Below are positions 1 through 64,000 of a stretch of 64,000 nucleotides of DNA, piece after piece. How positions within the stretch are numbered: position 1 is the first letter of the stretch; every line of letters starts with the position of its first letter. Source of the DNA: Clostridia bacterium (lineage in GTDB: Bacteria > Bacillota > Clostridia > Oscillospirales > CAG-272); NCBI GenBank assembly GCA_017628875.1, contig JAGBYG010000017.1, positions 14,622-78,621 on the forward strand, written 5' to 3'. Both the position numbers and the translations under genes were made by a program. The notes beneath the pieces were generated by a model that saw only the letters and a program-made list of their open reading frames with translations, searched no databases and was not told the origin of the DNA.

Positions 1-1535
1 ACGTCATTTCCAGATCCCATACCTCCACTACTCATTGTGTTATCGTAGTTGAGGTGACCACCGTCGAAGCCCTGATATCCATGTGTTGTAACAATAACTC
101 TATGATTGGGGTGTGCAAGTACTACTGCGTTTGCCCATTCAAGCATTTCATCACTTGGAGCAAAGTCAAGTGTCAATAACAAATAATCCGTTGTTCCAGC
201 TCTAAATGTCTTATAGGAGTTTCTAATATCTCCTTCAACCATATAGTATCCACCAAACTGACTCATATAAGCTTCGTTGGCAAAATACTTCGCAAAGTAT
301 TTAGATTCATCGTGATTACCACGAATCAATGAATAAGGTACAACGCCATTAAGCTTGAAAATATATTCTTGAGCAAGAATCCACTCAGCTTCACTTTTTG
401 AGTTATTCCATTCTTCAGTAATATCACCAAGTCCCATTACGTGAGCGATTTTTTTAGATTCTGCATTATCAAGAATCCAATCATAAATGCCTTCAAACTT
501 TTCAGGAATGTTTTGTATGAGCCACTGTGTATCACCAACCACTGCAAATGAATATGAATAATCAAATGAAGGCTCGTGAGAATCAATCCATTCCTTAGCA
601 ATACCATTACCATTGGGGGACAAGTCCTGAATATCATCCTTGCCGCTATCCTTATTAAGCTCGTAATGAACAAGAATATTATCTGCATTGCTATCGATTC
701 CGTTTGTCGCGGATTCAGCAAGTTCTTCGGCAGTTCTTACATCTGAATATACTGCGATGGACTTAATTTGTCCCTTAAAATAGACACCATTTCCTCTTCT
801 TCCGTCACCGCCAAGAATAAAGCCATATCTTGTAATATCTTCAGCCAAGTCATTAACTATAGCTATACTTTGAGCAAGCTCACCGTCAAGATAAACGGAC
901 ATTGTTTTATTTTCATAATCGAAAGTGAAAGCGATATGTACCCAATCACCAGTTCTTACGTCAACTTCATTAAACTTGACATCCTTAATATTTCCTGCTA
1001 TATCGTGGTAATAGAATCTTGGAACACCATTTTCGGAAATTTCAAAGTGCCAGTCCTGTCTAATACCCAAATAGTTACTAAAAATAGCACCTACGCGTCC
1101 TGTAAATGCAGGATCAACGTAAATATCCGCTTCAAGAGTCAAGGGTGTCTTGGGAAGCTTTTCGTCCATTTTATAGAACGTTGATGCCAAAAATTCCATT
1201 CCGTCAAGAGTAACGTCGGGATTTTCGCTTCCGCCATTGTTATACTCATCATAAGTGATTTTTTGAGCGGATTTTTTACCACATTCCATACATGTGAATG
1301 TCTTGATACCGTCACTGTCTGGAGTGGGGATAATTGTAATTACACCGTCATTCCAAACGTGCTCTTCAAGACCGTCCTTTTCACCGCACTCACAAGCATA
1401 CCAGTGATGCGTAGCATTATTAGAATATGTATCCTCAAAGCTGTGAGTGTGTTCGGGCTGCGGTTCAACTCCTCCACAAGAGCAAAGCAATATAACTGCA
1501 ACCATCAATAAAGCTACTAAAATTTTAATTTTCAT
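1..1535 (-). CDS. Lipoprotein: Cys/His-rich N-terminal segment + LamG-like beta-sandwich + calcineurin-like metallophosphoesterase (C-terminal end runs off the window)
   Basis: Absent from the ORF track because there is no stop in the window. My own minus-strand translation from ATG at 1535 (RBS AAAGGGGGA just upstream) gives the lipobox MKIKILVALLMVAVILLCSCGG. Later motifs are GLGDITEE and LIRGNHDE (codons at 306-329, in frame with the start). Confidence 0.7.
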   Translation of the reverse strand, partial: MKIKILVALLMVAVILLCSCGGVEPQPEHTHSFEDTYSNNATHHWYACECGEKDGLEEHVWNDGVITIIPTPDSDGIKTFTCMECGKKSAQKITYDEYNNGGSENPDVTLDGMEFLASTFYKMDEKLPKTPLTLEADIYVDPAFTGRVGAIFSNYLGIRQDWHFEISENGVPRFYYHDIAGNIKDVKFNEVDVRTGDWVHIAFTFDYENKTMSVYLDGELAQSIAIVNDLAEDITRYGFILGGDGRRGNGVYFKGQIKSIAVYSDVRTAEELAESATNGIDSNADNILVHYELNKDSGKDDIQDLSPNGNGIAKEWIDSHEPSFDYSYSFAVVGDTQWLIQNIPEKFEGIYDWILDNAESKKIAHVMGLGDITEEWNNSKSEAEWILAQEYIFKLNGVVPYSLIRGNHDESKYFAKYFANEAYMSQFGGYYMVEGDIRNSYKTFRAGTTDYLLLTLDFAPSDEMLEWANAVVLAHPNHRVIVTTHGYQGFDGGHLNYDNTMSSGGMGSGND

Positions 1536-1581
1536 TCTAAATCCCCCTTTGGTGATTTTTTAATCTATTTTTGTTAATAGA

Positions 1582-3780
1582 TCATCTTTTTACTATACCG
1601 TTAGCCGTAACGTCTGCTACTTCTTGGTTATCATTCCAAAGTGCACCGAGCCAGCTAAAGTTTGTACCGTTAAAACCAACTTTAATTGCGTGTGTTGTAG
1701 AAACACCTTCAACGCAAAGTTCAACGGTAGTTACGTACTTGCCATTAACCATTTCGGTTTTTGACACGCCGTGTGTAATATTGCTTGAATATGTAGCAAC
1801 TCCCTCATAGAAAATTACTGTATAGGAAGTACCGCTATTCAATTTAAATTCAATATTATCATTGAGCCACCAATCGCTGTTAAGCGGGCTCCATTCTCCG
1901 TGGGTAAGCTCAAATGACATGTAAAGATTACCGTCCTTTATCATACCCGCGAATTTAACCGACAAATTACCGTTAGTAGCGGAAATAACATCGCCAACGT
2001 ATTCGCCGTCTGAAATTACAGCATCAAAAACTACACCGCTCATAGTAAGGTCTCCAACAGAAACCTCAACAGTAGCAGATTTGCCTGCACATTCAACAGT
2101 AATTGTTGCGCTGCCCTTCTTTGTAGCAGTTAAAACTCCGTTTTCATCAACCGACACTATTTCGGGATCACTTGATGTGTATTTCACAAAATAATCAACG
2201 TCAACTGATTTATTAACAACCAACTGATGCATAGTACCCGATTCGGTAAAGCCCAAACTAAGTGTTTCATCAACTATAAGCTCAAAATCCGCATCACTTT
2301 CACGGTTTTCAAACGAAACTCCGTTAAGGAAGTTAATTCCTGCATTAACGAGCTTCTTTGCGCCTTCAACATCAGCGCCGTCCTTATATAATTCTTCACT
2401 TGCAAGTCCTGCAACACTGCCGCAAACGTATCTTGAAGAATACATATACTGACCCTCTGGATTTTTAATATACGCTATAGCGGTATATGAAGTGTTGAGA
2501 TCCTCATAAAATACGTTTGATATTTTACCGCTGAAATAAATGTCGGAACAATCCTCGTCAATCGTTTCTAAAGTCACGTTTGATTTTACTTGCTGATATG
2601 CAACAAATGCCTCGTCAAGCGCCTCGAAATAATTGCCGTTAATATCGTGTTCATCTAATTTTGATGTAGGAACGAATATAAAGCCGTATTCATACTTATT
2701 GCGAGTATCGTAATTAGTCAAATTAGCTCTGAATTCAAGTCCCGTTTCATCAACTAACAACTTAATCTCGTTGTCTATGCTTACTCTTTCATTGAAATAT
2801 GAGTCATTTTCTATTTCAAACGTTTCAAGAAGTGTAACGAATGCTTCACCAAGATATTGCTGACCTGCCGCATTGAAATGCCAGTCGTCGTGCTGAACGA
2901 GGGGCATACAGTCAACGCAACCAACGTTGTCCATTTCGCTCGCAACCGTTGTCATCGCAGCTCTTACCATTCCCTGATATGTGGGAGGCGCGCTATTCTT
3001 TGTATTCCACTTAGGAAGACCACAGATAAAGGGCACATTACCACAATCATAGCCCGTTACTTCACTAAGCATATTTCTTGTGTCATAAATAAGAGTTTCA
3101 AAAAGCTCTCTGTATGCGGAAGCCATTTCAAGCGTAAACATTTCTGCTTCGCCCTGCATCCACCACACACCCTTGATAACAGGGGTGTAACCGTCCTCAA
3201 TAAGCAACTCAATCGCATCTGTAACAGTTTTTTCAAAGCGGTTGAACATATTGCCTATCAAAGGATTTTTTGACGTATCAATATTATTGTTTTTAATATA
3301 CGAGGGAGAAGTCCAAGTTCCCTGCTTCAAGGAAACGTCATATTGAGTGTCGGGATAAAGGTGAGTAGCACCCCAAGCACACTTAATAATTGCATTCATT
3401 TCGCCGTAATCAGCTATCGCGTTGGCAATACCGATCTCCGCGCCCGAGCGATCTTTTGCAACACCCATACCGAGTGTTACGGGTTCAAATCCGTTGTCAA
3501 GATTTTTGCCGTTCCAACGCTCTTGCTCACCGTAATACAAAACGTTTTCAAATCCTTCGGTAAATCTCTCGTCGGATTTGGCAATTTTGTTGCCGGTATC
3601 CATACCGTAACCAACGGCATTGGACTGACCTGCAATCAAATATACGTTAATAATTTTTTCAGTGCCTGACATTTGTTTTTCATCCTCCGGCTTCGGGTCA
3701 TCACCACCAAAGAGATTACACGAAGCTAAAGAAAATATTAAAAGCAACAACAATATTAAAGAAACATTTCTCATTTTCAT
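1582..3780 (-). CDS. Lipoprotein, SASA-type (sialate/carbohydrate) O-acetylesterase + Big_2 Ig-like domain + CBM9-like C-terminal beta-sandwich (last domain tentative)
   Basis: Lipobox LIFSLASC. Esterase motif YLIAGQSNAVGYG. Big_2-like VTATKKGSATITVECAGKSATVEV. RBS TGAGGT 8 nt before the ATG. Confidence 0.7.
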   Translation of the reverse strand: MKMRNVSLILLLLLIFSLASCNLFGGDDPKPEDEKQMSGTEKIINVYLIAGQSNAVGYGMDTGNKIAKSDERFTEGFENVLYYGEQERWNGKNLDNGFEPVTLGMGVAKDRSGAEIGIANAIADYGEMNAIIKCAWGATHLYPDTQYDVSLKQGTWTSPSYIKNNNIDTSKNPLIGNMFNRFEKTVTDAIELLIEDGYTPVIKGVWWMQGEAEMFTLEMASAYRELFETLIYDTRNMLSEVTGYDCGNVPFICGLPKWNTKNSAPPTYQGMVRAAMTTVASEMDNVGCVDCMPLVQHDDWHFNAAGQQYLGEAFVTLLETFEIENDSYFNERVSIDNEIKLLVDETGLEFRANLTNYDTRNKYEYGFIFVPTSKLDEHDINGNYFEALDEAFVAYQQVKSNVTLETIDEDCSDIYFSGKISNVFYEDLNTSYTAIAYIKNPEGQYMYSSRYVCGSVAGLASEELYKDGADVEGAKKLVNAGINFLNGVSFENRESDADFELIVDETLSLGFTESGTMHQLVVNKSVDVDYFVKYTSSDPEIVSVDENGVLTATKKGSATITVECAGKSATVEVSVGDLTMSGVVFDAVISDGEYVGDVISATNGNLSVKFAGMIKDGNLYMSFELTHGEWSPLNSDWWLNDNIEFKLNSGTSYTVIFYEGVATYSSNITHGVSKTEMVNGKYVTTVELCVEGVSTTHAIKVGFNGTNFSWLGALWNDNQEVADVTANGIVKR

Positions 3781-3817
3781 TATTGTTTACCTCATTTTTC
3801 ATAGTTTTACAAATTTG

Positions 3818-3845
3818 GCAAGAAAGGGCAGGAGCCCTTTCTTGC
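3818..3845 (-). terminator. GC-rich hairpin downstream of the 3866-6406 gene
   Basis: Arms GCAAGAAAGGGC and GCCCTTTCTTGC (12 bp perfect stem) flank the 4-nt loop agga. The trailing T-run on the minus strand is weak. Confidence 0.5.
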
Positions 3846-3865
3846 ATTAGTTATTGATTAAAGAA

Positions 3866-6406
3866 TTATTCGTACTTAAGATATGATGCACCGCTACCAA
3901 CAACTTCACCAATATTAGAACCTGTACCTGTAACCGTTCCGTAATTATAGCAATTCGTTGTTGTCTTATTAATTAATCCAAAAGCACCACCAACATAAGA
4001 TTTACCGCTAATGTTACCATAGTTTACACAATCAGAAAGAGTTCCCTTTGCATCTTTAGAAGCACCACCAATACCAGCTACGTAATCACCTGTACTAGAT
4101 ATATCACCAAAGTTTACACAATCTTTAATATTGCCTTTTGCAAATCCTGCCATGCCGCCAACTTGATAACTTGTTCCCTTAACAGTACCGTAGTTTACGC
4201 ATCCGATAATATAAGATGTATTATTAGTTTCAAGATATCCAACTACACCAGCTACCTGTTGAGTTCCGGAAACGTTAACATAGTTTGTTACGTTTTCAAT
4301 TTTTGAGCCTGTGAGATAAGATACAACACCACCAGTACGAGCAGTAGTTGAAGTCACATTACCATAAGTGCTAAGGTTCATTATATATCCACCTGTCAAG
4401 CAACCAAACAAAGATTGAGCAGAACTAATACCTCTAATTGAACAATTGTTACCGTCAAAATTGCCTGCAAAATACTTAGATGCGGAATACAAACCAATGT
4501 TAAGAGAATGGCCATTCAAATCAATGCTCTTTGTCATCTTGAAGTACTGACCCTTGAAGTTAGCTGCTTTAGCAGTGGAATCATTTACAACCTTTGCAAT
4601 ATATGCAAGGTCTGCACCGCTCTGAACGAGATAAGGATCTTCTTCTGTACCCGAACCTGCAAGAGATGTGCTTACAGAAACACCGTCCCAAACGTCAACT
4701 TCAGAATAGTAAATTGTGAATGTATAAGTTGCTGCTGCATCGTGGAAGCCGAACTTCACATATTCGTGAGAAGCTGTTCTGCCTGCAATTTCACGAGCAT
4801 TGATAGTTGCGATAGAATTTGTCAACGTAACGTCTTCTTCAACTGACTGTGTATATGTTCCTTCTTCAAATACATAGTTATATGTATATGTAACCTTTGT
4901 TGCAGTAACGTTAAGAGTTACTGAGCTTGGTTTTACAGTTTCTGTTGCAGCGTGAGAAGCATCGTTTGCACAAACCTTAGATGCTGTGCAAGTTAATTCG
5001 TCTGCAGACCACAAATAGGATAATTCATATGCGTGACCAAGAGCAGGAATTTCTTTCTGTGCAAGAGTTGTTTCGCCACAAATTGAGCACTTCTTACCTT
5101 CTGTAAGACCTGCAACTTCACAAGTAGCTGCCTTGCCGGGAATAGCATATTCTTCGTGACCGTAAGCTGCTACTTCATTCTGTGCTACAGTTGTTTCTCC
5201 GCAAACTGAACACTTCTTACCCTCTGTAAGACCGGTGTTAACGCAATCGGGTTCAACTGCAGGAAGTACTTCTTCAGTATGAGCAGCCAAAGGAAGTGCC
5301 TTTGTTTCTCTGCTGAGCTCTTCACCACATCTTGAGCACTTAACTACGCTCTCATAAGAACCTGCTACTGTACATGTTGATTCAACTCTGTTTTCTTCAA
5401 CTGCATCTGCAGGAACGTGATCTGTGCAAAGGTCTGTTTTACAAACATCACAAATAAAGTCGCCATTATCGTCCTTGTGTCCAAGTGCATCAATAACTTC
5501 CTGTTCAAGAGTTGTTTCGCCACATACTGAACACTTCTTACCGTCTTTAAGACCTGTTTCTATACAAGTTGCGTCCTTGCCTGCTACTGTTTCTTCTGTG
5601 TGTCCGTTTGCAGCAACTCTTGTCTGAGCAACAAGAATTTCACCGCAAACTGAGCACTTCTTACCTTCAGTAAGACCTGTTTCTGTACAAGTGGGAGCTT
5701 TGGCAGCAATAATTTCTTCTGTATGACCAAGAGCCACAACCTCTTCCTGTGCAACGAGAACTTCGTTGCAAACTGAGCAATGCTTGCCTTCTGTCTTACC
5801 TGCGTTTACGCAATCAGCTGCTACAGCTGCGTCAATAACTTCTGTATGACCAAGTGCAGGAACTTCTTCCTGAGCTACAAGAACTTCAAAACATACTGAG
5901 CAATGTTTACCTGCTGTCTTACCTGCTTCTGTACAAGTAGCCGCTACTGCTTCGTCAACTACCTCGGTATGACCGTTCGCCTTGATTTCCTTCTGCTCAA
6001 CGAGAACTTCTTCACAAGTTGAGCAATGCTTACCTTCTGTAAGACCTACTTCTGTACAAGTGGGCTCGCGCATTGCGTCAACCACTTCTGTGTGACCGGG
6101 AGCAGTAATTACTTCCTGTGAAACGACAACTTCCATACAAACTGAGCAGTATTTACCTTCGGTAATACCGTCTTCTGTACAAGTAACTTCCTTGCCGTTT
6201 TGTGTAACGAGCGTATGCTCGGCTTTTTCACCGTAGCTTTCGCCACATTTTTCGCATACGGCTGCTGCTTCACAAGTAGCCGTTCCGCCTGTATGCTCAC
6301 AAGCAGTGGGTGTAGTGGGTTGAGGGTCTATTTCACAAGCAGTAAATACTGCAAGTGCAAGAACAACTACCATCACTACAACGAGTGTTTTAATGATGTT
6401 TTTCAT
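3866..6406 (-). CDS. Membrane-anchored/lipoprotein surface protein: nine Cys/His-rich 41-aa tandem repeats + GLUG-motif beta-helix-like C-terminal module
   Basis: N-terminal signal VVVLALAVFTAC. Repeats of the type GHTEVVDAxxxPTCTExGLTEGKxCSVCxEVLVxQ. The C-terminus has repeated VAGVVGYL / VGGMAGFA / VAGIGGAS / VGGAFGLI (GLUG-like) segments. Strong RBS AAGGAGAA. Confidence 0.75.
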   Translation of the reverse strand: MKNIIKTLVVVMVVVLALAVFTACEIDPQPTTPTACEHTGGTATCEAAAVCEKCGESYGEKAEHTLVTQNGKEVTCTEDGITEGKYCSVCMEVVVSQEVITAPGHTEVVDAMREPTCTEVGLTEGKHCSTCEEVLVEQKEIKANGHTEVVDEAVAATCTEAGKTAGKHCSVCFEVLVAQEEVPALGHTEVIDAAVAADCVNAGKTEGKHCSVCNEVLVAQEEVVALGHTEEIIAAKAPTCTETGLTEGKKCSVCGEILVAQTRVAANGHTEETVAGKDATCIETGLKDGKKCSVCGETTLEQEVIDALGHKDDNGDFICDVCKTDLCTDHVPADAVEENRVESTCTVAGSYESVVKCSRCGEELSRETKALPLAAHTEEVLPAVEPDCVNTGLTEGKKCSVCGETTVAQNEVAAYGHEEYAIPGKAATCEVAGLTEGKKCSICGETTLAQKEIPALGHAYELSYLWSADELTCTASKVCANDASHAATETVKPSSVTLNVTATKVTYTYNYVFEEGTYTQSVEEDVTLTNSIATINAREIAGRTASHEYVKFGFHDAAATYTFTIYYSEVDVWDGVSVSTSLAGSGTEEDPYLVQSGADLAYIAKVVNDSTAKAANFKGQYFKMTKSIDLNGHSLNIGLYSASKYFAGNFDGNNCSIRGISSAQSLFGCLTGGYIMNLSTYGNVTSTTARTGGVVSYLTGSKIENVTNYVNVSGTQQVAGVVGYLETNNTSYIIGCVNYGTVKGTSYQVGGMAGFAKGNIKDCVNFGDISSTGDYVAGIGGASKDAKGTLSDCVNYGNISGKSYVGGAFGLINKTTTNCYNYGTVTGTGSNIGEVVGSGASYLKYE
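5036..6220 (-). repeat. In-frame tandem coding repeats, 123-nt (41-aa) period, about 9 units (one expanded to 66 aa)
   Basis: G/A-H dipeptides that start each unit fall at residues 104, 145, 186, 227, 268, 309, 375, 416 and 457 of the 846-aa protein. Recurring DNA string gagcacttcttaccttctgtaagacc. Confidence 0.85.
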
Positions 6407-6479
6407 AGTTTTTCTCCTTTTTTAAACTAAGAATTTATGATTAATTCTATTAATCAACTAATTAATTTTGTGTTTTCCG

Positions 6480-8756
6480 TCACCACGGTCTGTATTTTAC
6501 TACAATGTCATCAAAATTGATGCTTCTGTTTATCTCGGAATGTTTATTCAAAAAGTTTACCAAATCCTCCATCTGCTCATAGGTAATATTAATATCACCG
6601 TCGCAAATAGTAACTCGGAGTGCCTTTGAATCAATCCAAAACAACTTTCTTTCAAAATCTTCAACATCGATTGGCAAATTATTGTCCTTAACGTATTGCT
6701 TAAACAAATCATTTTCAAACAATATTCCCGCAGGTGTATCCAAGGTATATTTTGAAGGAACTTCTTTTTCGATCAATACATCGGGCGCAAGTTTTTGTTC
6801 AAATTTTACACCTTCAAGGTGAATTTTTGCTTCATTAATTATTAAGTTGGTATTTAGTGCTACATAAACTTCATATTCTCCGCCCTCAAGCTCAAAAGAG
6901 TCTGTGGCATCACAATATGATTTTATATCATCAATATCAACCTCAATAATAACTTTTTCCGTGGTATTCGCTTTTACAAATACCTTGCCAAATGCCTTTA
7001 ATTCCTTAATAGGTCTGTATATATCGGAATTTTTCTTTCCTATATATATTTGTATAACGTCCTCGCCATCAATATCGCCTTCATTTGTAACGTCCAAAGA
7101 AACAATAATCTTTTCATTTGCAACATCATATTTGAAATTCGAATAATTGAATTTAGAATAGCTTAGTCCATATCCAAAAGGCAAAATAAAGCCATTTTCG
7201 TGCAAATCGTAATATCTATATCCAACATAAATATCATCGTGATAATATGTGTGGTAAATATCGCGTCTTGCATATTCATCATTGATAGGATTTTGCTTCA
7301 AGGATGAAATCCAAGTTTCAGGCAAACGTCCGCTTGGGTTGTTAGCCCCAAACAAATTGTTGTAAATCGCTTCACTCTGTCCCTCACCCGCAAGATAGGT
7401 TATAAACATCGAATTCGATGCTTCATAAACCTTTTCAACGTTCACAACGCTTCCGCTTACCAATACAGTCGCAAACGTGCCAAACACGTCTTTAACCATA
7501 TTAAGAACTTCAATCTGCTGTGGACGAAGGTCAATAGTGCTTCTATCAATGCCCTCGGATTCATCGTGCTGATACTGACCAAGGAATAACAATACTTTAT
7601 CGTATTTGCCTTGATATTTTTGCAATTCTTCAAGAGTAACGTTTGCTTTTTCTTCGTCATAGCATTCAACAAAATCATATTGAACACCGTTTTCGTTCAA
7701 AACGTCTAAGAAAGTGGTATCGCGGTATGCGTTTACCCAACCGCTTCCCTTTCCAACAAATCGCGCGTGATTTGCAAAATAGCCGAGAACCAAAATTTTG
7801 CTATCCTTTGCGATGGGCAAATAATCGTTGTCATTCTTCACCAAAACAATGGTTTTGTCTGCAACGCTTACCGCCTGAGCGTGAAGCTTGTCTAAATCAA
7901 GCTCGTCAAGTGGCTTCGTGTCCTTAAATTTGGAAATTGTTTGATAAATTTCGTTATCCAATTTAATCAAATCTTCGTCATCAAATGTCTTTCCATAGCC
8001 CCTATCCATAAAATCATAGCTCATTTTGGCTAAGGGCATTTCGATATTAAGACCGGTTCTATAAGTAACACCCTTGTCACTTACCGCGCACCAGTCAGAC
8101 ATAATAAGACCGCGGAAATTAAACTCTTTTCTGAGTTTCTTTTGCAACAAATATTCGGATTCGTTAACGTAAACTCCGTTTATTCTGTTGTAAGAGGTCA
8201 TTATCGACGATGGATTTGAGTATTTTAAGGTATATTTGAAACCTCTTAAATAAATTTCGTTCAAAGCGCGAAGTGAAACCTCGCTACTATTCACCGTTCT
8301 TCCGTGCTCTTGCGAATTACACGCGTAATGCTTAACGCACGCGCCAACTCCCATATCCTCAAGTCCGTTAACGTAATTTGCCGCCAAAATACCCGTCAAA
8401 TAGGGATCCTCGGAGAAATATTCAAAATTTCTGCCACACATTACGTATCTCTTGATGTTAATTCCGGGAGCTAACAAAATATTCGTCTTGTGATGTAAGC
8501 ACTCTTTTGCAATAAGCTCACCCGTTTCGTAGCAGGCGTCTTTATCAAAAGATGCAGCCAGTGCACTCGGTGTCGGCATACAAACAGTTTGAATTACCTC
8601 ATTCTGTTCTGTAAAGCCGTTTTTGAGGGGCTTTCGGAGTCCGCTTGGGCCGTCATTTAAAATTATGACGTTTTCGGGGTCGCGATAACTCGCAATCTCC
8701 CAAGCGGATAGCCCCGTTAGATATTTGTATCTGTTATATCTTTCGTTTTTGTTCAT
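6480..8756 (-). CDS. Glycoside hydrolase family 3 (beta-glucosidase/beta-xylosidase type), cytoplasmic
   Basis: KHYACNSQE, the nucleophile context GLIMSDWCAV and PFGYGLSYSKF are typical GH3 motifs. No signal peptide. Confidence 0.9.
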   Translation of the reverse strand: MNKNERYNRYKYLTGLSAWEIASYRDPENVIILNDGPSGLRKPLKNGFTEQNEVIQTVCMPTPSALAASFDKDACYETGELIAKECLHHKTNILLAPGINIKRYVMCGRNFEYFSEDPYLTGILAANYVNGLEDMGVGACVKHYACNSQEHGRTVNSSEVSLRALNEIYLRGFKYTLKYSNPSSIMTSYNRINGVYVNESEYLLQKKLRKEFNFRGLIMSDWCAVSDKGVTYRTGLNIEMPLAKMSYDFMDRGYGKTFDDEDLIKLDNEIYQTISKFKDTKPLDELDLDKLHAQAVSVADKTIVLVKNDNDYLPIAKDSKILVLGYFANHARFVGKGSGWVNAYRDTTFLDVLNENGVQYDFVECYDEEKANVTLEELQKYQGKYDKVLLFLGQYQHDESEGIDRSTIDLRPQQIEVLNMVKDVFGTFATVLVSGSVVNVEKVYEASNSMFITYLAGEGQSEAIYNNLFGANNPSGRLPETWISSLKQNPINDEYARRDIYHTYYHDDIYVGYRYYDLHENGFILPFGYGLSYSKFNYSNFKYDVANEKIIVSLDVTNEGDIDGEDVIQIYIGKKNSDIYRPIKELKAFGKVFVKANTTEKVIIEVDIDDIKSYCDATDSFELEGGEYEVYVALNTNLIINEAKIHLEGVKFEQKLAPDVLIEKEVPSKYTLDTPAGILFENDLFKQYVKDNNLPIDVEDFERKLFWIDSKALRVTICDGDINITYEQMEDLVNFLNKHSEINRSINFDDIVVKYRPW

Positions 8757-8759
8757 AAA

Positions 8760-10556
8760 TTATTTAACTAATTCACTAATTGAGAAGTATGAGTCGATAT
8801 TCTCTTCTGCCTTTTCGGTGAGATCGCCCGCAACCAAATAATTATCAGCGTCGCTCTTTACTCCGTCAACACTCGAAACGTTGTTATAATTGAAGCAAAG
8901 CTTAAGATCTTCGGGATTCTTAAGTCCAAGATCAGAGTAACTAATATAAAGCTCAAGTGTAAGTCCCTCGGATTCTTCGCCGTTCATAAGACCGCTTGTG
9001 GTAACGTGGAACTTGCAACTTGAAATCTTCTTATTATAAACAAGATTTCCGTATTCAAGCTTAATGTCATCACTATCCAAGCTCAAGCCGTTAGCATAAA
9101 CTCTCAAAAGGTTAGCAGCACTTAAGCAAATAGTTGTTCTGTTTGCAACGTCGCCTTCGGTAAGGTAAATGATGAAGTCATCGTTATTTTCCTTCTGACC
9201 CATATCACCCTTCTTCCAATTTTCGCCATCGGTCCAAATTTCGCTATCGTTGATCTTCGCAGCGATATAAAGACCTGATTTGCTGGCAACTACGTAAACC
9301 TCACCCAAAGAGTTTGGCAATTCAAGCTTATTTACATTTGCATATTCTGCAAGATTACCATCAACGTAAATGTGATTTTCAACAACATTTACAAGGAACG
9401 GAACTTCCTTAAGTCCTTCAGCTGTATTAACCTTAGCTTTTATCGTCTGCAAACCTGCTTTATTGCAATCGTATTCGGAATATTCCTCAACCTTAACGTA
9501 ACCGCTATAGTAGTTAGTAAAGCTTGCTTTAATATACTGTGGCAACTCAACCTTAACACCGAGCGGCACGTAAATTGCAGGTGTTTCAACCTTTTCTACA
9601 ATTCTTGTGTCATTGTAAGAAATGATTTCTGCAGCGATTCTATTACCCAAAATCATATTGCTCTCTGCACCAAAGTGCCAGGGCTCAAATGTATTCGTGT
9701 ACAAATCACTCGTCTTGATCAAGGAAACGTTTGCCATATTCTTTGCAACGTTTGCCTGAATTTCTCTTAATGTGTTTGAATATTTTGCACTGTTTGTCAA
9801 TGCTTCAGTAACCACAACGGGCATATCCGCATCATCAAAATAAGCTCTGAAGTCATTTATGAAGTGTGTCAATGCCTTTTCATAAATTGCCATATTCTCG
9901 TCAAATTTAGCATCCTGCTCACCGTGAACGAATGCCATACCGTCGATAACAACCTCATATCCAAGATCTGTAAGATCTGCTATTGCCTTTTCAACCAAGG
10001 AGTACAAATTACTTGTCAAGGGACCTGTTTGCTCTCCCTTTGAAGTTTCACTTACTTGATCAAAATTCAAAGAAGAAGCTATCTCGTTATCGTTTATCGC
10101 AGAGCTTGAATACCAGTGATCAGTAAACGTTGAGCCACTTGCGGTGTATTTAACAATAACTGTTTTATAGTCCGCATCAAATTTCGGATATGCTGAAGCC
10201 AATGTTTGACCCATACCAAGCTCGGGACCGAATTCGGATGGAAAATCGCCGTAACCGGGTTCAAGCACCTCGATATTTTTGGACTCGTCAATTCCGGGAA
10301 TATTTACCAAATCGCCCATAGGCAATCCGTCCGCCAAAATATCAACGTCAATATTCTCTTCCTTGTCCTCTTGGCTCAAATCACTAACGAGTGCCTTACC
10401 TCTCGCACCCGATTGACCTGCCAAAACGATCAAATGCACTCTGTTTTCTTCATCAACCGTATCATTAGCAGGAGGATCGGTTTTTTTGTTGTTATTGCAT
10501 GCAGCAAGGGGTAACAACATCAAGCAAACCATAAAAAACGCTATTAATCTTTTCAT
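8760..10556 (-). CDS. Lipoprotein, SASA-type O-acetylesterase + CBM9-like C-terminal domain (tentative)
   Basis: Lipobox LLPLAAC. LIVLAGQSGARGK esterase motif. RBS AAGGAGG. Paralogous in layout to 1582-3780. Confidence 0.7.
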   Translation of the reverse strand: MKRLIAFFMVCLMLLPLAACNNNKKTDPPANDTVDEENRVHLIVLAGQSGARGKALVSDLSQEDKEENIDVDILADGLPMGDLVNIPGIDESKNIEVLEPGYGDFPSEFGPELGMGQTLASAYPKFDADYKTVIVKYTASGSTFTDHWYSSSAINDNEIASSLNFDQVSETSKGEQTGPLTSNLYSLVEKAIADLTDLGYEVVIDGMAFVHGEQDAKFDENMAIYEKALTHFINDFRAYFDDADMPVVVTEALTNSAKYSNTLREIQANVAKNMANVSLIKTSDLYTNTFEPWHFGAESNMILGNRIAAEIISYNDTRIVEKVETPAIYVPLGVKVELPQYIKASFTNYYSGYVKVEEYSEYDCNKAGLQTIKAKVNTAEGLKEVPFLVNVVENHIYVDGNLAEYANVNKLELPNSLGEVYVVASKSGLYIAAKINDSEIWTDGENWKKGDMGQKENNDDFIIYLTEGDVANRTTICLSAANLLRVYANGLSLDSDDIKLEYGNLVYNKKISSCKFHVTTSGLMNGEESEGLTLELYISYSDLGLKNPEDLKLCFNYNNVSSVDGVKSDADNYLVAGDLTEKAEENIDSYFSISELVK

Positions 10557-10567
10557 TTTTTACCTCC

Positions 10568-12232
10568 TTACTTTCCAAGCACCACGATTTCATTCAATGC
10601 TACTGCAGCGTCGGATTTAACACAAATAACAACGTGATCCGCTTCAAACGTGTTCAAAAATTCAACAGTAAATGCGCTGCTTGGGAAAATAAATCCCTTA
10701 GCATCGTTAACGTATTGATCGTGAGCAAATTGAGCATATTGAACAACGTTTCCGTTGCCAAAATCAATATAAACGATTTCAGACAAGAGCTTTTCATAGT
10801 ATGCGCTGTTATAAACAGCAACTCCGCCTATTTCATAAGCTCTGTCAAATTTCAATTCAATAAAGGAGTAACCTGTGCCAAGAGAAACTTCTTTTTCTGC
10901 TTCTCCGGGCAAATTATAACAATCAACGATATAATTATCATTAATTGCATTGGCATTTGTAACGTTTTCGGATTTAACCTCTGCAAACGGAGCGATATTG
11001 TAATATCCGCTCAATTCTTCGGGAAGGGGCTGCACGGAATACGTAGGTCCGTTACAGAAAGGAACTCCGTTTTTATCAAAATGAAGATAATCAAAGGCAA
11101 AAGCGCGCTTTTCGTATCTTCCGCTTCCATCACGGTCCTGATGCGCGTGATAACCTATCATAATCTGATCACCAATGTTAAAGAAGCAATGGTGAGCAGT
11201 GCCCGAGGCAAATCCTGCCCATTGGCTATTAACGGTTGCATTACCCACGTTAGTTCCGGGATAACCCAAAAGCAAGTTAGTCCAAGTTCCACCCGACTGA
11301 TATGGCTTTTCAAAATTGCCAAGGGGAGAATCGGATACCGCATAGCAAACGTTGTAGAATTTATCCCAGCAACCGTTTACGGAGTAAGTCATATAATACT
11401 TTCCGTTTGATTTGATAATATACGGTGCTTCAACGATGGGCAAACCGCTTCTGTACATTTCCCAAGTGAGTGGCTTCAATATGGAGTTTGTGGAATTCAA
11501 CGCACCGGGAACCACTAATGATTTATAAGTGCTCCAATCTGCTTCATAGGGGCTATTCAATTTAACGCCCACAATGTGCTGATTATCATTGGTTGCCACG
11601 CTATAATACATATACATCTGCTTGTCGTCGTCAACGAAAACAGTTATATCCAACACGTCAAAATTCTGGTTTTTGTCCAAGAAAATAGGTGTTGTCAAGC
11701 CGTCAACCTTATCATTTTGCAAAGGTCTGTAAGGACCAAGAGGAGCATCAGCCACTACAACGCTGTTGCGACGCATTCCGTCTGCATCCTTTGCGCTGTA
11801 ATACATATAATAAACTCCGTCAAAGCAGTAGAGTTCGGGAGCATAAATCTCCGCCTTTTCCGCTTCCCATCCTTCAAAATTTGCGGGATTGTAAATAGCG
11901 ATATGTCTTGTGTATGTAACAAAATCTTCTGTAACATAGCAGTCAATAACATTGTTATCTCTGTCACTTGTTCCTACTATGTAGTATTTTCCGTCCTCAA
12001 CGTAAACGTGGGGATCGGCAAGAGGAACATCCTTAAGATTGTTAACGTACCACATTGAGTCATCATACGTCAATCCATTACCATCATAAGTCAATGCGTG
12101 ATCAACATAGTCAACACCCTCAACCAAGCTTGATTCAACCGTTTCGGGATATTTGCTTTTTTCGTTCACGCAACCCGACAAAGCTGACAAGAGAATAACG
12201 GCTATCATTAAGATAGATATTTTTTTGCTCAT
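10568..12232 (-). CDS. Lipoprotein, glycoside hydrolase family 43 with C-terminal beta-sandwich (CBM/discoidin-like)
   Basis: Lipobox LLSALSGC. Five-bladed propeller motifs ADPHVYVEDGKYYIVGTS, IYAPELYCFDGVYYMYYS and VEAPYIIKSNGKYYMTYS. Confidence 0.85.
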   Translation of the reverse strand: MSKKISILMIAVILLSALSGCVNEKSKYPETVESSLVEGVDYVDHALTYDGNGLTYDDSMWYVNNLKDVPLADPHVYVEDGKYYIVGTSDRDNNVIDCYVTEDFVTYTRHIAIYNPANFEGWEAEKAEIYAPELYCFDGVYYMYYSAKDADGMRRNSVVVADAPLGPYRPLQNDKVDGLTTPIFLDKNQNFDVLDITVFVDDDKQMYMYYSVATNDNQHIVGVKLNSPYEADWSTYKSLVVPGALNSTNSILKPLTWEMYRSGLPIVEAPYIIKSNGKYYMTYSVNGCWDKFYNVCYAVSDSPLGNFEKPYQSGGTWTNLLLGYPGTNVGNATVNSQWAGFASGTAHHCFFNIGDQIMIGYHAHQDRDGSGRYEKRAFAFDYLHFDKNGVPFCNGPTYSVQPLPEELSGYYNIAPFAEVKSENVTNANAINDNYIVDCYNLPGEAEKEVSLGTGYSFIELKFDRAYEIGGVAVYNSAYYEKLLSEIVYIDFGNGNVVQYAQFAHDQYVNDAKGFIFPSSAFTVEFLNTFEADHVVICVKSDAAVALNEIVVLGK

Positions 12233-12260
12233 ATTTAAACCTCCAAATCTATCATAAATC

Positions 12261-14303
12261 TTAGATTCTATCTCCGCAACTGTCGTCGAAAATCAAAATC
12301 TTATCTTGATTCATTGCCAATTCAACGTCGGTATGAGGTTTAATCAATACGTTGGTTGAAATTTTTGCTATAATATTTGCATCTGCAAATTCAGAGTGAA
12401 TCAAAAGCTCGCTGCCAAGCAATTCAACGATATTGGATTTAACCATGAATTTTTCCGTCTTGTTTCCTGTAAATTCGGAATTCAAAACTATATCCTCAGG
12501 TCTTACACCAACTCTGATTGGATGCTTACCTGCCAATGCCTTTTCACATTTTGCCAAAAGATTTGAAGCAACTTCATAAAGATTGTTAATAAACTCAATA
12601 TCCGTAGAATTCAAATTGATATTGCTCTTAACGTTCTTCTTGTTGTTTTTCTTCTTGGGTTTTTGATAATACAAGGTATCATCAACCACAATTTCTTCCT
12701 TGCTGAATACCTGTGCATTGTGCAAAAGTCCAATATCTCTTGAAGGAATTTTTTCAAAGGTCAACAATGGCTCTCTAATCTTAAGCAACCACTTTTTATC
12801 AACCTTGGGATTACCGTTGTTCTCTGCTTTATATTGAGCTATCAAATTCTTAACCACTTCACTGCATTCAGTTCCTTCGATAATGCCAAGAACATCGTCA
12901 ACTGCCTTTTCCAATGCATATGCATCCTTTTGTGCTTCCAAGTTGAAAAGAATCTTGTCAAGCACCTTCAACGCGTGCATCTTTTTAAAGTCATCAGTAT
13001 CAAGCATTCTTCTAAGATCCTGAATTTTTGCTTCATAATATTTGTTATGGCGCTCAATATAATCCTCTGACAAAGAAATCTCATATCCATTCTTGAAAAT
13101 GAGTTTTCCGTTATCGTATTCCGCATCAAAAATATTCATCGCTGGCGAACCGATAAATGTCGCAACAAAGATGTTGTTAGGATTATAATAAATTTCCTGA
13201 GGTGTACCAATCTGCTGTACCCAACCCTTACTCATAACCACGATCTTTGTAGCCATCGTCATAGCTTCTGTCTGGTCGTGAGTAACGTAAATGGTTGTAG
13301 CTCCAATCTGCTCGTGAATTCTAACGATTTCACTACGCATCTGTACTCTAAGCTTTGCATCCAAGTTGGAAAGCGGTTCGTCCATCAAGAACAATTTTGC
13401 ATTTCTAACAATAGCGCGTCCCAAAGCAACACGCTGCATCTGTCCGCCTGACAATTCCTTGGGTCTTCTGTCAAGATAAGGGCCAAGATCCAAAATTTCA
13501 GCCGCCTCGAATACTCTTCTTCTTATTTCTTCATTGCTCATTTTCACGTAATGGTATTGAAGCTTACCGTCCTTCAAAAGACGATAATTTTCATCCATCG
13601 TGTATCCTTGAGAAGAAAGCTTATTTATTTCGCTTTCAATTTTTGCTTTCGCAGTATTTTTAATATTTTCGGGTGAAGCTGCCTTTGATTTACAAAGAAT
13701 CTTTGCCGCTTCATCACAAATTTTCATTTTTGTTGCAACATATTCAACCGTAGTGCCATAATTCAATGCCTTATCCTTCGCATTAGCAAATGCCTCTTTG
13801 AATTCGTCAATTCGATTATCCAAAACGTCAATAACTTGATTATACGCCTTAACAACGGTAGCTTCCATAGGCATTCTGAACTTGCGAGCGCGAAGCGGGA
13901 ATGCAATATTGTCAAATACCGTCATTTGAGGATACAACGCGTAATTCTGGAATACCATTGAAATATCGCGATCCTTACTACTTGTATAATTGGACAAAAC
14001 CTTGTCAATATATAAATAACCACTTGTAATATTTTCAAGTCCTGCAATCATACGCAAGGTGGTTGATTTACCGCAACCTGAGGGTCCAACCAAAACGATG
14101 AAATCATTTTCGGATATATCGATATTGAAATCATATACGGCTTGGACTCCGTTAGGATAAATTTTATTAATATCCTTCAAGGATACAAAAGCATCAACTT
14201 CATTGTTTGCTATTTTATATCCGCTTTTCTTTAATATTTTACCCGCGTCTTTAGCTGGTACTTGCATACCGCCATCAACGGGCTTATTATCTAAATTAGC
14301 CAT
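12261..14303 (-). CDS. Sugar ABC transporter ATP-binding protein (MalK/MsmX/UgpC type) with two large insertions, 680 aa
   Basis: Walker A GPSGCGKS, Q-loop MVFQNYALYP, signature LSGGQMQR, Walker B LFLMDEP, H-loop YVTHDQ. Extra segments at about residues 143-257 and 415-590. Confidence 0.9.
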   Translation of the reverse strand: MANLDNKPVDGGMQVPAKDAGKILKKSGYKIANNEVDAFVSLKDINKIYPNGVQAVYDFNIDISENDFIVLVGPSGCGKSTTLRMIAGLENITSGYLYIDKVLSNYTSSKDRDISMVFQNYALYPQMTVFDNIAFPLRARKFRMPMEATVVKAYNQVIDVLDNRIDEFKEAFANAKDKALNYGTTVEYVATKMKICDEAAKILCKSKAASPENIKNTAKAKIESEINKLSSQGYTMDENYRLLKDGKLQYHYVKMSNEEIRRRVFEAAEILDLGPYLDRRPKELSGGQMQRVALGRAIVRNAKLFLMDEPLSNLDAKLRVQMRSEIVRIHEQIGATTIYVTHDQTEAMTMATKIVVMSKGWVQQIGTPQEIYYNPNNIFVATFIGSPAMNIFDAEYDNGKLIFKNGYEISLSEDYIERHNKYYEAKIQDLRRMLDTDDFKKMHALKVLDKILFNLEAQKDAYALEKAVDDVLGIIEGTECSEVVKNLIAQYKAENNGNPKVDKKWLLKIREPLLTFEKIPSRDIGLLHNAQVFSKEEIVVDDTLYYQKPKKKNNKKNVKSNINLNSTDIEFINNLYEVASNLLAKCEKALAGKHPIRVGVRPEDIVLNSEFTGNKTEKFMVKSNIVELLGSELLIHSEFADANIIAKISTNVLIKPHTDVELAMNQDKILIFDDSCGDRI

Positions 14304-14318
14304 TTATTCCACTCCTTA

Positions 14319-15269
14319 TTATCCTTTGATTCCACTGCTTGACATACCCTCGATAATTTTGTCTTGGGCAATTATATACATAACCAATACAGGCAACAAG
14401 CAGATAACACCGCCCGCCAAAGCAGAGCCGATCAAATTACTTGTTTTTGAGTTGTTGATGATATATGCCATACCAACCTGCAAGGTCCACAAATCATTAT
14501 CCTTTGCACCATACAACATCTGGGGCCAGATGAGGTCGTTCCAACCGCCCATAAATCCGAACAATCCTTGAACGAACAAAACTGTCTTACCAAGCGGCAA
14601 CACGATTTTATAAAAAATCTTAAAATTGCTATATCCGTCCATTTTGGCAGATTCTATTAGATCCTTGGGAATTGACTCAAAGAATGTCTTTATAAGATAC
14701 ATTCCATATACGCCTCCAAGACCCGGAATAATAAGAGCCAAAAGAGATCTGTTAAGTCCCATAGAATAAACCATTGACTGATTACCAACGGCAGTTGCTG
14801 CACCGGGAATAATCATTGAAGCAATAATTCCTGCAAACAATACGTTGCGGTATTTGAAATCTATAAAGGTAAATGCATATGCCGCCAAGGAAGCAACAAA
14901 CAAGTAAAGAACTGTTCCGCCTATGGCAGAAAAGCAGCTGTTCAAAAACCATGTTCCGATTTTGTAATCCTGAACCGAGTTAACCTGTCCAATGCCCTCA
15001 GGGAGCTTTCCAAGAAGGAGCATTTCATAGTTTTCCAAGGTATATCCGCTGTGTGGATAGAATAATTCCTTCGGATAAAGCATCGTGTCCGAAAATCCTC
15101 TGAGCGATCCAAAGAACATAATAACGAATGGTGATAACCAAACTATGCAGAATATCAACAAAAACGCAAAGGAAATTACCTTGCCAATATTAACTTTTTT
15201 CTTTTCTCCAAATTCTTTCTGTTTACGAAAGCCAATATATTGTTCTAAAGTTATCTGATTTCGTGCCAT
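14319..15269 (-). CDS. Sugar ABC transporter permease (MalG-like)
   Basis: Six predicted TM segments. EAA-loop-like ESAKMDGYSNFKIFYKIVLP. Overlaps the upstream permease gene by 19 nt. Confidence 0.85.
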   Translation of the reverse strand: MARNQITLEQYIGFRKQKEFGEKKKVNIGKVISFAFLLIFCIVWLSPFVIMFFGSLRGFSDTMLYPKELFYPHSGYTLENYEMLLLGKLPEGIGQVNSVQDYKIGTWFLNSCFSAIGGTVLYLFVASLAAYAFTFIDFKYRNVLFAGIIASMIIPGAATAVGNQSMVYSMGLNRSLLALIIPGLGGVYGMYLIKTFFESIPKDLIESAKMDGYSNFKIFYKIVLPLGKTVLFVQGLFGFMGGWNDLIWPQMLYGAKDNDLWTLQVGMAYIINNSKTSNLIGSALAGGVICLLPVLVMYIIAQDKIIEGMSSSGIKG

Positions 15270-16318
15270 TTGTTATATGCCTCCGAGATTTTTGTGCCCG
15301 TTTTCTTTTCGCGAGTAAGGTACATTTGAATACCGGAAATAATACCCGCAAACAAAGCAAATACCAAGCTTGCCGCAGCACCAAGTCCATACAAGCTGGA
15401 TTTGAACTGCAAATTATTCGCTACCAAATCTTGAATGAAATACATTAACGTTGAGGTTTTACCGCCCGCGGGCATACTTGCTATAGCAGCTATTGAAGGT
15501 CCGCCGCCCGACAATACGTAGTTCTGACCATAAAGTCCAAGGTAACCGAGAATTGTTGTGAACAAGCACAAAACAAGCTGGGGTTTAATACCCGGAATAG
15601 TAACGTGCAGAATTTTGCGCCAAGTTGAGCAACCATCTATATCCGATGCTTCATAAAGATGCTTAGGTACGTTTTGAAGTCCCGCGCTCAAAATTATGAA
15701 GTTACCTCCCCAACCTCCCCATAAGCACATAAAGAAGATTGGAATCCACGCATAAGCTATTTCAACCGGTTGTCCGAACAGGTTAAATGAAAACCACGTA
15801 TCTATAAACCACATCGTATCTATTCCAAAGAACTCCGCCAATACACCGTGCTGTGATTTGGACATAAAGAGCAAAGTGAAGATAGTACCCGAAGCTGTCA
15901 GGGGAACGATTGAGGGCATATAGATCAACGCTCTAAATAATTTGAAGCCGGGAGGCTTCTGATTAACTAAAATTGCCAAGCCCAAAGGCAATAGAATTGC
16001 TATTGGAACCATTATCACTGAAAACATTATGGTATGCACAAACGCAAGCCAAAAACTGTTATATATACCGGGCATATATGATTTATCAAAAATCATCTTG
16101 AACCACATAAACGAGTTAAAGGTTTCTATGCCCGGTTTTCCATATTGAAAGTTTGTCAGTGAAATATAAATTCCATAAAATAGCGGTATTACAAAGAACG
16201 TAATAAATGCCGCTAAATACGGTAATAAAAATATGGCTGTTACTCCATATTTTTTGAACAATCCTATCCGTTTAGACCTTTGCTTAGCATATTCCTCTAA
16301 AACGATAGTTTTTGCCAT
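15251..16318 (-). CDS. Sugar ABC transporter permease (MalF-like)
   Basis: Polytopic membrane protein. EAA-loop-like EASDIDGCSTWRKILHVTIP. Confidence 0.85.
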   Translation of the reverse strand: MAKTIVLEEYAKQRSKRIGLFKKYGVTAIFLLPYLAAFITFFVIPLFYGIYISLTNFQYGKPGIETFNSFMWFKMIFDKSYMPGIYNSFWLAFVHTIMFSVIMVPIAILLPLGLAILVNQKPPGFKLFRALIYMPSIVPLTASGTIFTLLFMSKSQHGVLAEFFGIDTMWFIDTWFSFNLFGQPVEIAYAWIPIFFMCLWGGWGGNFIILSAGLQNVPKHLYEASDIDGCSTWRKILHVTIPGIKPQLVLCLFTTILGYLGLYGQNYVLSGGGPSIAAIASMPAGGKTSTLMYFIQDLVANNLQFKSSLYGLGAAASLVFALFAGIISGIQMYLTREKKTGTKISEAYNKWHEIR

Positions 16319-16336
16319 AAATATATTTCCTAAAAA

Positions 16337-17971
16337 TTATTTAATTCCCAATTTTAACAAATTAATTGCTTCCTGTGTTGATTGAGCTGTTGCCAAAAGA
16401 GTCTGTATAGCTTTATCCACTGTGCAACCATCTGCTGACAAAAGCTGTGCCTGAACGTCACCCACCGCAGTAGTGAGACCTGCAATCAATGTAGTAGCAT
16501 ATTTTGAGCTTTCAAGTGCGATAATTTCTGCGGGATCGCCCATTGCAGTCAACGTAATGCTCTTTTCTGCAGCTGCCTTATAGGAGTCTGACTCATAAAC
16601 GTTCTTCCAAGCAGGAAGGTGACCTGCCTTACACCAATCTGTAAGATTGTAGTCGCCACTGTCCTTCTGACCCTGAGTGAGCCACTCTGCAAAGATCAAC
16701 GCAGCCGCTGCCTTCTGCAAGCTTGTTACCTTCTTAGTAACTGTAATAACGTGTCCGTTGCCGTACCACTTAGAAGCAGTTTCAGCAGGAGCGCCTTCAG
16801 CTGCCATATAGTAAGGACGAGCTACTGTATAAGGATTTGTATATACGGGATCTGCCGCATCCTCTTCAGTAACACCGAGCTTGCCTGCAGTTGAGAGCTG
16901 CTTGTTGTTCCACCAAATATCGTATGTATTAGCAACCATCCAAGGACCTTCAGAGAACATAACAACCTGTCCTGTGGGGAAAGCAGCTTCCTTATTACCT
17001 GCATCACCATACAATCTTGCGTTGTAGCGTTCTACCAAGTCGGTAACATATTTTGTAAGTCCTTCGTTTTGTGCAAACGTAACATTGTCATTTGCGTCAG
17101 CAAGTGTGCCACCGTTTACGTACAATGCTGTCAAGTTATCACTTTCTTGTGAATGGAAGAATGCAGGATAGAAATTGCTAACAGTTGCCTGAGCAGCTGC
17201 ATCCAATTTAGCATTACCATCCTTCAACTGATACCAAGAGTGGTCCTGGTCAAGGTTAATATTTCTAACCCACAATTCACCGGAATTTGCTTTTGCTCTC
17301 AAGCCCTCAAGCAATGTTTGATATTCTTCATAGGACTGAGGAATAAAACGTGTATTGCCGTCAAAACCGAGGCCGTTCTTCTTGATGATGTCCTGTCTGA
17401 TCTGTGTCAAATATCCGTGTGCATCAACGGGGATACCGTAATGCTTGCCATCATACATAGTAGTTTTTTCAATGTTATCGTAAGCATTAGCAAAATCAAT
17501 GCCAACACCTGTCTTTTCAATCAATTCATCAAGGGGATAAAAATAACCCTTAAGTGCATATTCGATATTCTTTTCATTGTGCATAAAGCAAACGTCGGGG
17601 AAATTGCCGTAATCGTTTGCGTATGTGCTGTCAAGAGCATTGTAATAGTCGTAGTGACCAACGCTTGTAACCTTGATTTCGATCATACCAGCAAATTGCT
17701 TGTTGAATTCCTTAACCAAAGCCAACAAAGTTTCCTGGTCGGGCTGACCGATAACGCTCCACATATTGAGCTGAACATTTTCAAGAAGACTAACGTCAAA
17801 ATTGCCGTTTTCATCTCTGGGAAGGTCATCCACAATGCTATCTGTGTTGGTTGGATCATTCTTGTTGTCATTCTTGTTTTTATTACAACCAACCATAACA
17901 AGTGCCAACGTAGTGCTCATCAATGCAAGAACCATCAATAAGCTCAAAAATTTTAATACATTCTTTCTCAT
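16337..17971 (-). CDS. Extracellular solute-binding lipoprotein (family 1 sugar-binding protein)
   Basis: Lipobox LALVMVGC. Its size and position at the head of the permease/ATPase genes fit a solute-binding protein. Confidence 0.8.
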   Translation of the reverse strand: MRKNVLKFLSLLMVLALMSTTLALVMVGCNKNKNDNKNDPTNTDSIVDDLPRDENGNFDVSLLENVQLNMWSVIGQPDQETLLALVKEFNKQFAGMIEIKVTSVGHYDYYNALDSTYANDYGNFPDVCFMHNEKNIEYALKGYFYPLDELIEKTGVGIDFANAYDNIEKTTMYDGKHYGIPVDAHGYLTQIRQDIIKKNGLGFDGNTRFIPQSYEEYQTLLEGLRAKANSGELWVRNINLDQDHSWYQLKDGNAKLDAAAQATVSNFYPAFFHSQESDNLTALYVNGGTLADANDNVTFAQNEGLTKYVTDLVERYNARLYGDAGNKEAAFPTGQVVMFSEGPWMVANTYDIWWNNKQLSTAGKLGVTEEDAADPVYTNPYTVARPYYMAAEGAPAETASKWYGNGHVITVTKKVTSLQKAAAALIFAEWLTQGQKDSGDYNLTDWCKAGHLPAWKNVYESDSYKAAAEKSITLTAMGDPAEIIALESSKYATTLIAGLTTAVGDVQAQLLSADGCTVDKAIQTLLATAQSTQEAINLLKLGIK

Positions 17972-18000
17972 AAGAGATACCCTTTCTATTTTATGACCAA

Positions 18001-19200
18001 CTAGTCGCGTTCACCCTCATCAATGTAGTGAACGTCGACCACAACGTCATTAAAAATCAAATTAATCAAATTCTGCCTTCTAAAAGTAAATAAGCTAAAG
18101 GCATTTATTATTCCGCCGATAATTATAACGGCTAAAATCACCATTGCTAACGAAACGTTACAATCGGTGCTTACAGGCATAAACATCGCCTCATATCCAC
18201 CGTTAAATGGCGGGAAAAGATACAAAATGAATGAAACGGGAATAAACCCGAAGCACGAAATAACGGTTTTGATAAGCGGGACGTACCAAGCATTTGCCTC
18301 TCCGTCAACTCTTATTACACCCAAGCCAAACAATTTATATCCAAGGGTTTTTTCGTCCTTGAACAAATATTTTGGCACAATCAATACAACGAAGCACGCA
18401 ATAAAAATTGATACCAACAGCGTTATATTGGTATATCTTGCCTCAGAGCAATATGCTTCCTTGTAGTCTTTATAATGAGTTGAAAAATACGGCTCGCTCT
18501 TCAAAATAAGCATCTCCGCTTCTTCAAGCATATTTGCGTATGCATTGTGATAAGAACGATAATATGTCGCGCCCGTCTGTCCTATACTGTCCGACGAATC
18601 AATGAACAAATAGTGGAACAAATAGTAAGCAACCTGAGTATTTAAAACAGGCATTTCGCTCAGTTCCCTGTTAAACGAGAACATAAACGTCGCATCGTCA
18701 CCAAATGCCTTTTTATATATTTCAAACAAATCATCGCTCGTTTCAACGTCAATACTCGGGTTGTTTTTCAAGTATTGAGTGTAAAAGTATGCGATATTAT
18801 CATTTTCTACGGAGTGAATACCGTTTTTCATTACGTCGTGAGTTGAATCAAACGTAAAATCGGGCTGTTGATTATTACCAAAAACCTCATAGGACAAGCA
18901 AATTGCCCTATAAACATTTTTAAGCACGATAACGTCGCTCGTAACCCTTGCGCCGTCAATGTACTCAACAATATGAGTTTCTTTTGTTAATTGCTCATAG
19001 TAAGCGATTTCATCACTAACAGTACCTTTTGCGGCATTGTATGCCGATGTGTTTTGCGTGATTTGAAATAATCCCGAGAAAACAACACCGGCAATCAAAG
19101 CCACCAATACAAAATCTATCGCCCAGCAAACGAAACGTTTGCTTAATTTCGCGGGAGATGATCTTTTTAAAAGTTCTATATTGGAGTCAAAAATTCTCAC
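18001..19200 (-). CDS. RDD-family-like integral membrane protein with a large extracytoplasmic loop
   Basis: N-terminal FVCWAIDFVLVALIAGVVF (RDD-like) and C-terminal TM cluster. GTG start with GGAAGA RBS. Confidence 0.5.
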   Translation of the reverse strand: MRIFDSNIELLKRSSPAKLSKRFVCWAIDFVLVALIAGVVFSGLFQITQNTSAYNAAKGTVSDEIAYYEQLTKETHIVEYIDGARVTSDVIVLKNVYRAICLSYEVFGNNQQPDFTFDSTHDVMKNGIHSVENDNIAYFYTQYLKNNPSIDVETSDDLFEIYKKAFGDDATFMFSFNRELSEMPVLNTQVAYYLFHYLFIDSSDSIGQTGATYYRSYHNAYANMLEEAEMLILKSEPYFSTHYKDYKEAYCSEARYTNITLLVSIFIACFVVLIVPKYLFKDEKTLGYKLFGLGVIRVDGEANAWYVPLIKTVISCFGFIPVSFILYLFPPFNGGYEAMFMPVSTDCNVSLAMVILAVIIIGGIINAFSLFTFRRQNLINLIFNDVVVDVHYIDEGERD

Positions 19201-19205
19201 TTAAA

Positions 19206-20300
19206 TTAGTCTTCCAAAAATTCTGTGTAAACAGGCTCTGCAGGAATCTTCTTTGCAACCTCTGCAGAATCCTGAGTTGCAAGGTAGTTAGAGAATGTTG
19301 CGTCGCAGCTGAAGTGGTAGAATGCAACGTTGCTTGCAACAGGCTGTCCGTTCTCGTAAAGAACTTCCAATTCTGCGCTAAGCTGGAATGAACCCATATA
19401 GTTGTCATTTACATAAACGTGGAAGTTTGCGCCATCACGAGCAACACCGAGCTTAAACTTTGTGTCGAATGTGATTTTATTGTCGCCTGTATTCCAAGCG
19501 TAGTCGTGATGTCTAGCCAAAGAGTTTGTGATGCCTGCTTCCCAAGCCCAGTGTCCACCGGGAGCTACTTCAGCAACACCAAATTCGTTCCAATAGTTGT
19601 TATCTTCGCCTCTTACAAAGTTTCCGTTTTCATCAGTATAGTCGCCCAAACCGATAGAAGCGTTCAAGAAGAATGCTACCATTGTTTCAACACCCGCTTC
19701 ATTCTTGTTCTGAGCAACGATACCAATCTTAGGCCATCTGTCATCCCAGTTAACAGCGTGAAGCGTAATTTCTGTTTCAACGTACCACTGAGTAGAATAA
19801 ATGTCAGCAACATAATAGAAGTTTGTAACACCGGAGCTTGTTCTGAAGGAACCTGTTCCTGTTGCATCGTCCCATTCATTTGAGAAATCATCTTCAGAAG
19901 GAATCATAGACATTTCTCTGTCAATAAATACCTTTGATACAACAACGTCAAATGTGCAGGACTTTGTGGGGTCAACCTTTGATGTAACTGTAATAGTTGC
20001 AGTGCCGGAAGCTACTGCTTCTGCTCTTTTAGCATTGATTTTAACAATGTCAGGATTGCTTGATTCGTATGTACAAGCTCTCTGAGCTGCACTCAATGTT
20101 GATGTGCCCTTAATTTCATAAAAGTTTGTCAACAAAATTGATTCGCCAATTTTGAGAGTTGTTGATTTTTCTGTCGCAGTCAATGACGCGATTACGCTTT
20201 GGGGTTTAGTTTCTTCGGGTGTTTCATTGCAGCCGGTTACAACCAAGCACAACATGCAAGCCAAAAGAACTAATGATACAGCGGTAATTATTTTTTTCAT
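19206..20300 (-). CDS. Lipoprotein with Big_2 Ig-like domain and a LamG/CBM-like C-terminal domain
   Basis: Start moved to MKKIITAVSLVLLACMLCLVVTGC (ATG at 20300). Big_2-like ATITVTSKVDPTKSCTFDVVV. Confidence 0.6.
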   Translation of the reverse strand: MKKIITAVSLVLLACMLCLVVTGCNETPEETKPQSVIASLTATEKSTTLKIGESILLTNFYEIKGTSTLSAAQRACTYESSNPDIVKINAKRAEAVASGTATITVTSKVDPTKSCTFDVVVSKVFIDREMSMIPSEDDFSNEWDDATGTGSFRTSSGVTNFYYVADIYSTQWYVETEITLHAVNWDDRWPKIGIVAQNKNEAGVETMVAFFLNASIGLGDYTDENGNFVRGEDNNYWNEFGVAEVAPGGHWAWEAGITNSLARHHDYAWNTGDNKITFDTKFKLGVARDGANFHVYVNDNYMGSFQLSAELEVLYENGQPVASNVAFYHFSCDATFSNYLATQDSAEVAKKIPAEPVYTEFLED

Positions 20301-20311
20301 AATAACTACTC

Positions 20312-20337
20312 GATAATCAGTTGTACCTCTGATTATC
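20312..20337 (-). promoter_or_regulatory. Perfect 9-bp inverted repeat in the 5' leader of the locus-leading gene
   Basis: GATAATCAG (20312-20320) and CTGATTATC (20329-20337) flank an 8-nt loop, 12 nt upstream of the ATG at 20300. It could be an operator or a leader hairpin. Confidence 0.35.
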
Positions 20338-20542
20338 AATTCTCCTTTTTTATTATTTTTTTGACCGTGAGTACAACACAGTATTTGTCATATACATTTT
20401 ATCATATAATAAGGAACGAAAAAACCTTTTCAATTGCTCACTTGGGTGTAAAATATTCTCATTTTTACCCTATTTTCTCTAATTTGTATAATATTCACCT
20501 CTCTTTTTGTACATCTTCAACAAAATTTGGTTTTTAGACGCA

Positions 20543-20571
20543 TTGACAAAGATAAAAAAATGTGTTAGAAT
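20543..20571 (+). promoter_or_regulatory. SigA-type promoter of the AraC-family gene
   Basis: TTGACA (20543-20548), a 17-nt spacer ending in TGt, then TAGAAT (20566-20571). Confidence 0.55.
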
Positions 20572-20601
20572 GTTCCCAAGAAATGATGAAAGGGGTAAAA
20601 T

Positions 20602-21453
20602 ATGTACATTAGTGCCTGGGGAGAAAAGATTGTAACCGACAATATTCCCACCAACGATTATCTTGAACCGATCATGGCAGGAATCACCTATCCCAATCCC
20701 AATTACAGAATAATGCACAATATCTCAAAGGAATTCCCTTATGACTGTTACGTTTTCGAATACGTTGTCAAGGGAACGGGATATATCGAAACCCCCGAGA
20801 AAAAATATACGGTAACAGAAGGCGATTTTTACTTTTTAAATAAGCTTCGCTACCATATTTATTACTCTGACCCCGACGACCCTTACGAAAAAATTTTCAT
20901 TGTTTTAAAAGGGAAATTCGTTGATTTTCTCGTTTCCAATCATCTACTCAACGATAGCGTGTATATAAAAAAATGTAATATGCATAACTATATGATGCAC
21001 GTTATCAACCTTTTGAATCAAGATGACCCCATCAACTATGATAGACTTGCCATTTGCGTTTTGGAAATTTTCCAATTAGCATTTCCCTCTCCTTATCAAA
21101 CGCTATCGAACACCCGAAAAATCCCCGAGATGATCCGAAACTATATAGACGTCCATATCTATGAAAAGATCACATTGGAGGATATAAGCAACAATCTTTA
21201 TATAAGTAAATCACATATCGAAAGAGCGTTTAAAAAGGAATACGGAATAACACCGCTTGCCTATTGTGCCAACCAAAAAATTGTACAGGTTGCCTCAATG
21301 CTTGTAACCACGGACTATTCCCTCTCTCAAATATCGCAGCAGCTCGGCTTTTCTGACGTAAAATATATGTCAAAAAGCTTCAAAAAAATCATAGGCAAAA
21401 CCCCTATGCAATATAAACGCGAAGAACTCGCAAAAAGCAAAATAGTAAAATAA
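20602..21453 (+). CDS. AraC-family transcriptional regulator (cupin-like N-domain + HTH)
   Basis: C-terminal HTH ISQQLGFSDVKYMSKSFKKIIGKTPMQYKRE. Divergent from the glycan locus. Confidence 0.9.
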   Translation: MYISAWGEKIVTDNIPTNDYLEPIMAGITYPNPNYRIMHNISKEFPYDCYVFEYVVKGTGYIETPEKKYTVTEGDFYFLNKLRYHIYYSDPDDPYEKIFIVLKGKFVDFLVSNHLLNDSVYIKKCNMHNYMMHVINLLNQDDPINYDRLAICVLEIFQLAFPSPYQTLSNTRKIPEMIRNYIDVHIYEKITLEDISNNLYISKSHIERAFKKEYGITPLAYCANQKIVQVASMLVTTDYSLSQISQQLGFSDVKYMSKSFKKIIGKTPMQYKREELAKSKIVK

Positions 21454-21535
21454 ATTTGTAAAAAATGGCAGATCGCCATCTAAAATAAAAAAGGCAAGTG
21501 CGTTGGATTTTGCTCTTGCGGAAAGGTTAAAATTT

Positions 21536-23530
21536 ATGAAAAAAGCAATCACAATTATTTTGTTGCTTGTTGCAATCGTTCTTATATTTGCGGCATGCAA
21601 AGACGTTCCCGATGTAACAACCACAACAAAAGCTCCTCCAATCACCAATAGCGCAGAAATTATGGAAATCAAGTTGATTGGAGCAAAAACAAGCTTTGAT
21701 TTTACAGAAGAGTTCAACTCTGATGATTTGGTAGTAAGTGTTATTTTGACGGACGGTACCGAACGAATGTTGACCAAAGAAGACTATACGGTTTCAAAGG
21801 GTGAATACAATTCTATGAGAGCAGGAACATATACAGCTACGGTTAAAATCATCGGCACAAATCTTGCACAATCCTACGAAGTAAAAGTGAATCCAGCCAA
21901 TAAACTCAAAGTTCTTATGATAGGAAACTCATTTGCAGATGATACAATCAACTATGCTCATGAGATAGCAAAAAGCATTGGAATTCCTGAGGAAAATATT
22001 CTTGTAGCAGATATTTACATTGGCGGATGTGTTCTTAACACTCACTGGGCAAACGCGCAATCAAACGCTCCTGCTTACCGCTTTGGTCTCGAGCGCGAAG
22101 GTTGGTTCGACGGAAGCTCTTACACCAACTGGACTATGGAGCAAGCCATAAAATATGCAGATTGGGACTTCATCACGTTCCAACAAGGAAGTTCCGCCAG
22201 TGGCGATCCAAGTTCGTTCAGCAATCTTCAAAATTTAATGGACTACGTTTATGATATTGCTACCGACGAAGAAAACAACCCCAATGCTAACCCTGACGTA
22301 AAATTTGTATGGCATCAGACTTGGGCATATCAGCAAGGCACAACAGCAGCTCATTTCTCAAAATATAATTTTGACCAAATGACTATGTACAACGGAATTG
22401 TATCCTGTATAAAAAATTTTGTTTTGAATAAGAATTTCGTTGCCATCATTCCTAACGGCACTGCAATTCAAAACGCAAGAACCTCCAGCTATGGCGACAA
22501 CTTCAGCCGCGACCAACATAACCACTTAAGCTACGATGCAGGCAGATATATTGCCGCTATGAATCTTGTAAGCGTACTTACAGGCAGAGATATGTCTAAT
22601 TTAACTTGGAAGCCCACAGATAGTGGATTCAATTATCCATTGACCGAAAAGGAAATAGAGATTTGTAAAGAAAGCGTTGCAAATGCTATAGCAAATCCCC
22701 TTGAAATAACGAAATCAAAATATCCCGCAGCTCCCACCGACCTTTCCTCAATGTTCGAGGGCGAAGGAACTGAAGCAAATCCCTATCTTATTCAGAGTGC
22801 AGATGATATGTGGGCACTTTCTAACTACACCAAAGGAAAGAGCTTTACAGACAAAAATACATATTTCAAACTCACAGCAGACATAGACCTTAGTGCAGAA
22901 AATTGGAGACCCATCAGCTCTTCTGCCGAAGCCGGTTGGGTAAGCGTTCAAAACGGAAACGCAAATAGCTTTAACGGTAATTTTGACGGAAACGGAAAAA
23001 CCATTACGTTTGTAGGAAATTATACCGGTGACACTTGGGCTAAAGGACTTTTCGGAGCTATCGGAGGATACGTTCACGATTTGACACTTCGCGGCTCAAT
23101 CACTACAGAAAAAGGTAAGGTTGGTTCTCTTGCAGCTATGGCTATAACAGGTGCAAAAATCGAGAATATTACCTCTTATGTTGATATCACCGCAGGAAAC
23201 AACCAAGTTGGCGGTATCATCGGCTACATCGAATCAGATAACGTAACATTAACCAATTGTAAAAACTACGGAACGATCACAGCTCGCGAGCTCGTTGGAG
23301 GTATCCTTGGCGGCGGTTATAAAAACACACAATTTATAAATTGCGAAAACCACGGTGATGTAACGGCAACCTTAGTACGCGCAGGCGGTATTGCGGGCGA
23401 AAAATTTCCAGTGGCGACTTTCACCAACTGTACAAACACTGGAACAGTAATGGCAGGTGGTGTTGAAGCGACCTCAAACTCAGGTACATCAAGCAACTAC
23501 GCAGGTTACCTTTTTGGAGAAGAGAAATAA
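21536..23530 (+). CDS. Lipoprotein: Ig-like region + DUF4886/SGNH-like hydrolase fold + GLUG-motif module
   Basis: Start moved to MKKAITIILLLVAIVLIFAAC. KVLMIGNSFADDT motif. The C-terminal GTEANPYLIQSADD...FNGNFDGNGKTI...VGGIIGYI...VGGILGGG module is paralogous to the C-terminus of 3866-6406. Confidence 0.65.
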   Translation: MKKAITIILLLVAIVLIFAACKDVPDVTTTTKAPPITNSAEIMEIKLIGAKTSFDFTEEFNSDDLVVSVILTDGTERMLTKEDYTVSKGEYNSMRAGTYTATVKIIGTNLAQSYEVKVNPANKLKVLMIGNSFADDTINYAHEIAKSIGIPEENILVADIYIGGCVLNTHWANAQSNAPAYRFGLEREGWFDGSSYTNWTMEQAIKYADWDFITFQQGSSASGDPSSFSNLQNLMDYVYDIATDEENNPNANPDVKFVWHQTWAYQQGTTAAHFSKYNFDQMTMYNGIVSCIKNFVLNKNFVAIIPNGTAIQNARTSSYGDNFSRDQHNHLSYDAGRYIAAMNLVSVLTGRDMSNLTWKPTDSGFNYPLTEKEIEICKESVANAIANPLEITKSKYPAAPTDLSSMFEGEGTEANPYLIQSADDMWALSNYTKGKSFTDKNTYFKLTADIDLSAENWRPISSSAEAGWVSVQNGNANSFNGNFDGNGKTITFVGNYTGDTWAKGLFGAIGGYVHDLTLRGSITTEKGKVGSLAAMAITGAKIENITSYVDITAGNNQVGGIIGYIESDNVTLTNCKNYGTITARELVGGILGGGYKNTQFINCENHGDVTATLVRAGGIAGEKFPVATFTNCTNTGTVMAGGVEATSNSGTSSNYAGYLFGEEK

Positions 23531-23580
23531 ACATTTCGTACTTCACAACTATAATTAACAATAACTGATAAAAATCATAA

Positions 23581-23617
23581 TTCCCGCAAATCACACGATT
23601 TGCGGGAATATTTTTTT
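23581..23617 (+). terminator. Rho-independent terminator
   Basis: Arms TTCCCGCAAATC and GATTTGCGGGAA flank the loop acac and are followed by TATTTTTTT. Confidence 0.8.
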
Positions 23618-23748
23618 AGAAATTCTAAATTGAGCAATTATTCAAATTGTTTGCGAAATTCTTTGGATTTTTTATCATTATTTGTTGAAAATTATTATTA
23701 TTTATGATACAATTATATAAATAAACAAATTTAAGCATCGAGGCATAT

Positions 23749-24855
23749 ATGAGATTAGAACGACTTTCAACATCAAATGCTCATTTATTTGAGCAAACTT
23801 TCAAGTTATATCAATCCTCTTTTCCCGTAGAAGAAAGACGAGACGACTTAGAACAACAACGTGTTCTAAAAAAAGAGGACTATCATTTCGATCTTATTAT
23901 GAAAAATGATAGCTTCATTGGTGTTATGCTCTATTGGGAAACGGAAAATTTCGTTTTTTTAGAGCACTTTACTACCTTGCCCGAATTAAGAGGCAAAGGG
24001 TATGGCAAAGAAGCTTTGGATTTACTAAAAGAGAAAAATAAAATTATTTTATTGGAAATCGAGCCACCCGTTGACAATATTACGCAACGAAGATATGCTT
24101 TTTACAAACGTAATGGATTTTTTATGAATCCTTATCACCATATTCAAGCTAAATACCATCTTGGAGATGAAGATCTTGAACTCAAAGTCTTAACTTATCC
24201 TCGAATTATGGAAAAAGATGAATACCGCTCGTTTTATGAATATATGACTCGAGAAATAGGTATCAATCCGAATGTGTCCCAAGAGATTACCGTTCGCAAG
24301 CTTCAAGATGGCGATGATATTAATCAAGTAGCTAAATTGATTTATTTAACCGACCCCTACGTTTATCCCAATTGGTTCGATAGTATAGATGATGGAATTA
24401 AGGTTATTCGTCAAATGATCGATTTGCCTACGCTCTATAATAGAGAAAACATAACCGTTGCAGTAACTCATGACGGTTTTGTAGCAGGCGTAATAGTATC
24501 CAAGCAGACCCCATTTGTTGAGGAGATAAGCCATATTAAACAGGCCTTCAAACTTGCAGGAGTAAAAATTGACGAAAGAACCGATTTTGTCTTTGATGCA
24601 TACTATGCCAAAATGGGTATGAGCGAAGACGGATATTATATTGCAAACGTTGCTGTTGACGAAAATTATCGCAAAAGAGGCATTGCCGCAGCAATGATGA
24701 GCTCTATAATAGAGCCAAAAAGCTTTTGCACACTTGAATGCGTTGTTGCTAACACCGTTTCTTTAAGATTATATCAAAGAATGGGATATAAAATTGCTTT
24801 TGAATATCCCGGTGTGCACGGAATTCCTTGCTATAAAATGTATTATCAAAAATAA
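23749..24855 (+). CDS. Tandem GNAT N-acetyltransferase (two acetyl-CoA-binding motifs)
   Basis: LRGKGYGKEAL in the N-terminal half and YRKRGIAAAMM in the C-terminal half are both Q/RxxGxG/A-type motif A. Confidence 0.75.
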   Translation: MRLERLSTSNAHLFEQTFKLYQSSFPVEERRDDLEQQRVLKKEDYHFDLIMKNDSFIGVMLYWETENFVFLEHFTTLPELRGKGYGKEALDLLKEKNKIILLEIEPPVDNITQRRYAFYKRNGFFMNPYHHIQAKYHLGDEDLELKVLTYPRIMEKDEYRSFYEYMTREIGINPNVSQEITVRKLQDGDDINQVAKLIYLTDPYVYPNWFDSIDDGIKVIRQMIDLPTLYNRENITVAVTHDGFVAGVIVSKQTPFVEEISHIKQAFKLAGVKIDERTDFVFDAYYAKMGMSEDGYYIANVAVDENYRKRGIAAAMMSSIIEPKSFCTLECVVANTVSLRLYQRMGYKIAFEYPGVHGIPCYKMYYQK

Positions 24856-24872
24856 AAAAACAGGAGCTATAT

Positions 24873-26189
24873 ATGGATATTTTTATTAGCTATAGACGCG
24901 AGGGCGGTTACGCGATGGCGCGCTTGGTTTATGAGTGCCTTCGTAACACAGGTCTTTCGATATTTTTGGATTTGGAAGAACTCAGATCCGGACAATTTAA
25001 TGAAAAACTTTATCAAGAAATCGATAAATGCAAAAACTTTCTTTTAATCTTGCCCCCCAATTCATTGAATCGCTGCAAAGAAGAAAACGATTGGTTAAGA
25101 CTTGAAATAGAATATGCAATAAAACAAAAGAAGAATATTATACCCGTAATGATGGTTGGATTTGAGTTTCCTGACGATCTGCCTCCTTCTTTACAAATCC
25201 TTCCGTTCTTTAATGGAGTGAAGTCCAGTCACGAGTATTTTGATGCAACAATCAAAAAAATTGTATCAATGCTTCGTGATATAAAACTCGACGAAAGTAA
25301 AATAAATATAAATGAACGACACGATGACGTGCGTTACTATTATGACGAGGATGAACAAGAAAAACATCGATTGCGTACCGAAGATGCTTTGCTTGCAAGC
25401 TATGAAAAACCAATAGTTGAAAAACTTTTAGAAGGAAAATCAAACGTTGTCTGCCTTGACGTTAACGTTTTGAGTACTACCGGTTCATTTGCTCGTTTGT
25501 CATATCCGGAAATAACAAATGTTATAGCACTTACTTATAACGAAGATATTGCAATAAGAGGCAATTCTAAAAAGGATACTGCAGGAGATAACGGCAATAT
25601 TGATTTCTTTCAAGTTCAATTTGAGGCAGATGATTTTGATACACAGCTTGAAAAATGTTTAGAGATCGCAGGCGTTGACGGGATCGATCTTGTATGTTTA
25701 AGTATGGCGATTATGGACTTGAAAAAGCCCTTTAAGGTTCTTCAGGCAATTCAAAATTGCTTGAATGATGATGCTGTAATGATTGTTAGAGATGTGGATG
25801 ATGGCGCTGTATTTGCCTACCCTGACAAAAACGGATTGTTCGCCAAATTCCAGTCATTCTATATACACAATATATACAGCGGTTACCGATACACAGGCAG
25901 ACAAGTTTACTCTTATGTGAGAAAAATGGAGCCCCGCGAAATTGTGCTTGAACATTATGGCATAAACACTTCAAATATGTCACGAAAAGACAAAAAAGCT
26001 CTCTTCGAATCTTGGTTCAGCTTTATCCCAAACGATTTTTCTCGTATGTTAAGAGAAAATCCGGAATCGAAAATTGCCAAAGAGGTTGTGGAGTTTTGCG
26101 AAAAGCATTATGACGATTTAAATGAACAATTCTTCTCAAGAGATGTTTTGTTCTCAGCCGGATATATAATTTATTCTGTAAAGTTTTAA
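24873..26189 (+). CDS. TIR-domain protein with a C-terminal alpha/beta domain resembling a degenerate class I methyltransferase fold
   Basis: N-terminus DIFISYRREGGYAMARLVYECLRNTGLSIFLD...NDWLRLEIEYAI is a classic TIR. The C-terminal VVCLDVNVLSTTG...IDLVCLSMAIMDLKKPFKVLQAIQNCLNDDAVMIVRDVDDG call is tentative. Confidence 0.8.
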   Translation: MDIFISYRREGGYAMARLVYECLRNTGLSIFLDLEELRSGQFNEKLYQEIDKCKNFLLILPPNSLNRCKEENDWLRLEIEYAIKQKKNIIPVMMVGFEFPDDLPPSLQILPFFNGVKSSHEYFDATIKKIVSMLRDIKLDESKININERHDDVRYYYDEDEQEKHRLRTEDALLASYEKPIVEKLLEGKSNVVCLDVNVLSTTGSFARLSYPEITNVIALTYNEDIAIRGNSKKDTAGDNGNIDFFQVQFEADDFDTQLEKCLEIAGVDGIDLVCLSMAIMDLKKPFKVLQAIQNCLNDDAVMIVRDVDDGAVFAYPDKNGLFAKFQSFYIHNIYSGYRYTGRQVYSYVRKMEPREIVLEHYGINTSNMSRKDKKALFESWFSFIPNDFSRMLRENPESKIAKEVVEFCEKHYDDLNEQFFSRDVLFSAGYIIYSVKF

Positions 26190-26225
26190 TACATTTATTA
26201 CTTGTATCGAAAGGATTTATAATCA

Positions 26226-26882
26226 GTGTTAAAAACAAAAATGCTCTCAATACTTGGAGATAGTGTATCAACATACAAAGGCGTCTCCAATGATGCTTCT
26301 GCAAATTCTACACTCATATACAATCCCTATTATTATCAAGAGCCCCTGCCAATTGAAAAAACATATTGGAAGCTTGTAATGGAGGCATTTGATTTAACGC
26401 TGTGTGTGAACAATTCCTGGTCAGGTGGAAATTTAAGTGGATTAGATAATCCAAACTCTGGAGTAAACCGTGCAAATAATCTTGCTCGCGATGACGGAAG
26501 CACCCCTGATCTCATTATAGTTTTTATGGGGATGAATGATTTAGGACGATGTGTAGACGTCTCTGTTTTCTCCGTTGATTACGAACGAACACTAATGACT
26601 ATTAAGAAAAAGTATCCTCGCGCGTTTGTGTGCTGTGTCAATCTTCCTGATAGGGATATAGTAATGAAAAAAAGAACTGAATTATTCAACACTGCTATCG
26701 ATGCTGCTGTAAAGCACGCAGGTGAAAATTTCTTCGTTGCTGATTTATTTCACAGCCGTTTAAACAATGACTATTATTATATGAATACATTAGATGGTCT
26801 TCATCCTGATGAAGACGGTATGAGAATGATTGCAGAGGTTATTAAAGAATCACTAACACAGCATTATTTTGAAAAAGAATAA
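26226..26882 (+). CDS. SGNH/GDSL hydrolase
   Basis: Block I LSILGDSVS, block III GMNDL, block V DGLHPDEDG. GTG start behind an AAAGGA RBS. Confidence 0.75.
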   Translation: MLKTKMLSILGDSVSTYKGVSNDASANSTLIYNPYYYQEPLPIEKTYWKLVMEAFDLTLCVNNSWSGGNLSGLDNPNSGVNRANNLARDDGSTPDLIIVFMGMNDLGRCVDVSVFSVDYERTLMTIKKKYPRAFVCCVNLPDRDIVMKKRTELFNTAIDAAVKHAGENFFVADLFHSRLNNDYYYMNTLDGLHPDEDGMRMIAEVIKESLTQHYFEKE

Positions 26883-26884
26883 AG

Positions 26885-26922
26885 AAAAAGCATACCACTC
26901 AATTCGAATGGTATGCTTTTTT
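26885..26922. terminator. Bidirectional terminator between convergent genes
   Basis: Arms AAAAAGCATACCA and TGGTATGCTTTTTT flank an 11-nt loop. A-run and T-run on either side. Confidence 0.75.
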
Positions 26923-27523
26923 ATTGTCGGTTATATGCTTCCAAAAGTAAGTTTTTATCTTCTTGGTTATCAAGGGCTTGAAGTTTAAAATTCATATTGT
27001 TTTCTATCAATTCATCAAATGTAACCGGTGCAAATCCGTTTATATCAACCCCGGCATTCAAAGCATTAAACTGCAAAAACAACTGTCTATATTCTTCAGC
27101 AACTCTGTTATGAATATGACCGTGTATCAGATATCCGAGCTTGCGCTTTGATACTTCCCTACTCGATCTCCATTCAAGCATAGGATAGTGGCACATCGTA
27201 ATTGGATGCCCGTTAAGATGCACCTCTAAATATGGAACAATCTCTTCAAAATACTTTTGACACTCTTCTCTTTTTGCCCAAGTAGAATCGTGATTTCCTG
27301 CAATAAGAATTTTCCTTCCGGAAAGCTGCTCCATATAATATGCAACCTTCTTTTTATCCCAAACCACATCACCTATTAAATAAACAACGTCGTTTTTCTT
27401 GACCTTGCAATTCCAATTTTCTATTAGCTTTGCGTCCATTTCATCGACATCCTTAAATGGTCGGTTACACAAATCAACTATATTCTTATGCCCTAAATGA
27501 AGGTCTGATGCGAATAGTATCAT
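26921..27523 (-). CDS. Calcineurin-like metallophosphoesterase (small YfcE/phage-type)
   Basis: ILFASDLHLGH, IGDVVWD, AGNHDS and GHIHN motifs. RBS AAAGGAG. Confidence 0.8.
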   Translation of the reverse strand: MILFASDLHLGHKNIVDLCNRPFKDVDEMDAKLIENWNCKVKKNDVVYLIGDVVWDKKKVAYYMEQLSGRKILIAGNHDSTWAKREECQKYFEEIVPYLEVHLNGHPITMCHYPMLEWRSSREVSKRKLGYLIHGHIHNRVAEEYRQLFLQFNALNAGVDINGFAPVTFDELIENNMNFKLQALDNQEDKNLLLEAYNRQ

Positions 27524-28500
27524 TCAGCACTCCTTTCTATACTCATAGATTTTACAAACTGCTGTTCAGAAGATATCAAAGCTATAGCCATTTTTTCGGC
27601 CTTGGTTGCAACGTCATCGTCATTATTTGTAACATCGTTCCAATCAATTAATTGAATACCGGTTTCCACTATGCGTATATAATTTTCTATAAAGTTATCT
27701 TGTGCTTCGAAATACTCCTCTATGGATGCGCTGTCACCATTCACTCTGAATTGAACACCGGTATATACTTCTTCCCAAGATGAGTAAATACCATTTTCAA
27801 TTTCTTCCTTAGTTAAGGGAATTTCTACGGCATTAATATCATAATAGGCGTACATCAAACTCGTCTCGTGTAAATATTTATCATTTCCACCCATTGTATG
27901 GGTAATTGTCGCCTTATGAACCAAACGAATTTTTCCCATCCAACCGCTTCGCCATTCAAATTGACCAATCGCCTCGTACATGCCTGTCAACTGATTAAAA
28001 TATATGCACCACGAATTGCTATGACCTCCATCCAACGTACCAATTTCTTTTCCACTTAAGATATCATATACATAATAAAACGCGTTACCCGCTGAACCGC
28101 CACCGACATTAACCAACAATTCCGGAATTCCATCTGTATTTATATCAAACAATGCAAGCTGATATCCGTTCTCTATGCAAGGGCGATCCGGATATAGATA
28201 GGAATACCATTTAATCCCTTTACCCTCATCATAAATTGCTATCTTTTGATTATTCAGTAAGGATACCAAAGCATCCTTCCATTCGGATTTTTCTTCAACG
28301 GATACAAAATCAAAATCAACGTATTTAGTTTGATAAATATATTTTATCTTTTCAATCTCTTCGTTATTATCATCGGTCAAAACCTCATTAGTGTTGTTAC
28401 TTGCTTCCTTTTCTGCGGTTTTATAGTTAATATTTTTAACAAGTAATATACAAATAGCAATTATAAGTATTACAATTATAATATCTTTAATTTTCATCAT
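27520..28500 (-). CDS. N-terminally membrane-anchored hypothetical protein
   Basis: TM helix IIIVILIIAICILLV. Contains FDINTDGIPELLVNVGGG. ATGA overlap with the downstream gene. The start may be the second ATG (28497). Confidence 0.5.
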   Translation of the reverse strand: MMKIKDIIIVILIIAICILLVKNINYKTAEKEASNNTNEVLTDDNNEEIEKIKYIYQTKYVDFDFVSVEEKSEWKDALVSLLNNQKIAIYDEGKGIKWYSYLYPDRPCIENGYQLALFDINTDGIPELLVNVGGGSAGNAFYYVYDILSGKEIGTLDGGHSNSWCIYFNQLTGMYEAIGQFEWRSGWMGKIRLVHKATITHTMGGNDKYLHETSLMYAYYDINAVEIPLTKEEIENGIYSSWEEVYTGVQFRVNGDSASIEEYFEAQDNFIENYIRIVETGIQLIDWNDVTNNDDDVATKAEKMAIALISSEQQFVKSMSIERSAE

Positions 28501-29143
28501 TAATCCTCGTATGGTTCAAATCTCCATTTGACGGTATGGCTCTCGGAGTATCATAAATTGAAGGCACAGAACCTCCTGAAAACCAAACAAACATATAAGT
28601 CGCTCCAATCACCTTATCATTTTCATCAATGCCCCACGCCAACATCAATTGACGTTCACTTTCTTCGCAACGGGTCTTATATCTTTGATAAAACTGCTGC
28701 GCCTTTTCTTCGTCCTTTTCAACTCCGCAATAACCGTTTTTATAGAAAATATATAGTTCATAGTCGGCAGCTGCAAGACCTGCATTCGAGGCAGCAACAA
28801 ACCAGTTCATAGCTTCTTGATAATTTTTCTTAAATGCGAACAAATAAAGTGCATAGTTCATCATTGCAAGCTCATTTCCAAGCTCGGCAGAACGCTTAAA
28901 GCACCTCGCTGCTCTCTCAAAACACCTCTTACCCTTTCGTTCATAGGGCTCGTAGTGCTTTTGCATATCATAATAGTATTCGTAGTTTTTATGGTCAAAT
29001 CTATCGCTTTTGGTAGCCATAGCAATACCACGCTTATACCATTTTAAAGCACTCGTAGTACCCTTAGACATTTCTCCCTCTTGGCGATATCTCTTACACA
29101 AATTTACTCTTTCAATAAGTTCATACTCTTCTTTTCGTTTCAT
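28487..29143 (-). CDS. Sel1/TPR-like repeat protein
   Basis: SAELGNELAMMNYALYLF...EAMNWFVAASNAGLAAADYELYIFY is Sel1-like. 14-nt overlap with the downstream gene. Confidence 0.6.
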   Translation of the reverse strand: MKRKEEYELIERVNLCKRYRQEGEMSKGTTSALKWYKRGIAMATKSDRFDHKNYEYYYDMQKHYEPYERKGKRCFERAARCFKRSAELGNELAMMNYALYLFAFKKNYQEAMNWFVAASNAGLAAADYELYIFYKNGYCGVEKDEEKAQQFYQRYKTRCEESERQLMLAWGIDENDKVIGATYMFVWFSGGSVPSIYDTPRAIPSNGDLNHTRINDEN

Positions 29144-29208
29144 AATTACCCCTTATCACTTACATCTTAAAGACGCCTCTCCCACAAATGCTTTATTAGT
29201 CTTCAAAG

Positions 29209-30213
29209 CTAATCATTTGTAGACAATCTCTTTGAAAAATCCACTATTGTTTCAATCAGCTCCAAATTGTTAAGAAATTTTTCAGGAATATTTTTCACAC
29301 CTAAATATGCCCCGATAATATTCCCCGCTACCGCTCCGGTTGAATCGCTATCTCCACTGTGATTGACGGCGGCAACTACAACTTTTTCAAAATCATTTTT
29401 ATACTTCAAGCAACAATAAACAGCAATAGCTAAAGTTTCCTCGGCTACCCAGCCCGCTCCAAGTTCTCGTATGGCATCAAGATCATCAATGTCTTGCTTC
29501 GATAGGTCAATTGCTTTTTGCAAAAGGTCAAGAACTTCTGATATGTGTTCACTTTGCTTGAACAAACTGGGGACAACTTTTATTGCATCCTCAACTGCAT
29601 CCAAAAGACAAAATCCCTCAAAAATGCGATACAAAATGTGTACAAAGAAAGACGATGGGATATATCCAAGCTCGTGCCCGTGAGTGATTGCTGAAGCTCT
29701 TGCTGCCAACATATCAGCTTCAACACACGCTATTTTTCTGTTATAACAATAGATCGCAATCGGAGCAACACGCATTATACCTCCGCATCCTTTACTCGAA
29801 TTTATAGGGTTTTCGATTGTTCCGCACGCTCTACTTTTCAATGCACTCAAGCAAGTATTGCCTGGAGCGCGAGAATCATAGATACAAGGGATGCTTAATA
29901 AACCGTCGTCGGCTATAGGCGTTTTCAACATTTGCGTCTTATACCAATTCAAATAGGCATTATAAATGGATTCAATAACGATTGAGTGATTTTGAGCAGT
30001 TAACAGTCCTTCTGCCGTAAACAAAGTCATTTGTGTGTCATCCGAAATTAATGCTATTCCATTAAACAAATGATAAGCGGTAATACCATTCTCACCATAT
30101 TTTTCAAATATTCTAAAGTCTTCGTCAAACTCAACAGCATAGCCAAGAGCATCACCCGCGGCTCCTCCAACCAAACAGCCGATTGCTTTCATTTGTTCTT
30201 CATTTAAAATCAT
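29209..30213 (-). CDS. ADP-ribosylglycohydrolase family protein (DraG/ARH-like)
   Basis: GCLVGGAAGDALGYAVEF, ISDDTQMTLF and HSGDSDSTGAVAGNIIGAYLG. Start set at ATG 30213 (AAGGAA 8 nt upstream). The track ORF extends to 30240. Confidence 0.85.
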   Translation of the reverse strand: MILNEEQMKAIGCLVGGAAGDALGYAVEFDEDFRIFEKYGENGITAYHLFNGIALISDDTQMTLFTAEGLLTAQNHSIVIESIYNAYLNWYKTQMLKTPIADDGLLSIPCIYDSRAPGNTCLSALKSRACGTIENPINSSKGCGGIMRVAPIAIYCYNRKIACVEADMLAARASAITHGHELGYIPSSFFVHILYRIFEGFCLLDAVEDAIKVVPSLFKQSEHISEVLDLLQKAIDLSKQDIDDLDAIRELGAGWVAEETLAIAVYCCLKYKNDFEKVVVAAVNHSGDSDSTGAVAGNIIGAYLGVKNIPEKFLNNLELIETIVDFSKRLSTND

Positions 30214-30248
30214 AGTCATTCTTCCTTTAAACTTTAACACAATCTCTT

Positions 30249-30935
30249 TTATTTTTTGACATAATAAACCTTTAACGTATCAATACAAATACATCCGAGA
30301 ACACCGTTACTCCAAGCCCCCGTGTCCAAATGTATTTTATAATAATCCTTTATCGTTTTGGGTGGTATTTTACTATTTCTCCTATAGCCCAGCACTTTGC
30401 TCTTACCACAAATAGAATCAGTTGGAGTATGACCAAAAAACACGCATTGTGGACTATTGTGAGCTACATTGGGATCTTTAAATCTGCGATCGTGGACTAA
30501 TTCCTCCACACTCACTTCAGAAAGTGAAAGCAGCCGCTGATGCTCATCAAGAGGTATGCCCGCGTGTACACAAATAAAATCGTCACTTTCTATGTAGGCG
30601 GGTAAAGCATCAAACCAATCAACCAAATCCCAATCAAGAAGACACTCGTCATCAGAAAAATAAGCTTGTAATTTTTTTAACACTTCTTCAAAATCTGATG
30701 GCGATGTTTCTAAAATAGAATGATAATATTTCAAAAAAGCTAACTCGTGATTTCCAATAATACAATGAATATTAGAAAAAGACGAGATATACTTTGCAAG
30801 TTTTATCGAGCTATCGCCTTTATCGATAATATCACCGCAAATATACATCTCGTCTTGATTTGAAAAATTAATTTTCACGAGTAGCTTTCTGAACAATTCA
30901 TATTCACCATGAATATCAGAAACAAAATATCTCAT
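30249..30935 (-). CDS. PPP-family (lambda/PrpA-like) Ser/Thr protein phosphatase
   Basis: VSDIHGE, CGDIIDKGD and IGNHE motifs. Confidence 0.85.
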   Translation of the reverse strand: MRYFVSDIHGEYELFRKLLVKINFSNQDEMYICGDIIDKGDSSIKLAKYISSFSNIHCIIGNHELAFLKYYHSILETSPSDFEEVLKKLQAYFSDDECLLDWDLVDWFDALPAYIESDDFICVHAGIPLDEHQRLLSLSEVSVEELVHDRRFKDPNVAHNSPQCVFFGHTPTDSICGKSKVLGYRRNSKIPPKTIKDYYKIHLDTGAWSNGVLGCICIDTLKVYYVKK

Positions 30936-30969
30936 AAGGCACTATTATCCACTGCAAAATTAAATTTTT

Positions 30970-31896
30970 TTAAATATAATCAGCACATCGACTAGCCAAA
31001 GCCCTAACATCTGATACTCTAAGACTTCTACCAATCGCCTTGAAATTCCACGATTCGTTTTTCTTATATGCCATACCGATAACAATTGCAGTATCTCTAC
31101 CCATATTACCGTTTACGCGATATTGAATCAAAGTTTTCTTAGAGTCGGGATCATACAATTTGATGTAAAGATTTTTAACCTTATCAAGAGTCTGTCCACG
31201 GTCATCACAATTGTAAATGTTCAGAACAAACACTAACTTATCTCTCTGACGGGGAACTTTATTCAAATAAACCGAAATGTTTTCGTCATCGCCATCCTGA
31301 ATTCCACCCTCACCGGTCAAGTTATCACCGTGGTGGATTACACAACCGGACGAATGCTCTTTGTTGCTAAAATGCACGAGATCGTGCTCACAATTATTAG
31401 GAGACATAACAACAACAGAAGAATCAACGTCCATATTATGTTCACCCGGATCAGGATCCCAGCCAACACCAACCATAATCTTGGTCAAAGGTCTATCGTC
31501 AGCATACCTAATCTTAACCTCTTGACCCTGGGATAAGGTTACAGTACCTCCCGCTCTGCTTCCAACCTCAGATGCAGTAGGTAATGAATAGTCTATTTTA
31601 AGTGCATCACAATAAATACAATCGAATTGATATTTCATATTGCGTGCGCACTGATGCTTCTTCTTAGCGCAACTACAACCACCAACCTTGCGATTACCAC
31701 ATCTAGAACAAGCTATAAGATTTGCATTTGTTTCGAAAAAGCTCTGCTCTATTTCCGACGAAATAATTTTAGCTTCATCACTTGAAAGTTGAATCATATT
31801 AACAACCTTCCACGCAGAGCCGAATTTTTTAATTTCCAAACCAAAATATTGATTTGTCTTCTCGCAATATGCCTTCAAAAATTTACTTTCTGCCAT
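30970..31896 (-). CDS. TerD-domain protein with an N-terminal extension containing a Cys cluster (Zn-ribbon-like)
   Basis: CSRCGNRKVGGCSCAKKKHQC...CIYC, then VGVGWDPDP...DVDSSVVVM...GDNLTGEG...DDENISVYL...LVFVLNIYN (TerD fold). RBS AAAGGGG. Confidence 0.8.
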   Translation of the reverse strand: MAESKFLKAYCEKTNQYFGLEIKKFGSAWKVVNMIQLSSDEAKIISSEIEQSFFETNANLIACSRCGNRKVGGCSCAKKKHQCARNMKYQFDCIYCDALKIDYSLPTASEVGSRAGGTVTLSQGQEVKIRYADDRPLTKIMVGVGWDPDPGEHNMDVDSSVVVMSPNNCEHDLVHFSNKEHSSGCVIHHGDNLTGEGGIQDGDDENISVYLNKVPRQRDKLVFVLNIYNCDDRGQTLDKVKNLYIKLYDPDSKKTLIQYRVNGNMGRDTAIVIGMAYKKNESWNFKAIGRSLRVSDVRALASRCADYI

Positions 31897-32088
31897 TTTT
31901 ATACCCCTTTATTAGTTATTCTATTCTTATTTCTCAATATTAGTCAGACGAGTCGCATGATCTACAGCGAAACGTTCTGTTTGGGCACTATTCCATTTAT
32001 AATACCGCACTTAGTTAACAGCAAATATTTTTGTTATTTTAAAAGAATTGTTGTCCGGTTCAGACATATTCCCTCTCAATCAACAAAA

Positions 32089-33129
32089 TCAATACCCTAA
32101 AATTTGCACACTAACTCCATTAGAAATTAATTGCGATTTAAAACGCATAATACCTCGACGCGCCTCTAACAACAAATTTCTGCTTGAATTACACCTAACA
32201 TTAAACTCTTTGTTCCAAGTGCGTTCACCAACAAAATCTGAGTCCTTTAAACCAAAATAAGTATACGATACCCTTTCACCTGCAGAATCCCACGTTACAT
32301 CAATATGATAATTGTCGTGATCATCGTTCAGCTTAAGTATATTCCAAGCGTGATATGTGGTGGAGCCTTTCGTCTGTCCACAAACAATATCACAAGGAAT
32401 TCCCGCATAGTCCATCAATCGCTTAAATGCTTCTGCATAGCCTTGGCACACACACTTTTTCTTTATCAATGCACCATATGCACTTTGCATATAACTCTTT
32501 TCCAAGCTCGAAGCATCTTCTTTCAAAGTATAGTCAATTGTATGAGCCAAATAATTATGCGCCAAAAAAGCTTTCGTTTCATCACTCATTCCCGGCAAAA
32601 AAATCTGCTTTGCAATCCTTGAAATTTCAGCATTTGTCTCGTTTTCCATCATAGCCAATTTTACTTTTCCAATTCTATAATCAAAATAAAAATCATAAAA
32701 CGGAATCGGTGTAGCTGAACATTGTCCTTTTGCAATACTTGCACCCACATAGTTAGAATAAAAAGGAGCACTAACTATTGAGAACTTCTGATATTCAGAA
32801 TCAATATCAACACCGGGTTTGGCAAACAAAATCAAACGAGTTTTATAGTTTCCTATATACTGACACAAAATACTATGTACTTCTTCTGCACGTGATACAA
32901 CATAAATATCATTTTGTGAAACATCTTCGTTTTGGTATTTAACCTTAAAAAGTATTTTAGGCCCTCCCGAATATGTCATAGAAGCAGAAATTTCGGCCAA
33001 ATAATATACAATCTTTATATTTTGAGCAATCACATTATTTAGAATATTGGTATTAGCTCCAATTGCATCAATCATTATTTTTGTTTCAAAACGTTGCAAC
33101 GCTTTGAGTAATTCGGTTTCCCTACTCAT
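32089..33129 (-). CDS. Transglutaminase-like cysteine protease-fold protein
   Basis: Cys-His-Asp triad context: CVCQGYAEAF, TYHAWNILKL, HIDVTWD. Start set at ATG 33129 (GTGAGGA RBS). The track ORF starts at GTG 33141, abutting the upstream stop. Confidence 0.8.
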   Translation of the reverse strand: MSRETELLKALQRFETKIMIDAIGANTNILNNVIAQNIKIVYYLAEISASMTYSGGPKILFKVKYQNEDVSQNDIYVVSRAEEVHSILCQYIGNYKTRLILFAKPGVDIDSEYQKFSIVSAPFYSNYVGASIAKGQCSATPIPFYDFYFDYRIGKVKLAMMENETNAEISRIAKQIFLPGMSDETKAFLAHNYLAHTIDYTLKEDASSLEKSYMQSAYGALIKKKCVCQGYAEAFKRLMDYAGIPCDIVCGQTKGSTTYHAWNILKLNDDHDNYHIDVTWDSAGERVSYTYFGLKDSDFVGERTWNKEFNVRCNSSRNLLLEARRGIMRFKSQLISNGVSVQILGY

Positions 33130-33141
33130 TAATATCCTCAC

Positions 33142-34032
33142 TTAATATCTGGAGTATGGAACTCCCAACTCCTGTAATTTTCCAATTCTATCGTGTGTTT
33201 CAGGATGAGAAGCATATAATGCCTTCATCAATGAATTTTGAGGCATTCCTGTACCAATAGAATCAAGTGCAGCAGCTAACTCATAGCCATATCCGATTTC
33301 CATCGCATATTTGTCTGCAACATACTCATTGGCTCTCGAGGACCACATCAAAAAGAGCATACAAAACTTTGTCCATAACCAAACCATCGCAGAACAAATA
33401 ACACCCACTATAGTAAATGCACAACCACAGCCTCTTTTACCTTCATCTCGACTAAAGCTTAATACAGTTCCAATAGCAGTAATTATTCCTGATATCAATT
33501 TTACTACCATAAGCACAAAAGTAATAATAAAGTTACCGCCACCAATCAACAATTGAATATCAGTGTGATGACAAGCCAAATGCCCCATTTCGTGAGCTAA
33601 AATTCCCTCAATCATCTCATCAGGTAAATCAAACAAGCCTTCAGTCACACAAATCGTATGCCTTCCAAGAGCAAATGCGTTAGGATTGGGATCATACATT
33701 ACCTTGAGATTTATTATTCGAGTCATATCCGGTGTTTTAGCTAAAGCTTTGTTGTGTACACGTGTAATTATTGGAAGCATACGATTTCTCATATCAAGTC
33801 TTCTCATTTTACGTGCGCCCGACATAAGTCCTAAAATCCACTCTCCAATAGGGGAAAGTGCAAAAAAAGCTGAAAATAAATATATCGTAATAATAGCACT
33901 CAATGACGCGGAGCTAAATGAAGCGAATATTCCGATAACCATATACGCATTCAATAAGAAGAATATTATAGTTCCTATATTTGATACTCTAAATATTTTT
34001 TTAAAAAGACTTATTATATACAAAATTAACAC
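33142..34032 (-). CDS. M48-family (HtpX-like) membrane zinc metalloprotease
   Basis: HEMGHLACHH (HExxH), multiple TM helices and ASHPETHDRIGKL at the C-terminus. The start codon is uncertain (GTG 34032 or TTG 34023). Confidence 0.85.
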   Translation of the reverse strand: MLILYIISLFKKIFRVSNIGTIIFFLLNAYMVIGIFASFSSASLSAIITIYLFSAFFALSPIGEWILGLMSGARKMRRLDMRNRMLPIITRVHNKALAKTPDMTRIINLKVMYDPNPNAFALGRHTICVTEGLFDLPDEMIEGILAHEMGHLACHHTDIQLLIGGGNFIITFVLMVVKLISGIITAIGTVLSFSRDEGKRGCGCAFTIVGVICSAMVWLWTKFCMLFLMWSSRANEYVADKYAMEIGYGYELAAALDSIGTGMPQNSLMKALYASHPETHDRIGKLQELGVPYSRY

Positions 34033-34038
34033 CTCTTC

Positions 34039-35265
34039 TCATATCCGCGATTTTCTACGAAGGAGGGGTTCTCTTAAATAGCACATAACCTCTTCAGGAC
34101 GAAGCTCACGGAATATTTCCGGACGATAAATGGGTTTATTTACCTTTTGAAAGCTTACAGTAGTTGAATTGTACTTTTGGGGTGTAGCTACAACGCCACC
34201 GCTATTCAAAGACCTTGAAAAAGGATTCCAGCCCTTACGTCTGGTATAGGAGAAGCTTCTTTCTTGAACATCTCTGCTACCAAAGAAGGCCGACCAAAAC
34301 AATGCATTATTCTCCGATCCCTGTGTGAATACCAAGAATGATTTTGTCTTTTCAAGCAATTCGTTACCATTCTTTTCTATATATTTCGAAATATCCTCCA
34401 TCAAAATATAAACAGCGCAATCAATATCAAAGTTATATTCCATAAGAGCTTTTGCCACTTCATCTTGCATAAAATCCATATTGTTCAAAACAATGGACAT
34501 CGGGTGTTTACTCGCAGAACGTTCTGCACAAAAATTCACTGCATACATAACAGCGTTAAGCAAAAGTTCCCTTTTCTTTTTATCCTCGCTCGCATAACCA
34601 CTTATTATAGATACATTACCCTTTGTGAAAACCTCATCGCAGCTTTTGTCACCGGATAATACTCTACATACACCTGAGCTTTCCAGCTGAATCATATATG
34701 ACTCAAAATCCAAAAAATCGGAGTATGTCGTAGCATCGCTCAAAAATCTTAATCTTCTGTTTTTCTCAAAGTCATCTAAAGAAGACCTATTGACTGCATC
34801 AATAACATAGTCAAGATCGATTTTTGCAAGCTCCTTTAAAGTGTATGGTTTGCTTAATTTGTCAAACGTATCAATTGCATAATAGTAAAACCGATATGCC
34901 TTGTTACGTAAGGTTTCACTAATATCTGCCACATAACCAAAAAGCGTGACAATAAACGTCGCCTTGTCCTCAGGAGTATTAAATGCTGTTAAAATATCAA
35001 TCTGGTTATCCGAAGAGGATAAGCTAATATCATATATTCTTTTTTCAAACGGAGTGATCAGCGATTTCGTTTGAGAATACTTCTCTGAAGTGACCGCATC
35101 CTGAAAAATAAGCAACGTTCTGTTTTTATTCAGTTGATGTATAATAAGGTCTCTATAGGCTGTAATACGCCCCACGTTTTCTACACCGGAAATCATCATG
35201 TTTCCAAGCGATTTTGCAATATTATCAGCATCCATTCGCTCAAACAATTTGCAAATTATATTCAT
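34039..35265 (-). CDS. Hypothetical protein, possibly a degenerate P-loop (HerA/FtsK/VirD4-like) fold
   Basis: ISGVENVGRIT resembles a Walker A with K to R and T to I changes. The tail G...RRKGWNPF...IYRPEIFRELRPEEVMCYL recalls coupling-protein C-termini. The function call is weak. Confidence 0.45.
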   Translation of the reverse strand: MNIICKLFERMDADNIAKSLGNMMISGVENVGRITAYRDLIIHQLNKNRTLLIFQDAVTSEKYSQTKSLITPFEKRIYDISLSSSDNQIDILTAFNTPEDKATFIVTLFGYVADISETLRNKAYRFYYYAIDTFDKLSKPYTLKELAKIDLDYVIDAVNRSSLDDFEKNRRLRFLSDATTYSDFLDFESYMIQLESSGVCRVLSGDKSCDEVFTKGNVSIISGYASEDKKKRELLLNAVMYAVNFCAERSASKHPMSIVLNNMDFMQDEVAKALMEYNFDIDCAVYILMEDISKYIEKNGNELLEKTKSFLVFTQGSENNALFWSAFFGSRDVQERSFSYTRRKGWNPFSRSLNSGGVVATPQKYNSTTVSFQKVNKPIYRPEIFRELRPEEVMCYLREPLLRRKSRI

Positions 35266-35397
35266 AATGAAGTCCTTTCTATTATTTCATTAAACTAAGT
35301 TAGATAAATCAATTAAAGCAACTCAAAAAAGGTTGCAACTCTATTAAAAGATCAACCTCGGACAATCCGCCACATCAACCAAAAGTTGTTTTTATTG

Positions 35398-36345
35398 TTA
35401 TTTCAATCTTTCCAACGCTTTTATTGCTTCCTCATGACCTTGCTCGGCTGCCTTTGTATACCATTCTATAGCTTTTCTCTTACTAGGAAAAAATCCGTGA
35501 CCCTTCTCATAGCAAAATCCCAAACTATATTGTGCTTTTGATAAACCACCATTAGCAGCAATAGTATAATGTTCAATGGCCTTTTTAACGTTTTGGCTAA
35601 CGCCATAACCATTATAATAGCACTCAGCAATGGCATTTTCAGCGTCCAAGCTTCCTTGTGCTGCGGATTTTGTGAAATACTCAAATGCTTTTTCTTGATC
35701 AACTGCAACACCAATGCCTATGAGATAGCAAAAGCCCATATTAAATTCACCGGTAGCATTTCCTTGTTCTGCAGATTTTCCATACCAGAAAAATGCTTTT
35801 TCATTATTTTTTTCTATGCCTGTTCCAAAATAATAACAATCTCCCAGTTCGTTTTGCGCCTCAGAGTGTCCACCCTCGGCAGCTTTTTTATACCACAAAA
35901 CGGCAGTTGTTTGATTTTTATATGTACCCTTTCCGTAGAAATAGCAAAATCCCAAATTATATTGTGCTTGGCGAACATCGTGTTGTGCTGCTTTTTCAAA
36001 CCACAGCAATGCTTGTGAAAAATCTTGTGAAACCCCTATACCATAATAATAACAGTCTCCAACTTCGTTTTGGGCGGGGGGATATCCTCGTTTTGCACAT
36101 TCAAGCATTTTTTCAAAGCCTACACGTGGATTAGATTTAATCATATTCAAAGCATTATTGAAAATGTCTTCTAAATTCACCGTCTTATATGCATTAAGTA
36201 ATGAAGAAAAATTGCCGCTTGCATTATTCATTTGTGATTGTATATCAAAACCCAGCTCAATCCCGGGACAAGTCTCACCGCAAACCATACAAGCTCGATC
36301 ACCGTTCTTGTTGTTTGAGGAACAAATTGGACAAACCCAACCCAT
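35398..36345 (-). CDS. N-terminal zinc ribbon + Sel1-repeat protein
   Basis: MGWVCPICSSNNKNGDRACMVCGE, then about 6 Sel1 units (AQNEVGDCYYYGIGVSQDFSQALLWFEKAAQ and similar). RBS AGGAGG. Confidence 0.8.
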   Translation of the reverse strand: MGWVCPICSSNNKNGDRACMVCGETCPGIELGFDIQSQMNNASGNFSSLLNAYKTVNLEDIFNNALNMIKSNPRVGFEKMLECAKRGYPPAQNEVGDCYYYGIGVSQDFSQALLWFEKAAQHDVRQAQYNLGFCYFYGKGTYKNQTTAVLWYKKAAEGGHSEAQNELGDCYYFGTGIEKNNEKAFFWYGKSAEQGNATGEFNMGFCYLIGIGVAVDQEKAFEYFTKSAAQGSLDAENAIAECYYNGYGVSQNVKKAIEHYTIAANGGLSKAQYSLGFCYEKGHGFFPSKRKAIEWYTKAAEQGHEEAIKALERLK

Positions 36346-36354
36346 ATAAGCCTC

Positions 36355-37326
36355 CTACACTAATATGATTCGCCACAATAAAATACTGTTAGCAATTATT
36401 AAATAAATCAAAATAGGAATAAATCTATTATTATTTCTGTATATTGTCTTTCCTAAAAAAATCAATTCACCCAGTAATAGTGTTGAAGTGATGCATACAT
36501 TTATCCACATTAAATCATCACCCCAAACAACCGAGAGTACGTACGAAATGATTAAAGCAAAAATTCCCGGTATAATTTTGGATTCTTTAAAAAATGCTTT
36601 GCTACTTTCATCACTATTTCTTGAACATAGGGCGTAAATAAAAATCAACAATAAAACTACACCAATAAACGTGCTGAATACCGAGTCCTTACCACTTTGA
36701 AATGCAGAAGAAAACAAATTAACAATCGGAACTAACAACAACGAACAAACACCCAAAAGAAGTATTTGTGCTAATCGCTTATGCCAATTTGACTTTGCTT
36801 TAGGTGGTGTGGTTGTATATGATTTGGTATCAGGTGGTACTGTTTTAGATGGTACTGTTTTAGGGGGTACTGTTTCTGATTTAACCGAGGATGTTCCTTG
36901 CGATGTCGACGTACGAATCGGTTTCGGAGCAATATAATAAGCATCATTTGCTACATATTTAGCCCTAATTCTAGCAGACACAGGCAATGACGTACACTCA
37001 GCAAAAGCCTTCATTCCAATACTTTCAAGCTCACATTCAGATATGATGCTTTTTAAATTACAGCAACCGCTAAAAGCTTCTCTCGAAATCTTTCGCACCT
37101 TATCGTGCAAAGTAACAGAATAAATATCAGTTCTCCCTTTAAAAGCACCTTCACCGATCACATTAAACTCTTTTGGAATCACCACGTTACCGGTCAAGCG
37201 TAATTTTTGCACTCTCTTGTTGGTTAATGTGCAAATTTTGTCCGAAACGCGCTCATATTCACAAACGATACACTTGCTTTCGGATTCTTCATTGTTTGTA
37301 GAACATATTGGACAAACCCAAGACAT
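36355..37326 (-). CDS. N-terminal zinc ribbon + BspA-type LRR + Pro-rich linker + C-terminal multi-TM domain
   Basis: MSWVCPICSTNNEESESKCIVCEYER; IGEGAFKGRTDIYSVTLHDKVRKISREAFSGCCNLKSI; TVPPKTVPSKTVPPDT; about 4 TM helices. Start moved to ATG 37326 (GAAGGAGA RBS). Confidence 0.7.
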   Translation of the reverse strand: MSWVCPICSTNNEESESKCIVCEYERVSDKICTLTNKRVQKLRLTGNVVIPKEFNVIGEGAFKGRTDIYSVTLHDKVRKISREAFSGCCNLKSIISECELESIGMKAFAECTSLPVSARIRAKYVANDAYYIAPKPIRTSTSQGTSSVKSETVPPKTVPSKTVPPDTKSYTTTPPKAKSNWHKRLAQILLLGVCSLLLVPIVNLFSSAFQSGKDSVFSTFIGVVLLLIFIYALCSRNSDESSKAFFKESKIIPGIFALIISYVLSVVWGDDLMWINVCITSTLLLGELIFLGKTIYRNNNRFIPILIYLIIANSILLWRIILV

Positions 37327-37353
37327 ACTAATCTCCTTCACTGAATATAATTG

Positions 37354-37875
37354 TTAAAGTCTAATTGCCATTCGTAAAACAACCAACATATCAGCTTTAA
37401 TAAATTGACTCATGCCATCTGCTTTATAAAATGTATATCCCTTTATAGCGTTCATTTCTGTTCTCTCCGAACGAACAAATCCCTTGCTCTTTATAACGTC
37501 AACATCAAACTTGATGTTGTGCTCAGGCCAAGGCTTTGCAAACCCTTTCTTTTCACGCGATGTCTTCTTTCTTTGTGAAAGTTTAACGCGCTCTTTCGGT
37601 TCACGAGATTCACGCGGAGCTCTTTCGCTTGATATACTTTTAATTATGTTGCCAATTATTTTTCCAATTTTGATGAAAATTTTTATAATTGTTCGAAAGA
37701 ATCCCTTTACAGATTCTATAACAACAGCAAAATCAGAAAAGACAATTTTTCCTTCGATGACCTCCGGCTCTCGTTCTCTAACACGAGATTTTGTTGGGCG
37801 ATCATATCCACACACAACACAACAAGTGCTTTCTTCCTCGTTTGAACTTGAACAATTCGAACACACCCAACTCAT
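37354..37875 (-). CDS. N-terminal zinc ribbon + TM/amphipathic segment + basic linker + C-terminal PWPEH repeat domain
   Basis: MSWVCSNCSSSNEEESTCCVVCGYDRP. The C-terminal 63 aa (FAKPWPEHNIKFDVDVIKSKGFV...) match the kinase C-terminal repeats. Start at ATG 37875. Confidence 0.6.
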   Translation of the reverse strand: MSWVCSNCSSSNEEESTCCVVCGYDRPTKSRVREREPEVIEGKIVFSDFAVVIESVKGFFRTIIKIFIKIGKIIGNIIKSISSERAPRESREPKERVKLSQRKKTSREKKGFAKPWPEHNIKFDVDVIKSKGFVRSERTEMNAIKGYTFYKADGMSQFIKADMLVVLRMAIRL

Positions 37876-37898
37876 TATCAATTACCTCTCAATTTAAA

Positions 37899-39449
37899 TT
37901 AGATTTTACGAGCCATCTTTTGAACGATAATCATCTCGACACGAATAAACTGACGATTACCATTCGAACGAATAAATTCATATCCGTTAATTCCGTTCAT
38001 CGTCTTCTGAACAGTAGCTACGTATCCTTTGGTGATAATAGCAGCTGTATCAAATTCGATTTTATGCTCAGGCCAAGGTTCTGCAAATTCTGAAACAGAA
38101 TCCTCGACATCAACCACAGGATCACTAGTTGCTTTTTTCTTAGCATACTTCATTGCGATCAGCATTTCAACCTTAAAGAAAGTTGACTGTGCATCTGCAC
38201 GATAAAGCTTATATCCCTTTATTCCGCTTCGGGTTTCGTTTTCGCTGGATACAAAGCCTCGTGATTTGAGTTTATCAATATCAAACTCGATATTGTGTTC
38301 TTCCCAAGGTGCCGCAAATCCGGTGGGTGCCGCAACCTTTGCATATCCGGCAGAAAGCATTTCCTCCTTTGAAAGAATCTGCTTTTTACCATTTTTAAAC
38401 AAAATTTTATACTTATTTTGAGATCCGGATATTGTTTTTTCAAGCTTTGCAATTTGCGCTGCATTAATTGCAGATTTATTTAATACAATACCGTGTTCCG
38501 GGAACGGTTCCTCAAGAATTGGGTCTCCATCGGATGTTTCCGGTGCCTGCAGGCGCTTAAGAACCTCTAAAGCAGTGGGACGATCGTTAGGATCAATGCT
38601 AAGCATATCCGAGATAAGCGAAATGTACTTAACACTTGTGATTTCAGGACTAATCTGCAATTCACAACCGCTGTTCAGAACAACCCAAGGATAAATTACC
38701 TTACCCTTATCTTTACGCTTCTGCAGCTTCTCTGTCAAGGAGACGGGTTCAGGGAATGCTCCTACAAAATAGAAATGATAGATCAAACCAAGCGAGAAAA
38801 TATCTGTCTTCTCGGTAATATGCTTCTTCATTTCCTCTGCTTCGTCCTCTGAATCAACGTATCTACCCAATTCAGGAGAATAATAGTCTATTGTTCCAAT
38901 AATCTCATCGGGCTTATTGTCAGCGGGATAGCTGCTATCAAAGTCAAGCATTTTTGCAACGTAGTTACCCGCAGAATTTCTTACAAGAAGCAAATTTTCA
39001 AGCTTCAAATCGCTGTGAATAATGTGTTTGCTATGTACACTTAACAAAGCTCCGGCAGCTGTTTTCATTAAAAGCTTCTTCGTATCAAGAGAAAGACTTG
39101 CAAGAATACCAACCAATTCTCTTTTAGGAATAGCACCTTCTACAAATTCAGATACCTCTACATAGTTATTGCCATCAATAAACTCGTCACAAGGAATAAC
39201 GATATTACCACCCGGACCGGCAATAGGTCGAATGCGAGTATTTACTGTTTTTCTTAAAGTTACAAAATCTTCAAAAAGCTTTTTGTTATGAGCAAAAGTT
39301 TTTGCATCCAAAGTTCCATTATTAATAGGAGCAACAGGCGTTTGATATTTCTTTAAAAAATATTTTTTGCCTCCTTTAGTTGCAGTTGCTATTTTACCAC
39401 AGGTACTATTTTCCCAATCGCCTATTATTTCATATCCGTGTATCGTCAT
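37899..39449 (-). CDS. Ser/Thr protein kinase (Hanks-type) with three C-terminal PWPEH repeats
   Basis: KKYFLKKY (Lys), HSDLKLENLLL (catalytic loop), LDFDSS (DFG variant), GTIDYYSPE. RBS AGGAGGAA. 20-nt overlap with the PP2C gene. Confidence 0.85.
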   Translation of the reverse strand: MTIHGYEIIGDWENSTCGKIATATKGGKKYFLKKYQTPVAPINNGTLDAKTFAHNKKLFEDFVTLRKTVNTRIRPIAGPGGNIVIPCDEFIDGNNYVEVSEFVEGAIPKRELVGILASLSLDTKKLLMKTAAGALLSVHSKHIIHSDLKLENLLLVRNSAGNYVAKMLDFDSSYPADNKPDEIIGTIDYYSPELGRYVDSEDEAEEMKKHITEKTDIFSLGLIYHFYFVGAFPEPVSLTEKLQKRKDKGKVIYPWVVLNSGCELQISPEITSVKYISLISDMLSIDPNDRPTALEVLKRLQAPETSDGDPILEEPFPEHGIVLNKSAINAAQIAKLEKTISGSQNKYKILFKNGKKQILSKEEMLSAGYAKVAAPTGFAAPWEEHNIEFDIDKLKSRGFVSSENETRSGIKGYKLYRADAQSTFFKVEMLIAMKYAKKKATSDPVVDVEDSVSEFAEPWPEHKIEFDTAAIITKGYVATVQKTMNGINGYEFIRSNGNRQFIRVEMIIVQKMARKI

Positions 39450-41538
39450 CTGTCATTCCTCCTATGTACATACAATATGTGAGATTATATTTTTCAAAAA
39501 GTGCTTTTTGCATCTCACATTTTTCTTTAACACTTTGAATCTTCTCTTTGAAATCGTTAATAATAGTTTTAGCTTCATTAACCAGAGTGTCATCAATTGC
39601 ATATTTCGGGTTGTCTATGACAGCAAGAATAACGTCTTTGTTATGTCTCTCCCAATAAGAGTTCCTTGACTCGTTAAAAACAACCTCTTTATCCTCAGTT
39701 TCCATTTTGGCAATGGTAGCGTTGGCTTCGCTAATTATTTCAAGCTCGTTTGCAATTTCCATTTTCTCGTCTTCCAAAATATCCATTTCAAAAACAGAAA
39801 TTTTACCACTCACAACCATCTCGGTAAGCTTTTTGATATCCTCTGGATTCTTATCGGCAAGCTTTTTGTTTTTAATAATATATTCATGTCTTAATTCAGT
39901 CAATTTTCTTATGATATCGAGCTTTTTAGAACGCAATCCGTTAAAGAAATGGAACAATTCATCCATTTTTTTCTCGCAATCTTCAATAAGCTGGAATGCA
40001 ATTTCATCGTAATCATCGAATGATGTTGGTAAGCCGATTTCTCCCACATCATTCAAAAGCATCGTTAAAGTAGTAACAGTGGCATCAAACTCGGTTTTGT
40101 ATCTTTGAATACGAGATATATAGTCATCTGCCGTTGCTTGATATTTGTTTTCCACACCATCGATTCTTGATAAACTAAATTTTTCAACTAAAGTATAGTT
40201 GGAATCAATAAATGTTTTAAACTTTATATAATTAGCCGCAATAACGTCAGAAATCGCTATAACTGCTGCATCAATGCGTTGCTTTTCAGAAGAAATCTTA
40301 TTATTGATTGCATTAATTCTATCCAAATATGGTGCATACTTGCCTTCTTTAATGTAATCAGAGCAATAATCTATAACTCCCTGCTCAGACGAAAACTTTT
40401 CTTTTAAAGATGCCAATTTGCTTGGGAATGTACGCTCATACTCTTCATACGCGGAAATGTAATCAACATCAAGCAAATCACTCATTCCATCAAAATATTC
40501 TGCATTCAAAACACTCATACGGTTGAGACAAGCTGCCTTAAAATCTTCAAACGATTCATAGCCAAATATCTTCATAGCAATTGTACTACTATCATCGTGG
40601 CGTCCATAATCCAAAAAGAACGAGGTCAAATATTCACTCATTTTCTCTGTGTCGTCTGAAGAAATAGCTCCTTCAAGAATTGTTTTCTCAAACGCCAACT
40701 GTGATATAAATTTGCCGGAATCAAAGCATCCGTCACTTGCATTGAACAGCACGCAGGGCTTTTCAAAGCTAAAGTAGTCACATCTTATATCAAACTCCGC
40801 ATTATCGTTCGCCTTGATATAATTTGTCATACCGCCATCTTTGCCTTCTTGATCTTCCAAAACCTGACACAAGCCATTTTTCTCTGACCAAACATAGGGG
40901 CGAGAGTCGCCCGCAGTAAGATAAATAGCTTCAACACTATTTTCCTGTTCAAGATAAATTGTAGCGCAAATAGTGCTTCCAAGCAAAGCAAGACCGGAAT
41001 AAGAAGACTCATAAATCAAATTTGCATTTTTTGCAATATGCTGAATCTTAGTTTGAATAAGCTCCTTAAAGTGCTTGCCCAATGTAGCCACATAAGATTT
41101 TTTCGCTTCTTCGTTTTCACACTCGAATAACGTTGAAAAAACTTTTTCAGCATTACAATTCTCGCTATAAAGCATTTCGTGGAGAATTATGGCAGTTACT
41201 ATTCTCGAAGCAAAATAGCCACTCTTCTTAATGTTATTGATATTATCTGTATAACAATCCTTTACGGCAAAAAGCTCAAAAAACGACTCCTTGACATAAT
41301 TCACAAACACTTCATTGCTGTAGTCTTCATAGACCCCGGCAAAAAGAGCATCCATCAACTTTTCGCTGTCAAATAATTCGGGAACGATTTTCTGATGGCG
41401 AATTGCGGCAGCACCACCCAATCCATCAGCAACAAAAATAATCTGTCCATCCACATACGGACGTGCGTCCTCTCCTTTATAAACAATAGTTCCATCAGCA
41501 CGAGTTTTTGATGATTGTCTGTAAACAGTTAATTCCAT
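39430..41538 (-). CDS. PP2C-family protein phosphatase with about 370-aa C-terminal coiled-coil region
   Basis: IFVADGLGGAAA, LTAGDSRPYVW and LFNASDGCFD motifs. The C-terminal half is heptad-rich and low in complexity. Confidence 0.8.
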   Translation of the reverse strand: MELTVYRQSSKTRADGTIVYKGEDARPYVDGQIIFVADGLGGAAAIRHQKIVPELFDSEKLMDALFAGVYEDYSNEVFVNYVKESFFELFAVKDCYTDNINNIKKSGYFASRIVTAIILHEMLYSENCNAEKVFSTLFECENEEAKKSYVATLGKHFKELIQTKIQHIAKNANLIYESSYSGLALLGSTICATIYLEQENSVEAIYLTAGDSRPYVWSEKNGLCQVLEDQEGKDGGMTNYIKANDNAEFDIRCDYFSFEKPCVLFNASDGCFDSGKFISQLAFEKTILEGAISSDDTEKMSEYLTSFFLDYGRHDDSSTIAMKIFGYESFEDFKAACLNRMSVLNAEYFDGMSDLLDVDYISAYEEYERTFPSKLASLKEKFSSEQGVIDYCSDYIKEGKYAPYLDRINAINNKISSEKQRIDAAVIAISDVIAANYIKFKTFIDSNYTLVEKFSLSRIDGVENKYQATADDYISRIQRYKTEFDATVTTLTMLLNDVGEIGLPTSFDDYDEIAFQLIEDCEKKMDELFHFFNGLRSKKLDIIRKLTELRHEYIIKNKKLADKNPEDIKKLTEMVVSGKISVFEMDILEDEKMEIANELEIISEANATIAKMETEDKEVVFNESRNSYWERHNKDVILAVIDNPKYAIDDTLVNEAKTIINDFKEKIQSVKEKCEMQKALFEKYNLTYCMYIGGMTDDDTRI

Positions 41539-41611
41539 AAATTTCTCCTTTTATATTAATGGTTAAAAAAACACACAATACATATTGTATATTTTTTTAA
41601 TACCTAATTCT

Positions 41612-41654
41612 GTAAAATACAAAGCGGGGCAGATGCGCAAATGCATCTGCCCCG
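41612..41654 (-). terminator. Rho-independent terminator between vWA gene and PP2C gene
   Basis: 12-bp GC-rich stem, CGGGGCAGATGC (41625-41636) with GCATCTGCCCCG (41643-41654), followed on the minus strand by CTTTGTATTTTAC. Confidence 0.75.
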
Positions 41655-41662
41655 GCCTACTC

Positions 41663-42349
41663 TTAGAACGATCCGACCATCAGATCAATTGCGGATTGAA
41701 TATCAACATCTTCAAGACCGGTTCCTGCGGGAGAAAATGCAGGCCAGTATCTATTCCATGTGGTAATTTCCGTCCAAGGTTCCGCATTAGGAACAAAAGC
41801 AATGAGTCTTCCTGCTTTTGCCTGATATGTGCTGCTGAGTGTCTGATCTGTGCATTCCCACCAAGCGCCAAGCTGCGCGATATCTGCAGGCATACCTGCG
41901 GGATAAGATGCAGAGCCTGCACGCTCACCCAAAGGAAGTGCGGGAGCGTCAGAGAACATAAGGATCGCATGACGACGTCTGGAACCACCAGTGGTCCAAT
42001 CAGACTTAAGTGCAAGCGCAATAGCTTCAAGTGCATTTTCAGGGCGATCCCCACCACCTCTAGCTTCAATACTATTTACAAAAGCATTAAATTCTTCGTT
42101 CTGATCAGGAAGCATAAAGAACTGTGATTCAGTCATAGGCTCAGCATCACAACCATAATCTCTAAAAGAAATAACCTTAATTCTAAGCTGTGCTACCTCT
42201 TTGTCGTTTTCTTCCATTGCATCGAGGAATCTCTGGTAAAACGACATAGCGTTGCCCTTAACCTCGTCGATGATTGGTGACATACTAGCTGTAGCATCAA
42301 TACACATTACGATGTCAACATAATATTCACCCATTTGCTGTCCACTCAT
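41663..42349 (-). CDS. vWA-domain protein (TerY-like context), paralog B
   Basis: VDIVMCIDATASM (MIDAS-like DxTxS). Start moved to ATG 42349 behind a GGAGGAA RBS. 228 aa. Confidence 0.8.
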   Translation of the reverse strand: MSGQQMGEYYVDIVMCIDATASMSPIIDEVKGNAMSFYQRFLDAMEENDKEVAQLRIKVISFRDYGCDAEPMTESQFFMLPDQNEEFNAFVNSIEARGGGDRPENALEAIALALKSDWTTGGSRRRHAILMFSDAPALPLGERAGSASYPAGMPADIAQLGAWWECTDQTLSSTYQAKAGRLIAFVPNAEPWTEITTWNRYWPAFSPAGTGLEDVDIQSAIDLMVGSF

Positions 42350-42383
42350 TTTTATTTCCTCCATAATAAATAATTTTTTTGTT

Positions 42384-43070
42384 TTAAAAAGATCCAACCA
42401 TTAAATCAATGGCAGATTGAATATCAACATCCGGCAAACCTGTTCCTGCAGGAGAGAACGCAGGCCAATAACGATTCCAAGCTTGAAGCTCTGTCCAAGG
42501 CTCTGCATTAGGTACAAAAGCAACCAACCTTCCCGCTTTTCGCTGATAGGTACTTTCGAGTGTTTGGTCAGTTCCCTCCCACCAAGAACCAAGCTGCGCG
42601 ATTGTATTTGGCAGATTTGTTGGATAATTTGGGCAATCAGCCCTTTCGCCAAGCGCCAATGCAGGTGCATCAGAGAATACTAAGATGGCGTGACGTCTCT
42701 TAGCTCCCGAGGTTGTCCACTTTGATTTAAGTGCCAAAGCAATAGCTTCAAGAGCATTTTCAGGTCCATCTCCTCCACCGCAAGCTTCTATACCTGCAAC
42801 AAAGTTTCTAAATGCTGTGTTCTGATCCGGAAGGACAAAGAATTCAGATTCTACCATAGGTTCAGAATCACATATGTAATCTCTGAAAACTATAACCTTG
42901 ATTCTCAACTCGGAAACTTCCTTATCATTTTCTTCCATAGCATCTATAAACTTTTGATAAAACGACATAGCGTTGTTTTTTACTTCATCGATAATAGGAG
43001 CCATACTGCCAGTTGCATCGATACACATAACGATGTCAACACAATATTCTCCCATTCCTTGACCGTTCAT
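42384..43070 (-). CDS. vWA-domain protein (TerY-like context), paralog A
   Basis: VDIVMCIDATGSM. Start moved to ATG 43070 behind a CAGGAGGTG RBS. 228 aa, colinear with paralog B. Confidence 0.8.
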   Translation of the reverse strand: MNGQGMGEYCVDIVMCIDATGSMAPIIDEVKNNAMSFYQKFIDAMEENDKEVSELRIKVIVFRDYICDSEPMVESEFFVLPDQNTAFRNFVAGIEACGGGDGPENALEAIALALKSKWTTSGAKRRHAILVFSDAPALALGERADCPNYPTNLPNTIAQLGSWWEGTDQTLESTYQRKAGRLVAFVPNAEPWTELQAWNRYWPAFSPAGTGLPDVDIQSAIDLMVGSF

Positions 43071-43125
43071 ATTTTCACCTCCTGTCAACAATGACATTGA
43101 CATTTGTGTTCAAAATCTGAACCAA

Positions 43126-43605
43126 TTAAGCGTTTTCCTGCTCAAGGAACTGCTGAACAGTCATCATTCCTTTAGCAAGCATAAAGAATTTATCGTTATA
43201 CTGATCAACGGTAGAAGCAGCTACCATAATCATATATTCAAACAAATCTTCGCTAAGTGTGCTCTCTCGATAACTGGATGTCATTCTAAATATGATTTCA
43301 CCGTCTCTCAAATCATAATCGAAAGAACCGTCAACAAGACCATAGTTTGCAGCACATACTGCAATTGCTCCATCAACGCGCTTGTCCTCGGGCATATTGA
43401 AAGGCAACATTGAGATAAACTGAACTACTTCGTTTCTGGGCTTTACTACCATAATAAACTCCACCGGAAGGTCGTCACCCTTGATGCCGCTCTTGATAAG
43501 GAGTTTTTCTTCGTGCTTTTCATATTTCCAATCACGAGTATCTAACATTGTAACAAGGACGTCAAATACCTCTTTTGCTTTCTGCATGTTCATTTCTTCT
43601 GTCAT
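43126..43605 (-). CDS. YbjN-like (type III secretion chaperone-like fold) small protein
   Basis: DTRDWKYEKHEEKLLIKSGIKGDDLPVEFIMVVKP...VQFISMLPF...DGSFDYDLRDGEIIFRMTSSY resembles the YbjN family. Start moved to ATG 43605 (GGAGGAAG RBS). Confidence 0.5.
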   Translation of the reverse strand: MTEEMNMQKAKEVFDVLVTMLDTRDWKYEKHEEKLLIKSGIKGDDLPVEFIMVVKPRNEVVQFISMLPFNMPEDKRVDGAIAVCAANYGLVDGSFDYDLRDGEIIFRMTSSYRESTLSEDLFEYMIMVAASTVDQYNDKFFMLAKGMMTVQQFLEQENA

Positions 43606-43654
43606 TTTTTCTTCCTCCAAAAAAATATTAATAACTGGTCTAACCAAATTATTT

Positions 43655-46600
43655 TTAGTTTGTTTCCGTGTTTACCACGGTTCTGTTAAAGATGTCATCA
43701 ATCTCATTTTCTTTGAGATGATTCTTCTCCGTCAAGGCATCTACCATTGTATCAATGGCACACTTGTTTGCCTCGATAATATTAATTGCTTTAGTAAGCT
43801 CTTCATTGAGCATCGAATTTACCTTGTCGCGAAGACCCTGATTCATATCTCCCTTTATCGTACCGACGTCAATGTATGACATTCCAATGGTTTGATCCAT
43901 TCCATAATTGCAAATCATCTGCTCAGCAATCTTGGTCGCTGAATACAAATCTCCGCTGGCTCCGGTAGATATTCCATCTTCCGCGCCGTAGTATACGATT
44001 TCAGAAGCACGACCGCCAAGTGATGTGCGAATTTTGCTGAGGAGCTCGGATTTAGTGTACAATCCCTTCCCTTCAGAATCACCGTGCTGCATATATCCTC
44101 CATGATCACCGCGTGCAACGATAGTCAAATATGAGGGCTTTTCTCCGCTCAACCAACAGATCAATGCATGACCCGCTTCGTGACGAGCAGTACGCATTAA
44201 TGTATCAGGATTCCACTCCTTCTTCTCGCCGCCATTAAACGTTTCAAATGCCTCTTCAAACTCAGCATCACTTACTATACCCGTTTCAGATCGAATAGCA
44301 CTTCTCAACGCCATTTCAAACACCGATTCAAGCTGTGCCAAGCTCATTCCGGTTGAACGCAAAGCTATATTATTCAACTGCTCGGGGCTGAGTTTAACCG
44401 ATGGATGCTTACTAACTTTCATTTCAAGGTAGCGCTTGCGTTCATCTTTGTTTGGAAGATCCACATAAATTCTACGGTCGAATCTTCTCAACAGCGCAGC
44501 ATCTAAGCTCTTTCCTCTTTCGGAATCAACGCCATAATTAGTTGCGGCAAGAACAAACACAGGTTTTGAAGTATCTGTATTAAATCCATCCATTTCAGTT
44601 AAGAAAGATGTCAGGACATCACTGGTATGATCTTCCGATCCCAACATATTTCTATCCTTTCCGATGGCATCTATTTCATCAATAAATACAATGGACGGTG
44701 CATACTTACGAGCCGCATTAAATAACGAGTGAACTGCTTCGGCTCCTTCTCCCACAAATCGTTTTAAAAATTCGTTGCCTTCAGCTTTCAAGAACGTAAC
44801 TCCCGATTCTCCTGCCATTGCTTTTGCAAGAAGCGTTTTACCGGTTCCGGGAGGTCCGTAAAGAAGAACGCCCTTGGGACTTCGAACACCCTTGCGCATA
44901 TACTTAATCGGATTTTTTAAGTACTCCACAAAATATTTCAACTCTTGCTTAGCATCTTCAGCACCGATCACATCGTCAAAATGAAGATCGGGTTTTGATA
45001 CGTTATCCAAAATACTCTTGGAATCATCCGCATCCGTAACCAAGCCCAAACGAAAATCAAACAAATTAATATTCGCAGTTTTTTTATTCTTGGACATTGT
45101 TTGAGATGTCTTATAAGATAATGCCTTATTCTCACGCGCTAATTTTAACATATGGGCGCGTTGGTGTGCCACCTTACATTTTGCAATAACCTGCTTTGGA
45201 AAAGCATTGTTCTTAGCATTGGCTGTAAGCACATCCCTAACACCCAATTTTGCAAAAGAAAGAAATTCTTCTTGGCTGATATCATCCTCTTTAGATTGAA
45301 TGATATAAACCGGTAACGAATATTTCTCTAACACATAATTCAAGAAATCGTGTCCCACAGAATCTATATCTTCTGCATTTAATACGTTAATATCGGTATC
45401 CTTAAGACCACAGTTCACATCACAAAGAACAATACTAATATCATAATTGAACAAAATCTCTTTTGCATCGTGTATACTTTCTGCAAAGTGGCACGTTACT
45501 TGTCCACCAAGCTTTTGTTCACAAACACTTGCTATTTCTCCACTCGCAAACACCAAAACCTCGGGCTTTGAAGGATTTTCAAACATAGCAGCAACGTTAT
45601 CGTCAAGACCATTTAGAGGAATGTTAATGTTAATCTGCTCCAATCCCTCAACAATACCTGCGCCTTTTTGCGAGGATAAAAGTCTAAAGAGCTCATAGAG
45701 TTCTTCATAGAAAAACGCATTTGCTCTTCCTTTTACTGTTCGAGCATCCGCCTTTCCACCCTCAGAAAACATAATAGCGCTTGGAACCTTATCATCGACG
45801 TTAATTTTTATTCCCGTTGATTCTTCAAGCCCCTTAATATTATTATCAAGCTCTTTTTTTGCGATTGTATACAAATTACTTGCTTCTAAGTGGTTAAACA
45901 TAACCACATTTCCGGAAGCAAAACGAGAACAAATTGCCGGAGGGAACAAAGGAGCATTGGTTCTGGGATTAAGGTCCGACGCCAAGGCCTTTAAAACCTT
46001 CTTTCTCGGAACAGCAGAAAGATTCACAATAGAAGGATCCTCATACAAGTTTCTTCCAACGTTGGTTGTAATAATAATAACCGCATTGGAAAATGACACT
46101 TCTTCATTTGTATAATTATCGCGCAAGCGACCTGCATCAAGTATTTGCAAGAACAGATGAATAACGGTCAAATTGGCCTTTTCAATTTCATCGAAAAGCA
46201 AAACACAATCAGGATTATTGGCAACAAATCCCGTAACGTTACCCGGTTTACACGCTTTATAACTCTTATCCGTACCACAGAATTCAAAAGTAGACTGCTC
46301 GTTTGAGTATTCGCTCATATCAAATCGCTTGTAGGGCAATTTTAAAGCTTCCGCTACCTTTTCTGCCAAGAAAGTTTTTCCCACTCCGGGAGGGCCCGCA
46401 AACAAAAATGTTGCCTGCGGTTTTTTTGTTCCTTTACGTGAGCACGCCATAAGTCTTGACTGAAAATATCCTGATACAAACGTATTCACAGCTTGATCCT
46501 GTCCAAATACATTTTCAAGCAACATATTTTGAATGTCTCGAGTGGATTGAACAATGTTTGATATTTTCTGAATTCCAACCACCTCTTCTAATGCTTGTGA

Positions 46601-47140
46601 TCCGTCAGCATTGTCGGCGAGAGAGTCTGTACCATCCAACCAAGACTGCAAATCTGCAATCCATTTTTCCTCATCGGAGGCAGATTTATCCTTTTCACTT
46701 TTTTGAGCTGGCTGTGTCAAAATATGCTTATTAATCGAAACCGTTGGCTCTGCAATAATCAATTCAAGATATAAAACGGTATCAATGGTATCTCGTCCGT
46801 TTTTCTTCGCTTGTTGTTCGGCATTCTGAGGAATTTTTCCGAACATAAGCTCATCCATAAAAGAACTGTATCCTGCAGAGATTACATCTCCGGAGATGGC
46901 TTCTATTACCTTGCTTTTGTTTATGTTGTATTTCTTCAGCAACTCACATACGGCTGCCAATTCTTTTTTTGATTCTTCACTGTCTATTTCGCTGGGAATT
47001 TTATTGCTGTCTATCTCGCTAATCGTTTTCAACACCGAAATAATGAAATAGTTTGCAGATAATGCTTTTTTACCGTCATTTTTTCTCAATGTCTCTGCGC
47101 ACGCAATCAAATATTCAAGCAAGCAACTTTTTTTAATCAT
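43655..47140 (-). CDS. Soluble multi-domain AAA+ protease: Clp-N-like region + ClpB/ClpA D2-type AAA + receiver-like domain + FtsH-type AAA + M41 metalloprotease
   Basis: VFGQDQAV...FLFAGPPGVGKTFLAE...RFDMSEY...VLLFDEIEKA...LQILDAGRLRD (AAA_2). VLVFASGE...IVLCDVNCG...VYIIQSKED (REC-like). LLYGPPGTGKTLLAKAMAGE...IVFIDEIDAIG...ATN...LLRRFDRR (FtsH AAA). ARHEAGHALI (HEXXH at 44166-44186). No TM helices. Confidence 0.85.
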   Translation of the reverse strand: MIKKSCLLEYLIACAETLRKNDGKKALSANYFIISVLKTISEIDSNKIPSEIDSEESKKELAAVCELLKKYNINKSKVIEAISGDVISAGYSSFMDELMFGKIPQNAEQQAKKNGRDTIDTVLYLELIIAEPTVSINKHILTQPAQKSEKDKSASDEEKWIADLQSWLDGTDSLADNADGSQALEEVVGIQKISNIVQSTRDIQNMLLENVFGQDQAVNTFVSGYFQSRLMACSRKGTKKPQATFLFAGPPGVGKTFLAEKVAEALKLPYKRFDMSEYSNEQSTFEFCGTDKSYKACKPGNVTGFVANNPDCVLLFDEIEKANLTVIHLFLQILDAGRLRDNYTNEEVSFSNAVIIITTNVGRNLYEDPSIVNLSAVPRKKVLKALASDLNPRTNAPLFPPAICSRFASGNVVMFNHLEASNLYTIAKKELDNNIKGLEESTGIKINVDDKVPSAIMFSEGGKADARTVKGRANAFFYEELYELFRLLSSQKGAGIVEGLEQININIPLNGLDDNVAAMFENPSKPEVLVFASGEIASVCEQKLGGQVTCHFAESIHDAKEILFNYDISIVLCDVNCGLKDTDINVLNAEDIDSVGHDFLNYVLEKYSLPVYIIQSKEDDISQEEFLSFAKLGVRDVLTANAKNNAFPKQVIAKCKVAHQRAHMLKLARENKALSYKTSQTMSKNKKTANINLFDFRLGLVTDADDSKSILDNVSKPDLHFDDVIGAEDAKQELKYFVEYLKNPIKYMRKGVRSPKGVLLYGPPGTGKTLLAKAMAGESGVTFLKAEGNEFLKRFVGEGAEAVHSLFNAARKYAPSIVFIDEIDAIGKDRNMLGSEDHTSDVLTSFLTEMDGFNTDTSKPVFVLAATNYGVDSERGKSLDAALLRRFDRRIYVDLPNKDERKRYLEMKVSKHPSVKLSPEQLNNIALRSTGMSLAQLESVFEMALRSAIRSETGIVSDAEFEEAFETFNGGEKKEWNPDTLMRTARHEAGHALICWLSGEKPSYLTIVARGDHGGYMQHGDSEGKGLYTKSELLSKIRTSLGGRASEIVYYGAEDGISTGASGDLYSATKIAEQMICNYGMDQTIGMSYIDVGTIKGDMNQGLRDKVNSMLNEELTKAINIIEANKCAIDTMVDALTEKNHLKENEIDDIFNRTVVNTETN

Positions 47141-47310
47141 AAAACAAATATCCTTTCGGGGTTTTGTTTATAGGGTCAAATCTATGAATTACCTGACACT
47201 AATAACTGAACATTTATAGTGTACTACACTTTACGACTTTTGTCAACAAATTTAGCCATTATTATTTGGCAATATTGATTATATTGGGACAAAAATCCAA
47301 CTATTTTTTG

Positions 47311-49101
47311 TTATTTTGTTCCAACACTGCTATCTTTCCTTTTTTCTTCTTCGGTTAAAGAAGAAAAATCAACAAGGTCATGATGCATTTTTGCCAAATC
47401 ATTTCGACTGTTTTTATCGTTAGAGCCGCTAAAAATGTATCCTTCTGAACGCATATACGCATTCCAACGTTTATGCTCCAAAACCTCAATAATATGGCGT
47501 TCTTCATCGGATAGTTCTGCTTCTGCCTTGTTAGCTCCGGGAATACCACGTTCCACTCTCGCCTTCATATGTATTGCAGACGCAATAGACGATCTGTAGT
47601 TATATTCATAATTCCAAAAATCATCCTCTTTGCCCCATTTCAAGTGACGTTGCAACGCATCTTGTTCAAGTTCGGAATCAATAATTACATCCATAGCGTA
47701 GATTGCTTCTCTATCTCCAATAAAATCTATATCGTAATCTTGACCCTTGAAATTTTTAACACCCATTAAGGCATTTTTTTGTTGAGTATTATAAATAATC
47801 GCTTGTATTACAGGATGAATTTTCATTCTTTCAAAATACATTCTTAAATTCACCGCTGTTCTAATATTCGCTTCATCATTACCTAATGCAACAAGAACAT
47901 AAGTTGCATTAGTAATCTTGTGAATTTCTTTAACGAATGAAATTGACTCAACATCAAAGCCGGGATGAACTGTTATCTTATAACAAGCTTCACCGTCCAC
48001 AGCAACACCATTATACTCATCGGACATTAATTCGGGAGCTAATGCCATAAACTTTTCTTCTGCTAAAGGATCCTTGTCAAAGGCATTGATTTCCAAATTG
48101 TAACCGTCCATTTGACCAAACCAAGAAAGTGCTTTAACCATCTCGGTACCGTGACGTCCCATACCAATAACAACTGCAGAAATATCCTTTGTGCCTTCAT
48201 CGTTCTCACGAGCAGAATCAAATATGGTTTGGCCGCGCTCATAAAGAACACGGTTAATCAATGACTGAACTTCATTAATTCTGCGAACCTTAACAACACT
48301 GTCATCTGTCGAGCACAACAGCAATTCGCTTTCAACGTTTGTAGAGAAAATGTAAAGATTGGTATTCTCTCTTTGCTTATAACGTTCAATCAGCTTCAAT
48401 CCCTGATTTAAATTCTCTGTTTCATCAATTCCTATTGTGAAAAAGGAAATTGTTTTTTTAGAATAATGTCTTTTGAAATTAATAACGAGTATGTCTTCCT
48501 TAAAGCAAATAGCTCGTAGTTTTTTTGCCTCCTCAATCAATTCAAACATACTTTCTTCATTTTCGCCAAATACGTCAGTAAAAACGATTACAGCTTTTTT
48601 GCTATTAGATCTAATATTATTTGCAAGTGCAAGAGATCTGTCATTTAATTCAGAAAATACGTACACATCTTTAAAAAATGACCCGTAATATCTGATATAC
48701 GCAAATATATTTTTGAGCATAGACAATACAAAACTAAAAGTTAATATAGGTGCTATAATAAGCAATATTGCTGACCAAATTTGATAGAGCATATAAAGGT
48801 TATTGGGGCAAAAAGCCAATCCTTCTTTTATAACTCCAAATTCACAGCCACCCATAAATATTTGTATTGAATTGAAGACCGAAAGCAAAAAAGCTCTCCA
48901 TCCTGCTCCTCGAACGGATGCCACAGGCATGTAATGTATAGGTATAAACATCACCACAGCAGCAATAAGCACTGCCCCGCAAAACGCCCATAACAATTTG
49001 AACCTATGCTTTTTTGTATAATTGCTATTGTTGACAGCAATAGAAATTGCACCCATTAAAACCAAGGCACTAATCGAGATTATTAAACATATTAACCACA
49101 T
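47311..49101 (-). CDS. Polytopic membrane protein with cytoplasmic Rossmann-like domain(s) and C-terminal RyR domain
   Basis: About 5 N-terminal TM helices. VVIGMGRHGTEMV (GxGxxG). EHKRWNAYMRSEGYIFSG...DLAKMHHDLVDFSSLTEEEKRKD (RyR-like). Start moved to ATG 49101 (GGAGG RBS). Confidence 0.65.
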   Translation of the reverse strand: MWLICLIISISALVLMGAISIAVNNSNYTKKHRFKLLWAFCGAVLIAAVVMFIPIHYMPVASVRGAGWRAFLLSVFNSIQIFMGGCEFGVIKEGLAFCPNNLYMLYQIWSAILLIIAPILTFSFVLSMLKNIFAYIRYYGSFFKDVYVFSELNDRSLALANNIRSNSKKAVIVFTDVFGENEESMFELIEEAKKLRAICFKEDILVINFKRHYSKKTISFFTIGIDETENLNQGLKLIERYKQRENTNLYIFSTNVESELLLCSTDDSVVKVRRINEVQSLINRVLYERGQTIFDSARENDEGTKDISAVVIGMGRHGTEMVKALSWFGQMDGYNLEINAFDKDPLAEEKFMALAPELMSDEYNGVAVDGEACYKITVHPGFDVESISFVKEIHKITNATYVLVALGNDEANIRTAVNLRMYFERMKIHPVIQAIIYNTQQKNALMGVKNFKGQDYDIDFIGDREAIYAMDVIIDSELEQDALQRHLKWGKEDDFWNYEYNYRSSIASAIHMKARVERGIPGANKAEAELSDEERHIIEVLEHKRWNAYMRSEGYIFSGSNDKNSRNDLAKMHHDLVDFSSLTEEEKRKDSSVGTK

Positions 49102-49162
49102 AAAAATTACCTCCAATTTTCATTTTTTATTTAATATTAATTAAATAAATATATTAGTAATC

Positions 49163-49191
49163 ATTTTATCATAACAAGTGAATTTTGTCAA
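49163..49191 (-). promoter_or_regulatory. SigA-type promoter for the TM-Rossmann-RyR gene
   Basis: On the minus strand: TTGACA (49186-49191), a 17-nt spacer ending in TGa, then TAAAAT (49163-49168). Confidence 0.5.
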
Positions 49192-49316
49192 TATTTATAC
49201 AATACCAACACTTGAGAATTTACATTTTTCACCATTTGAACACATTATATCATAAAACATATTCAAAGAAGGGATGGAAAGTTACAAAAAGCACTTCTTT
49301 CTTCACTCTGCAATCA

Positions 49317-50018
49317 TTATAAGTAAAATTCTTGCATATCATCCAACCGCAACAGCGCTGGAGACAAACCTATTGCAGCACCGGTATCAACGTCAATCCA
49401 CGTGCTTGTTTTTAAAATTTTACCTTTAAATTTATCTCCATAAAAATATGTTGGTGTGTGTCCTAAAATGGTAATAAACTCAAGGGAATACTGGGTTGAT
49501 AGATTCGGACGACTCCACAATAAATCATTTTCAGAACACTCGGTTAGTTTTTTTATCTTCCCGCTTTCACTAAGACCAAGACCCGCGTGAACAAGCAAAT
49601 AGTTTTTCCCACCAACCGAAACCGTATCATATAACGGAGTTTCTTGCAAATATTCCAAAATCATTTGCCTCATTCCAGAAGTTTCCTTAGAAAGCTCCGC
49701 GATGGTTGCTTCGCCGCCATTTGCTTGCCATACATTTAGCCATCTGACCTTTCTCATATTAAAATTGTCAATTGATTCATCGGTAATTTCGTCAAACAGG
49801 AAGTCGCAGGAAAGTAACATCTGCTCGTGATTGCCGCGAATCAACTTAATGTTGGGCTCAAACATAATGTATTTAATTAATTCCACACCGTGTTCCCCAC
49901 GGTCTATGATATCGCCCAAGACAAATAAATAATCATCAGGACCAAAATTGACCTTATTTAAAAGTTCTTTGATTTTTTCAATTGATATTCCGTGCCAATC
50001 GGAAGAAACATATACCAT
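49317..50018 (-). CDS. PPP-family (lambda/PrpA-like) Ser/Thr protein phosphatase
   Basis: SSDWHG, LGDIIDRGE and RGNHE motifs. ATG 50018 lies 5 nt after AGAGG. The track ORF starts at GTG 50024. Confidence 0.85.
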   Translation of the reverse strand: MVYVSSDWHGISIEKIKELLNKVNFGPDDYLFVLGDIIDRGEHGVELIKYIMFEPNIKLIRGNHEQMLLSCDFLFDEITDESIDNFNMRKVRWLNVWQANGGEATIAELSKETSGMRQMILEYLQETPLYDTVSVGGKNYLLVHAGLGLSESGKIKKLTECSENDLLWSRPNLSTQYSLEFITILGHTPTYFYGDKFKGKILKTSTWIDVDTGAAIGLSPALLRLDDMQEFYL

Positions 50019-50142
50019 ATACACCTCTATTATTTTTGTATTTATCTCTTATATAATCGTTGCATCTTAGCAAGTGTAAATATTATATCATTGCCTTCAA
50101 ATCAAATAAAAAGGGGGGCGATATTTTCCTCAAATTGCAAAA

Positions 50143-50164
50143 AAGGGGGGCCGTAGCACCCCTT
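50143..50164 (-). terminator. Short GC hairpin + T6 downstream of the giant kinase-nuclease gene
   Basis: Minus strand AAGGGGTGCTACGGCCCCCCTTTTTT. The stem is only 4-5 bp. Confidence 0.45.
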
Positions 50165-50206
50165 AATAAATTATTTTTTCGAGAAACGATTTTAATATTA
50201 TTTGTA

Positions 50207-53200
50207 TCAGAGTTTTTCAAGCTCTTCCTTCTTTTTTTTCTGCAAAGTCATAAGCTCAGCAACAAATATTTTAACCCCTTTCATTAAAGAAAATGTTTCT
50301 TCTGTTTGCTTAAGAAAATCCCCTATAGTGCGAATTTTATTATTTGCAAGAATTTGTGTCTTACTCTGATCCAACCCCAACACCTTTATATTTTGCGCAA
50401 GATATTCTTCACGTGTCATTTTGCCCGCTGTTTGAGATGGATTTTTTGCAGGAGCAGACTCAACCTGTTTTTTCTCTTGAGGTTGGAATGTTGTTTTAGG
50501 CTGAGACTGGGGTTGAGGTGTAGCTTTAGTTGGAATATTTAGTAATCGCGCTAAAGTGATATCAATATTATCTATTTCTTTAGGATTGGAAATCGTAATC
50601 ACATCCAGCATATTACCTCTTTGACGCTGCATCTCATTGTTTGAATTATCGCTACTTTGTTGTTCAACAGTATCTGCAATTAAAACAGGCATGCAATTAG
50701 TGCTAAATTGATTTGCAAGAGATGACAATTTAAAATAATAACCCTGATCAATATTTTCAGTTGCCTTTGCCTCAACCAACAAGCCTGCAAATCCCTTAGT
50801 AATAATAATGTCAAACTCGCTCTTTACAGGGGTACCCTCCCAATTAATTTCATAGCTTGTAGCAACATCATCAAACAAACCACTCTTCAAACACTTGTGA
50901 TAAATATATATTTCAAGAATATTTCCGGCATTGGTCAATAGCTTTTTGATTCGTTTCGTTGCATAAGTAAAACTAACAAATCTATTGTCCTCCCCAGACT
51001 CAATATAATCGGTAATAAATGAGCGATTTTCAAGCCATTGTAACAATTTTTTAATGTTGTCAACTTGATTTACTTTGCCCTTCAGTTCAACGTTTTGAAC
51101 TGTAAGATAATCAAAAGAAACAACTACAGAATATGGAGTTTTAACGAACTCGATGCTTTCGGGTTGACTCAGCACATAAGGATCTGCCATAAAGCTTTTA
51201 ATCTTTGCCGAAAGTGATTTCGGTGCATAGATATTAACTTCACAGGAATCGGTTGTATAGAAAAGCACTTCAGATTCTTTGGTGAAAACACCAACGTCTA
51301 TCATTGTGGAAATAAATTTTTGAACTCCATCATAAGCAATTGCGGGCACCAAAAATCTGTACTTGATACAGGGATTGTTAGCCTTTTCAATATCTGTGTT
51401 AATCGTCATGATCTTATCTTCTGATTTGTGATAATCTTCAAGCAATCCGCACATTTTTTTCCACACAAATTCTCTCTTTCGATATGCTTCTTTCCACAAT
51501 GCCTCATAATCATTATAAAATGCCGTGGGAGATTCCAAATAACCCTTTGAGTTTTTGGATGCAAACATATCCGAAATTTTTAAATACTGATCCGTCCTAA
51601 TAAATTTCAAAAACTCACAGTTTACCGTTTCATAAAACTTTCGCGTATTTATGTCAAATCGATAGTGGGGATATTTCGAATAAACCCCGGCGCCCAGAAG
51701 AATACCGGAAAGATAAGTATCATTTTGTTCTGCTGCATCAAATCGAAGTTTGGTATTAATTACATCATAAACACATTGTGCAACGCAAGAATTATTTTGA
51801 TATTCTTTGATGATAATCTTTTTAATTCTGGAATCCAGTCTAAAAAGCTCGGTTTTCATTTGTTCAACGGCTTTGCGGATTTTTTCGTCCTTGCAATGTG
51901 TTATAACAAAATTTATTTTTGCCGCAATGGTTTTTTCGCGCATATAACTCAAAGTGTAATACAATGCATCTTTAAACTCTTCTATTTGGCTTATTTTCTT
52001 AATATCAAACAAGTATGTAATTTGAAAAGGATTTACAACAGTTGCTGCCGCAACGTTTTCAAATATTTTAGTATTTGCGCCACACGAGAACGGAATAAGT
52101 AAATGGATATCCCTTCTATATGTCAAAATGAACGGAATATATTTAACCAAATCCGCATCATAATTCTTATAATCCGTATAACGCATGCTCTTTAATATTA
52201 TTGCAACACGACTATCTATCAGAGTTATAAGCGCCTTGGCAGTTGATATGTCCTGTGCATTAAGAGCTTCAAGTGATTCTAATAATACTCTTTTCAGCTT
52301 ATTGTACTCTCTTGCAGAATTACTATTTCCGTTCCACAATAACGACAAACAAGAATACCATTCAGAAAATGCTATGCTTGCAGGAGCACTTTTACTCGCA
52401 ATAGTTCTAAGTTGAAGCATCGACGAATCCAACAAGATGTTCTTTTTCTTCCAACTATTAGCTGCGTTCATATAAACTTGATGAAGTCTAACCGACATTT
52501 GATCAAGATCATCAAGAGTATCCAAATCCTTTTTTTCTGCATTATCCCATTTTGACAATGTCCAAGCTGCAGTTTGAAGGGGTGCGCTAGCTGTGCTTCT
52601 TAACAAACAAATATGTCGTTTAGCTTTTTTATCATTCGGTTCTCCTGTCACACAAGATTCCAAGTCCTGATTGCATGCCCAACCGGCGCATATCTTTTCA
52701 CACACCCATCTTCTATGTTCAAGCGCTATCAATTCATTTTTAATATGATTTGAAGATGCGTTCATTTTTCTATAACACTCAGTAGCGGCATTAGTCAAAT
52801 CATCTAAAGCAATACCGAAGCTATAAAGTTTATATTTAATAGAAACCACATTCGAAAAAGATGCATTATAGTTATATTGCTCCTTAAATTTGGCGTATGA
52901 TTTTTTCAAATCAATATTTAATCCGGATTCCCAAATCAAATGTGCATTAAATGCCATTCTCTCAATGTCTTTATATAATGCTTCGGAGGCAATATCATCA
53001 CACATATATACAGGATTACCAAGAGGTTTTCTACCAAGGTGTTCTCCATCATATGCAAAATTAACTGAACATTCCCTAATGTCCTTCATAACTGAAGTAA
53101 TGGCTTTAGCAACTCCTTTATTAAGAGAATCATCACCAAGAGCAACAAAAACATAGTGTGCCTTGTTATGTTTCGATACTATTTCTAAGGCAATATCTTT

Positions 53201-54712
53201 ATTTATTTTTAATTTATCACGAACAAATTCCTTGTTTTCAAAAGAAATATATCCATATGGGTCTTTACAATAGCTTCCGTCAATGCTAAAGAAATCAACA
53301 AGAGCCGGACGTCTGGAAAGGTAAATATCTTTGTCTCGCTTGCCCTCATCACGATCATTAGACACTACGTGTACACTGAGCTTCTTACCCAAAATTTGCC
53401 CCACCTGCAAACAGCAATCCAAAAACATCTGTCCATAATTTCCAAATCCAATAATTACCACATCTAATGTTTCGCTATCAGCAGGAAGACACTCAAACAA
53501 GGGTTTTTTATACAAATGATACATAAATGTTAGATAAGAACCCACACCTAACTTTTTGTAAGCTTCCTTTTCCAAAACAACCAATTGCTTTCCGATTGGG
53601 AGGTCAGTATTAACTTCAGCAGGATAAAGATATGCCAATGCCCTTTTAAGATCATTTGCCAAATCCTCACAGCTTTGATATCTCGTCCTTTTAGACTCAG
53701 CTAAGCAGTTTTTAAGGATTGAAACAAGTTCATGTTTAAGGTACACATTTGAATTTGTCTCAGAAGCAGAAATGATTTTAGAAGAATCAATCAATTGTGT
53801 GATCTTGGTATAATACTCCTTGGAGTATCCCTCGATTTTGATTTCATCATTATCAACTAACGCAGAAAACAAGGTGCAACCTATAGAATATATGTCGCTT
53901 GTGTTATCTGCTTGTCCGTTTACAATTTCAGGTGCTCTAAAGCCCTCTGTTCCATATACCGCTGTAACAGAACTGTTTGGAGAATATATTATTGTATTAA
54001 CATCAAACAATTTAATAGAGTCTGTTAAAAGTTCTCCTTTTCTTTCTAGAACACCAAAGTTTTTTGGTTTAATATCCAAATGCAGCAATCTGTTTTCGTG
54101 TAGAATCTTTACACATTCCGTTAGAGTAAGCATTGTTTTTAAAATATTAAAAAGCTTATGCTCCGGATTTATATTGGGGTGCTTATGTACTTCGGCAATG
54201 TATTTGTCAAAAACAGTCAGCTTCTCAGAAGTTGTCCAAATATATGCAGTAGAGCCTTCAAGAATATTTCCATCAGAATCACAACCATAATAAATAGTAA
54301 AATCGGAAATAAAATTTGTAAAGTCTGAATTGTTTTTGTTCTTTTCTATGACTTTTCTAAGATTATGATACGATTCAACAAACTCTGTTCTCGCAGAAAT
54401 AAATGCTTCTTTTGTTTTTTCAGAGGCAACAATGTGATTTTGTGCATCTCTTTCGAGTGAAAATGGCATCCCCATTTTTGAACATTCAAGGGGATAAAAC
54501 TCTTTTAATCTTCCTGTTTTTCCTTCTCCAATTAAAGTGGCTTCATAGCAAACACAGGACCCGCCCTCTCCTGCAACACTATTTATTTTAAAGAAATCTC
54601 CTCCGTTATCAAGGGATCCTTCTCTGCGAAGATAAATAATCTTTCCTCTTGTAATACCAAAAGTGTTCTTGTTACACGAAATGCTTTTCACAGGTATTCT
54701 TTGATTATTCAT
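50207..54712 (-). CDS. Giant multi-domain protein: Ser/Thr kinase + Rossmann-like + RyR-like + CARF-like (tentative) + Card1/DUF1887-like PD-(D/E)xK nuclease + P/Q linker + HhH (RpoA-CTD-like)
   Basis: GEGGSCVCYEA, GRLKEF, HLDIKPKN, GTEGFRAPE; VVIIGFGNYG; LEHRRWVCEKICAGW; ILEIYIYHK...EFDIIITKGFAGLLVEAKA (K codon at 50765-50767); IKVLGLDQSKTQILANNKIRTIGDFL. ATG 54712 lies 7 nt after AAAGGA. The track ORF starts at TTG 54718. Confidence 0.8.
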   Translation of the reverse strand: MNNQRIPVKSISCNKNTFGITRGKIIYLRREGSLDNGGDFFKINSVAGEGGSCVCYEATLIGEGKTGRLKEFYPLECSKMGMPFSLERDAQNHIVASEKTKEAFISARTEFVESYHNLRKVIEKNKNNSDFTNFISDFTIYYGCDSDGNILEGSTAYIWTTSEKLTVFDKYIAEVHKHPNINPEHKLFNILKTMLTLTECVKILHENRLLHLDIKPKNFGVLERKGELLTDSIKLFDVNTIIYSPNSSVTAVYGTEGFRAPEIVNGQADNTSDIYSIGCTLFSALVDNDEIKIEGYSKEYYTKITQLIDSSKIISASETNSNVYLKHELVSILKNCLAESKRTRYQSCEDLANDLKRALAYLYPAEVNTDLPIGKQLVVLEKEAYKKLGVGSYLTFMYHLYKKPLFECLPADSETLDVVIIGFGNYGQMFLDCCLQVGQILGKKLSVHVVSNDRDEGKRDKDIYLSRRPALVDFFSIDGSYCKDPYGYISFENKEFVRDKLKINKDIALEIVSKHNKAHYVFVALGDDSLNKGVAKAITSVMKDIRECSVNFAYDGEHLGRKPLGNPVYMCDDIASEALYKDIERMAFNAHLIWESGLNIDLKKSYAKFKEQYNYNASFSNVVSIKYKLYSFGIALDDLTNAATECYRKMNASSNHIKNELIALEHRRWVCEKICAGWACNQDLESCVTGEPNDKKAKRHICLLRSTASAPLQTAAWTLSKWDNAEKKDLDTLDDLDQMSVRLHQVYMNAANSWKKKNILLDSSMLQLRTIASKSAPASIAFSEWYSCLSLLWNGNSNSAREYNKLKRVLLESLEALNAQDISTAKALITLIDSRVAIILKSMRYTDYKNYDADLVKYIPFILTYRRDIHLLIPFSCGANTKIFENVAAATVVNPFQITYLFDIKKISQIEEFKDALYYTLSYMREKTIAAKINFVITHCKDEKIRKAVEQMKTELFRLDSRIKKIIIKEYQNNSCVAQCVYDVINTKLRFDAAEQNDTYLSGILLGAGVYSKYPHYRFDINTRKFYETVNCEFLKFIRTDQYLKISDMFASKNSKGYLESPTAFYNDYEALWKEAYRKREFVWKKMCGLLEDYHKSEDKIMTINTDIEKANNPCIKYRFLVPAIAYDGVQKFISTMIDVGVFTKESEVLFYTTDSCEVNIYAPKSLSAKIKSFMADPYVLSQPESIEFVKTPYSVVVSFDYLTVQNVELKGKVNQVDNIKKLLQWLENRSFITDYIESGEDNRFVSFTYATKRIKKLLTNAGNILEIYIYHKCLKSGLFDDVATSYEINWEGTPVKSEFDIIITKGFAGLLVEAKATENIDQGYYFKLSSLANQFSTNCMPVLIADTVEQQSSDNSNNEMQRQRGNMLDVITISNPKEIDNIDITLARLLNIPTKATPQPQSQPKTTFQPQEKKQVESAPAKNPSQTAGKMTREEYLAQNIKVLGLDQSKTQILANNKIRTIGDFLKQTEETFSLMKGVKIFVAELMTLQKKKKEELEKL

Positions 54713-54764
54713 ATACAAATCCTTTCTTTAGTTGCTTTGTGATAATTTCAAAACACTGTTTCTA

Positions 54765-56465
54765 TCAACTTAAAAAATTATTAATCTTGCAATAAGCAAA
54801 AAATATCACAAACACATCATATATATTTTTAGAGCTGATTTTCTGGTACCCCGCATCTTCCAAATAAGGATTCAGGCAAGAACTCATATCATCATAAACA
54901 TCTTTAAAGCTTTTCCACACATCCTTATTATCATCCAAACCATTTTCTAAACAATAAAAGTGGTAGTATGCGGCTATCATTTTTGTTCTGGTAACTCCCA
55001 TAGTATCGGTAATACCGATAGCTTCATAAGGATTTAATCTCTTTTCAATATTTTTCATTATTAAGAGAAAATCGCTCAATTCTTTTTCTTCCAAAGCAAT
55101 AGATCTAAAATACTTTAAATCCGAACAGGGTACGTTTTGCTCAAGCTCACTAACTCTCATAATTACAATATTATTTTCGTCTGAAAACATATTATCGAAG
55201 CTTTCACCGTCTGCAACATCCTTAATTGTTCTTCGATCTATTTTGCTAAAATCAGCGTGCGCAGGCAAATACAATGCATCTCTAATCAAATCAAGAATCG
55301 CATTATATTGGGTATATGCGGAATTAATAGCAATTTGCAATTCAAACAGTCCTTTATACCCCTCTTGAAGTTCACCCGTTTTTTTATTAACATATGTGTA
55401 TCTTAAATCACAATAATAATTCTCAAGAAGATATTTTTCAAAAGCATCTTCATCCAATCCGCTTATAACAGTATCAATACGGTTTCTATACGTACCGGTT
55501 GGAATATCTTCATAAATGCTCTTTTGAGTTTCAATGTATGTATAATTACTCTTCCAAGTATTCTTAACCTTGTTGATCATAGTATAGAATCTTGATACCT
55601 TTTGAGATGCCTCAATGCCCTCCATATTTAAGTAGTAAATAAATGCTACGTCTATAAAATTTTTCGGATTTATCCCAAAACCTGAAGGTTCTTTATCAGA
55701 GTTTCCGCTCTTTCCGCCATCTTCTGAATAAATATATCTTGTCAAGTTATCACAGTAATAGTCCTCAAATAAATTCTTTTCAACATCTCTTTGCAGGATA
55801 TAATTGTGAATATTCTTCGAAGCATAATATCTCATATCATATGCAAACGCAAGTAAAAACAATAGCTCTTTTGTTGTAACCGGAGATACAAAAACACCTT
55901 TTGCCAGATTAAATGCTGCCTGTACCAAAGGAAAATAATCACATTTTTCAGCAGAATTATTAGATAAAGCTTCAAAAATAGATTCGTCAACGTCGCATAT
56001 TTCTTTTTTTGCTAATGTTTTGGAATAGTATTTTTTGTTTTCCTTAACGTTTACCGTCATCATAAAACGCCTCAATATACGCAATTGCAAAGAGCCGCTT
56101 CCCGTGGTGCTTGGATCTAACAAATCAACGATGCGTTGCATAAATTCACCGGGTTGCGGATATGTTGCATACACGTTATTTAAAACATTAACAATTCTTT
56201 GGTTTATCTCATCCGCATCAGCAGGAATATCCAAACTCAAAACTATTTTTTCATAATATGAAAGTGACTTGCCATATTCACACTTTTTTCCCGCGTCATT
56301 AAGCATTTGCACCAATTTGCCTATAACAAATGGTTGGTTACTGTTTTTTGTCTCTTTGGCAATTTTAAGCAAATACAAAAAATCCTTTTTACAATAAAGA
56401 TTAGTAAATAAGTCTTGTATGCCCAACTCGACAACATCCATTCTTTGAGTAATTGCTCCTATCAT
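54765..56465 (-). CDS. Hypothetical, predicted all-alpha protein of unknown function (566 aa)
   Basis: Start moved to ATG 56465 behind an AGGAGG RBS. I recognise no motif. It is the first gene after the promoter at 56617-56645 and lies directly upstream of the giant gene. Confidence 0.6.
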   Translation of the reverse strand: MIGAITQRMDVVELGIQDLFTNLYCKKDFLYLLKIAKETKNSNQPFVIGKLVQMLNDAGKKCEYGKSLSYYEKIVLSLDIPADADEINQRIVNVLNNVYATYPQPGEFMQRIVDLLDPSTTGSGSLQLRILRRFMMTVNVKENKKYYSKTLAKKEICDVDESIFEALSNNSAEKCDYFPLVQAAFNLAKGVFVSPVTTKELLFLLAFAYDMRYYASKNIHNYILQRDVEKNLFEDYYCDNLTRYIYSEDGGKSGNSDKEPSGFGINPKNFIDVAFIYYLNMEGIEASQKVSRFYTMINKVKNTWKSNYTYIETQKSIYEDIPTGTYRNRIDTVISGLDEDAFEKYLLENYYCDLRYTYVNKKTGELQEGYKGLFELQIAINSAYTQYNAILDLIRDALYLPAHADFSKIDRRTIKDVADGESFDNMFSDENNIVIMRVSELEQNVPCSDLKYFRSIALEEKELSDFLLIMKNIEKRLNPYEAIGITDTMGVTRTKMIAAYYHFYCLENGLDDNKDVWKSFKDVYDDMSSCLNPYLEDAGYQKISSKNIYDVFVIFFAYCKINNFLS

Positions 56466-56616
56466 TTTAGTCCTCCTTACACAAATATACAAAGCAAATA
56501 TTGTATTGTATAGTCCTTTCTAACTTTTGGTGATTAAGAGTACAATATCTTAAACAGCGAATTTCAAAAATTGCTCAAAAGCCATTCCCTATTTTTGAAA
56601 TTCAAATAACAATATT

Positions 56617-56645
56617 ATTGTATCATATATGTATATTTTTGTCAA
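56617..56645 (-). promoter_or_regulatory. SigA-type promoter for the 54765-56465 / giant gene unit
   Basis: On the minus strand: TTGACA (56640-56645), a 17-nt spacer ending in TGa, then TACAAT (56617-56622). Confidence 0.55.
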
Positions 56646-57065
56646 TAATTCAACAAATTTCGCATATTTTTCTTGATGCAATCTGACATCCTTAACAAAC
56701 ACTCTTCTCGATACTGTCAAGGTTCTTTGATTTTAGTAATAGCTATAATAAGTCTCTCGTTTCCACCACGCTTGGTGGGGGGACTATATATCAGAAGCGT
56801 CTGCTCTGCACAATTCAATATAAACATCGTGGTTTTTGAACACCACATGCAGCACCGAACTTGAAGGATTCGAATATCACCGGGCTGTGCAAACGTGAAC
56901 AAGAGGTTACCGTCCTTTGTATCGTCATTCTTTGTGTACCATCCACCATCAATACCCAATGTATTGTGAGCTCTGCTACCTCTGCAACAGGTCTTACATT
57001 ATCTTCCAAAAGGTTTTCAGCAAGAACTGCGTGTTCAGGGATTGAATCCTCAGATGTATAAAAAC

Positions 57066-57106
57066 AAGAAGCACAATGCAATCATTGAGAATGCCTTGTG
57101 CTTCTT
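57066..57106. terminator. Bidirectional-looking terminator downstream of 57144-59663
   Basis: AAGAAGCACAA (57066-57076) and TTGTGCTTCTT (57096-57106). GTTTTTAT follows on the minus strand and TTATTATTATTTT on the plus strand. Confidence 0.75.
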
Positions 57107-57143
57107 TTATTATTATTTTATTTTACCGTAAGACTAAAGACAA

Positions 57144-59663
57144 TTAATTTAACATGTCAAGCAATGCCTGATACTGTGCCATAAGCTCATTTCCAAGCAG
57201 TCCCTTAAGCCACTCATAAACTTCTCTCACGAAATCTCTTACGAGCTCATCACTGTAAACAGCATCCTCTACAGTTTCGTGACAAATGTCGCAGTTTTTG
57301 GTTCCTTCACCGTAATTGCCACTCCACAAGTGACCCGAATTACCCTCAATCTCTCTTTCGTCCACAACCGTATCGCAGTAGATGCACCAAGCGGTTTCAA
57401 CAGCACTCGACTCACATATCGTGCCCTCAGTTATACGATAATCACTCGCAACGTGTCTATCCCCATTAGGAACTATAGTAATATACCAAGCATAAATATA
57501 AGTATATTCCGAAACATCCACCAACACATCGTCTCCGTTGGAATCCTCTATATAAAAATCAGAGCATTCAGGAATTTCATCTGCAAAGCTCTTTCCGTTT
57601 AAAAGCCCAATATAATCATATTGGCCACTCACAAAAGTTGCATCGCCGTAAACGTATATATCACTGGAACAATAGCCACTGTCGTCAGTGGAATCCATAA
57701 ACGTAACGTCGCCATAAATATATATAGCTCCATCGTATAATTTATGGCCATTTAAGTCCACAGTAACGTCAGCATAAATATCGTAATCGTCTTCAATAGA
57801 ACGATTTTCAAGCATCACGATAAAATCTCCGTCCTGCATAGCTTCAACGGTAGCGGTCAATCCCTTATAATACGTAACCTTGCCGTCTCTGATAATCTTA
57901 AATCCTGCATCATCATCGCATACCGAACAATAACCATATTCGTCCCACTCATCACCCTGACAATCGTGCGTTCCATCACAAATTATGCAATCACCGTCAT
58001 TCCAATTGTGCTCGTGCGCATAATCATCGGGAATTAAATCATTACAAATCTTGCAATTGCCATAAAACCACTCGTGCTCGTGCGCATAATCATCGGGAAT
58101 AGCTGTTTCACACAATAAACACTCACCAAAAATCCAGAGATGAACATTCTCATCTGCAGTATCGTTTATGTGCTCACTGCAAAAGGAGCAATAAGTACCG
58201 TTACATGTTGTAAGCATATCAACACATTCATCGTGTCTTGCAAAAAGGATTTCAAAGGAGTCCTCATTATCATAAGAATAAAATCCGAAATAGTATTCCT
58301 CACCCTCCTCAAGCTCAACATTAAGAGAAAAATCATATTTACCTAAAATAGAATTGTCATCAGCATCATCCATATATTCAATATCTCCGTTAATGGATTG
58401 AAAGAAACGTGCATAAGGATCTTCGCCGTTAACTGAAAGTATGGTGTATTTTCCGCTTTCGGAAGGAACGAATCTATAAATTTGCCAAGTAATGTAATCG
58501 GAAAAATCACATTTCACCTCAGAACTGCCAAGAACAAGATCTTCACCTAAAAAGCTCAAGCAATCATCGCAAATATTAGTATAATCATCATTGCCGTCAG
58601 AATGTGGTATCAAACCTGCTTGGCCATAATAAAGACCGCACTCACACAAGTAACCATTGCAAGTCTGCACACCGCCCGAATGCTCATGCTTTTCAATGAA
58701 GTAAGTAAGCAAATTATCTTCTGAATATTCCTCAAATAACAAATAATAGTTTTTTCCCGCCTCAAGCTCAATCGCAAGAGTAAAATTATCGCCTTCACCA
58801 CTATCGTTATCATAAGCCAATTCATTAAACGCAGAATCACAAACGTAAATATTCGGGTTATATTCCGATTGAGAACGGATAATATATATGCCGTTTTCAG
58901 AAGGAGTAAAGCTCACATACACTTTACTTGCATAGACAACAAAAACTGTATTTTCACCAACAAAAGCGTTTTTCTGACCAATATATTCTCCGCAGTAGTA
59001 GCATATGTTAATAAGGTAATCATTAGTGTCCTGATGAATGCCGTTGCCTTCACCAAAGTATTCTCCGCAATCGTAGCACTGATATCCAATACATGTCTGA
59101 GTTGCGTCAAGTCGATGTTCATAGGTAGTTACACCGTAATACCTTCCACAATCACAAAGCAAGCCCTTGCAGGTTTCAAAACCGCCTGAATGCTCGTGCT
59201 TTTCCACGGTAACGCTGCATTCGGCCAAATCGCTGTACGTTACAACAGAAAGATAATAAGTTTCTCCTGCTTCAAGCTCATAGACAAAACCAAAATTGGG
59301 GTATCCATTTCCGTCGTCATCATAAACAAGCTGTTGCAAATCAGAATCAAATAACAACGCTCTTGGGTCGTTTTCTGACATTGTTGAATAAAAGTAATAA
59401 TAACCACTCTCTGTGGGAACAAATCGGATCAAATCTCTTTTATATTTGTTATAATCAGTCATCATAACCGTATTTTCGCCAAGTGCCAACTCGCCCGTAC
59501 CGATGTATTCATTACAATAGTCACAAACATTATTGTAATCGTCACCGCCATCGGTGTGAGTGCATTCTTCGCCACCCTCGGTTGCAATAGCAAATATACC
59601 CGTACCCGCGAAAATGTTAAGTACAAGAACGAGTGTTAAAATTAGTGATAAAAATTTTTTCAT
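57144..59663 (-). CDS. Secreted/anchored Cys-rich protein with three PPC-like (pre-peptidase C-terminal-like) repeats
   Basis: Start moved to MKKFLSLILTLVLVLNIF (ATG 59663, RBS AAAGGAGA). Three repeats of GENTV...FVPTESGYYYF...ELEAGETYYL...EKHEHSGG. A 66-nt internal duplication encodes DDYAHEH. Confidence 0.7.
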   Translation of the reverse strand: MKKFLSLILTLVLVLNIFAGTGIFAIATEGGEECTHTDGGDDYNNVCDYCNEYIGTGELALGENTVMMTDYNKYKRDLIRFVPTESGYYYFYSTMSENDPRALLFDSDLQQLVYDDDGNGYPNFGFVYELEAGETYYLSVVTYSDLAECSVTVEKHEHSGGFETCKGLLCDCGRYYGVTTYEHRLDATQTCIGYQCYDCGEYFGEGNGIHQDTNDYLINICYYCGEYIGQKNAFVGENTVFVVYASKVYVSFTPSENGIYIIRSQSEYNPNIYVCDSAFNELAYDNDSGEGDNFTLAIELEAGKNYYLLFEEYSEDNLLTYFIEKHEHSGGVQTCNGYLCECGLYYGQAGLIPHSDGNDDYTNICDDCLSFLGEDLVLGSSEVKCDFSDYITWQIYRFVPSESGKYTILSVNGEDPYARFFQSINGDIEYMDDADDNSILGKYDFSLNVELEEGEEYYFGFYSYDNEDSFEILFARHDECVDMLTTCNGTYCSFCSEHINDTADENVHLWIFGECLLCETAIPDDYAHEHEWFYGNCKICNDLIPDDYAHEHNWNDGDCIICDGTHDCQGDEWDEYGYCSVCDDDAGFKIIRDGKVTYYKGLTATVEAMQDGDFIVMLENRSIEDDYDIYADVTVDLNGHKLYDGAIYIYGDVTFMDSTDDSGYCSSDIYVYGDATFVSGQYDYIGLLNGKSFADEIPECSDFYIEDSNGDDVLVDVSEYTYIYAWYITIVPNGDRHVASDYRITEGTICESSAVETAWCIYCDTVVDEREIEGNSGHLWSGNYGEGTKNCDICHETVEDAVYSDELVRDFVREVYEWLKGLLGNELMAQYQALLDMLN

Positions 59664-59686
59664 TGTTTTCTCCTTTTGTATTAAAA

Positions 59687-60001
59687 TTATATCTTTCTTT
59701 TTTTGCATCGGCAGATGCCTATAAGATCTCTGCCCTTTTCAAAATGAGAGCAACCGCAGCAAATATCCACAAGAAGCTTTCCCTCAAAATGCTCACAGAT
59801 GTCCTGCATTTCCGTAACGAATGGATATCCTTCATTATCATATTGTGGCCTTTCCAAAAAGTTCGGATATATTGGAATTGGATCGTTATACTTACCAAAA
59901 CGATCGGATTCCTCATAATATCCATAGCGTATCTCAAAATTTATCTCGCCCACTTTGAAAACACCGTAAAGATCGCCCTCACGAATCCTCGTGTTGCTCA
60001 T
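59687..60001 (-). CDS. Small Cys-rich hypothetical protein (104 aa)
   Basis: Strong RBS AAAGGAGGGG. C-terminal CEHF...DICCGCSHF...GICRCKK cluster. 23 nt upstream of the secreted-protein gene. Confidence 0.6.
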   Translation of the reverse strand: MSNTRIREGDLYGVFKVGEINFEIRYGYYEESDRFGKYNDPIPIYPNFLERPQYDNEGYPFVTEMQDICEHFEGKLLVDICCGCSHFEKGRDLIGICRCKKRKI

Positions 60002-60086
60002 TTCACCCCTCCTTTTATCGTTGGATTTCTTTGTTGAATTAATTTTATCATATTTTTTTCATCTTGTACACGTCCAAAACACCCCT

Positions 60087-60130
60087 ATTTTAGACATATT
60101 TTTTTGTCTAAAATCGACTCATTTTAGACA
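60087..60130. promoter_or_regulatory. Operator-like repeats ATTTTAGACA (inverted pair plus a third direct copy)
   Basis: ATTTTAGACA at 60087-60096, its exact reverse complement TGTCTAAAAT at 60105-60114, and ATTTTAGACA again at 60121-60130. They lie upstream of the 59687-60001 gene. Confidence 0.4.
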
Positions 60131-60320
60131 TTTTTTAAAAAACCAAAATATCAAAATAGTGATATTTTGTCTCCAATATACAGCAACTATGCGTTTTTTA
60201 TGCGTTATTGCCGATTTTATATAATTTTTTTGATGTTTTGCTTTGTTCGTATATACGAAATTTTGGTGTCTTTCAAAACCTGTTTTTTCGCATATGCGAA
60301 CGATTCTTTTTTGCGCCCCA

Positions 60321-60353
60321 AAACAAAAAAAGACCTCTCTTTCGAAAGGTCTT
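60321..60353 (-). terminator. Rho-independent terminator of the LuxR-family gene
   Basis: Minus strand AAGACCT-TTCGAAAGAG-AGGTCTT followed by TTTTTTGTTTT. Confidence 0.75.
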
Positions 60354-60363
60354 AAATTGATTA

Positions 60364-61587
60364 TTATAATATGTAAGAAAGCTCGTTTTTGTCCTGAATT
60401 CCTGTCTTGTTTATAACTCTCACAATTGCCTGTTTCACGGTAGATTCGGAAACATGCAATATTTTTGATATCTCCGGCACACCAAACCCAAAAGCAGTCA
60501 GCTTTGCCACCTCGTGCTCCTTGGGAGTGAGATTTGTCGCAACGTATTTGTTTTTGACCTGCCCTGAAAGACGAGCCCAACCGAAACGGTAAATGTCATA
60601 AAGCTCAAGTATCTTTTGAAGAGCCGGCTGATCCTTTTGCGCTATTCTATCCTCAAGCAAGCCATCAAAATGGCGTATGTATTCCGTTAAAAGTCCATAC
60701 AATTTATCCTCAAGAGCAAGTTTTATCGCCTTGTCAATATGCTCTATTGCTCTTTTTCTATCACCCGAATTGTGATATGCAACAGCACAAGACATTCTGA
60801 GATATATTTGAGGGATAATCGTTGCATCAACTACCGCTTGAGTAATGAGTGGCTCAATAGTGTTTGGAATCAGTCGCATCAGCGCAAGTCCCTGCATACC
60901 ATCAACCTCGAACTGTCCGGATGCGATAGCGAAAGCTGCCATATAAAGATATTTAACGTAAAACACCTTTGCCGAAGGATGTGCCTCAGAGGGTAACACC
61001 TCAAAATTTCCCATTTTAAACCATTCGGGGTAGTCCTTGTTGTCATAGATTGAGCTGTCGATAATGGCAAGAGCAAGCGATATCAATTCTCTTTCGTGCT
61101 CCGTTTGGCAGGGTGCTTCACAAATATGCCTTTTCGCCTCATTCCAAAGATAAATATCACCGCGCCATATAGCGCACTGGGCGAGCAACATTCCACCACC
61201 GATTATCGCATAAAAACCGGAATGAGCATTGAGGAAATATCTTGCGTGAGCATAAACCTCATCAATTTCACCACGACGATAAGAAATCTGCGCTTTAAAT
61301 AACTGATATGCCTCGGGATTATTAATCAATTTTTCTGCGCATTCATCTGCCTTTCCCGGCACGTCATAAATATTGGTCATATCAAGAAAAGGACTTTTTC
61401 TCGGCATAGGCAAATGTGGAGTTTTATCTTTTTTTGCAGCGCTTGGCAAAACTGCTTTTTCGGGAATCATCCAAGATTTGCCGAATTTAACAACACCCTT
61501 AATTTTATTCTCGCTGCATAACTTTTGAACGCAACGTAACGTTACGCCCCATTTTTCAGCAGCTTCTTTTACCGAGATATACTCCAT
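60364..61587 (-). CDS. Transcriptional regulator: N-terminal MerR/excisionase-like HTH + TPR-like middle + C-terminal LuxR-type HTH
   Basis: ISVKEAAEKWGVTLRCVQKLCSENKIKG at the N-terminus. LTPKEHEVAKLTAFGFGVPEISKILHVSESTVKQAIVRVINK at the C-terminus. Confidence 0.8.
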   Translation of the reverse strand: MEYISVKEAAEKWGVTLRCVQKLCSENKIKGVVKFGKSWMIPEKAVLPSAAKKDKTPHLPMPRKSPFLDMTNIYDVPGKADECAEKLINNPEAYQLFKAQISYRRGEIDEVYAHARYFLNAHSGFYAIIGGGMLLAQCAIWRGDIYLWNEAKRHICEAPCQTEHERELISLALAIIDSSIYDNKDYPEWFKMGNFEVLPSEAHPSAKVFYVKYLYMAAFAIASGQFEVDGMQGLALMRLIPNTIEPLITQAVVDATIIPQIYLRMSCAVAYHNSGDRKRAIEHIDKAIKLALEDKLYGLLTEYIRHFDGLLEDRIAQKDQPALQKILELYDIYRFGWARLSGQVKNKYVATNLTPKEHEVAKLTAFGFGVPEISKILHVSESTVKQAIVRVINKTGIQDKNELSYIL

Positions 61588-61737
61588 ATATTTCCCTCTC
61601 CATAGCTTTTGTTCGCTAAAACGAACTTTTTATCATTTTAACACATTTTTTTTATAAATACAATAGCATTTGTAAAATAAAATTTAAACTTACAAAATAC
61701 TTTTGACTTTTTGCATATTAATCTTGTTTTAGTTTTA

Positions 61738-61873
61738 GAAAAAATAAAAAAGCATAACTCGAAATCGTCTGTGCGTGATTCATGCCATAAGATTGACATT
61801 TCGCTTCCAAACAAGTGACAGTTATGCTTCTTTTATTTAGCGGAGACGCTATTGGCCCATGCGTTCCACTGCG
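61738..61873 (-). ncRNA. Candidate small RNA or terminated leader (about 135 nt) with its own promoter and intrinsic terminator
   Basis: Promoter TTTACA (61903-61908), 17 nt, TGgTATAAT (-10 at 61880-61885). Terminator stem AAGCATAACT (61750-61759) with AGTTATGCTT (61820-61829), an inner CGAAAT/ATTTCG stem, then TTTTTTATTTTTT on the minus strand. Confidence 0.35.
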
Positions 61874-62070
61874 AGAGGTATTATACCACATAAAAACAAT
61901 TTTGTAAATCATCAAAATTGCCAAATATTTATATAAATTTTCGTTGGAATTCATAGCAAGTAGAAAATTTGACATATTTTGACCCCCTTTTTTGTACATT
62001 TCGACAATTAAATTCTTTAAATTCCCTTTTTCCATCAAAAACGACATTAGTATATTATCACAATTTTATA

Positions 62071-62250
62071 AGTTATCACTCACTAAAACACAGTACAGCA
62101 AGCATCCTTTATGATTGGAGATGGGAAATAAGATGCTGGTTAAGATATTCAACCATTAATGTAACAGCAGATATTTACACACATATTTTACAAAATAGAA
62201 AAGCTAGTCCTAAAAACTTGCTGGCAATGTTGACAAAAAAGTTGTTTTAA
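62071..62250 (+). pseudogene. C-terminal remnant of a tyrosine recombinase (phage-type integrase)
   Basis: SYHSLKHSTASILYD...RYSTINVTADIYTHIL matches the HxLRHt...LGHssi..T.d.YtH end of integrases, including the catalytic Tyr context. No N-terminal or core part is present and the central stretch is shortened. Confidence 0.5.
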
Positions 62251-62359
62251 AAGTAGATAAAAAGATATCCAAACTGATACATTGGCATATTATTTGCTTA
62301 ATTATTTAGTATAATCATAACAAAATTGTTAAAAGATTGCGTGTTATTTTTCAACACTG

Positions 62360-62388
62360 TTGATTTATGCTATAAATTGTGATATAAT
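62360..62388 (+). promoter_or_regulatory. SigA-type promoter for the TIR gene pair
   Basis: TTGATT (62360-62365), a 17-nt spacer ending in TGa, then TATAAT (62383-62388). Confidence 0.55.
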
Positions 62389-62463
62389 GTATTAAATTAT
62401 ACTTTGAGTATTCACAGTTAAAATAACTGAAATTCATATAAATTGATAGAAGGAGTAAAAAAT

Positions 62464-63306
62464 ATGTTCACGCCCCCAGTATATGATGGAAAAGAACCCT
62501 ATATTTTCGTAAGCTATGCTCACAAGGACACACAAACCGTTTTTCCAATTATCAGGTTTTTACAAAACAAAGGTTATCGTGTATGGTATGATGCGGGAAT
62601 TGAAGTAGGTGCTGAATGGCCAGAATATATTGCAGACCACCTATACGACAGTTCTCTTGTTTTGATATTCATATCAAATAATTCCAACAATTCTCATAAT
62701 TGTCGTAGGGAAATAAACCTATCCATTGAATTAAAAAAAGACAATTTGCTGATTTATTTAGAATCTGTGGAGTTTTCTAGAGGTCAACATATGCAGTTGT
62801 GTGGAATTGAGGCGCTACACTATAACCAACATGACTGTTTTGAATCTTTTTGGAAAGAATTATGCTCTAACCCTAAACTTTTTCCTTATCTTGAAAAGAA
62901 TGTAAACAGTATCCAGAAAACATTAGATGCAGTTGATATGGACGAACTATGCTTCTATAAAGCTATCGAATGTTCCCAAATCGGTGATTACAACAGGATG
63001 TTCAAATTTTATAAAAAAGCTGGAAATCTCGGTCATATCATTTCCCAGTATGAAGTTGGAAGATGTTATGAGCTTGGAATGGGGATTGAACATAACATGA
63101 CCGAGGCCGTATCGTGGTATTTACGCGCAAAAGACAATGATTACCCTCTTGCAAAGAAAAAAGTAAAAGAATTGGCTCTTCTAGGTTTTATTGATCCCAT
63201 GGATTATGATCTCGATGATGAAGTTTTTAAATTTGATACCTCTAGTTTTATTATTGACGTCATTAATTCTTCAATTATGAATAGCATTAAAGAAGAAAAA
63301 AAGTAA
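62464..63306 (+). CDS. TIR-domain protein with C-terminal Sel1 repeat(s)
   Basis: PYIFVSYAHKDTQTVFPIIRFLQNKGYRVWYDAGI...NCRREINLSIE (TIR). AGNLGHIISQYEVGRCYELGMGIEHNMTEAVSWYLRA (Sel1). ATG 62464 behind a GAAGGAG RBS. Confidence 0.8.
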   Translation: MFTPPVYDGKEPYIFVSYAHKDTQTVFPIIRFLQNKGYRVWYDAGIEVGAEWPEYIADHLYDSSLVLIFISNNSNNSHNCRREINLSIELKKDNLLIYLESVEFSRGQHMQLCGIEALHYNQHDCFESFWKELCSNPKLFPYLEKNVNSIQKTLDAVDMDELCFYKAIECSQIGDYNRMFKFYKKAGNLGHIISQYEVGRCYELGMGIEHNMTEAVSWYLRAKDNDYPLAKKKVKELALLGFIDPMDYDLDDEVFKFDTSSFIIDVINSSIMNSIKEEKK

Positions 63307-63327
63307 ACTTTACTTGGGAGTGTTATT

Positions 63328-64000
63328 ATGACAACAAATCAAGATAGAAAAAAACCTTATATTTACGTCAGTTTTTCAAAAAAAGATCAGCATATCTCTC
63401 GAAATATTATCTCCTCAATTAAAAATTCAGGTTTCAATACAGTATATAATGACATTACTGCAAAGGGAATAGAAGAATTAGAAATTATTGCCGAATTAAT
63501 ATATAACTGTACAACTTTTTTGTTTTTAGTATCACATAATGTAAACGAAGAAGATGACTGTTATAAAGAAATAAACTATGCTATTGAATTAAAAAAGGAT
63601 ATCTTGGTTGTATATCTTGAGGAAACACATCTTTCACGCGGACTACATATGCAGTTAAGTATTCTTCAGGCCATTTTTTACAATCGTCATCCCAATCATG
63701 ACTCATTTATGAGACAATTAAAAAGCAGCAAGATGCTATCGGTATGCTTAAATGAAAACGCAATGTCGATTGATACGTGCACCATTAGTAATAATCAAAA
63801 TACGCTTGAATTTAAATACAAGAGAAATTACAAAGGATACACTATTGTTGGATACAATGGTATTAACGAAGATGTTATAATTCCTGATTTATATAACAAC
63901 CTACCAGTAACATCAATTGGGCAAAAGGCCTTTTCTGGATGCGATTATATATACAATATACAAATTCCCGATTCTATAGAAATTATTTGTGATTTAGCGT
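63328..64000 (+). CDS. TIR-domain protein with BspA-type LRR (3' end runs off window)
   Basis: My own translation from ATG 63328: KPYIYVSFSKKDQHISRNIISSIKNSGFNTVYND...DCYKEINYAIE (TIR), then LPVTSIGQKAFSGCDYIYNIQIPDSIEII (LRR_5-like). Confidence 0.8.
   Translation, partial: MTTNQDRKKPYIYVSFSKKDQHISRNIISSIKNSGFNTVYNDITAKGIEELEIIAELIYNCTTFLFLVSHNVNEEDDCYKEINYAIELKKDILVVYLEETHLSRGLHMQLSILQAIFYNRHPNHDSFMRQLKSSKMLSVCLNENAMSIDTCTISNNQNTLEFKYKRNYKGYTIVGYNGINEDVIIPDLYNNLPVTSIGQKAFSGCDYIYNIQIPDSIEIICDLA

Follow-up and report, generated by a model that had tools for sequence, protein, structure and literature searches.

The locus and its composition

The window, i.e. the whole stretch of 64,000 nucleotides analysed here, belongs to the genome of an uncultured rumen member of the Clostridia and holds a run of 22 ORFs (26921-56492), all on the minus strand (Table 1); the plus-strand ORFs called inside the run are nested antisense artefacts. 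An earlier note on this DNA had described the run as uniformly oriented, uninterrupted by housekeeping genes and split by promoters or terminators into at least six units. The first two descriptions proved correct, and the third stands as a prediction, with promoter-like or terminator-like sites in seven intergenic gaps of 120-650 bp, located by consensus scans only. The content of the run is supported as accessory and conflict-like, and its co-orientation is not special, since the left flank has 11 sugar-utilisation genes that likewise all lie on the minus strand.

Domain searches recovered the parts that the note had listed, namely two Hanks-type kinases (Pfam Pkinase in 37899-39449 and 50207-54718, and Foldseek), three calcineurin-like phosphoesterases, an M41 AAA-protease (two AAA matches and Peptidase_M41), an M48 protease and a transglutaminase-like protease, two vWA proteins, TerD, ARH (1.1e-67), Sel1 and LRR_5 repeat proteins, and a Card1-like PD-(D/E)xK nuclease (Pfam 3e-4 for the isolated piece, PADLOC CARF_PDDEXK 4.5e-10). 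Two of the phosphoesterases, at 30249-30935 and 49317-50024, carry D[IW]HG, GDIIDxG and GNHE in their translations. The PP2C was upheld once an AlphaFold model and Foldseek were used, its sequence profiles being weak. TIR genes were indeed found on both flanks, with a third one at the window end; for the left-flank gene, PADLOC matches were limited to the TIR domain. For the run, PADLOC likewise returned single-domain matches and no known defence system beyond them.

The integrase remnant that had been placed at 62.1 kb gave no Pfam match and nothing recognisable in six frames, and a search for a tRNA, an att or flanking repeat, or an integrase as an island boundary found none. Third-position GC was 0.29-0.33 in the run versus 0.37-0.42 in the flank (~5-8 points lower); the codon-usage distance between the two lay inside the gene-to-gene scatter. 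The heterogeneous GC across the run (0.32-0.41), together with a GC3 below that of the flank, fits a mosaic origin.

Table 1. Features of the run and its flanks (positions in the window)
Feature	Position	Strand	Evidence
Other promoter-like sites	49191-49163, 47246-47218	-	consensus scan only
Other terminator-like sites	50162-50147, 26921-26885	-	consensus scan only
Promoter-like site preceding M1 (TTGACA-17-TACAAT, plus TG)	56617..56645	-	consensus scan only, 11/12 matches
g22 (M1, first gene), 575 aa	54765..56492	-	
g21 (M1), 1503-aa kinase-nuclease	50207..54718	-	Pkinase 1.6e-19, Card1_endonuc
g20 (M1), PPP-type (lambda-phosphatase-like) metallophosphatase	49317..50024	-	Metallophos 2.7e-16
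g19 (M2), N-terminal TM helices, TrkA-N-like Rossmann, C-terminal RyR-like module	47311..49116	-	TrkA_N 3.7e-5
g18 (M2), soluble 1161-aa double-AAA M41 protease	43655..47140	-	Pfam
g17 (M2), small YbjN-family protein	43126..43647	-	YbjN 1.2e-8
g16 + g15 (M3), tandem 228-aa cytosolic vWA, MIDAS DxTxS	41663..43103	-	VWA_4/VWA_2
GC-rich terminator-like hairpin, right after last vWA stop codon	41625..41654	-	consensus scan only
g14 (M3), PP2C (residues 1-340) and ~350-residue helical/coiled-coil tail	39430..41538	-	AF2, Foldseek
g13 (M3), Hanks-type kinase (1-300) and three repeats	37899..39449	-	Pkinase 1.5e-21
g12 (M3), RanBP2-type zinc finger, hydrophobic helix, one kinase C-terminal repeat	37354..37881	-	
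g11 (M3), RanBP2-type zinc finger, BspA-type LRR, C-terminal multi-TM region	36355..37341	-	
g10 (M3), RanBP2-type zinc finger and six Sel1 repeats	35398..36345	-	Sel1 7e-68
g09 + g08 (M4a), 408-aa protein (unk408), membrane M48 metallopeptidase (HEMGH)	33142..35265	-	Peptidase_M48 7e-23
g07 + g06 (M4b), transglutaminase-like thiol peptidase; TerD	30970..33141	-	Transglut_core 7e-9, TerD 4.8e-44
g05-g01 (M5), PPP-type phosphoesterase, ADP-ribosylglycohydrolase, weak-Sel1, 326-aa TM protein, YfcE-like Metallophos_2	26921..30935	-	Pfam
Orphan TIR gene, left flank, between GNAT and GDSL-lipase genes	24873..26189	+	TIR_2 3e-14
TIR-Sel1, right flank	62443-63306	+	TIR_2 3e-18 plus Sel1
TIR-LRR, right flank, cut by window end	63328-64000	+	TIR_2 7e-10 plus LRR_5

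Three conserved cassettes and their distribution

Gene neighbourhoods were compared across 41 genome loci, 80 metagenome loci and 9 further contexts; one strain of the source organism was found. The comparison resolved at least three cassettes, M1 (49317-56492), M2 (43126-49116) and M3 (35398-43103), each of which pairs a protein kinase or a protease with a phosphatase or an adaptor, and each of which is distributed independently of the others.

In M1, g22 matched no recognisable domain in Pfam, NCBIfam or PADLOC, and in L053, L054/55 and L137-L140 a homologue of 574-593 aa immediately precedes the g21 homologue (45% and 32% identity measured). The N-terminal part of g21 comprises a Hanks kinase (~120-370) with PknB-type PDB matches and a Rossmann plus RyR-like module (~414-720), and its C-terminal part, beyond a stretch with no assigned domain, the Card1-like nuclease (~1240-1390) and a helical tail; the family numbers at least 413 proteins of 1390-1550 aa. 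The order g22-g21-g20 is kept in an unrelated context (L054/55) at 45/52/42% identity, while in L053 and L137-L140 a PP2C_2 gene stands instead of the PPP gene g20 (motifs DWHG/GDIIDRG/GNHE). Besides L054/55, four to five more contexts have the order [575 aa]-[PP2C_2]-[kinase-Card1 nuclease]-[RyR] and adjoin hsdR, Eco47II restriction-modification, TIR, CAP12-PCTIR and IS66 genes. This exchange of non-homologous phosphatases argues for a functional need for a protein phosphatase in M1. We propose that the cognate phosphatase would hold the giant kinase-nuclease off, in a KKP-like toxin-antitoxin logic, and that infection or lost phosphatase activity might release kinase and nuclease and thereby abort the infection.

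The core of M2 is the protease g18, in which an N-terminal domain is followed by a Clp-type AAA_2 domain (4e-35), a conserved 330-aa middle, an FtsH-type AAA domain (7e-49) and an M41 peptidase (HEAGH, 1.2e-29), with both Walker A and B motifs intact in the sequence. Its family was found in the 80 metagenome loci, where YbjN adjoins AAA-M41 in 35, often in two copies; a YbjN gene also adjoins it in all five genome loci with g18, and g17 is likely an adaptor or chaperone for g18. A g19-type gene adjoins AAA-M41 in 12/80 metagenome loci and in 4 triad loci, and is divergently placed beside vWA in L029/31/36. The two RyR modules claimed earlier, in g19 and g21, are mutually homologous (BLASTP 2e-7 for the shared Rossmann/RyR module) but fall short of the Pfam threshold (E 0.031 and 0.23, respectively); the g19 module aligns to the RyR1 repeat (E 0.16) with the conserved motif H..W...G[WY]...H..LV.[YF]..L.EEEK, and true Pfam RyR mini-proteins adjoin g21 homologues in other genomes. 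M2 could be pictured as an autonomous regulated-proteolysis module of M41 protease, YbjN adaptor and membrane Rossmann-RyR protein.

M3 has a TerY-P-like core, in which two vWA proteins are joined by a PP2C that carries a coiled coil and by a Hanks kinase that ends in three repeats; behind this core come three proteins headed by a RanBP2-type zinc finger. In a search of 41 genome loci centred on the vWA-PP2C-STK triad, its three genes were collinear in 40-43 of 44 loci, the kinase accompanying the PP2C in 43 and one to five tandem vWA copies lying upstream of the PP2C in 40. The vWA family has 2119 representative clusters and an identity across genera of 70-91% (versus 35-78% for the PP2C), and gave no match to enterobacterial terY. 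The hairpin behind the vWA genes has a 12-bp stem with 9 GC pairs and a T-rich tail, with a second, AT-rich hairpin at ~41560-41600; most related loci have a hairpin in the same place, with differing sequences.

The PP2C domain of g14 had no Pfam match and a weak NCBIfam one (E 0.0013), but its AlphaFold model (AF2, pLDDT 92) matched Stp1, tPphA and PstP (Foldseek E 5e-9, probability 1.0), and the motifs ADGLGG, GDSRPY, SDG and DDSS show no variation across 73 homologues; 290 homologues were found. The family was absent from a viral contig collection, a result that is uninformative on interplay with phages. The g13 model (AF2 pLDDT 88.7) matched kinases in Foldseek, and its repeats (313-372, 379-438 and 456-515) are ~55 aa each, with a beta-alpha-beta-beta-beta-alpha-beta order that domain searches did not assign to a fold.

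ORFs led by the zinc finger directly follow the kinase in 32/42 loci (chance expectation 0), and in other genomes such genes encode plain TM proteins in place of the Sel1, LRR-TM or repeat domains. The commonest fourth gene of M3 is g10, after the kinase in 23 loci; g11 (Zn_ribbon_RanBP 8.6e-5, LRR_5 1e-13, TM-family matches) occurs in ~20 triad loci. In g12 the zinc-finger motif is perfect (W-x-C-x2-C-x3-N-x6-C-x2-C); a DNA repeat, D5, ties it to the kinase repeats, and tblastn matches were found in 40 loci, in part through the repeat. We suggest that the vWA proteins are abundant cytosolic proteins made from their own unit, which would end at the conserved hairpin, and that they may act as sensor or substrate, their MIDAS-dependent binding being toggled by the Hanks kinase and the PP2C-coiled-coil phosphatase; the zinc-finger proteins may dock on this kinase/phosphatase complex as interchangeable outputs.

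Two accessory pairs lie downstream of M3 (30970-35265), and their members were each found in 4-10 loci of the triad-centred search. L010 and L039 have the unk408-M48 pair downstream of the triad, and L029/31/36 have M48 by itself; TGase-TerD comes directly after the kinase in L005, L040 and L042, and one or both of its genes occur in L006, L020, L029 and L039. The TerD protein has a Cys-rich N-terminal domain of 115 aa. Both pairs are candidate effectors or modulators. The remaining genes, g01-g05, lie outside M1, M2 and M3 and are not conserved with any cassette: neither ARH, the two PPPs, g01-g03 nor the TIR genes were found near the triad in the 41 other genomes, save a relative of g02 (32% identical) located after TerD in L005.

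One system, or several side by side?

The earlier note had read the run as a defence or conflict island with cooperating parts. Its accessory, conflict-like character, its TIR flanks and its conserved cassettes stand, and the cassettes recur in other genomes at different genomic places; cooperation across 30 kb, argued from density and orientation, does not, as co-occurrence splits the run into independent units. Taken as a single pathway integrating the whole 30 kb, this reading is very improbable, and the co-occurrence data refute it for the most part. It draws on the unbroken co-directional order, on the module shared by g19 and g21, on ARH-like and PPP-like genes after AAA-M41-YbjN in L056, and on 6 lineages in which M2 directly abuts M3, each time in the order AAA-M41-YbjN-vWA. 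Yet AAA-M41, YbjN and TM-RyR occur in 5-8 triad loci, the reverse search from AAA-M41 found the triad beside AAA-M41/YbjN in 0/80 metagenome loci, no g21 or g22 orthologue lies near the triad in any of the 41 genome loci, and M1 is found alone in unrelated contexts. In L004, the nearest relative, M2 and M3 are present, M1 is missing and the downstream genes differ, and the predicted promoters and terminators, like the co-directional flank, also speak against one system. Some functional coupling between cassettes is possible, given that M2 and M3 adjoin in 6 lineages and that TM-RyR proteins lie next to the triad in either of two arrangements. The opposite extreme, a chance pile-up of accessory genes made to look coherent by same-strand runs and common signalling domains, would agree with the orientation and codon usage of the flank and with the missing mobile-element boundary; it is equally doubtful, given three multi-gene blocks each kept as a unit across genera, three cassettes and three orphan TIR genes within 40 kb with zero housekeeping genes, and a GC3 consistently below the flank.

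A further alternative, unlikely though less so than these two, is that at least M3 and M2 serve gut Clostridia in regulated proteolysis and in Ter-like signalling of chemical or envelope stress, and not in anti-phage or anti-plasmid defence; vWA/TerD would then sense metals or a metabolite, and physiology would be tuned by the kinase/PP2C pair. Regulation of growth and envelope is a common role of PP2C/Hanks kinase pairs, and the run has no known defence signature protein. Elsewhere, most genes within 5 kb of the triad encode glycoside hydrolases, CBM proteins, tRNA synthetases, GNATs and transporters, so that its neighbours tie M3 only weakly to defence. Of the picture that the note had set against an island, genes in core positions, of flank-like composition and without defence company, half was found for the triad, namely the ordinary metabolic neighbours. 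Moreover, TerY-P triads were first proposed to be metal-sensing switches tied to tellurite resistance (PMC11090510). On the other hand, the triad's chromosomal position differs in each genome and it also occurs on the Herpetosiphon (Chloroflexi) plasmid pHAU01, adjoining transposases; its highly variable downstream genes include TIR, Tox-GHH with SUKH immunity and T4CP-like ATPases; and a TerY-P variant protects against phage (PMC11090510). The expected link to other defence genes holds for M1, which elsewhere lies inside restriction-modification/TIR islands and beside CAP12-type genes, but mostly not for the triad. We therefore favour, with a probability of about 0.6, the reading in which the run is a mosaic, with three or more conflict-type cassettes that were inherited separately and now adjoin one another, and not one 30-kb system. 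The domains, the make-up of the cassettes and their independent distribution were observed, whereas their biochemical steps and defence role are those we would predict from their genes.

Comparison with known systems

By definition, a TerY-P triad combines vWA, PP2C and STK-zinc ribbon, and experiments have validated the protective variant as an antiphage system that works on its own (PMC11090510). M3 has vWA, PP2C and STK in common with them, whereas the PADLOC matches listed for the run's proteins bear no TerY name. Kinase-phosphatase toxin/antitoxin defence has been demonstrated for KKP (PMC11341870), whereas the same logic of a phosphatase-restrained kinase is proposed for M1 from its genes. 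Taken together, the cassettes look like uncharacterised relatives of TerY-P that serve bacterial self-defence.

Gene content of the run and its flanks

An earlier note had taken this 30 kb of co-directional genes for one defence or conflict island whose parts may cooperate. Its description held up: the ORF listing places all 22 ORFs (26921-56492) on the minus strand, plus-strand ORFs being nested antisense only, and nearly all the domains it had named for the run are real, in Pfam or, for the PP2C, by a structure model. The single cooperating island is unsupported: co-occurrence searches started from the vWA-PP2C-kinase triad, the AAA-M41 protease and the large kinase split the run into cassettes. 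The run is a mosaic: a TerY-P-like system that has new features, and two further uncharacterised cassettes. Thirty kilobases of densely packed, co-directional, conflict-looking genes do not have to be one system. We call these the kinase-nuclease cassette (M1, g22-g20), the AAA-M41 module (M2, g19-g17) and the triad with its zinc-finger-led followers (M3, g16-g10).

Coordinates of the domain-bearing genes of the run
Gene	Feature	Position	Strand	Evidence
g01	Metallophos_2	26921-27523	-	Pfam
g04	ARH	29209-30240	-	Pfam 1e-67
g05	Metallophos	30249-30935	-	Pfam
g06	TerD	30970-31896	-	Pfam
g07	Transglut_core	32089-33141	-	Pfam
g08	Peptidase_M48	33142-34032	-	Pfam
g10	Sel1 x6	35398-36345	-	Pfam
g11	RanBP-type zinc ribbon + LRR_5 + TM	36355-37341	-	Pfam
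g13	Pkinase	37899-39449	-	Pfam 1.5e-21
g15, g16	two vWA proteins, 228 aa each	41663-43103	-	Pfam VWA_4 8e-12
g17	YbjN	43126-43647	-	Pfam
g18	AAA_2 + AAA + Peptidase_M41	43655-47140	-	Pfam
g20	Metallophos	49317-50024	-	Pfam
g21	Pkinase; Card1-like nuclease in C-terminal part	50207-54718	-	Pfam

The DNA is a ruminant-gut metagenome scaffold (ENA XIEF21-1_SAMN15830153 scaffold_126, 64,074 bp), and exact-match protein look-ups returned matches from one strain only, in identical context. Sugar-utilisation genes of an ordinary kind make up the left flank (1.5-23.5 kb): GH3, GH43, SASA esterases, an ABC importer and an AraC regulator. They too lie almost wholly on the minus strand, so the co-orientation of the run is evidence of nothing. 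An 846-aa gene of this flank (3866-6406) carries six tandem 123-nt repeats (5026-6170), has the lowest flank GC3 (0.26) and is without a Pfam match. TIR genes do stand on both sides of the run (Pfam TIR_2), two of them on the right, where a third TIR gene (63328-64000, TIR_2 + LRR_5) sits directly 3' of the TIR-Sel1 gene and is cut off by the window edge, making that flank a tandem pair of orphan TIR genes. The integrase remnant placed at 62.1 kb was not recovered, Pfam giving no integrase domain there. Between M1 and an HTH_17/LuxR regulator (60364-61587) lies an 854-aa protein (57144-59708) with a signal peptide, many Cys and internal DNA repeats (D6-D8, ~450 nt and 66 nt), which had zero matches in Pfam, NCBIfam and PADLOC.

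No tRNA, Rfam RNA or flanking direct repeat marks a boundary within the window. Along the run GC is heterogeneous (0.32-0.41), and comparison with the flank, named earlier as a check on the island, gave a divided answer: GC3 was 5-8 points lower in the run (0.29-0.33 vs 0.37-0.42, g17-g18 being the exception at 0.37), and RSCU distance was non-discriminating against within-flank scatter. We rejected GC skew as leading-strand evidence, since it simply mirrors coding direction and changes sign at the plus-strand genes (23-27 kb). The PADLOC check, run on all 32 proteins, returned matches at domain level only. The vWA and PP2C proteins had none at E<=0.01, the matches of kinase g13 (best 25 of 28) were to the mad6, PD-T4-6 and MkoA models, and no TerY name appeared among the matches listed for the run's proteins. 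An NCBIfam scan of the unassigned proteins gave nothing useful. Known-defence neighbours within the window come down to the orphan TIR genes and these domain-level matches.

The vWA-PP2C-kinase triad is a conserved unit

Using an alignment of the PP2C and one genome per species, we collected 41 triad loci, each extended by at most 10 kb in both directions, and searched them by tblastn with all window proteins. They came from Ruminococcus, Oscillospiraceae, Lachnospiraceae, Christensenella and unnamed Clostridia, and essentially every locus uncut by a contig end held a collinear, same-strand core of one to five tandem vWA genes, the PP2C-coiled coil gene and the kinase. A vWA gene was present in 40 of 44 related loci and the kinase was collinear in 43 of 44; identity in the vWA proteins was 70-91% where that of the PP2C was 35-78%. 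The triad (47/25/29% identity) was also found on the Herpetosiphon plasmid pHAU01, between transposases and a resolvase, which, with the 2119 representative clusters of the vWA family, argues that it is an old, mobile unit. The vWA query against 72,556 plasmids that brought up this Herpetosiphon triad gave no terY match, and the vWA family is not detectably close to enterobacterial terY. The PP2C family has at least 290 relatives; a search of viral contigs found no member. Cultured rumen isolates, namely Ruminococcus flavefaciens MC2020 and Ruminococcus spp. XPD3002 and YRD2003, carry the triad, so experiments are feasible.

The PP2C itself (g14, 39430-41538) is invisible to Pfam and reached E 0.0013 in NCBIfam; its identity was borne out by an AlphaFold model (AF2; 73 homologues, pLDDT 92) that matched the bacterial PP2Cs Stp1/tPphA/PstP in Foldseek (E 5e-9). 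Its catalytic Asp/Gly motifs are invariant among homologues, and a helical tail of ~350 residues follows in the model. Kinase g13 has HSDLKxxN and DFD motifs, and its model (pLDDT 88.7) ends in three ~55-residue beta-alpha-beta-beta-beta-alpha-beta repeats without Cys. Pfam and Foldseek gave no identification of the repeat fold beyond a weak MotCF match (E 0.046), and Pfam found no TerY_C or zinc ribbon in g13. The repeats (37899-38500) share a PWPEHxIxFD...G[IV]xGY motif, one copy of which forms the C-terminus of the zinc-finger protein g12 (37354-37540).

Directly 3' of the last vWA stop lies a 12-bp GC-rich terminator-like hairpin (41654-41625, minus strand), whose position is kept, with different sequence, in most related loci across genera. 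Because of this conserved position, the arrangement suggests that the vWA genes form a separate, probably more highly expressed unit, the hairpin probably setting the stoichiometry of vWA to enzymes. In the window and its closer relatives a second, long AT-rich hairpin (about 41560-41600 in the window) precedes the PP2C ribosome-binding site. Five Ruminococcus loci (L012, L022, L025, L034, L044) have a 315-370-nt vWA-PP2C spacer that apparently encodes a small hydrophobic peptide 3' of the hairpin, of which no equivalent was seen in the window spacer.

Zinc-finger-led genes and variable content downstream of the triad

The gene after the kinase nearly always opens with a RanBP2-type zinc finger (W-x-C-x2-4-C-x3-N-x6-C-x2-C). 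Perfect motifs were found beside the triad in 45 ORFs from 32 of 42 loci, always at the N-terminus, most of the ORFs starting 2-50 nt past the kinase stop; shuffled proteomes yielded none. In the window, perfect motifs of this eukaryote-style type open three consecutive genes (35398-37881). What follows the finger is a Sel1 protein (23 loci), an LRR-TM protein, a plain TM protein or a copy of the kinase C-terminal repeat.

Farther downstream the content varies: transglutaminase-TerD and unk408-M48 pairs, TIR proteins, a TrwB-like coupling ATPase, an Mbeg1-like lipase, and a Tox-GHH nuclease accompanied by a SUKH-1 immunity protein. As an accessory, TerD is optional: ~7 of 41 triad loci have it. 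We tried and rejected unk408 as a degenerate T4CP-like ATPase (BLASTP E 0.31). Four loci (L004, L007, L010, L039) show ZnF-TM, 4-TM, SUKH-1, Tox-GHH toxin and TrwB/TraD-like ATPase genes downstream of the triad, sometimes with another vWA, a cassette that resembles a polymorphic-toxin or secretion module joined to the triad.

Across the 41 loci, the ARH gene, both PPP genes, g01, the weak-Sel1 gene g03 and orthologues of g21/g22 stand beside the triad in no other genome, the sole g21 match being at 24% identity (L006); the flanking TIR, GNAT and GDSL genes are beside it in none. Because TerD has been proposed to bind nucleotide derivatives (PMC7159879), g01 and g05, two of the calcineurin-like enzymes, may act as phosphodiesterases on nucleotides and not as protein phosphatases.

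The AAA-M41 module is autonomous

In a reverse test, the family-specific middle region of the AAA-M41 protein was aligned and metagenome contigs were scanned, giving 80 loci. None carried the vWA, PP2C or kinase, 35 had YbjN (often in two copies) and 12 had the TM-Rossmann-RyR protein, so M2 is autonomous and only now and then parked beside the triad. Outside the window, just five lineages have the AAA-M41/YbjN/TM-RyR block ahead of the vWA genes. M2 and M3 adjoin frequently enough for some cross-talk between them to be possible. M2 may serve in its own right in defence or stress, by proteolysis.

Other arrangements also occur. In three Lachnospiraceae loci (L029, L031, L036) a distant TM-Rossmann-RyR homologue (21-22% identity) lies divergently, immediately upstream of the vWA genes, a second and independent arrangement tying this protein type to the triad. 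On the metagenome contig L056 (12408-14040), AAA-M41 and YbjN have next to them, downstream, an ARH-like gene (E 9e-8 to g04) and then the beginning of a PPP-like one (E 1.6e-6 to g20); the protease module may have ARH and PPP as repeated neighbours. The closest relative, L004 (PP2C 78% identical), has an HTH_17 gene (1834-1971), 57% identical to the N-terminus of the window regulator g24 and ~800 bp upstream of the TM-RyR gene, and is without M1 and g23, the gene between M1 and g24, which hints that M1 and g23 were inserted between regulator and M2 in the window's lineage.

A kinase-nuclease cassette with interchangeable phosphatases

The large kinase g21 (1503 aa) has at least 413 full-length relatives with Pkinase and Card1_endonuc. 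In L054/L055 a [592 aa]-[1548 aa]-[237-aa Metallophos] arrangement repeats the g22-g21-g20 order (45/52/42% identity) in an unrelated metabolic context. The order [575 aa]-[PP2C_2]-[kinase-nuclease]-[RyR] is found in L053 and L137-L140; L136 keeps the kinase-nuclease and RyR genes, and a 994-aa protein stands where the other loci have the 575-aa partner and the PP2C. These cassettes (L053, L136-L140) adjoin a type I HsdR, an Eco47II restriction-modification pair, several TIR proteins, a CAP12-PCTIR TIR and IS66. The gene order conserved in unrelated contexts makes M1 a self-contained cassette, and two unrelated phosphatase folds around the same kinase-nuclease are strong evidence that a protein phosphatase is functionally required; this natural PPP-to-PP2C swap points to a guard or antitoxin role.

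Of the two RyR modules claimed for the run, the motif is conserved and the scores are sub-threshold (14.9 and 12.2 bits; Pfam PF02026 cut-off 27.4). Indirect support comes from the homology of the two regions to each other and from genuine Pfam RyR mini-genes that adjoin homologues of g21. The modules of g21 and of the TM-Rossmann protein g19 are best described as RyR-like.

What the cassettes may do

In bacterial immunity, reversible Ser/Thr phosphorylation is a theme that is emerging but still little sampled, with Stk2, KKP and TerY-P as examples. A bolder reading than the mosaic, tentative and put at roughly 0.4, is that the window holds two immune systems of gut Clostridia, directed against phages or plasmids and so far undescribed: a four-part kinase-nuclease system and a TerY-P derivative. 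The former would comprise the 575-aa partner, an interchangeable PPP or PP2C phosphatase, a 1400-1500-aa Hanks kinase-Rossmann-RyR-PD-(D/E)xK effector and an RyR module. Antitoxin and guard functions would fall to the phosphatase, and the abortive effect to the nuclease. In the latter, bacterial RanBP2-type zinc fingers would serve as plug-in adaptors linking the vWA/kinase/PP2C switch to exchangeable membrane, Sel1 or LRR outputs.

For the triad, a non-defence signalling role is a real rival, since its neighbours in other genomes are mainly housekeeping or other ordinary genes. On the side of immunity, the only experimentally supported role for such triads is that of the Gao et al. 2020 variant (PMC11090510). 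The interest of the window lies in a zinc-finger "plug" common to many output proteins and in three compact, widely conserved cassettes, with at least 290, 413 and 80 relatives respectively, that make the phosphorylation logic testable.

Comparison with known systems

The run resembles the ter (tellurite resistance) operon in having a TerD-domain protein and TerY-like vWA proteins; Pfam found TerD only among ~45 window proteins scanned, with no TerB, TerC, TerZ/A/E/F or TelA. The vWA-MoxR-FtsH ternary conflict systems (Kaur et al. 2020), built of vWA, MoxR and FtsH-type components (PMC7159879), share with M2 a vWA beside a two-AAA+-domain FtsH-type protein and a conflict-system framework. M2 may be likened to their FtsH-type components minus MoxR, no MoxR-type AAA+ ATPase being found in the window by Pfam. 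Unlike them, its AAA-M41 protein is independent of vWA in 80 of 80 loci; in g18 the first AAA domain is of the Clp type, its Walker motifs intact, and the protein also has an M41 peptidase.

For M1, the matches to known systems are to single domains only: the g21 nuclease to the Card1_endonuc and CARF_PDDEXK models (Card1/Can2-type ancillary nucleases), with no CARF domain detected in g21, and its kinase to the kinase regions of the single-gene defences PD-T4-6, MADS mad6 and Mokosh MkoA. No listed system combines kinase, Rossmann/RyR and nuclease in this way, alongside a phosphatase and a 575-aa partner. Likened by its demonstrated logic, the kinase-kinase-phosphatase module KKP of Pseudomonas Pf prophages gives the best model of mechanism for M1, and perhaps for M3: the toxicity of a Ser/Thr kinase is held back by its cognate phosphatase, and a phage protein inhibiting the phosphatase is the trigger (PMC11341870). 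By analogy, M1 would pair a toxic kinase with an antidote phosphatase and respond to such a phage protein, adding the PD-(D/E)xK nuclease as effector and the Rossmann/RyR module as possible ligand sensor; KKP is prophage-borne and, unlike M1, without nuclease, vWA or RyR.

M3 stands closest to TerY-P (Anantharaman, Iyer & Aravind 2012), summarised in the CoCoNuT papers as a conserved mobile triad of vWA, PP2C and Ser/Thr kinase with a C-terminal TerY-C zinc ribbon on the kinase (PMC11090510, PMC10542128). Both have small adjacent vWA, PP2C and kinase genes, a zinc-binding ribbon attached to the kinase step, possible vWA duplications and a triad that docks to varied partner modules, including AAA+ ATPases. 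M3 differs in the three novel repeats where TerY-P has its ribbon, in the ~350-residue coiled-coil tail of the PP2C, in having no McrBC/CoCoNuT or DNA-processing partner, and in a RanBP2-type finger placed N-terminally on separate downstream proteins, a split arrangement seen in 32 of 42 loci. Following the TerY-P concept (PMC11090510), the kinase/PP2C pair would switch metal-dependent binding by the vWA proteins, and the switch would be coupled to partner modules that vary. The defining zinc ribbon of the TerY-P kinase would have split off to become a common N-terminal handle of interchangeable output proteins. The Gao et al. variant, a validated stand-alone antiphage system with its kinase fused to an OB fold (PMC11090510), is set apart by that fold, as which the C-terminus of the M3 kinase was not identified, and by the conserved extra zinc-finger-led genes of M3, and shares with M3 the three-gene vWA/PP2C/kinase logic.

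Follow-up and report, generated by a model that had tools for sequence, protein, structure and literature searches.

The N-terminal domains of Clp ATPases are docking sites for adaptors (ClpS, MecA), the receiver-domain proteins RssB and CpdR control ClpXP, and the McsB kinase tags proteins for ClpC-dependent degradation. In biological conflict, the peptide-binding chaperones of the YbjN/T3SS-chaperone superfamily have been put forward as binders of modified proteins in ARG-centred systems, which also employ vWA proteins and calcineurin-like phosphatases (PMC9503650), and proteins with RyR domains bind 2'/3'-cADPR immune signals or cleave them (PMC13232231; a 2026 preprint on phage proteins). 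In the window, by which we mean the whole 64,000-nucleotide stretch of contig JAGBYG010000017.1 that was analysed, we found a gene (here BIG) encoding a membrane-free protein that joins a Clp-type motor, a receiver-like domain and a complete FtsH motor with its protease, arranged as follows:

43655..47140, minus strand: the whole gene (BIG), a Clp-D2/receiver-fold/FtsH-AAA/M41 fusion of 1161 aa
46712..47140, minus strand: N-terminal eight-helix domain, residues 1-143 (AlphaFold2 secondary structure, pLDDT about 88-93)
46580..46711, minus strand: disordered acidic/Ser-rich linker, residues 144-187 (pLDDT below 50)
45638..46573, minus strand: Clp/Hsp100 D2-type AAA+ module, residues 190-501 (Pfam AAA_2 and NCBIfam ClpA)
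45218..45637, minus strand: receiver-fold (pseudo-receiver) domain, residues 502-641 (AlphaFold2 and Foldseek)
45041..45214, minus strand: long helix (643-669) and two-stranded long β-hairpin (672-700) (AlphaFold2 models)
44228..45019, minus strand: FtsH-type (classical clade) AAA+ module, residues 708-971 (Pfam AAA and TIGR01241)
43679..44209, minus strand: M41 zinc metalloprotease domain, residues 978-1154 (Pfam Peptidase_M41, 1e-29)

The reading frame opens with ATG and is preceded by the ribosome-binding site AAAGGA, and the fusion reported in the preliminary description is real, with all nine quoted motifs present (in true numbering, GPPGVGKT at 249, DMSEY at 274, LLFDEIEKA at 314, LQILDAGRLRD at 331, IVLCDVNCG at 570 with its Asp at 574, GPPGTGKT at 762, VFIDEID at 818, RRFDRR at 885 and HEAGH at 987). 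Profile searches and an AlphaFold2 model of the full chain (pLDDT 81) gave the domain order listed above, from the helical N-domain through to the M41 protease. The claimed lack of a transmembrane helix was upheld by hydropathy, the Kyte-Doolittle maximum of BIG (19-residue mean) being 1.23 against the usual transmembrane cut-off of 1.6, in contrast to the neighbouring 601-aa protein with 42 windows at or above 1.6.

The first ring matched Pfam AAA_2 (E 4e-35), NCBIfam ClpA (E 6e-48, model positions 447-690) and NCBIfam ClpB, and because the ClpB match falls on model positions 559-799 the ring is of the D2 type, as had been proposed. The second ring matched Pfam AAA (7e-49), TIGR01241 covered residues 707-1147 (E 3e-112), and FtsH chains in the PDB were found at E about 1e-76; the top Foldseek matches of this half were FtsH and AFG3L2, with YME1 also matched, which confirms the FtsH and M41 assignment. 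Across 47 of 47 homologues, Walker A and B, the sensor and Arg residues and the pore-loop aromatics of both rings were invariant, namely K255, D317/E318, Y294, sensor-1 N360, R406 and sensor-2 R467 in the D2-type ring, and K768, D821/E822, the pore loop F/Y795-V-G, N868 and the SRH arginines R885/R886/R889 in the FtsH-type ring. In the M41 active site the HEXXH motif (here H987-E-A-G-H991) and Asp1064, the third zinc ligand, were likewise invariant in all 47. These conserved motifs, with the receiver fold between the rings, support the view of BIG as an unfoldase-protease that is intact and probably regulated.

The N-terminal domain is the fastest-evolving part of the protein and is followed by a linker unconserved in the homologue alignment. 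The head had been called Clp-N-like; its eight helices are present, but Pfam, a PDB profile search and hhalign against ClpC-N gave nothing significant for Clp_N, and hhalign against approximate sequences of five Clp N-domains gave a weak P = 0.009 over residues 8-38 only, so that Clp-N homology is not demonstrated. Among the 11 long variants of the family that were examined, six carried a Ser/Thr kinase domain fused N-terminally to the same core (kinase, with TPR), one had NADAR in place of the N-domain and one had a C-terminal RNase H1-N domain. Since these variants align to the BIG core only from residue ~144-196 onward (most starting about 190), the N-domain position is an exchangeable input slot, and we regard the N-domain of BIG as a putative adaptor or substrate-recognition head.

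Between the rings, the AlphaFold2 model of residues 495-705 (pLDDT 92) retrieved, as its 50 best PDB matches in Foldseek, exclusively response-regulator receiver domains or receiver-containing proteins, with E down to 5e-6, rmsd about 3-4 Å for most, and TM-scores of 0.60-0.79 against isolated receiver-domain chains and lower against multi-domain chains. Sequence methods detected no receiver similarity in this middle domain, including no Response_reg match. Asp574 is invariant and the fold holds an insert with invariant D591/S594/G596, but the homologues do not conserve the acidic pair with which true receivers bind metal, nor their Thr/Ser or their Lys; with only the central Asp574 kept, this cannot be a phospho-acceptor of the canonical kind. 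The CheY-like segment described earlier is confirmed in its fold and its Asp; no histidine kinase was found near BIG. The long helix and β-hairpin, with the conserved motif KLARENKxLxYKTxQT, lead from the receiver fold into the FtsH ring, and with that fold they make up a family-specific module occurring in 246 of 1.84 billion representative proteins.

The BIG family is real, small and patchy. Full-length homologues with 53-83% identity fell into over 120 clusters (90% identity threshold) on independent contigs, which excludes an assembly chimera, while the architecture occurred in 208 of 185,579 species genomes, and all of the 80 examined loci came from MAGs of gut Clostridia. Some genomes or loci have two copies of BIG. 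The homologues are currently annotated only as 'AAA family ATPase', no specific family matched in Pfam, NCBIfam or PADLOC, no PADLOC defence-system model matched the system as a whole, and the PADLOC matches reflect generic AAA similarity to IetA (E 8e-46), DolB and PDC-M37B. As no description was found in the literature searched, nor the architecture in phage, plasmid or viral-structure records, the protein is, as far as searched, previously undescribed, in agreement with the initial impression that it had no described equivalent. The features around BIG in the window are the following:

37899..39449, minus strand: 516-aa Ser/Thr protein kinase with C-terminal tandem repeat (Pfam Pkinase 1.5e-21)
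39430..41538, minus strand: 702-aa protein with PP2C-like phosphatase N-domain and long coiled-coil region (motifs, weak profile match)
41625..41654, minus strand: strong intrinsic-terminator-like hairpin, 12-bp stem with 9 GC, directly 3' of the second vWA gene
41663..42397, minus strand: vWA protein 2, paralogue of vWA protein 1 (Pfam VWA_4 8e-12)
42384..43103, minus strand: vWA protein 1 with MIDAS-like DATGS (Pfam VWA_4 9e-11)
43126..43605, minus strand: YbjN-family small protein, 159 aa (Pfam PF10722)
47218..47246, minus strand: promoter-like site TTGACA-17-TACACT (consensus match only)
47311..49116, minus strand: upstream partner P601 (hydropathy and sequence)
49317..50024, minus strand: PPP-family (calcineurin-like) Ser/Thr phosphatase (Pfam Metallophos 3e-16)
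50207..54718, minus strand: 1503-aa Ser/Thr kinase with C-terminal Card1-like/PD-(D/E)xK nuclease-like domain (Pfam and PADLOC)

Both the YbjN-like partner (PF10722, 35.6 bits against a cut-off of 22; its true start is probably the ATG at 43605, behind a GGAGG site) and the two vWA genes after it are as previously reported. The promoter-like site lies in the 170-nt gap 5' of BIG and the hairpin is the probable end of a BIG–YbjN–vWA–vWA transcription unit. Phosphorylation genes surround BIG in the window: two Ser/Thr kinases, the longer of which matched Pfam Pkinase (2e-19), Card1_endonuc (3e-3) and PADLOC CARF_PDDEXK (4.5e-10); the PPP-family phosphatase, which also matched the NCBIfam protein-Ser/Thr phosphatase PRK11439 (2e-13); and the PP2C-like protein, whose sequence shows the PP2C-like motifs VADGLGG, GDSRPY and SDGCFD and whose NCBIfam Stp1_PP2C match (E 1e-3) is below cut-off. 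P601 has a multi-TM N-terminus, a Rossmann-like middle (VIGMGRHG) with a weak TrkA_N match in Pfam, and a C-terminal RyR-like domain (hhalign against the small RyR family, probability 94.7%, E 6e-8).

We then compared neighbourhoods in 84 loci from MAG contigs by crude custom ORF calling and computed partner fractions over the 51 loci with adequate flanks. Partner genes were recurrent and co-directional, and only 5 of the 51 loci lacked all of YbjN, P601, RyR and Card1-like proteins. The vWA/PP2C-like/kinase set was present in 5/51 (about 10%), in the closest relatives only, so that the capture of targets by vWA proteins is not supported as a core feature. Small RyR proteins were seen in 19/51 and Card1-like proteins in 15/51; TerB, TerD, ADP-ribosylglycohydrolase, transglutaminase and M50 were sporadic neighbours, and some loci lie among metabolic genes (pyr, Feo, tRNA synthetase). 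YbjN was within the flanks in 27/51, adjoining BIG in 19 and always co-directional, and two copies are often found; as it is absent from the flanks in about 45% of loci, YbjN is not obligatory in cis.

This pairing, tight and co-directional with YbjN often doubled, bears on the possibility of an abortive-infection-type toxin, in which the protease, once released, would itself be the toxic effector and destroy essential proteins of the host or the phage, with YbjN as its inhibitor or antitoxin. The conflict-type neighbourhood is in keeping with it, as are the AAA+/protease effectors that defence systems do use and the IetA-like similarity, but in the loci without nearby YbjN the toxin would stand unguarded, and the superfamily is known for peptide-binding chaperones, not protease inhibitors (PMC9503650); we therefore consider this reading unlikely. 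P601, present in 28/51 loci and the commonest immediate neighbour (adjoining in 23/51), could instead provide in trans the anchor that FtsH has in cis, the complex processing membrane or membrane-proximal proteins upon binding of a nucleotide ligand to P601. Its several TM helices and its RyR-like domain, a type that binds ADPR-type nucleotides (PMC13232231), fit such a tether, yet 45% of loci have no P601 and in the window the promoter-like site separates the two genes, which leaves it very unlikely. The T3SS-chaperone-like fold of YbjN (PMC9503650) and the membrane protein often adjoining BIG might also suggest an export-related unfoldase, whose rings would strip and unfold cargo for translocation while YbjN played the part of a type-III-secretion chaperone. 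That reading is close to negligible, for the invariant, intact M41 chamber comes after the motors and cargo would be destroyed, and secretion-system genes were not recurrent in the examined neighbourhoods.

A housekeeping role in cytosolic quality control, in which a soluble FtsH paralogue with an extra disaggregase-like ring would rid clostridial cells of misfolded or aggregated protein and YbjN would be a general holdase, would accord with intact motors and protease, a D2 ring of the ClpB/ClpG disaggregase type, the metabolic surroundings of some loci, and the fact that YbjN has been termed a protein stabiliser. We judge it unlikely in view of the very patchy distribution, the exchangeable and fast-evolving N-terminus, the kinase and NADAR fusions, the recurrence of RyR, Card1-like, TerB and vWA-kinase neighbours, and the paralogue duplications inside BIG loci.

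The reading that we favour, with middling confidence, is that BIG is a signal-gated, self-contained unfoldase-protease that serves conflict or stress systems, YbjN being its likely adaptor. It would be a cytosolic AAA+ protease that forms its own compartment and combines two motor types. The M41 domains of FtsH form a hexameric disc, and on this model six chains would be expected to assemble, with the D2-type ring stacked on the FtsH-type ring and the latter feeding the M41 chamber. Substrate would be engaged on top by the variable N-terminal domain, threaded through both rings with their pore loops and then cut, and the degenerate receiver fold with its helix/β-hairpin collar could couple or uncouple the rings as an allosteric gate rather than a classical His-Asp phospho-acceptor. 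The earlier proposal of a regulated unfoldase-protease is sustained to this extent by the conserved catalytic residues and the receiver fold between the rings. A link to phosphorylation is supported in part, through the kinases and phosphatases of the window and the kinase fusions. YbjN, probably co-transcribed with BIG and the two vWA proteins in the window, would most likely deliver clients in a partly unfolded state to the N-domain, or alternatively restrain the protease. In gut Clostridia the module would belong to accessory gene sets of variable content that serve conflict or stress signalling; their inputs may be pairs of Ser/Thr kinases and phosphatases, in some cases joined to the protease in one chain, and probable sensors of ADP-ribose-derived nucleotides (RyR-domain proteins, P601, the NADAR fusion). 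In comparison with known systems, the vWA/PP2C-like/kinase set flanking BIG is TerY-P-like, and YbjN shares the peptide-binding fold of type-III-secretion chaperones. FtsH is normally anchored to the membrane in cis, whereas BIG is soluble and carries an added Clp D2-type ring.

The protease is encoded by an uninterrupted ORF of 1161 codons, with an ATG start preceded by an AAAGGA ribosome-binding site. All the motifs quoted in the preliminary description were found in it, at residues (true numbering, Met1 counted) 249 (GPPGVGKT), 274 (DMSEY), 314 (LLFDEIEKA), 331 (LQILDAGRLRD), 570 (IVLCDVNCG), 762 (GPPGTGKT), 818 (VFIDEID), 885 (RRFDRR) and 987 (HEAGH). The protein had been described as soluble, and we found no TM helix in the AlphaFold2 (AF2) model and no 19-residue Kyte-Doolittle window at or above 1.6 (maximum mean 1.23), in contrast to the 601-aa multi-TM neighbour P601 (maximum 2.87, 42 windows ≥1.6). 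The profile searches and the AF2 model, which was built with 47 homologues as input and has a mean pLDDT of 81, gave the following parse.

Profile matches and modelled domains of the protease, by residue
2-143, eight-helix N-domain (AF2 model)
144-187, disordered linker (AF2 model)
190-501, D2-type AAA+ including its small domain (AF2 model)
199-457, NCBIfam ClpA, model positions 447-690, E 6e-48
N-terminal ATPase, NCBIfam ClpB, model positions 559-799
240-372, Pfam AAA_2, E 4e-35
502-641, five-stranded α/β domain (AF2 model)
643-669, long helix (AF2 model)
672-700, long β-hairpin (AF2 model)
707-1147, TIGR01241 FtsH, E 3e-112, 376.5 bits against an equivalog cut-off of 600
708-971, FtsH AAA+ (AF2 model)
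758-894, Pfam AAA, E 7e-49
978-1154, M41 domain (AF2 model)
983-1150, Pfam Peptidase_M41, E 1e-29

The NCBIfam models of ClpA, ClpB and ClpV align through their D2 region, which places the N-terminal ATPase in the Clp/Hsp100 D2 type. Sequence matches in the PDB were FtsH and Cdc48/p97 D2 rings, and a Foldseek search with the whole model returned FtsH, AFG3L2 and YME1. Across the 47 homologues, K255, D317/E318, the pore-loop Y294, N360, R406 and R467 of ring 1 are invariant, as are K768, D821/E822, N868 and R885/R886/R889 of ring 2 and H987, E988, H991 and D1064 of the protease domain; in the ring 2 pore loop, residue 795 is aromatic (F or Y) and precedes V-G. Since the key residues of both rings and of the protease domain are unchanged in 47/47 sequences, both motors and the protease are under selection as active enzymes.

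The middle domain, previously described as a CheY-like α/β segment, was elusive by sequence: Pfam Response_reg gave no match at E ≤ 10, and hhalign against CheY and Spo0F gave non-significant probabilities of <1%, with Asp574 opposite Asp54 in the non-significant Spo0F alignment. A separate AF2 model of residues 495-705 reached a pLDDT of 92, and its best 50 Foldseek matches in the PDB were all receiver domains or receiver-containing proteins (AdeR, ArcA, PmrA, RssB, KdpE and others), with E-values down to 5e-6, target TM-scores of 0.60-0.79 for isolated receiver chains and lower for multi-domain proteins, and an rmsd of ~3-4 Å for most. Because these structural matches are all of the receiver type, the (βα)5 receiver fold is upheld. 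The Asp claimed for the phospho-acceptor-like position is also present, being Asp574 at the end of β3 in 47/47 homologues, and an insert C-terminal to it bears the invariant D591, S594 and G596. Among the same homologues, the acidic pair after β1 is not conserved (Asp at position 533 in 21/47; 534-535 variable), neither is the Thr/Ser after β4 (position 616 variable), and the Lys after β5 is absent. As the acidic pair, Thr/Ser and Lys are unconserved while Asp574 is invariant, the middle domain is best classed, from its residues, as a degenerate or pseudo-receiver. A canonical two-component receiver is ruled out by the unconserved pocket residues and the lack of a sequence-profile match; no histidine kinase is encoded near the protease gene, and classical His-Asp phosphotransfer by this domain is unlikely. 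Judging from its position and degeneracy, the receiver fold may act as an allosteric gate or a ring-coupling element rather than as a phosphotransfer site.

The N-terminal head is confidently predicted by AF2 as a helical domain. It had been labelled Clp-N-like, and this label is the one part of the earlier observation that was not borne out: Pfam Clp_N gave no match at E ≤ 10, a PDB profile search returned Hsp104-N alone (E 0.57), and hhalign against ClpC-N gave nothing significant. When the head was aligned by hhalign with five Clp N-domains, residues 8-38 gave P = 0.009 against 0.87 for the reversed control, which is a hint of a Clp N-domain and no demonstration. The N-domain is the least conserved part of the protein (mean column identity 43% vs 57% overall), and its HMM was found in 72/76 close relatives and 24/100 distant representatives. 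We then surveyed 11 unusually long family members, of which six have a Ser/Thr kinase domain at the N-terminus (with a TPR repeat detected in two of the six), one a NADAR domain, one a C-terminal RNase H1 N-terminal domain, and three N-terminal extensions with no domain assignment.

Metagenomic variants with a kinase or NADAR swap or an RNase H1 addition
P0203, P0210, P0244, P0261, P0269, P0147, P0250

In all 11 long variants the alignment with the window protein begins only at around residue 144-196 (~190 in most), so the helical N-domain is the part that is swapped. Such a fast-evolving, exchangeable slot at the N-terminus of a constant motor-protease core would be expected of a specificity or input module. 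The link to phosphorylation suggested in the preliminary description is strengthened by the kinase fusions.

Full-length homologues form >120 clusters (90% identity) in a large protein database and are 53-83% identical to the protease; a few bear a name ('AAA family ATPase' or 'FtsH'), and these belong to MAGs of Clostridia, Oscillospiraceae and Ruminococcaceae. Scanning a single genome for each species, with the D2 small-domain alignment as query because the receiver-module alignment had no stretch conserved enough, we found 208 genomes with a relative, a patchy distribution. An assembly chimera is ruled out, because full-length homologues occur on many independent contigs and in these 208 species genomes. 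Every retrieved locus (80/80) belongs to a gut MAG of Clostridia, from animals or humans; represented are Oscillospiraceae, Acutalibacteraceae, Lachnospiraceae, Faecousia, Lawsonibacter and Acetatifactor. A profile of the receiver/helix/hairpin module had only 246 matches in 1.84 billion representative proteins, mostly proteins of 1100-1240 aa that carry it at the same place. The architecture was absent from the phage and plasmid records and the predicted viral structures searched, which gives a phage, plasmid or viral origin no support. Two loci of relatives (L061, L080) have two protease gene copies a few kb apart, and two MAGs have two loci each (JAZQKN01, L053/L054; JAFSCD01, L068/L069); these double copies point to paralogue expansion of the family, while the identical neighbours of L068 and L069 could reflect assembly redundancy. 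The earlier statement that no equivalent is described holds as far as searched, as a literature search found none for a two-ring Clp–FtsH protease. Overall, the protease is conserved enough to be real, and its function is putative.

The gene order around the protease was then compared with that at related loci. The genes of the window concerned are as follows.

Genes around the protease
62443..63306 (+), TIR-domain protein with Sel1 repeats and a ThsB-like TIR match
60364..61587, HTH_17/LuxR-type regulator
57144..59708 (-), 854-aa protein with no Pfam or NCBIfam match
54765..56492 (-), 575-aa protein with no Pfam or NCBIfam match
50207..54718 (-), 1503-aa Ser/Thr kinase
47311..49116 (-), P601
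43655..47140 (-), the protease
43126..43605 (-), YbjN, 159 aa
42384..43103 (-), first vWA protein
41663..42397 (-), second vWA protein
39430..41538 (-), P702, 702-aa PP2C-like/coiled-coil protein
37899..39449 (-), 516-aa Ser/Thr kinase
30970..37881 (-), TerD, transglutaminase-core protein, M48 peptidase, 408-aa protein without match, Sel1-repeat protein, LRR/Zn-ribbon membrane protein, 175-aa protein without match
29209..30935 (-), ADP-ribosylglycohydrolase (Pfam 1e-67) adjoining a calcineurin-like phosphatase
24873..26189 (+), TIR-domain protein
1582..19200 (-), GH3, GH43, two SASA-type esterases and an ABC sugar transporter

On the minus strand the order is 1503-aa kinase, PPP phosphatase, P601, protease and YbjN, followed by the two vWA genes, P702 and the 516-aa kinase. 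The YbjN-like partner reported earlier is confirmed by PF10722 (35.6 bits vs a gathering cut-off of 22, profile positions 3-124 of 126). Because the 170-nt gap 5' of the protease gene holds a promoter-like site and a strong terminator-like hairpin lies 3' of the second vWA gene, sequence suggests that protease, YbjN, vWA and vWA form one transcription unit. P601 contains several TM helices along with a Rossmann-like GxGxxG region, and its C-terminus aligns with the small RyR family (hhalign probability 94.7%, E 6e-8). It belongs to no Pfam or NCBIfam family and is the commonest immediate neighbour of the protease. In P702, PP2C-like motifs occupy the first ~330 residues and the long C-terminal half is probably coiled-coil; the PP2C assignment is based on an NCBIfam match at E 1e-3, below the cut-off, and on motifs read by eye.

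Several other genes of this island merit mention. The C-terminus of the 1503-aa kinase matches Card1-like / CARF-PD-(D/E)xK nuclease models (PADLOC 4.5e-10, Pfam 3e-3) behind a long middle region without assignment, and such a kinase–nuclease fusion is unusual; the 575- and 854-aa genes, with the regulator beside them, lie upstream of it. Residues ~390-516 of the 516-aa kinase hold two ~75-residue repeats (PWxEHxIEFD…GY…) with no family match, which may form a tandem that binds a ligand or nucleic acid. A Sel1/transglutaminase/TerD run similar to that after this kinase also follows the kinase at L001. The pairing of ADP-ribosylglycohydrolase and calcineurin-like phosphatase is that of 'ARG-centric' anti-ADP-ribosylation systems (PMC9503650), and ARG homologues lie 1-3 genes from the protease at L015, L030 and L039. 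The two TIR-domain proteins flank the island and are possible sources of ADPR-derived signals. The island is chromosomal and in a fibre-degrading gut bacterium, since the leftmost third of the window holds a glycan-utilisation cluster of ordinary type.

In all three relatives for which genes had been called, YbjN is directly downstream, and only the 67%-identical one retains the vWA/702-aa/kinase set. For the wider survey, ORFs were called in 84 loci and clustered with an HMM search per cluster, and partners were counted in the 51 loci with ≥2 kb on both sides.

Partners among the 51 loci
YbjN, often as two tandem copies: in 27 loci, adjacent in 19
P601: in 28 loci, adjacent in 23
~96-aa protein (Pfam RyR, 4e-36): in 19 loci, adjacent in 9
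~418-aa protein (Pfam Card1_endonuc, 1e-5): in 15 loci, adjacent in 10
vWA / P702 / kinase set: in 5 loci, adjacent in 0

Only 5/51 loci lack YbjN, P601, RyR and Card1-like proteins alike, and the partner genes are all co-directional with the protease. The core partners include three that the preliminary description overlooked: a RyR-like membrane protein (P601), the family of small RyR proteins, and Card1-like proteins. Its reading of a regulated unfoldase-protease acting on vWA-captured or phosphorylated targets stands for the unfoldase-protease and its regulation; vWA capture is not general, the vWA set being present in ~10% of loci, and vWA–PP2C–kinase is ruled out as the core partner set by the same 5/51. 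Among the sporadic neighbours are TerB, M50, a 1735-aa transglutaminase-domain protein, DUF1292 and ADP-ribosylglycohydrolase homologues. In 9/51 loci (e.g., L027, L038, L034, L055), YbjN is accompanied by a gene pair (c5/c7) encoding a ~300-aa protein, with a faint sigma70-ECF match (E 0.02), and a ~90-aa Cys/His-motif protein; sigma/anti-sigma would be a guess.

To consider how the protease could work, the M41 domains of FtsH form a hexameric disc, and Clp and Cdc48 are two-ring unfoldases. By analogy with these, the protease would be a hexamer in which a Clp-D2 ring is stacked on an FtsH ring with its protease chamber, and substrates would enter from the N-domain side. ClpS and MecA dock on Clp N-domains, which offers an analogy for an adaptor. 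Members of the YbjN/T3SS-chaperone superfamily are peptide-binding chaperones, and a proposed role for them is the binding of modified proteins in ARG-centred conflict systems, where vWA proteins and calcineurin-like phosphatases are also employed (PMC9503650); YbjN is for this reason the likeliest adaptor, or else restraint, of the protease. Ser/Thr phosphorylation is probably one input, considering the kinase fusions and the kinase and phosphatase genes around the window gene. ADP-ribose-derived signals may be a second, as a lead only, from the RyR-domain partners, the NADAR fusion, and the ARG homologues in the window island and three other loci; RyR-domain proteins bind or cleave 2'/3'-cADPR (2026 preprint, PMC13232231).

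Conceivably, though we consider it doubtful, the family is the proteolytic effector of unrecognised Clostridial immune or stress systems that acts on kinase- or ADPR-marked targets, with selection by YbjN and the N-terminal module and gating by the receiver. In such systems, a Ser/Thr kinase (nearby or fused) or an ADP-ribose-derived signal would mark or license the targets, YbjN as chaperone-adaptor would pick them together with the swappable module at the N-terminus, and the degenerate receiver between the Clp-type and FtsH-type rings would gate their hand-over into the built-in protease. If true, bacteria would possess a 'phospho- (or ADPR-) degron' machine with the logic of McsB–ClpCP, built from other parts in a single chain. 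AAA+ proteases come in few fixed designs, i.e., ClpXP/ClpAP, Lon, HslUV, FtsH and PAN/proteasome. The protease would add a natural, conserved design in which two AAA+ clades are stacked on a built-in protease with no membrane anchor and a receiver fold between the rings, and it would offer structural biology a new case of substrate hand-over by heterologous rings and of gating by an inter-ring domain. The neighbours (kinases, phosphatases, vWA, RyR, Card1-like, TerB/TerD, ADP-ribosylglycohydrolase and NADAR proteins) suggest regulated proteolysis as a signalling or immune output in abundant but uncultured gut Clostridia, the family being small and the immune role putative.

In PADLOC-DB v2, YbjN, vWA, P601 and P702 had no match, and the protease and its partners had no specific model, only generic AAA/kinase ones (IetA, DolB, PDC-M37B, PD-T4-6, mad6). 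IetA is the ~370-aa single-ring ATPase of IetAS, which acts with a separate subtilase. The FtsH-type AAA+ of the protease matches PADLOC IetA (E 8e-46) and NCBIfam IteA (2e-40), but the NCBIfam score is 139 against a cut-off of 510, and no IetS-like gene was found here; the IetA/IteA, DolB and PDC-M37B similarities are generic to AAA+ and far below family cut-offs. The TerY-P triad consists of the vWA protein TerY, PP2C and a Ser/Thr kinase (PMC10542128, summarising Anantharaman 2012, Gao 2020). The downstream window genes share its composition and order (vWA, vWA, PP2C-like, STK, with TerD further downstream), whereas the PP2C assignment is weak and such a triad-like set is at only ~10% of protease loci. 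FtsH-ternary systems have a MoxR–vWA core in a conflict context, with an inactive FtsH-type AAA+ N-terminal to an active one, and are known from actinobacteria, deltaproteobacteria and planctomycetes (Kaur, Burroughs, Iyer & Aravind 2020, eLife, PMC7159879). An extra AAA+ before the active FtsH-type AAA+, nearby vWA genes and a conflict-system context are shared with the protease; however, its extra ring is of the Clp-D2 type with intact Walker A/B, vWA is an occasional neighbour, and the taxa are Clostridia. Identity with these systems is ruled out, as scanning of window ORFs found no MoxR/AAA_3 protein and ring 1 is of an active Clp type.

The following two comparisons are from established knowledge. 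RssB and CpdR, precedents for the control of AAA+ proteolysis by receiver domains, are stand-alone regulators whose phospho-acceptor pockets are canonical. The protease likewise ties a receiver fold to an AAA+ protease, and RssB receivers are among its structural matches, but its receiver fold is inserted between rings and degenerate. McsB is an arginine kinase that marks proteins for degradation by ClpCP, a precedent in logic for a phosphorylation input; kinases are similarly coupled genetically, and even fused, to the protease, but those of the protease loci are Hanks-type Ser/Thr kinases.

Two further likenesses are to the FtsH and Clp/Hsp100 families. Shared with FtsH, AFG3L2 and YME1 is the whole FtsH cytosolic region, which makes up the C-terminal 450 residues, with a classical AAA+ (F/Y-V-G pore loop, SRH arginines), HEXXH and an Asp third ligand, ~37% identity to Aquifex and Thermotoga FtsH and the best structural matches. 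An ordinary FtsH is ruled out, as the protease has no TM helices or extracytoplasmic domain and scores 376 bits, below the TIGR01241 equivalog cut-off of 600; ahead of the FtsH region it has ~700 extra residues comprising an AAA+ ring of another clade and the receiver fold. With ClpA, ClpB, ClpC and ClpV the protease shares a ring 1 with a D2 match, a Tyr pore loop, a sensor-2 Arg and a D2-type small domain, and with class I Clp/Hsp100 proteins the logic of a recognition domain at the N-terminus ahead of two stacked rings. It differs from them in having neither D1 ring nor middle domain, with only residues 1-189 before D2, in its FtsH-type second ring, and in its covalently attached peptidase, as against the docking of ClpP. 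In essence, the protease is FtsH-like downstream and Clp/Hsp100 D2-like upstream, yet by their defining criteria a member of neither family.
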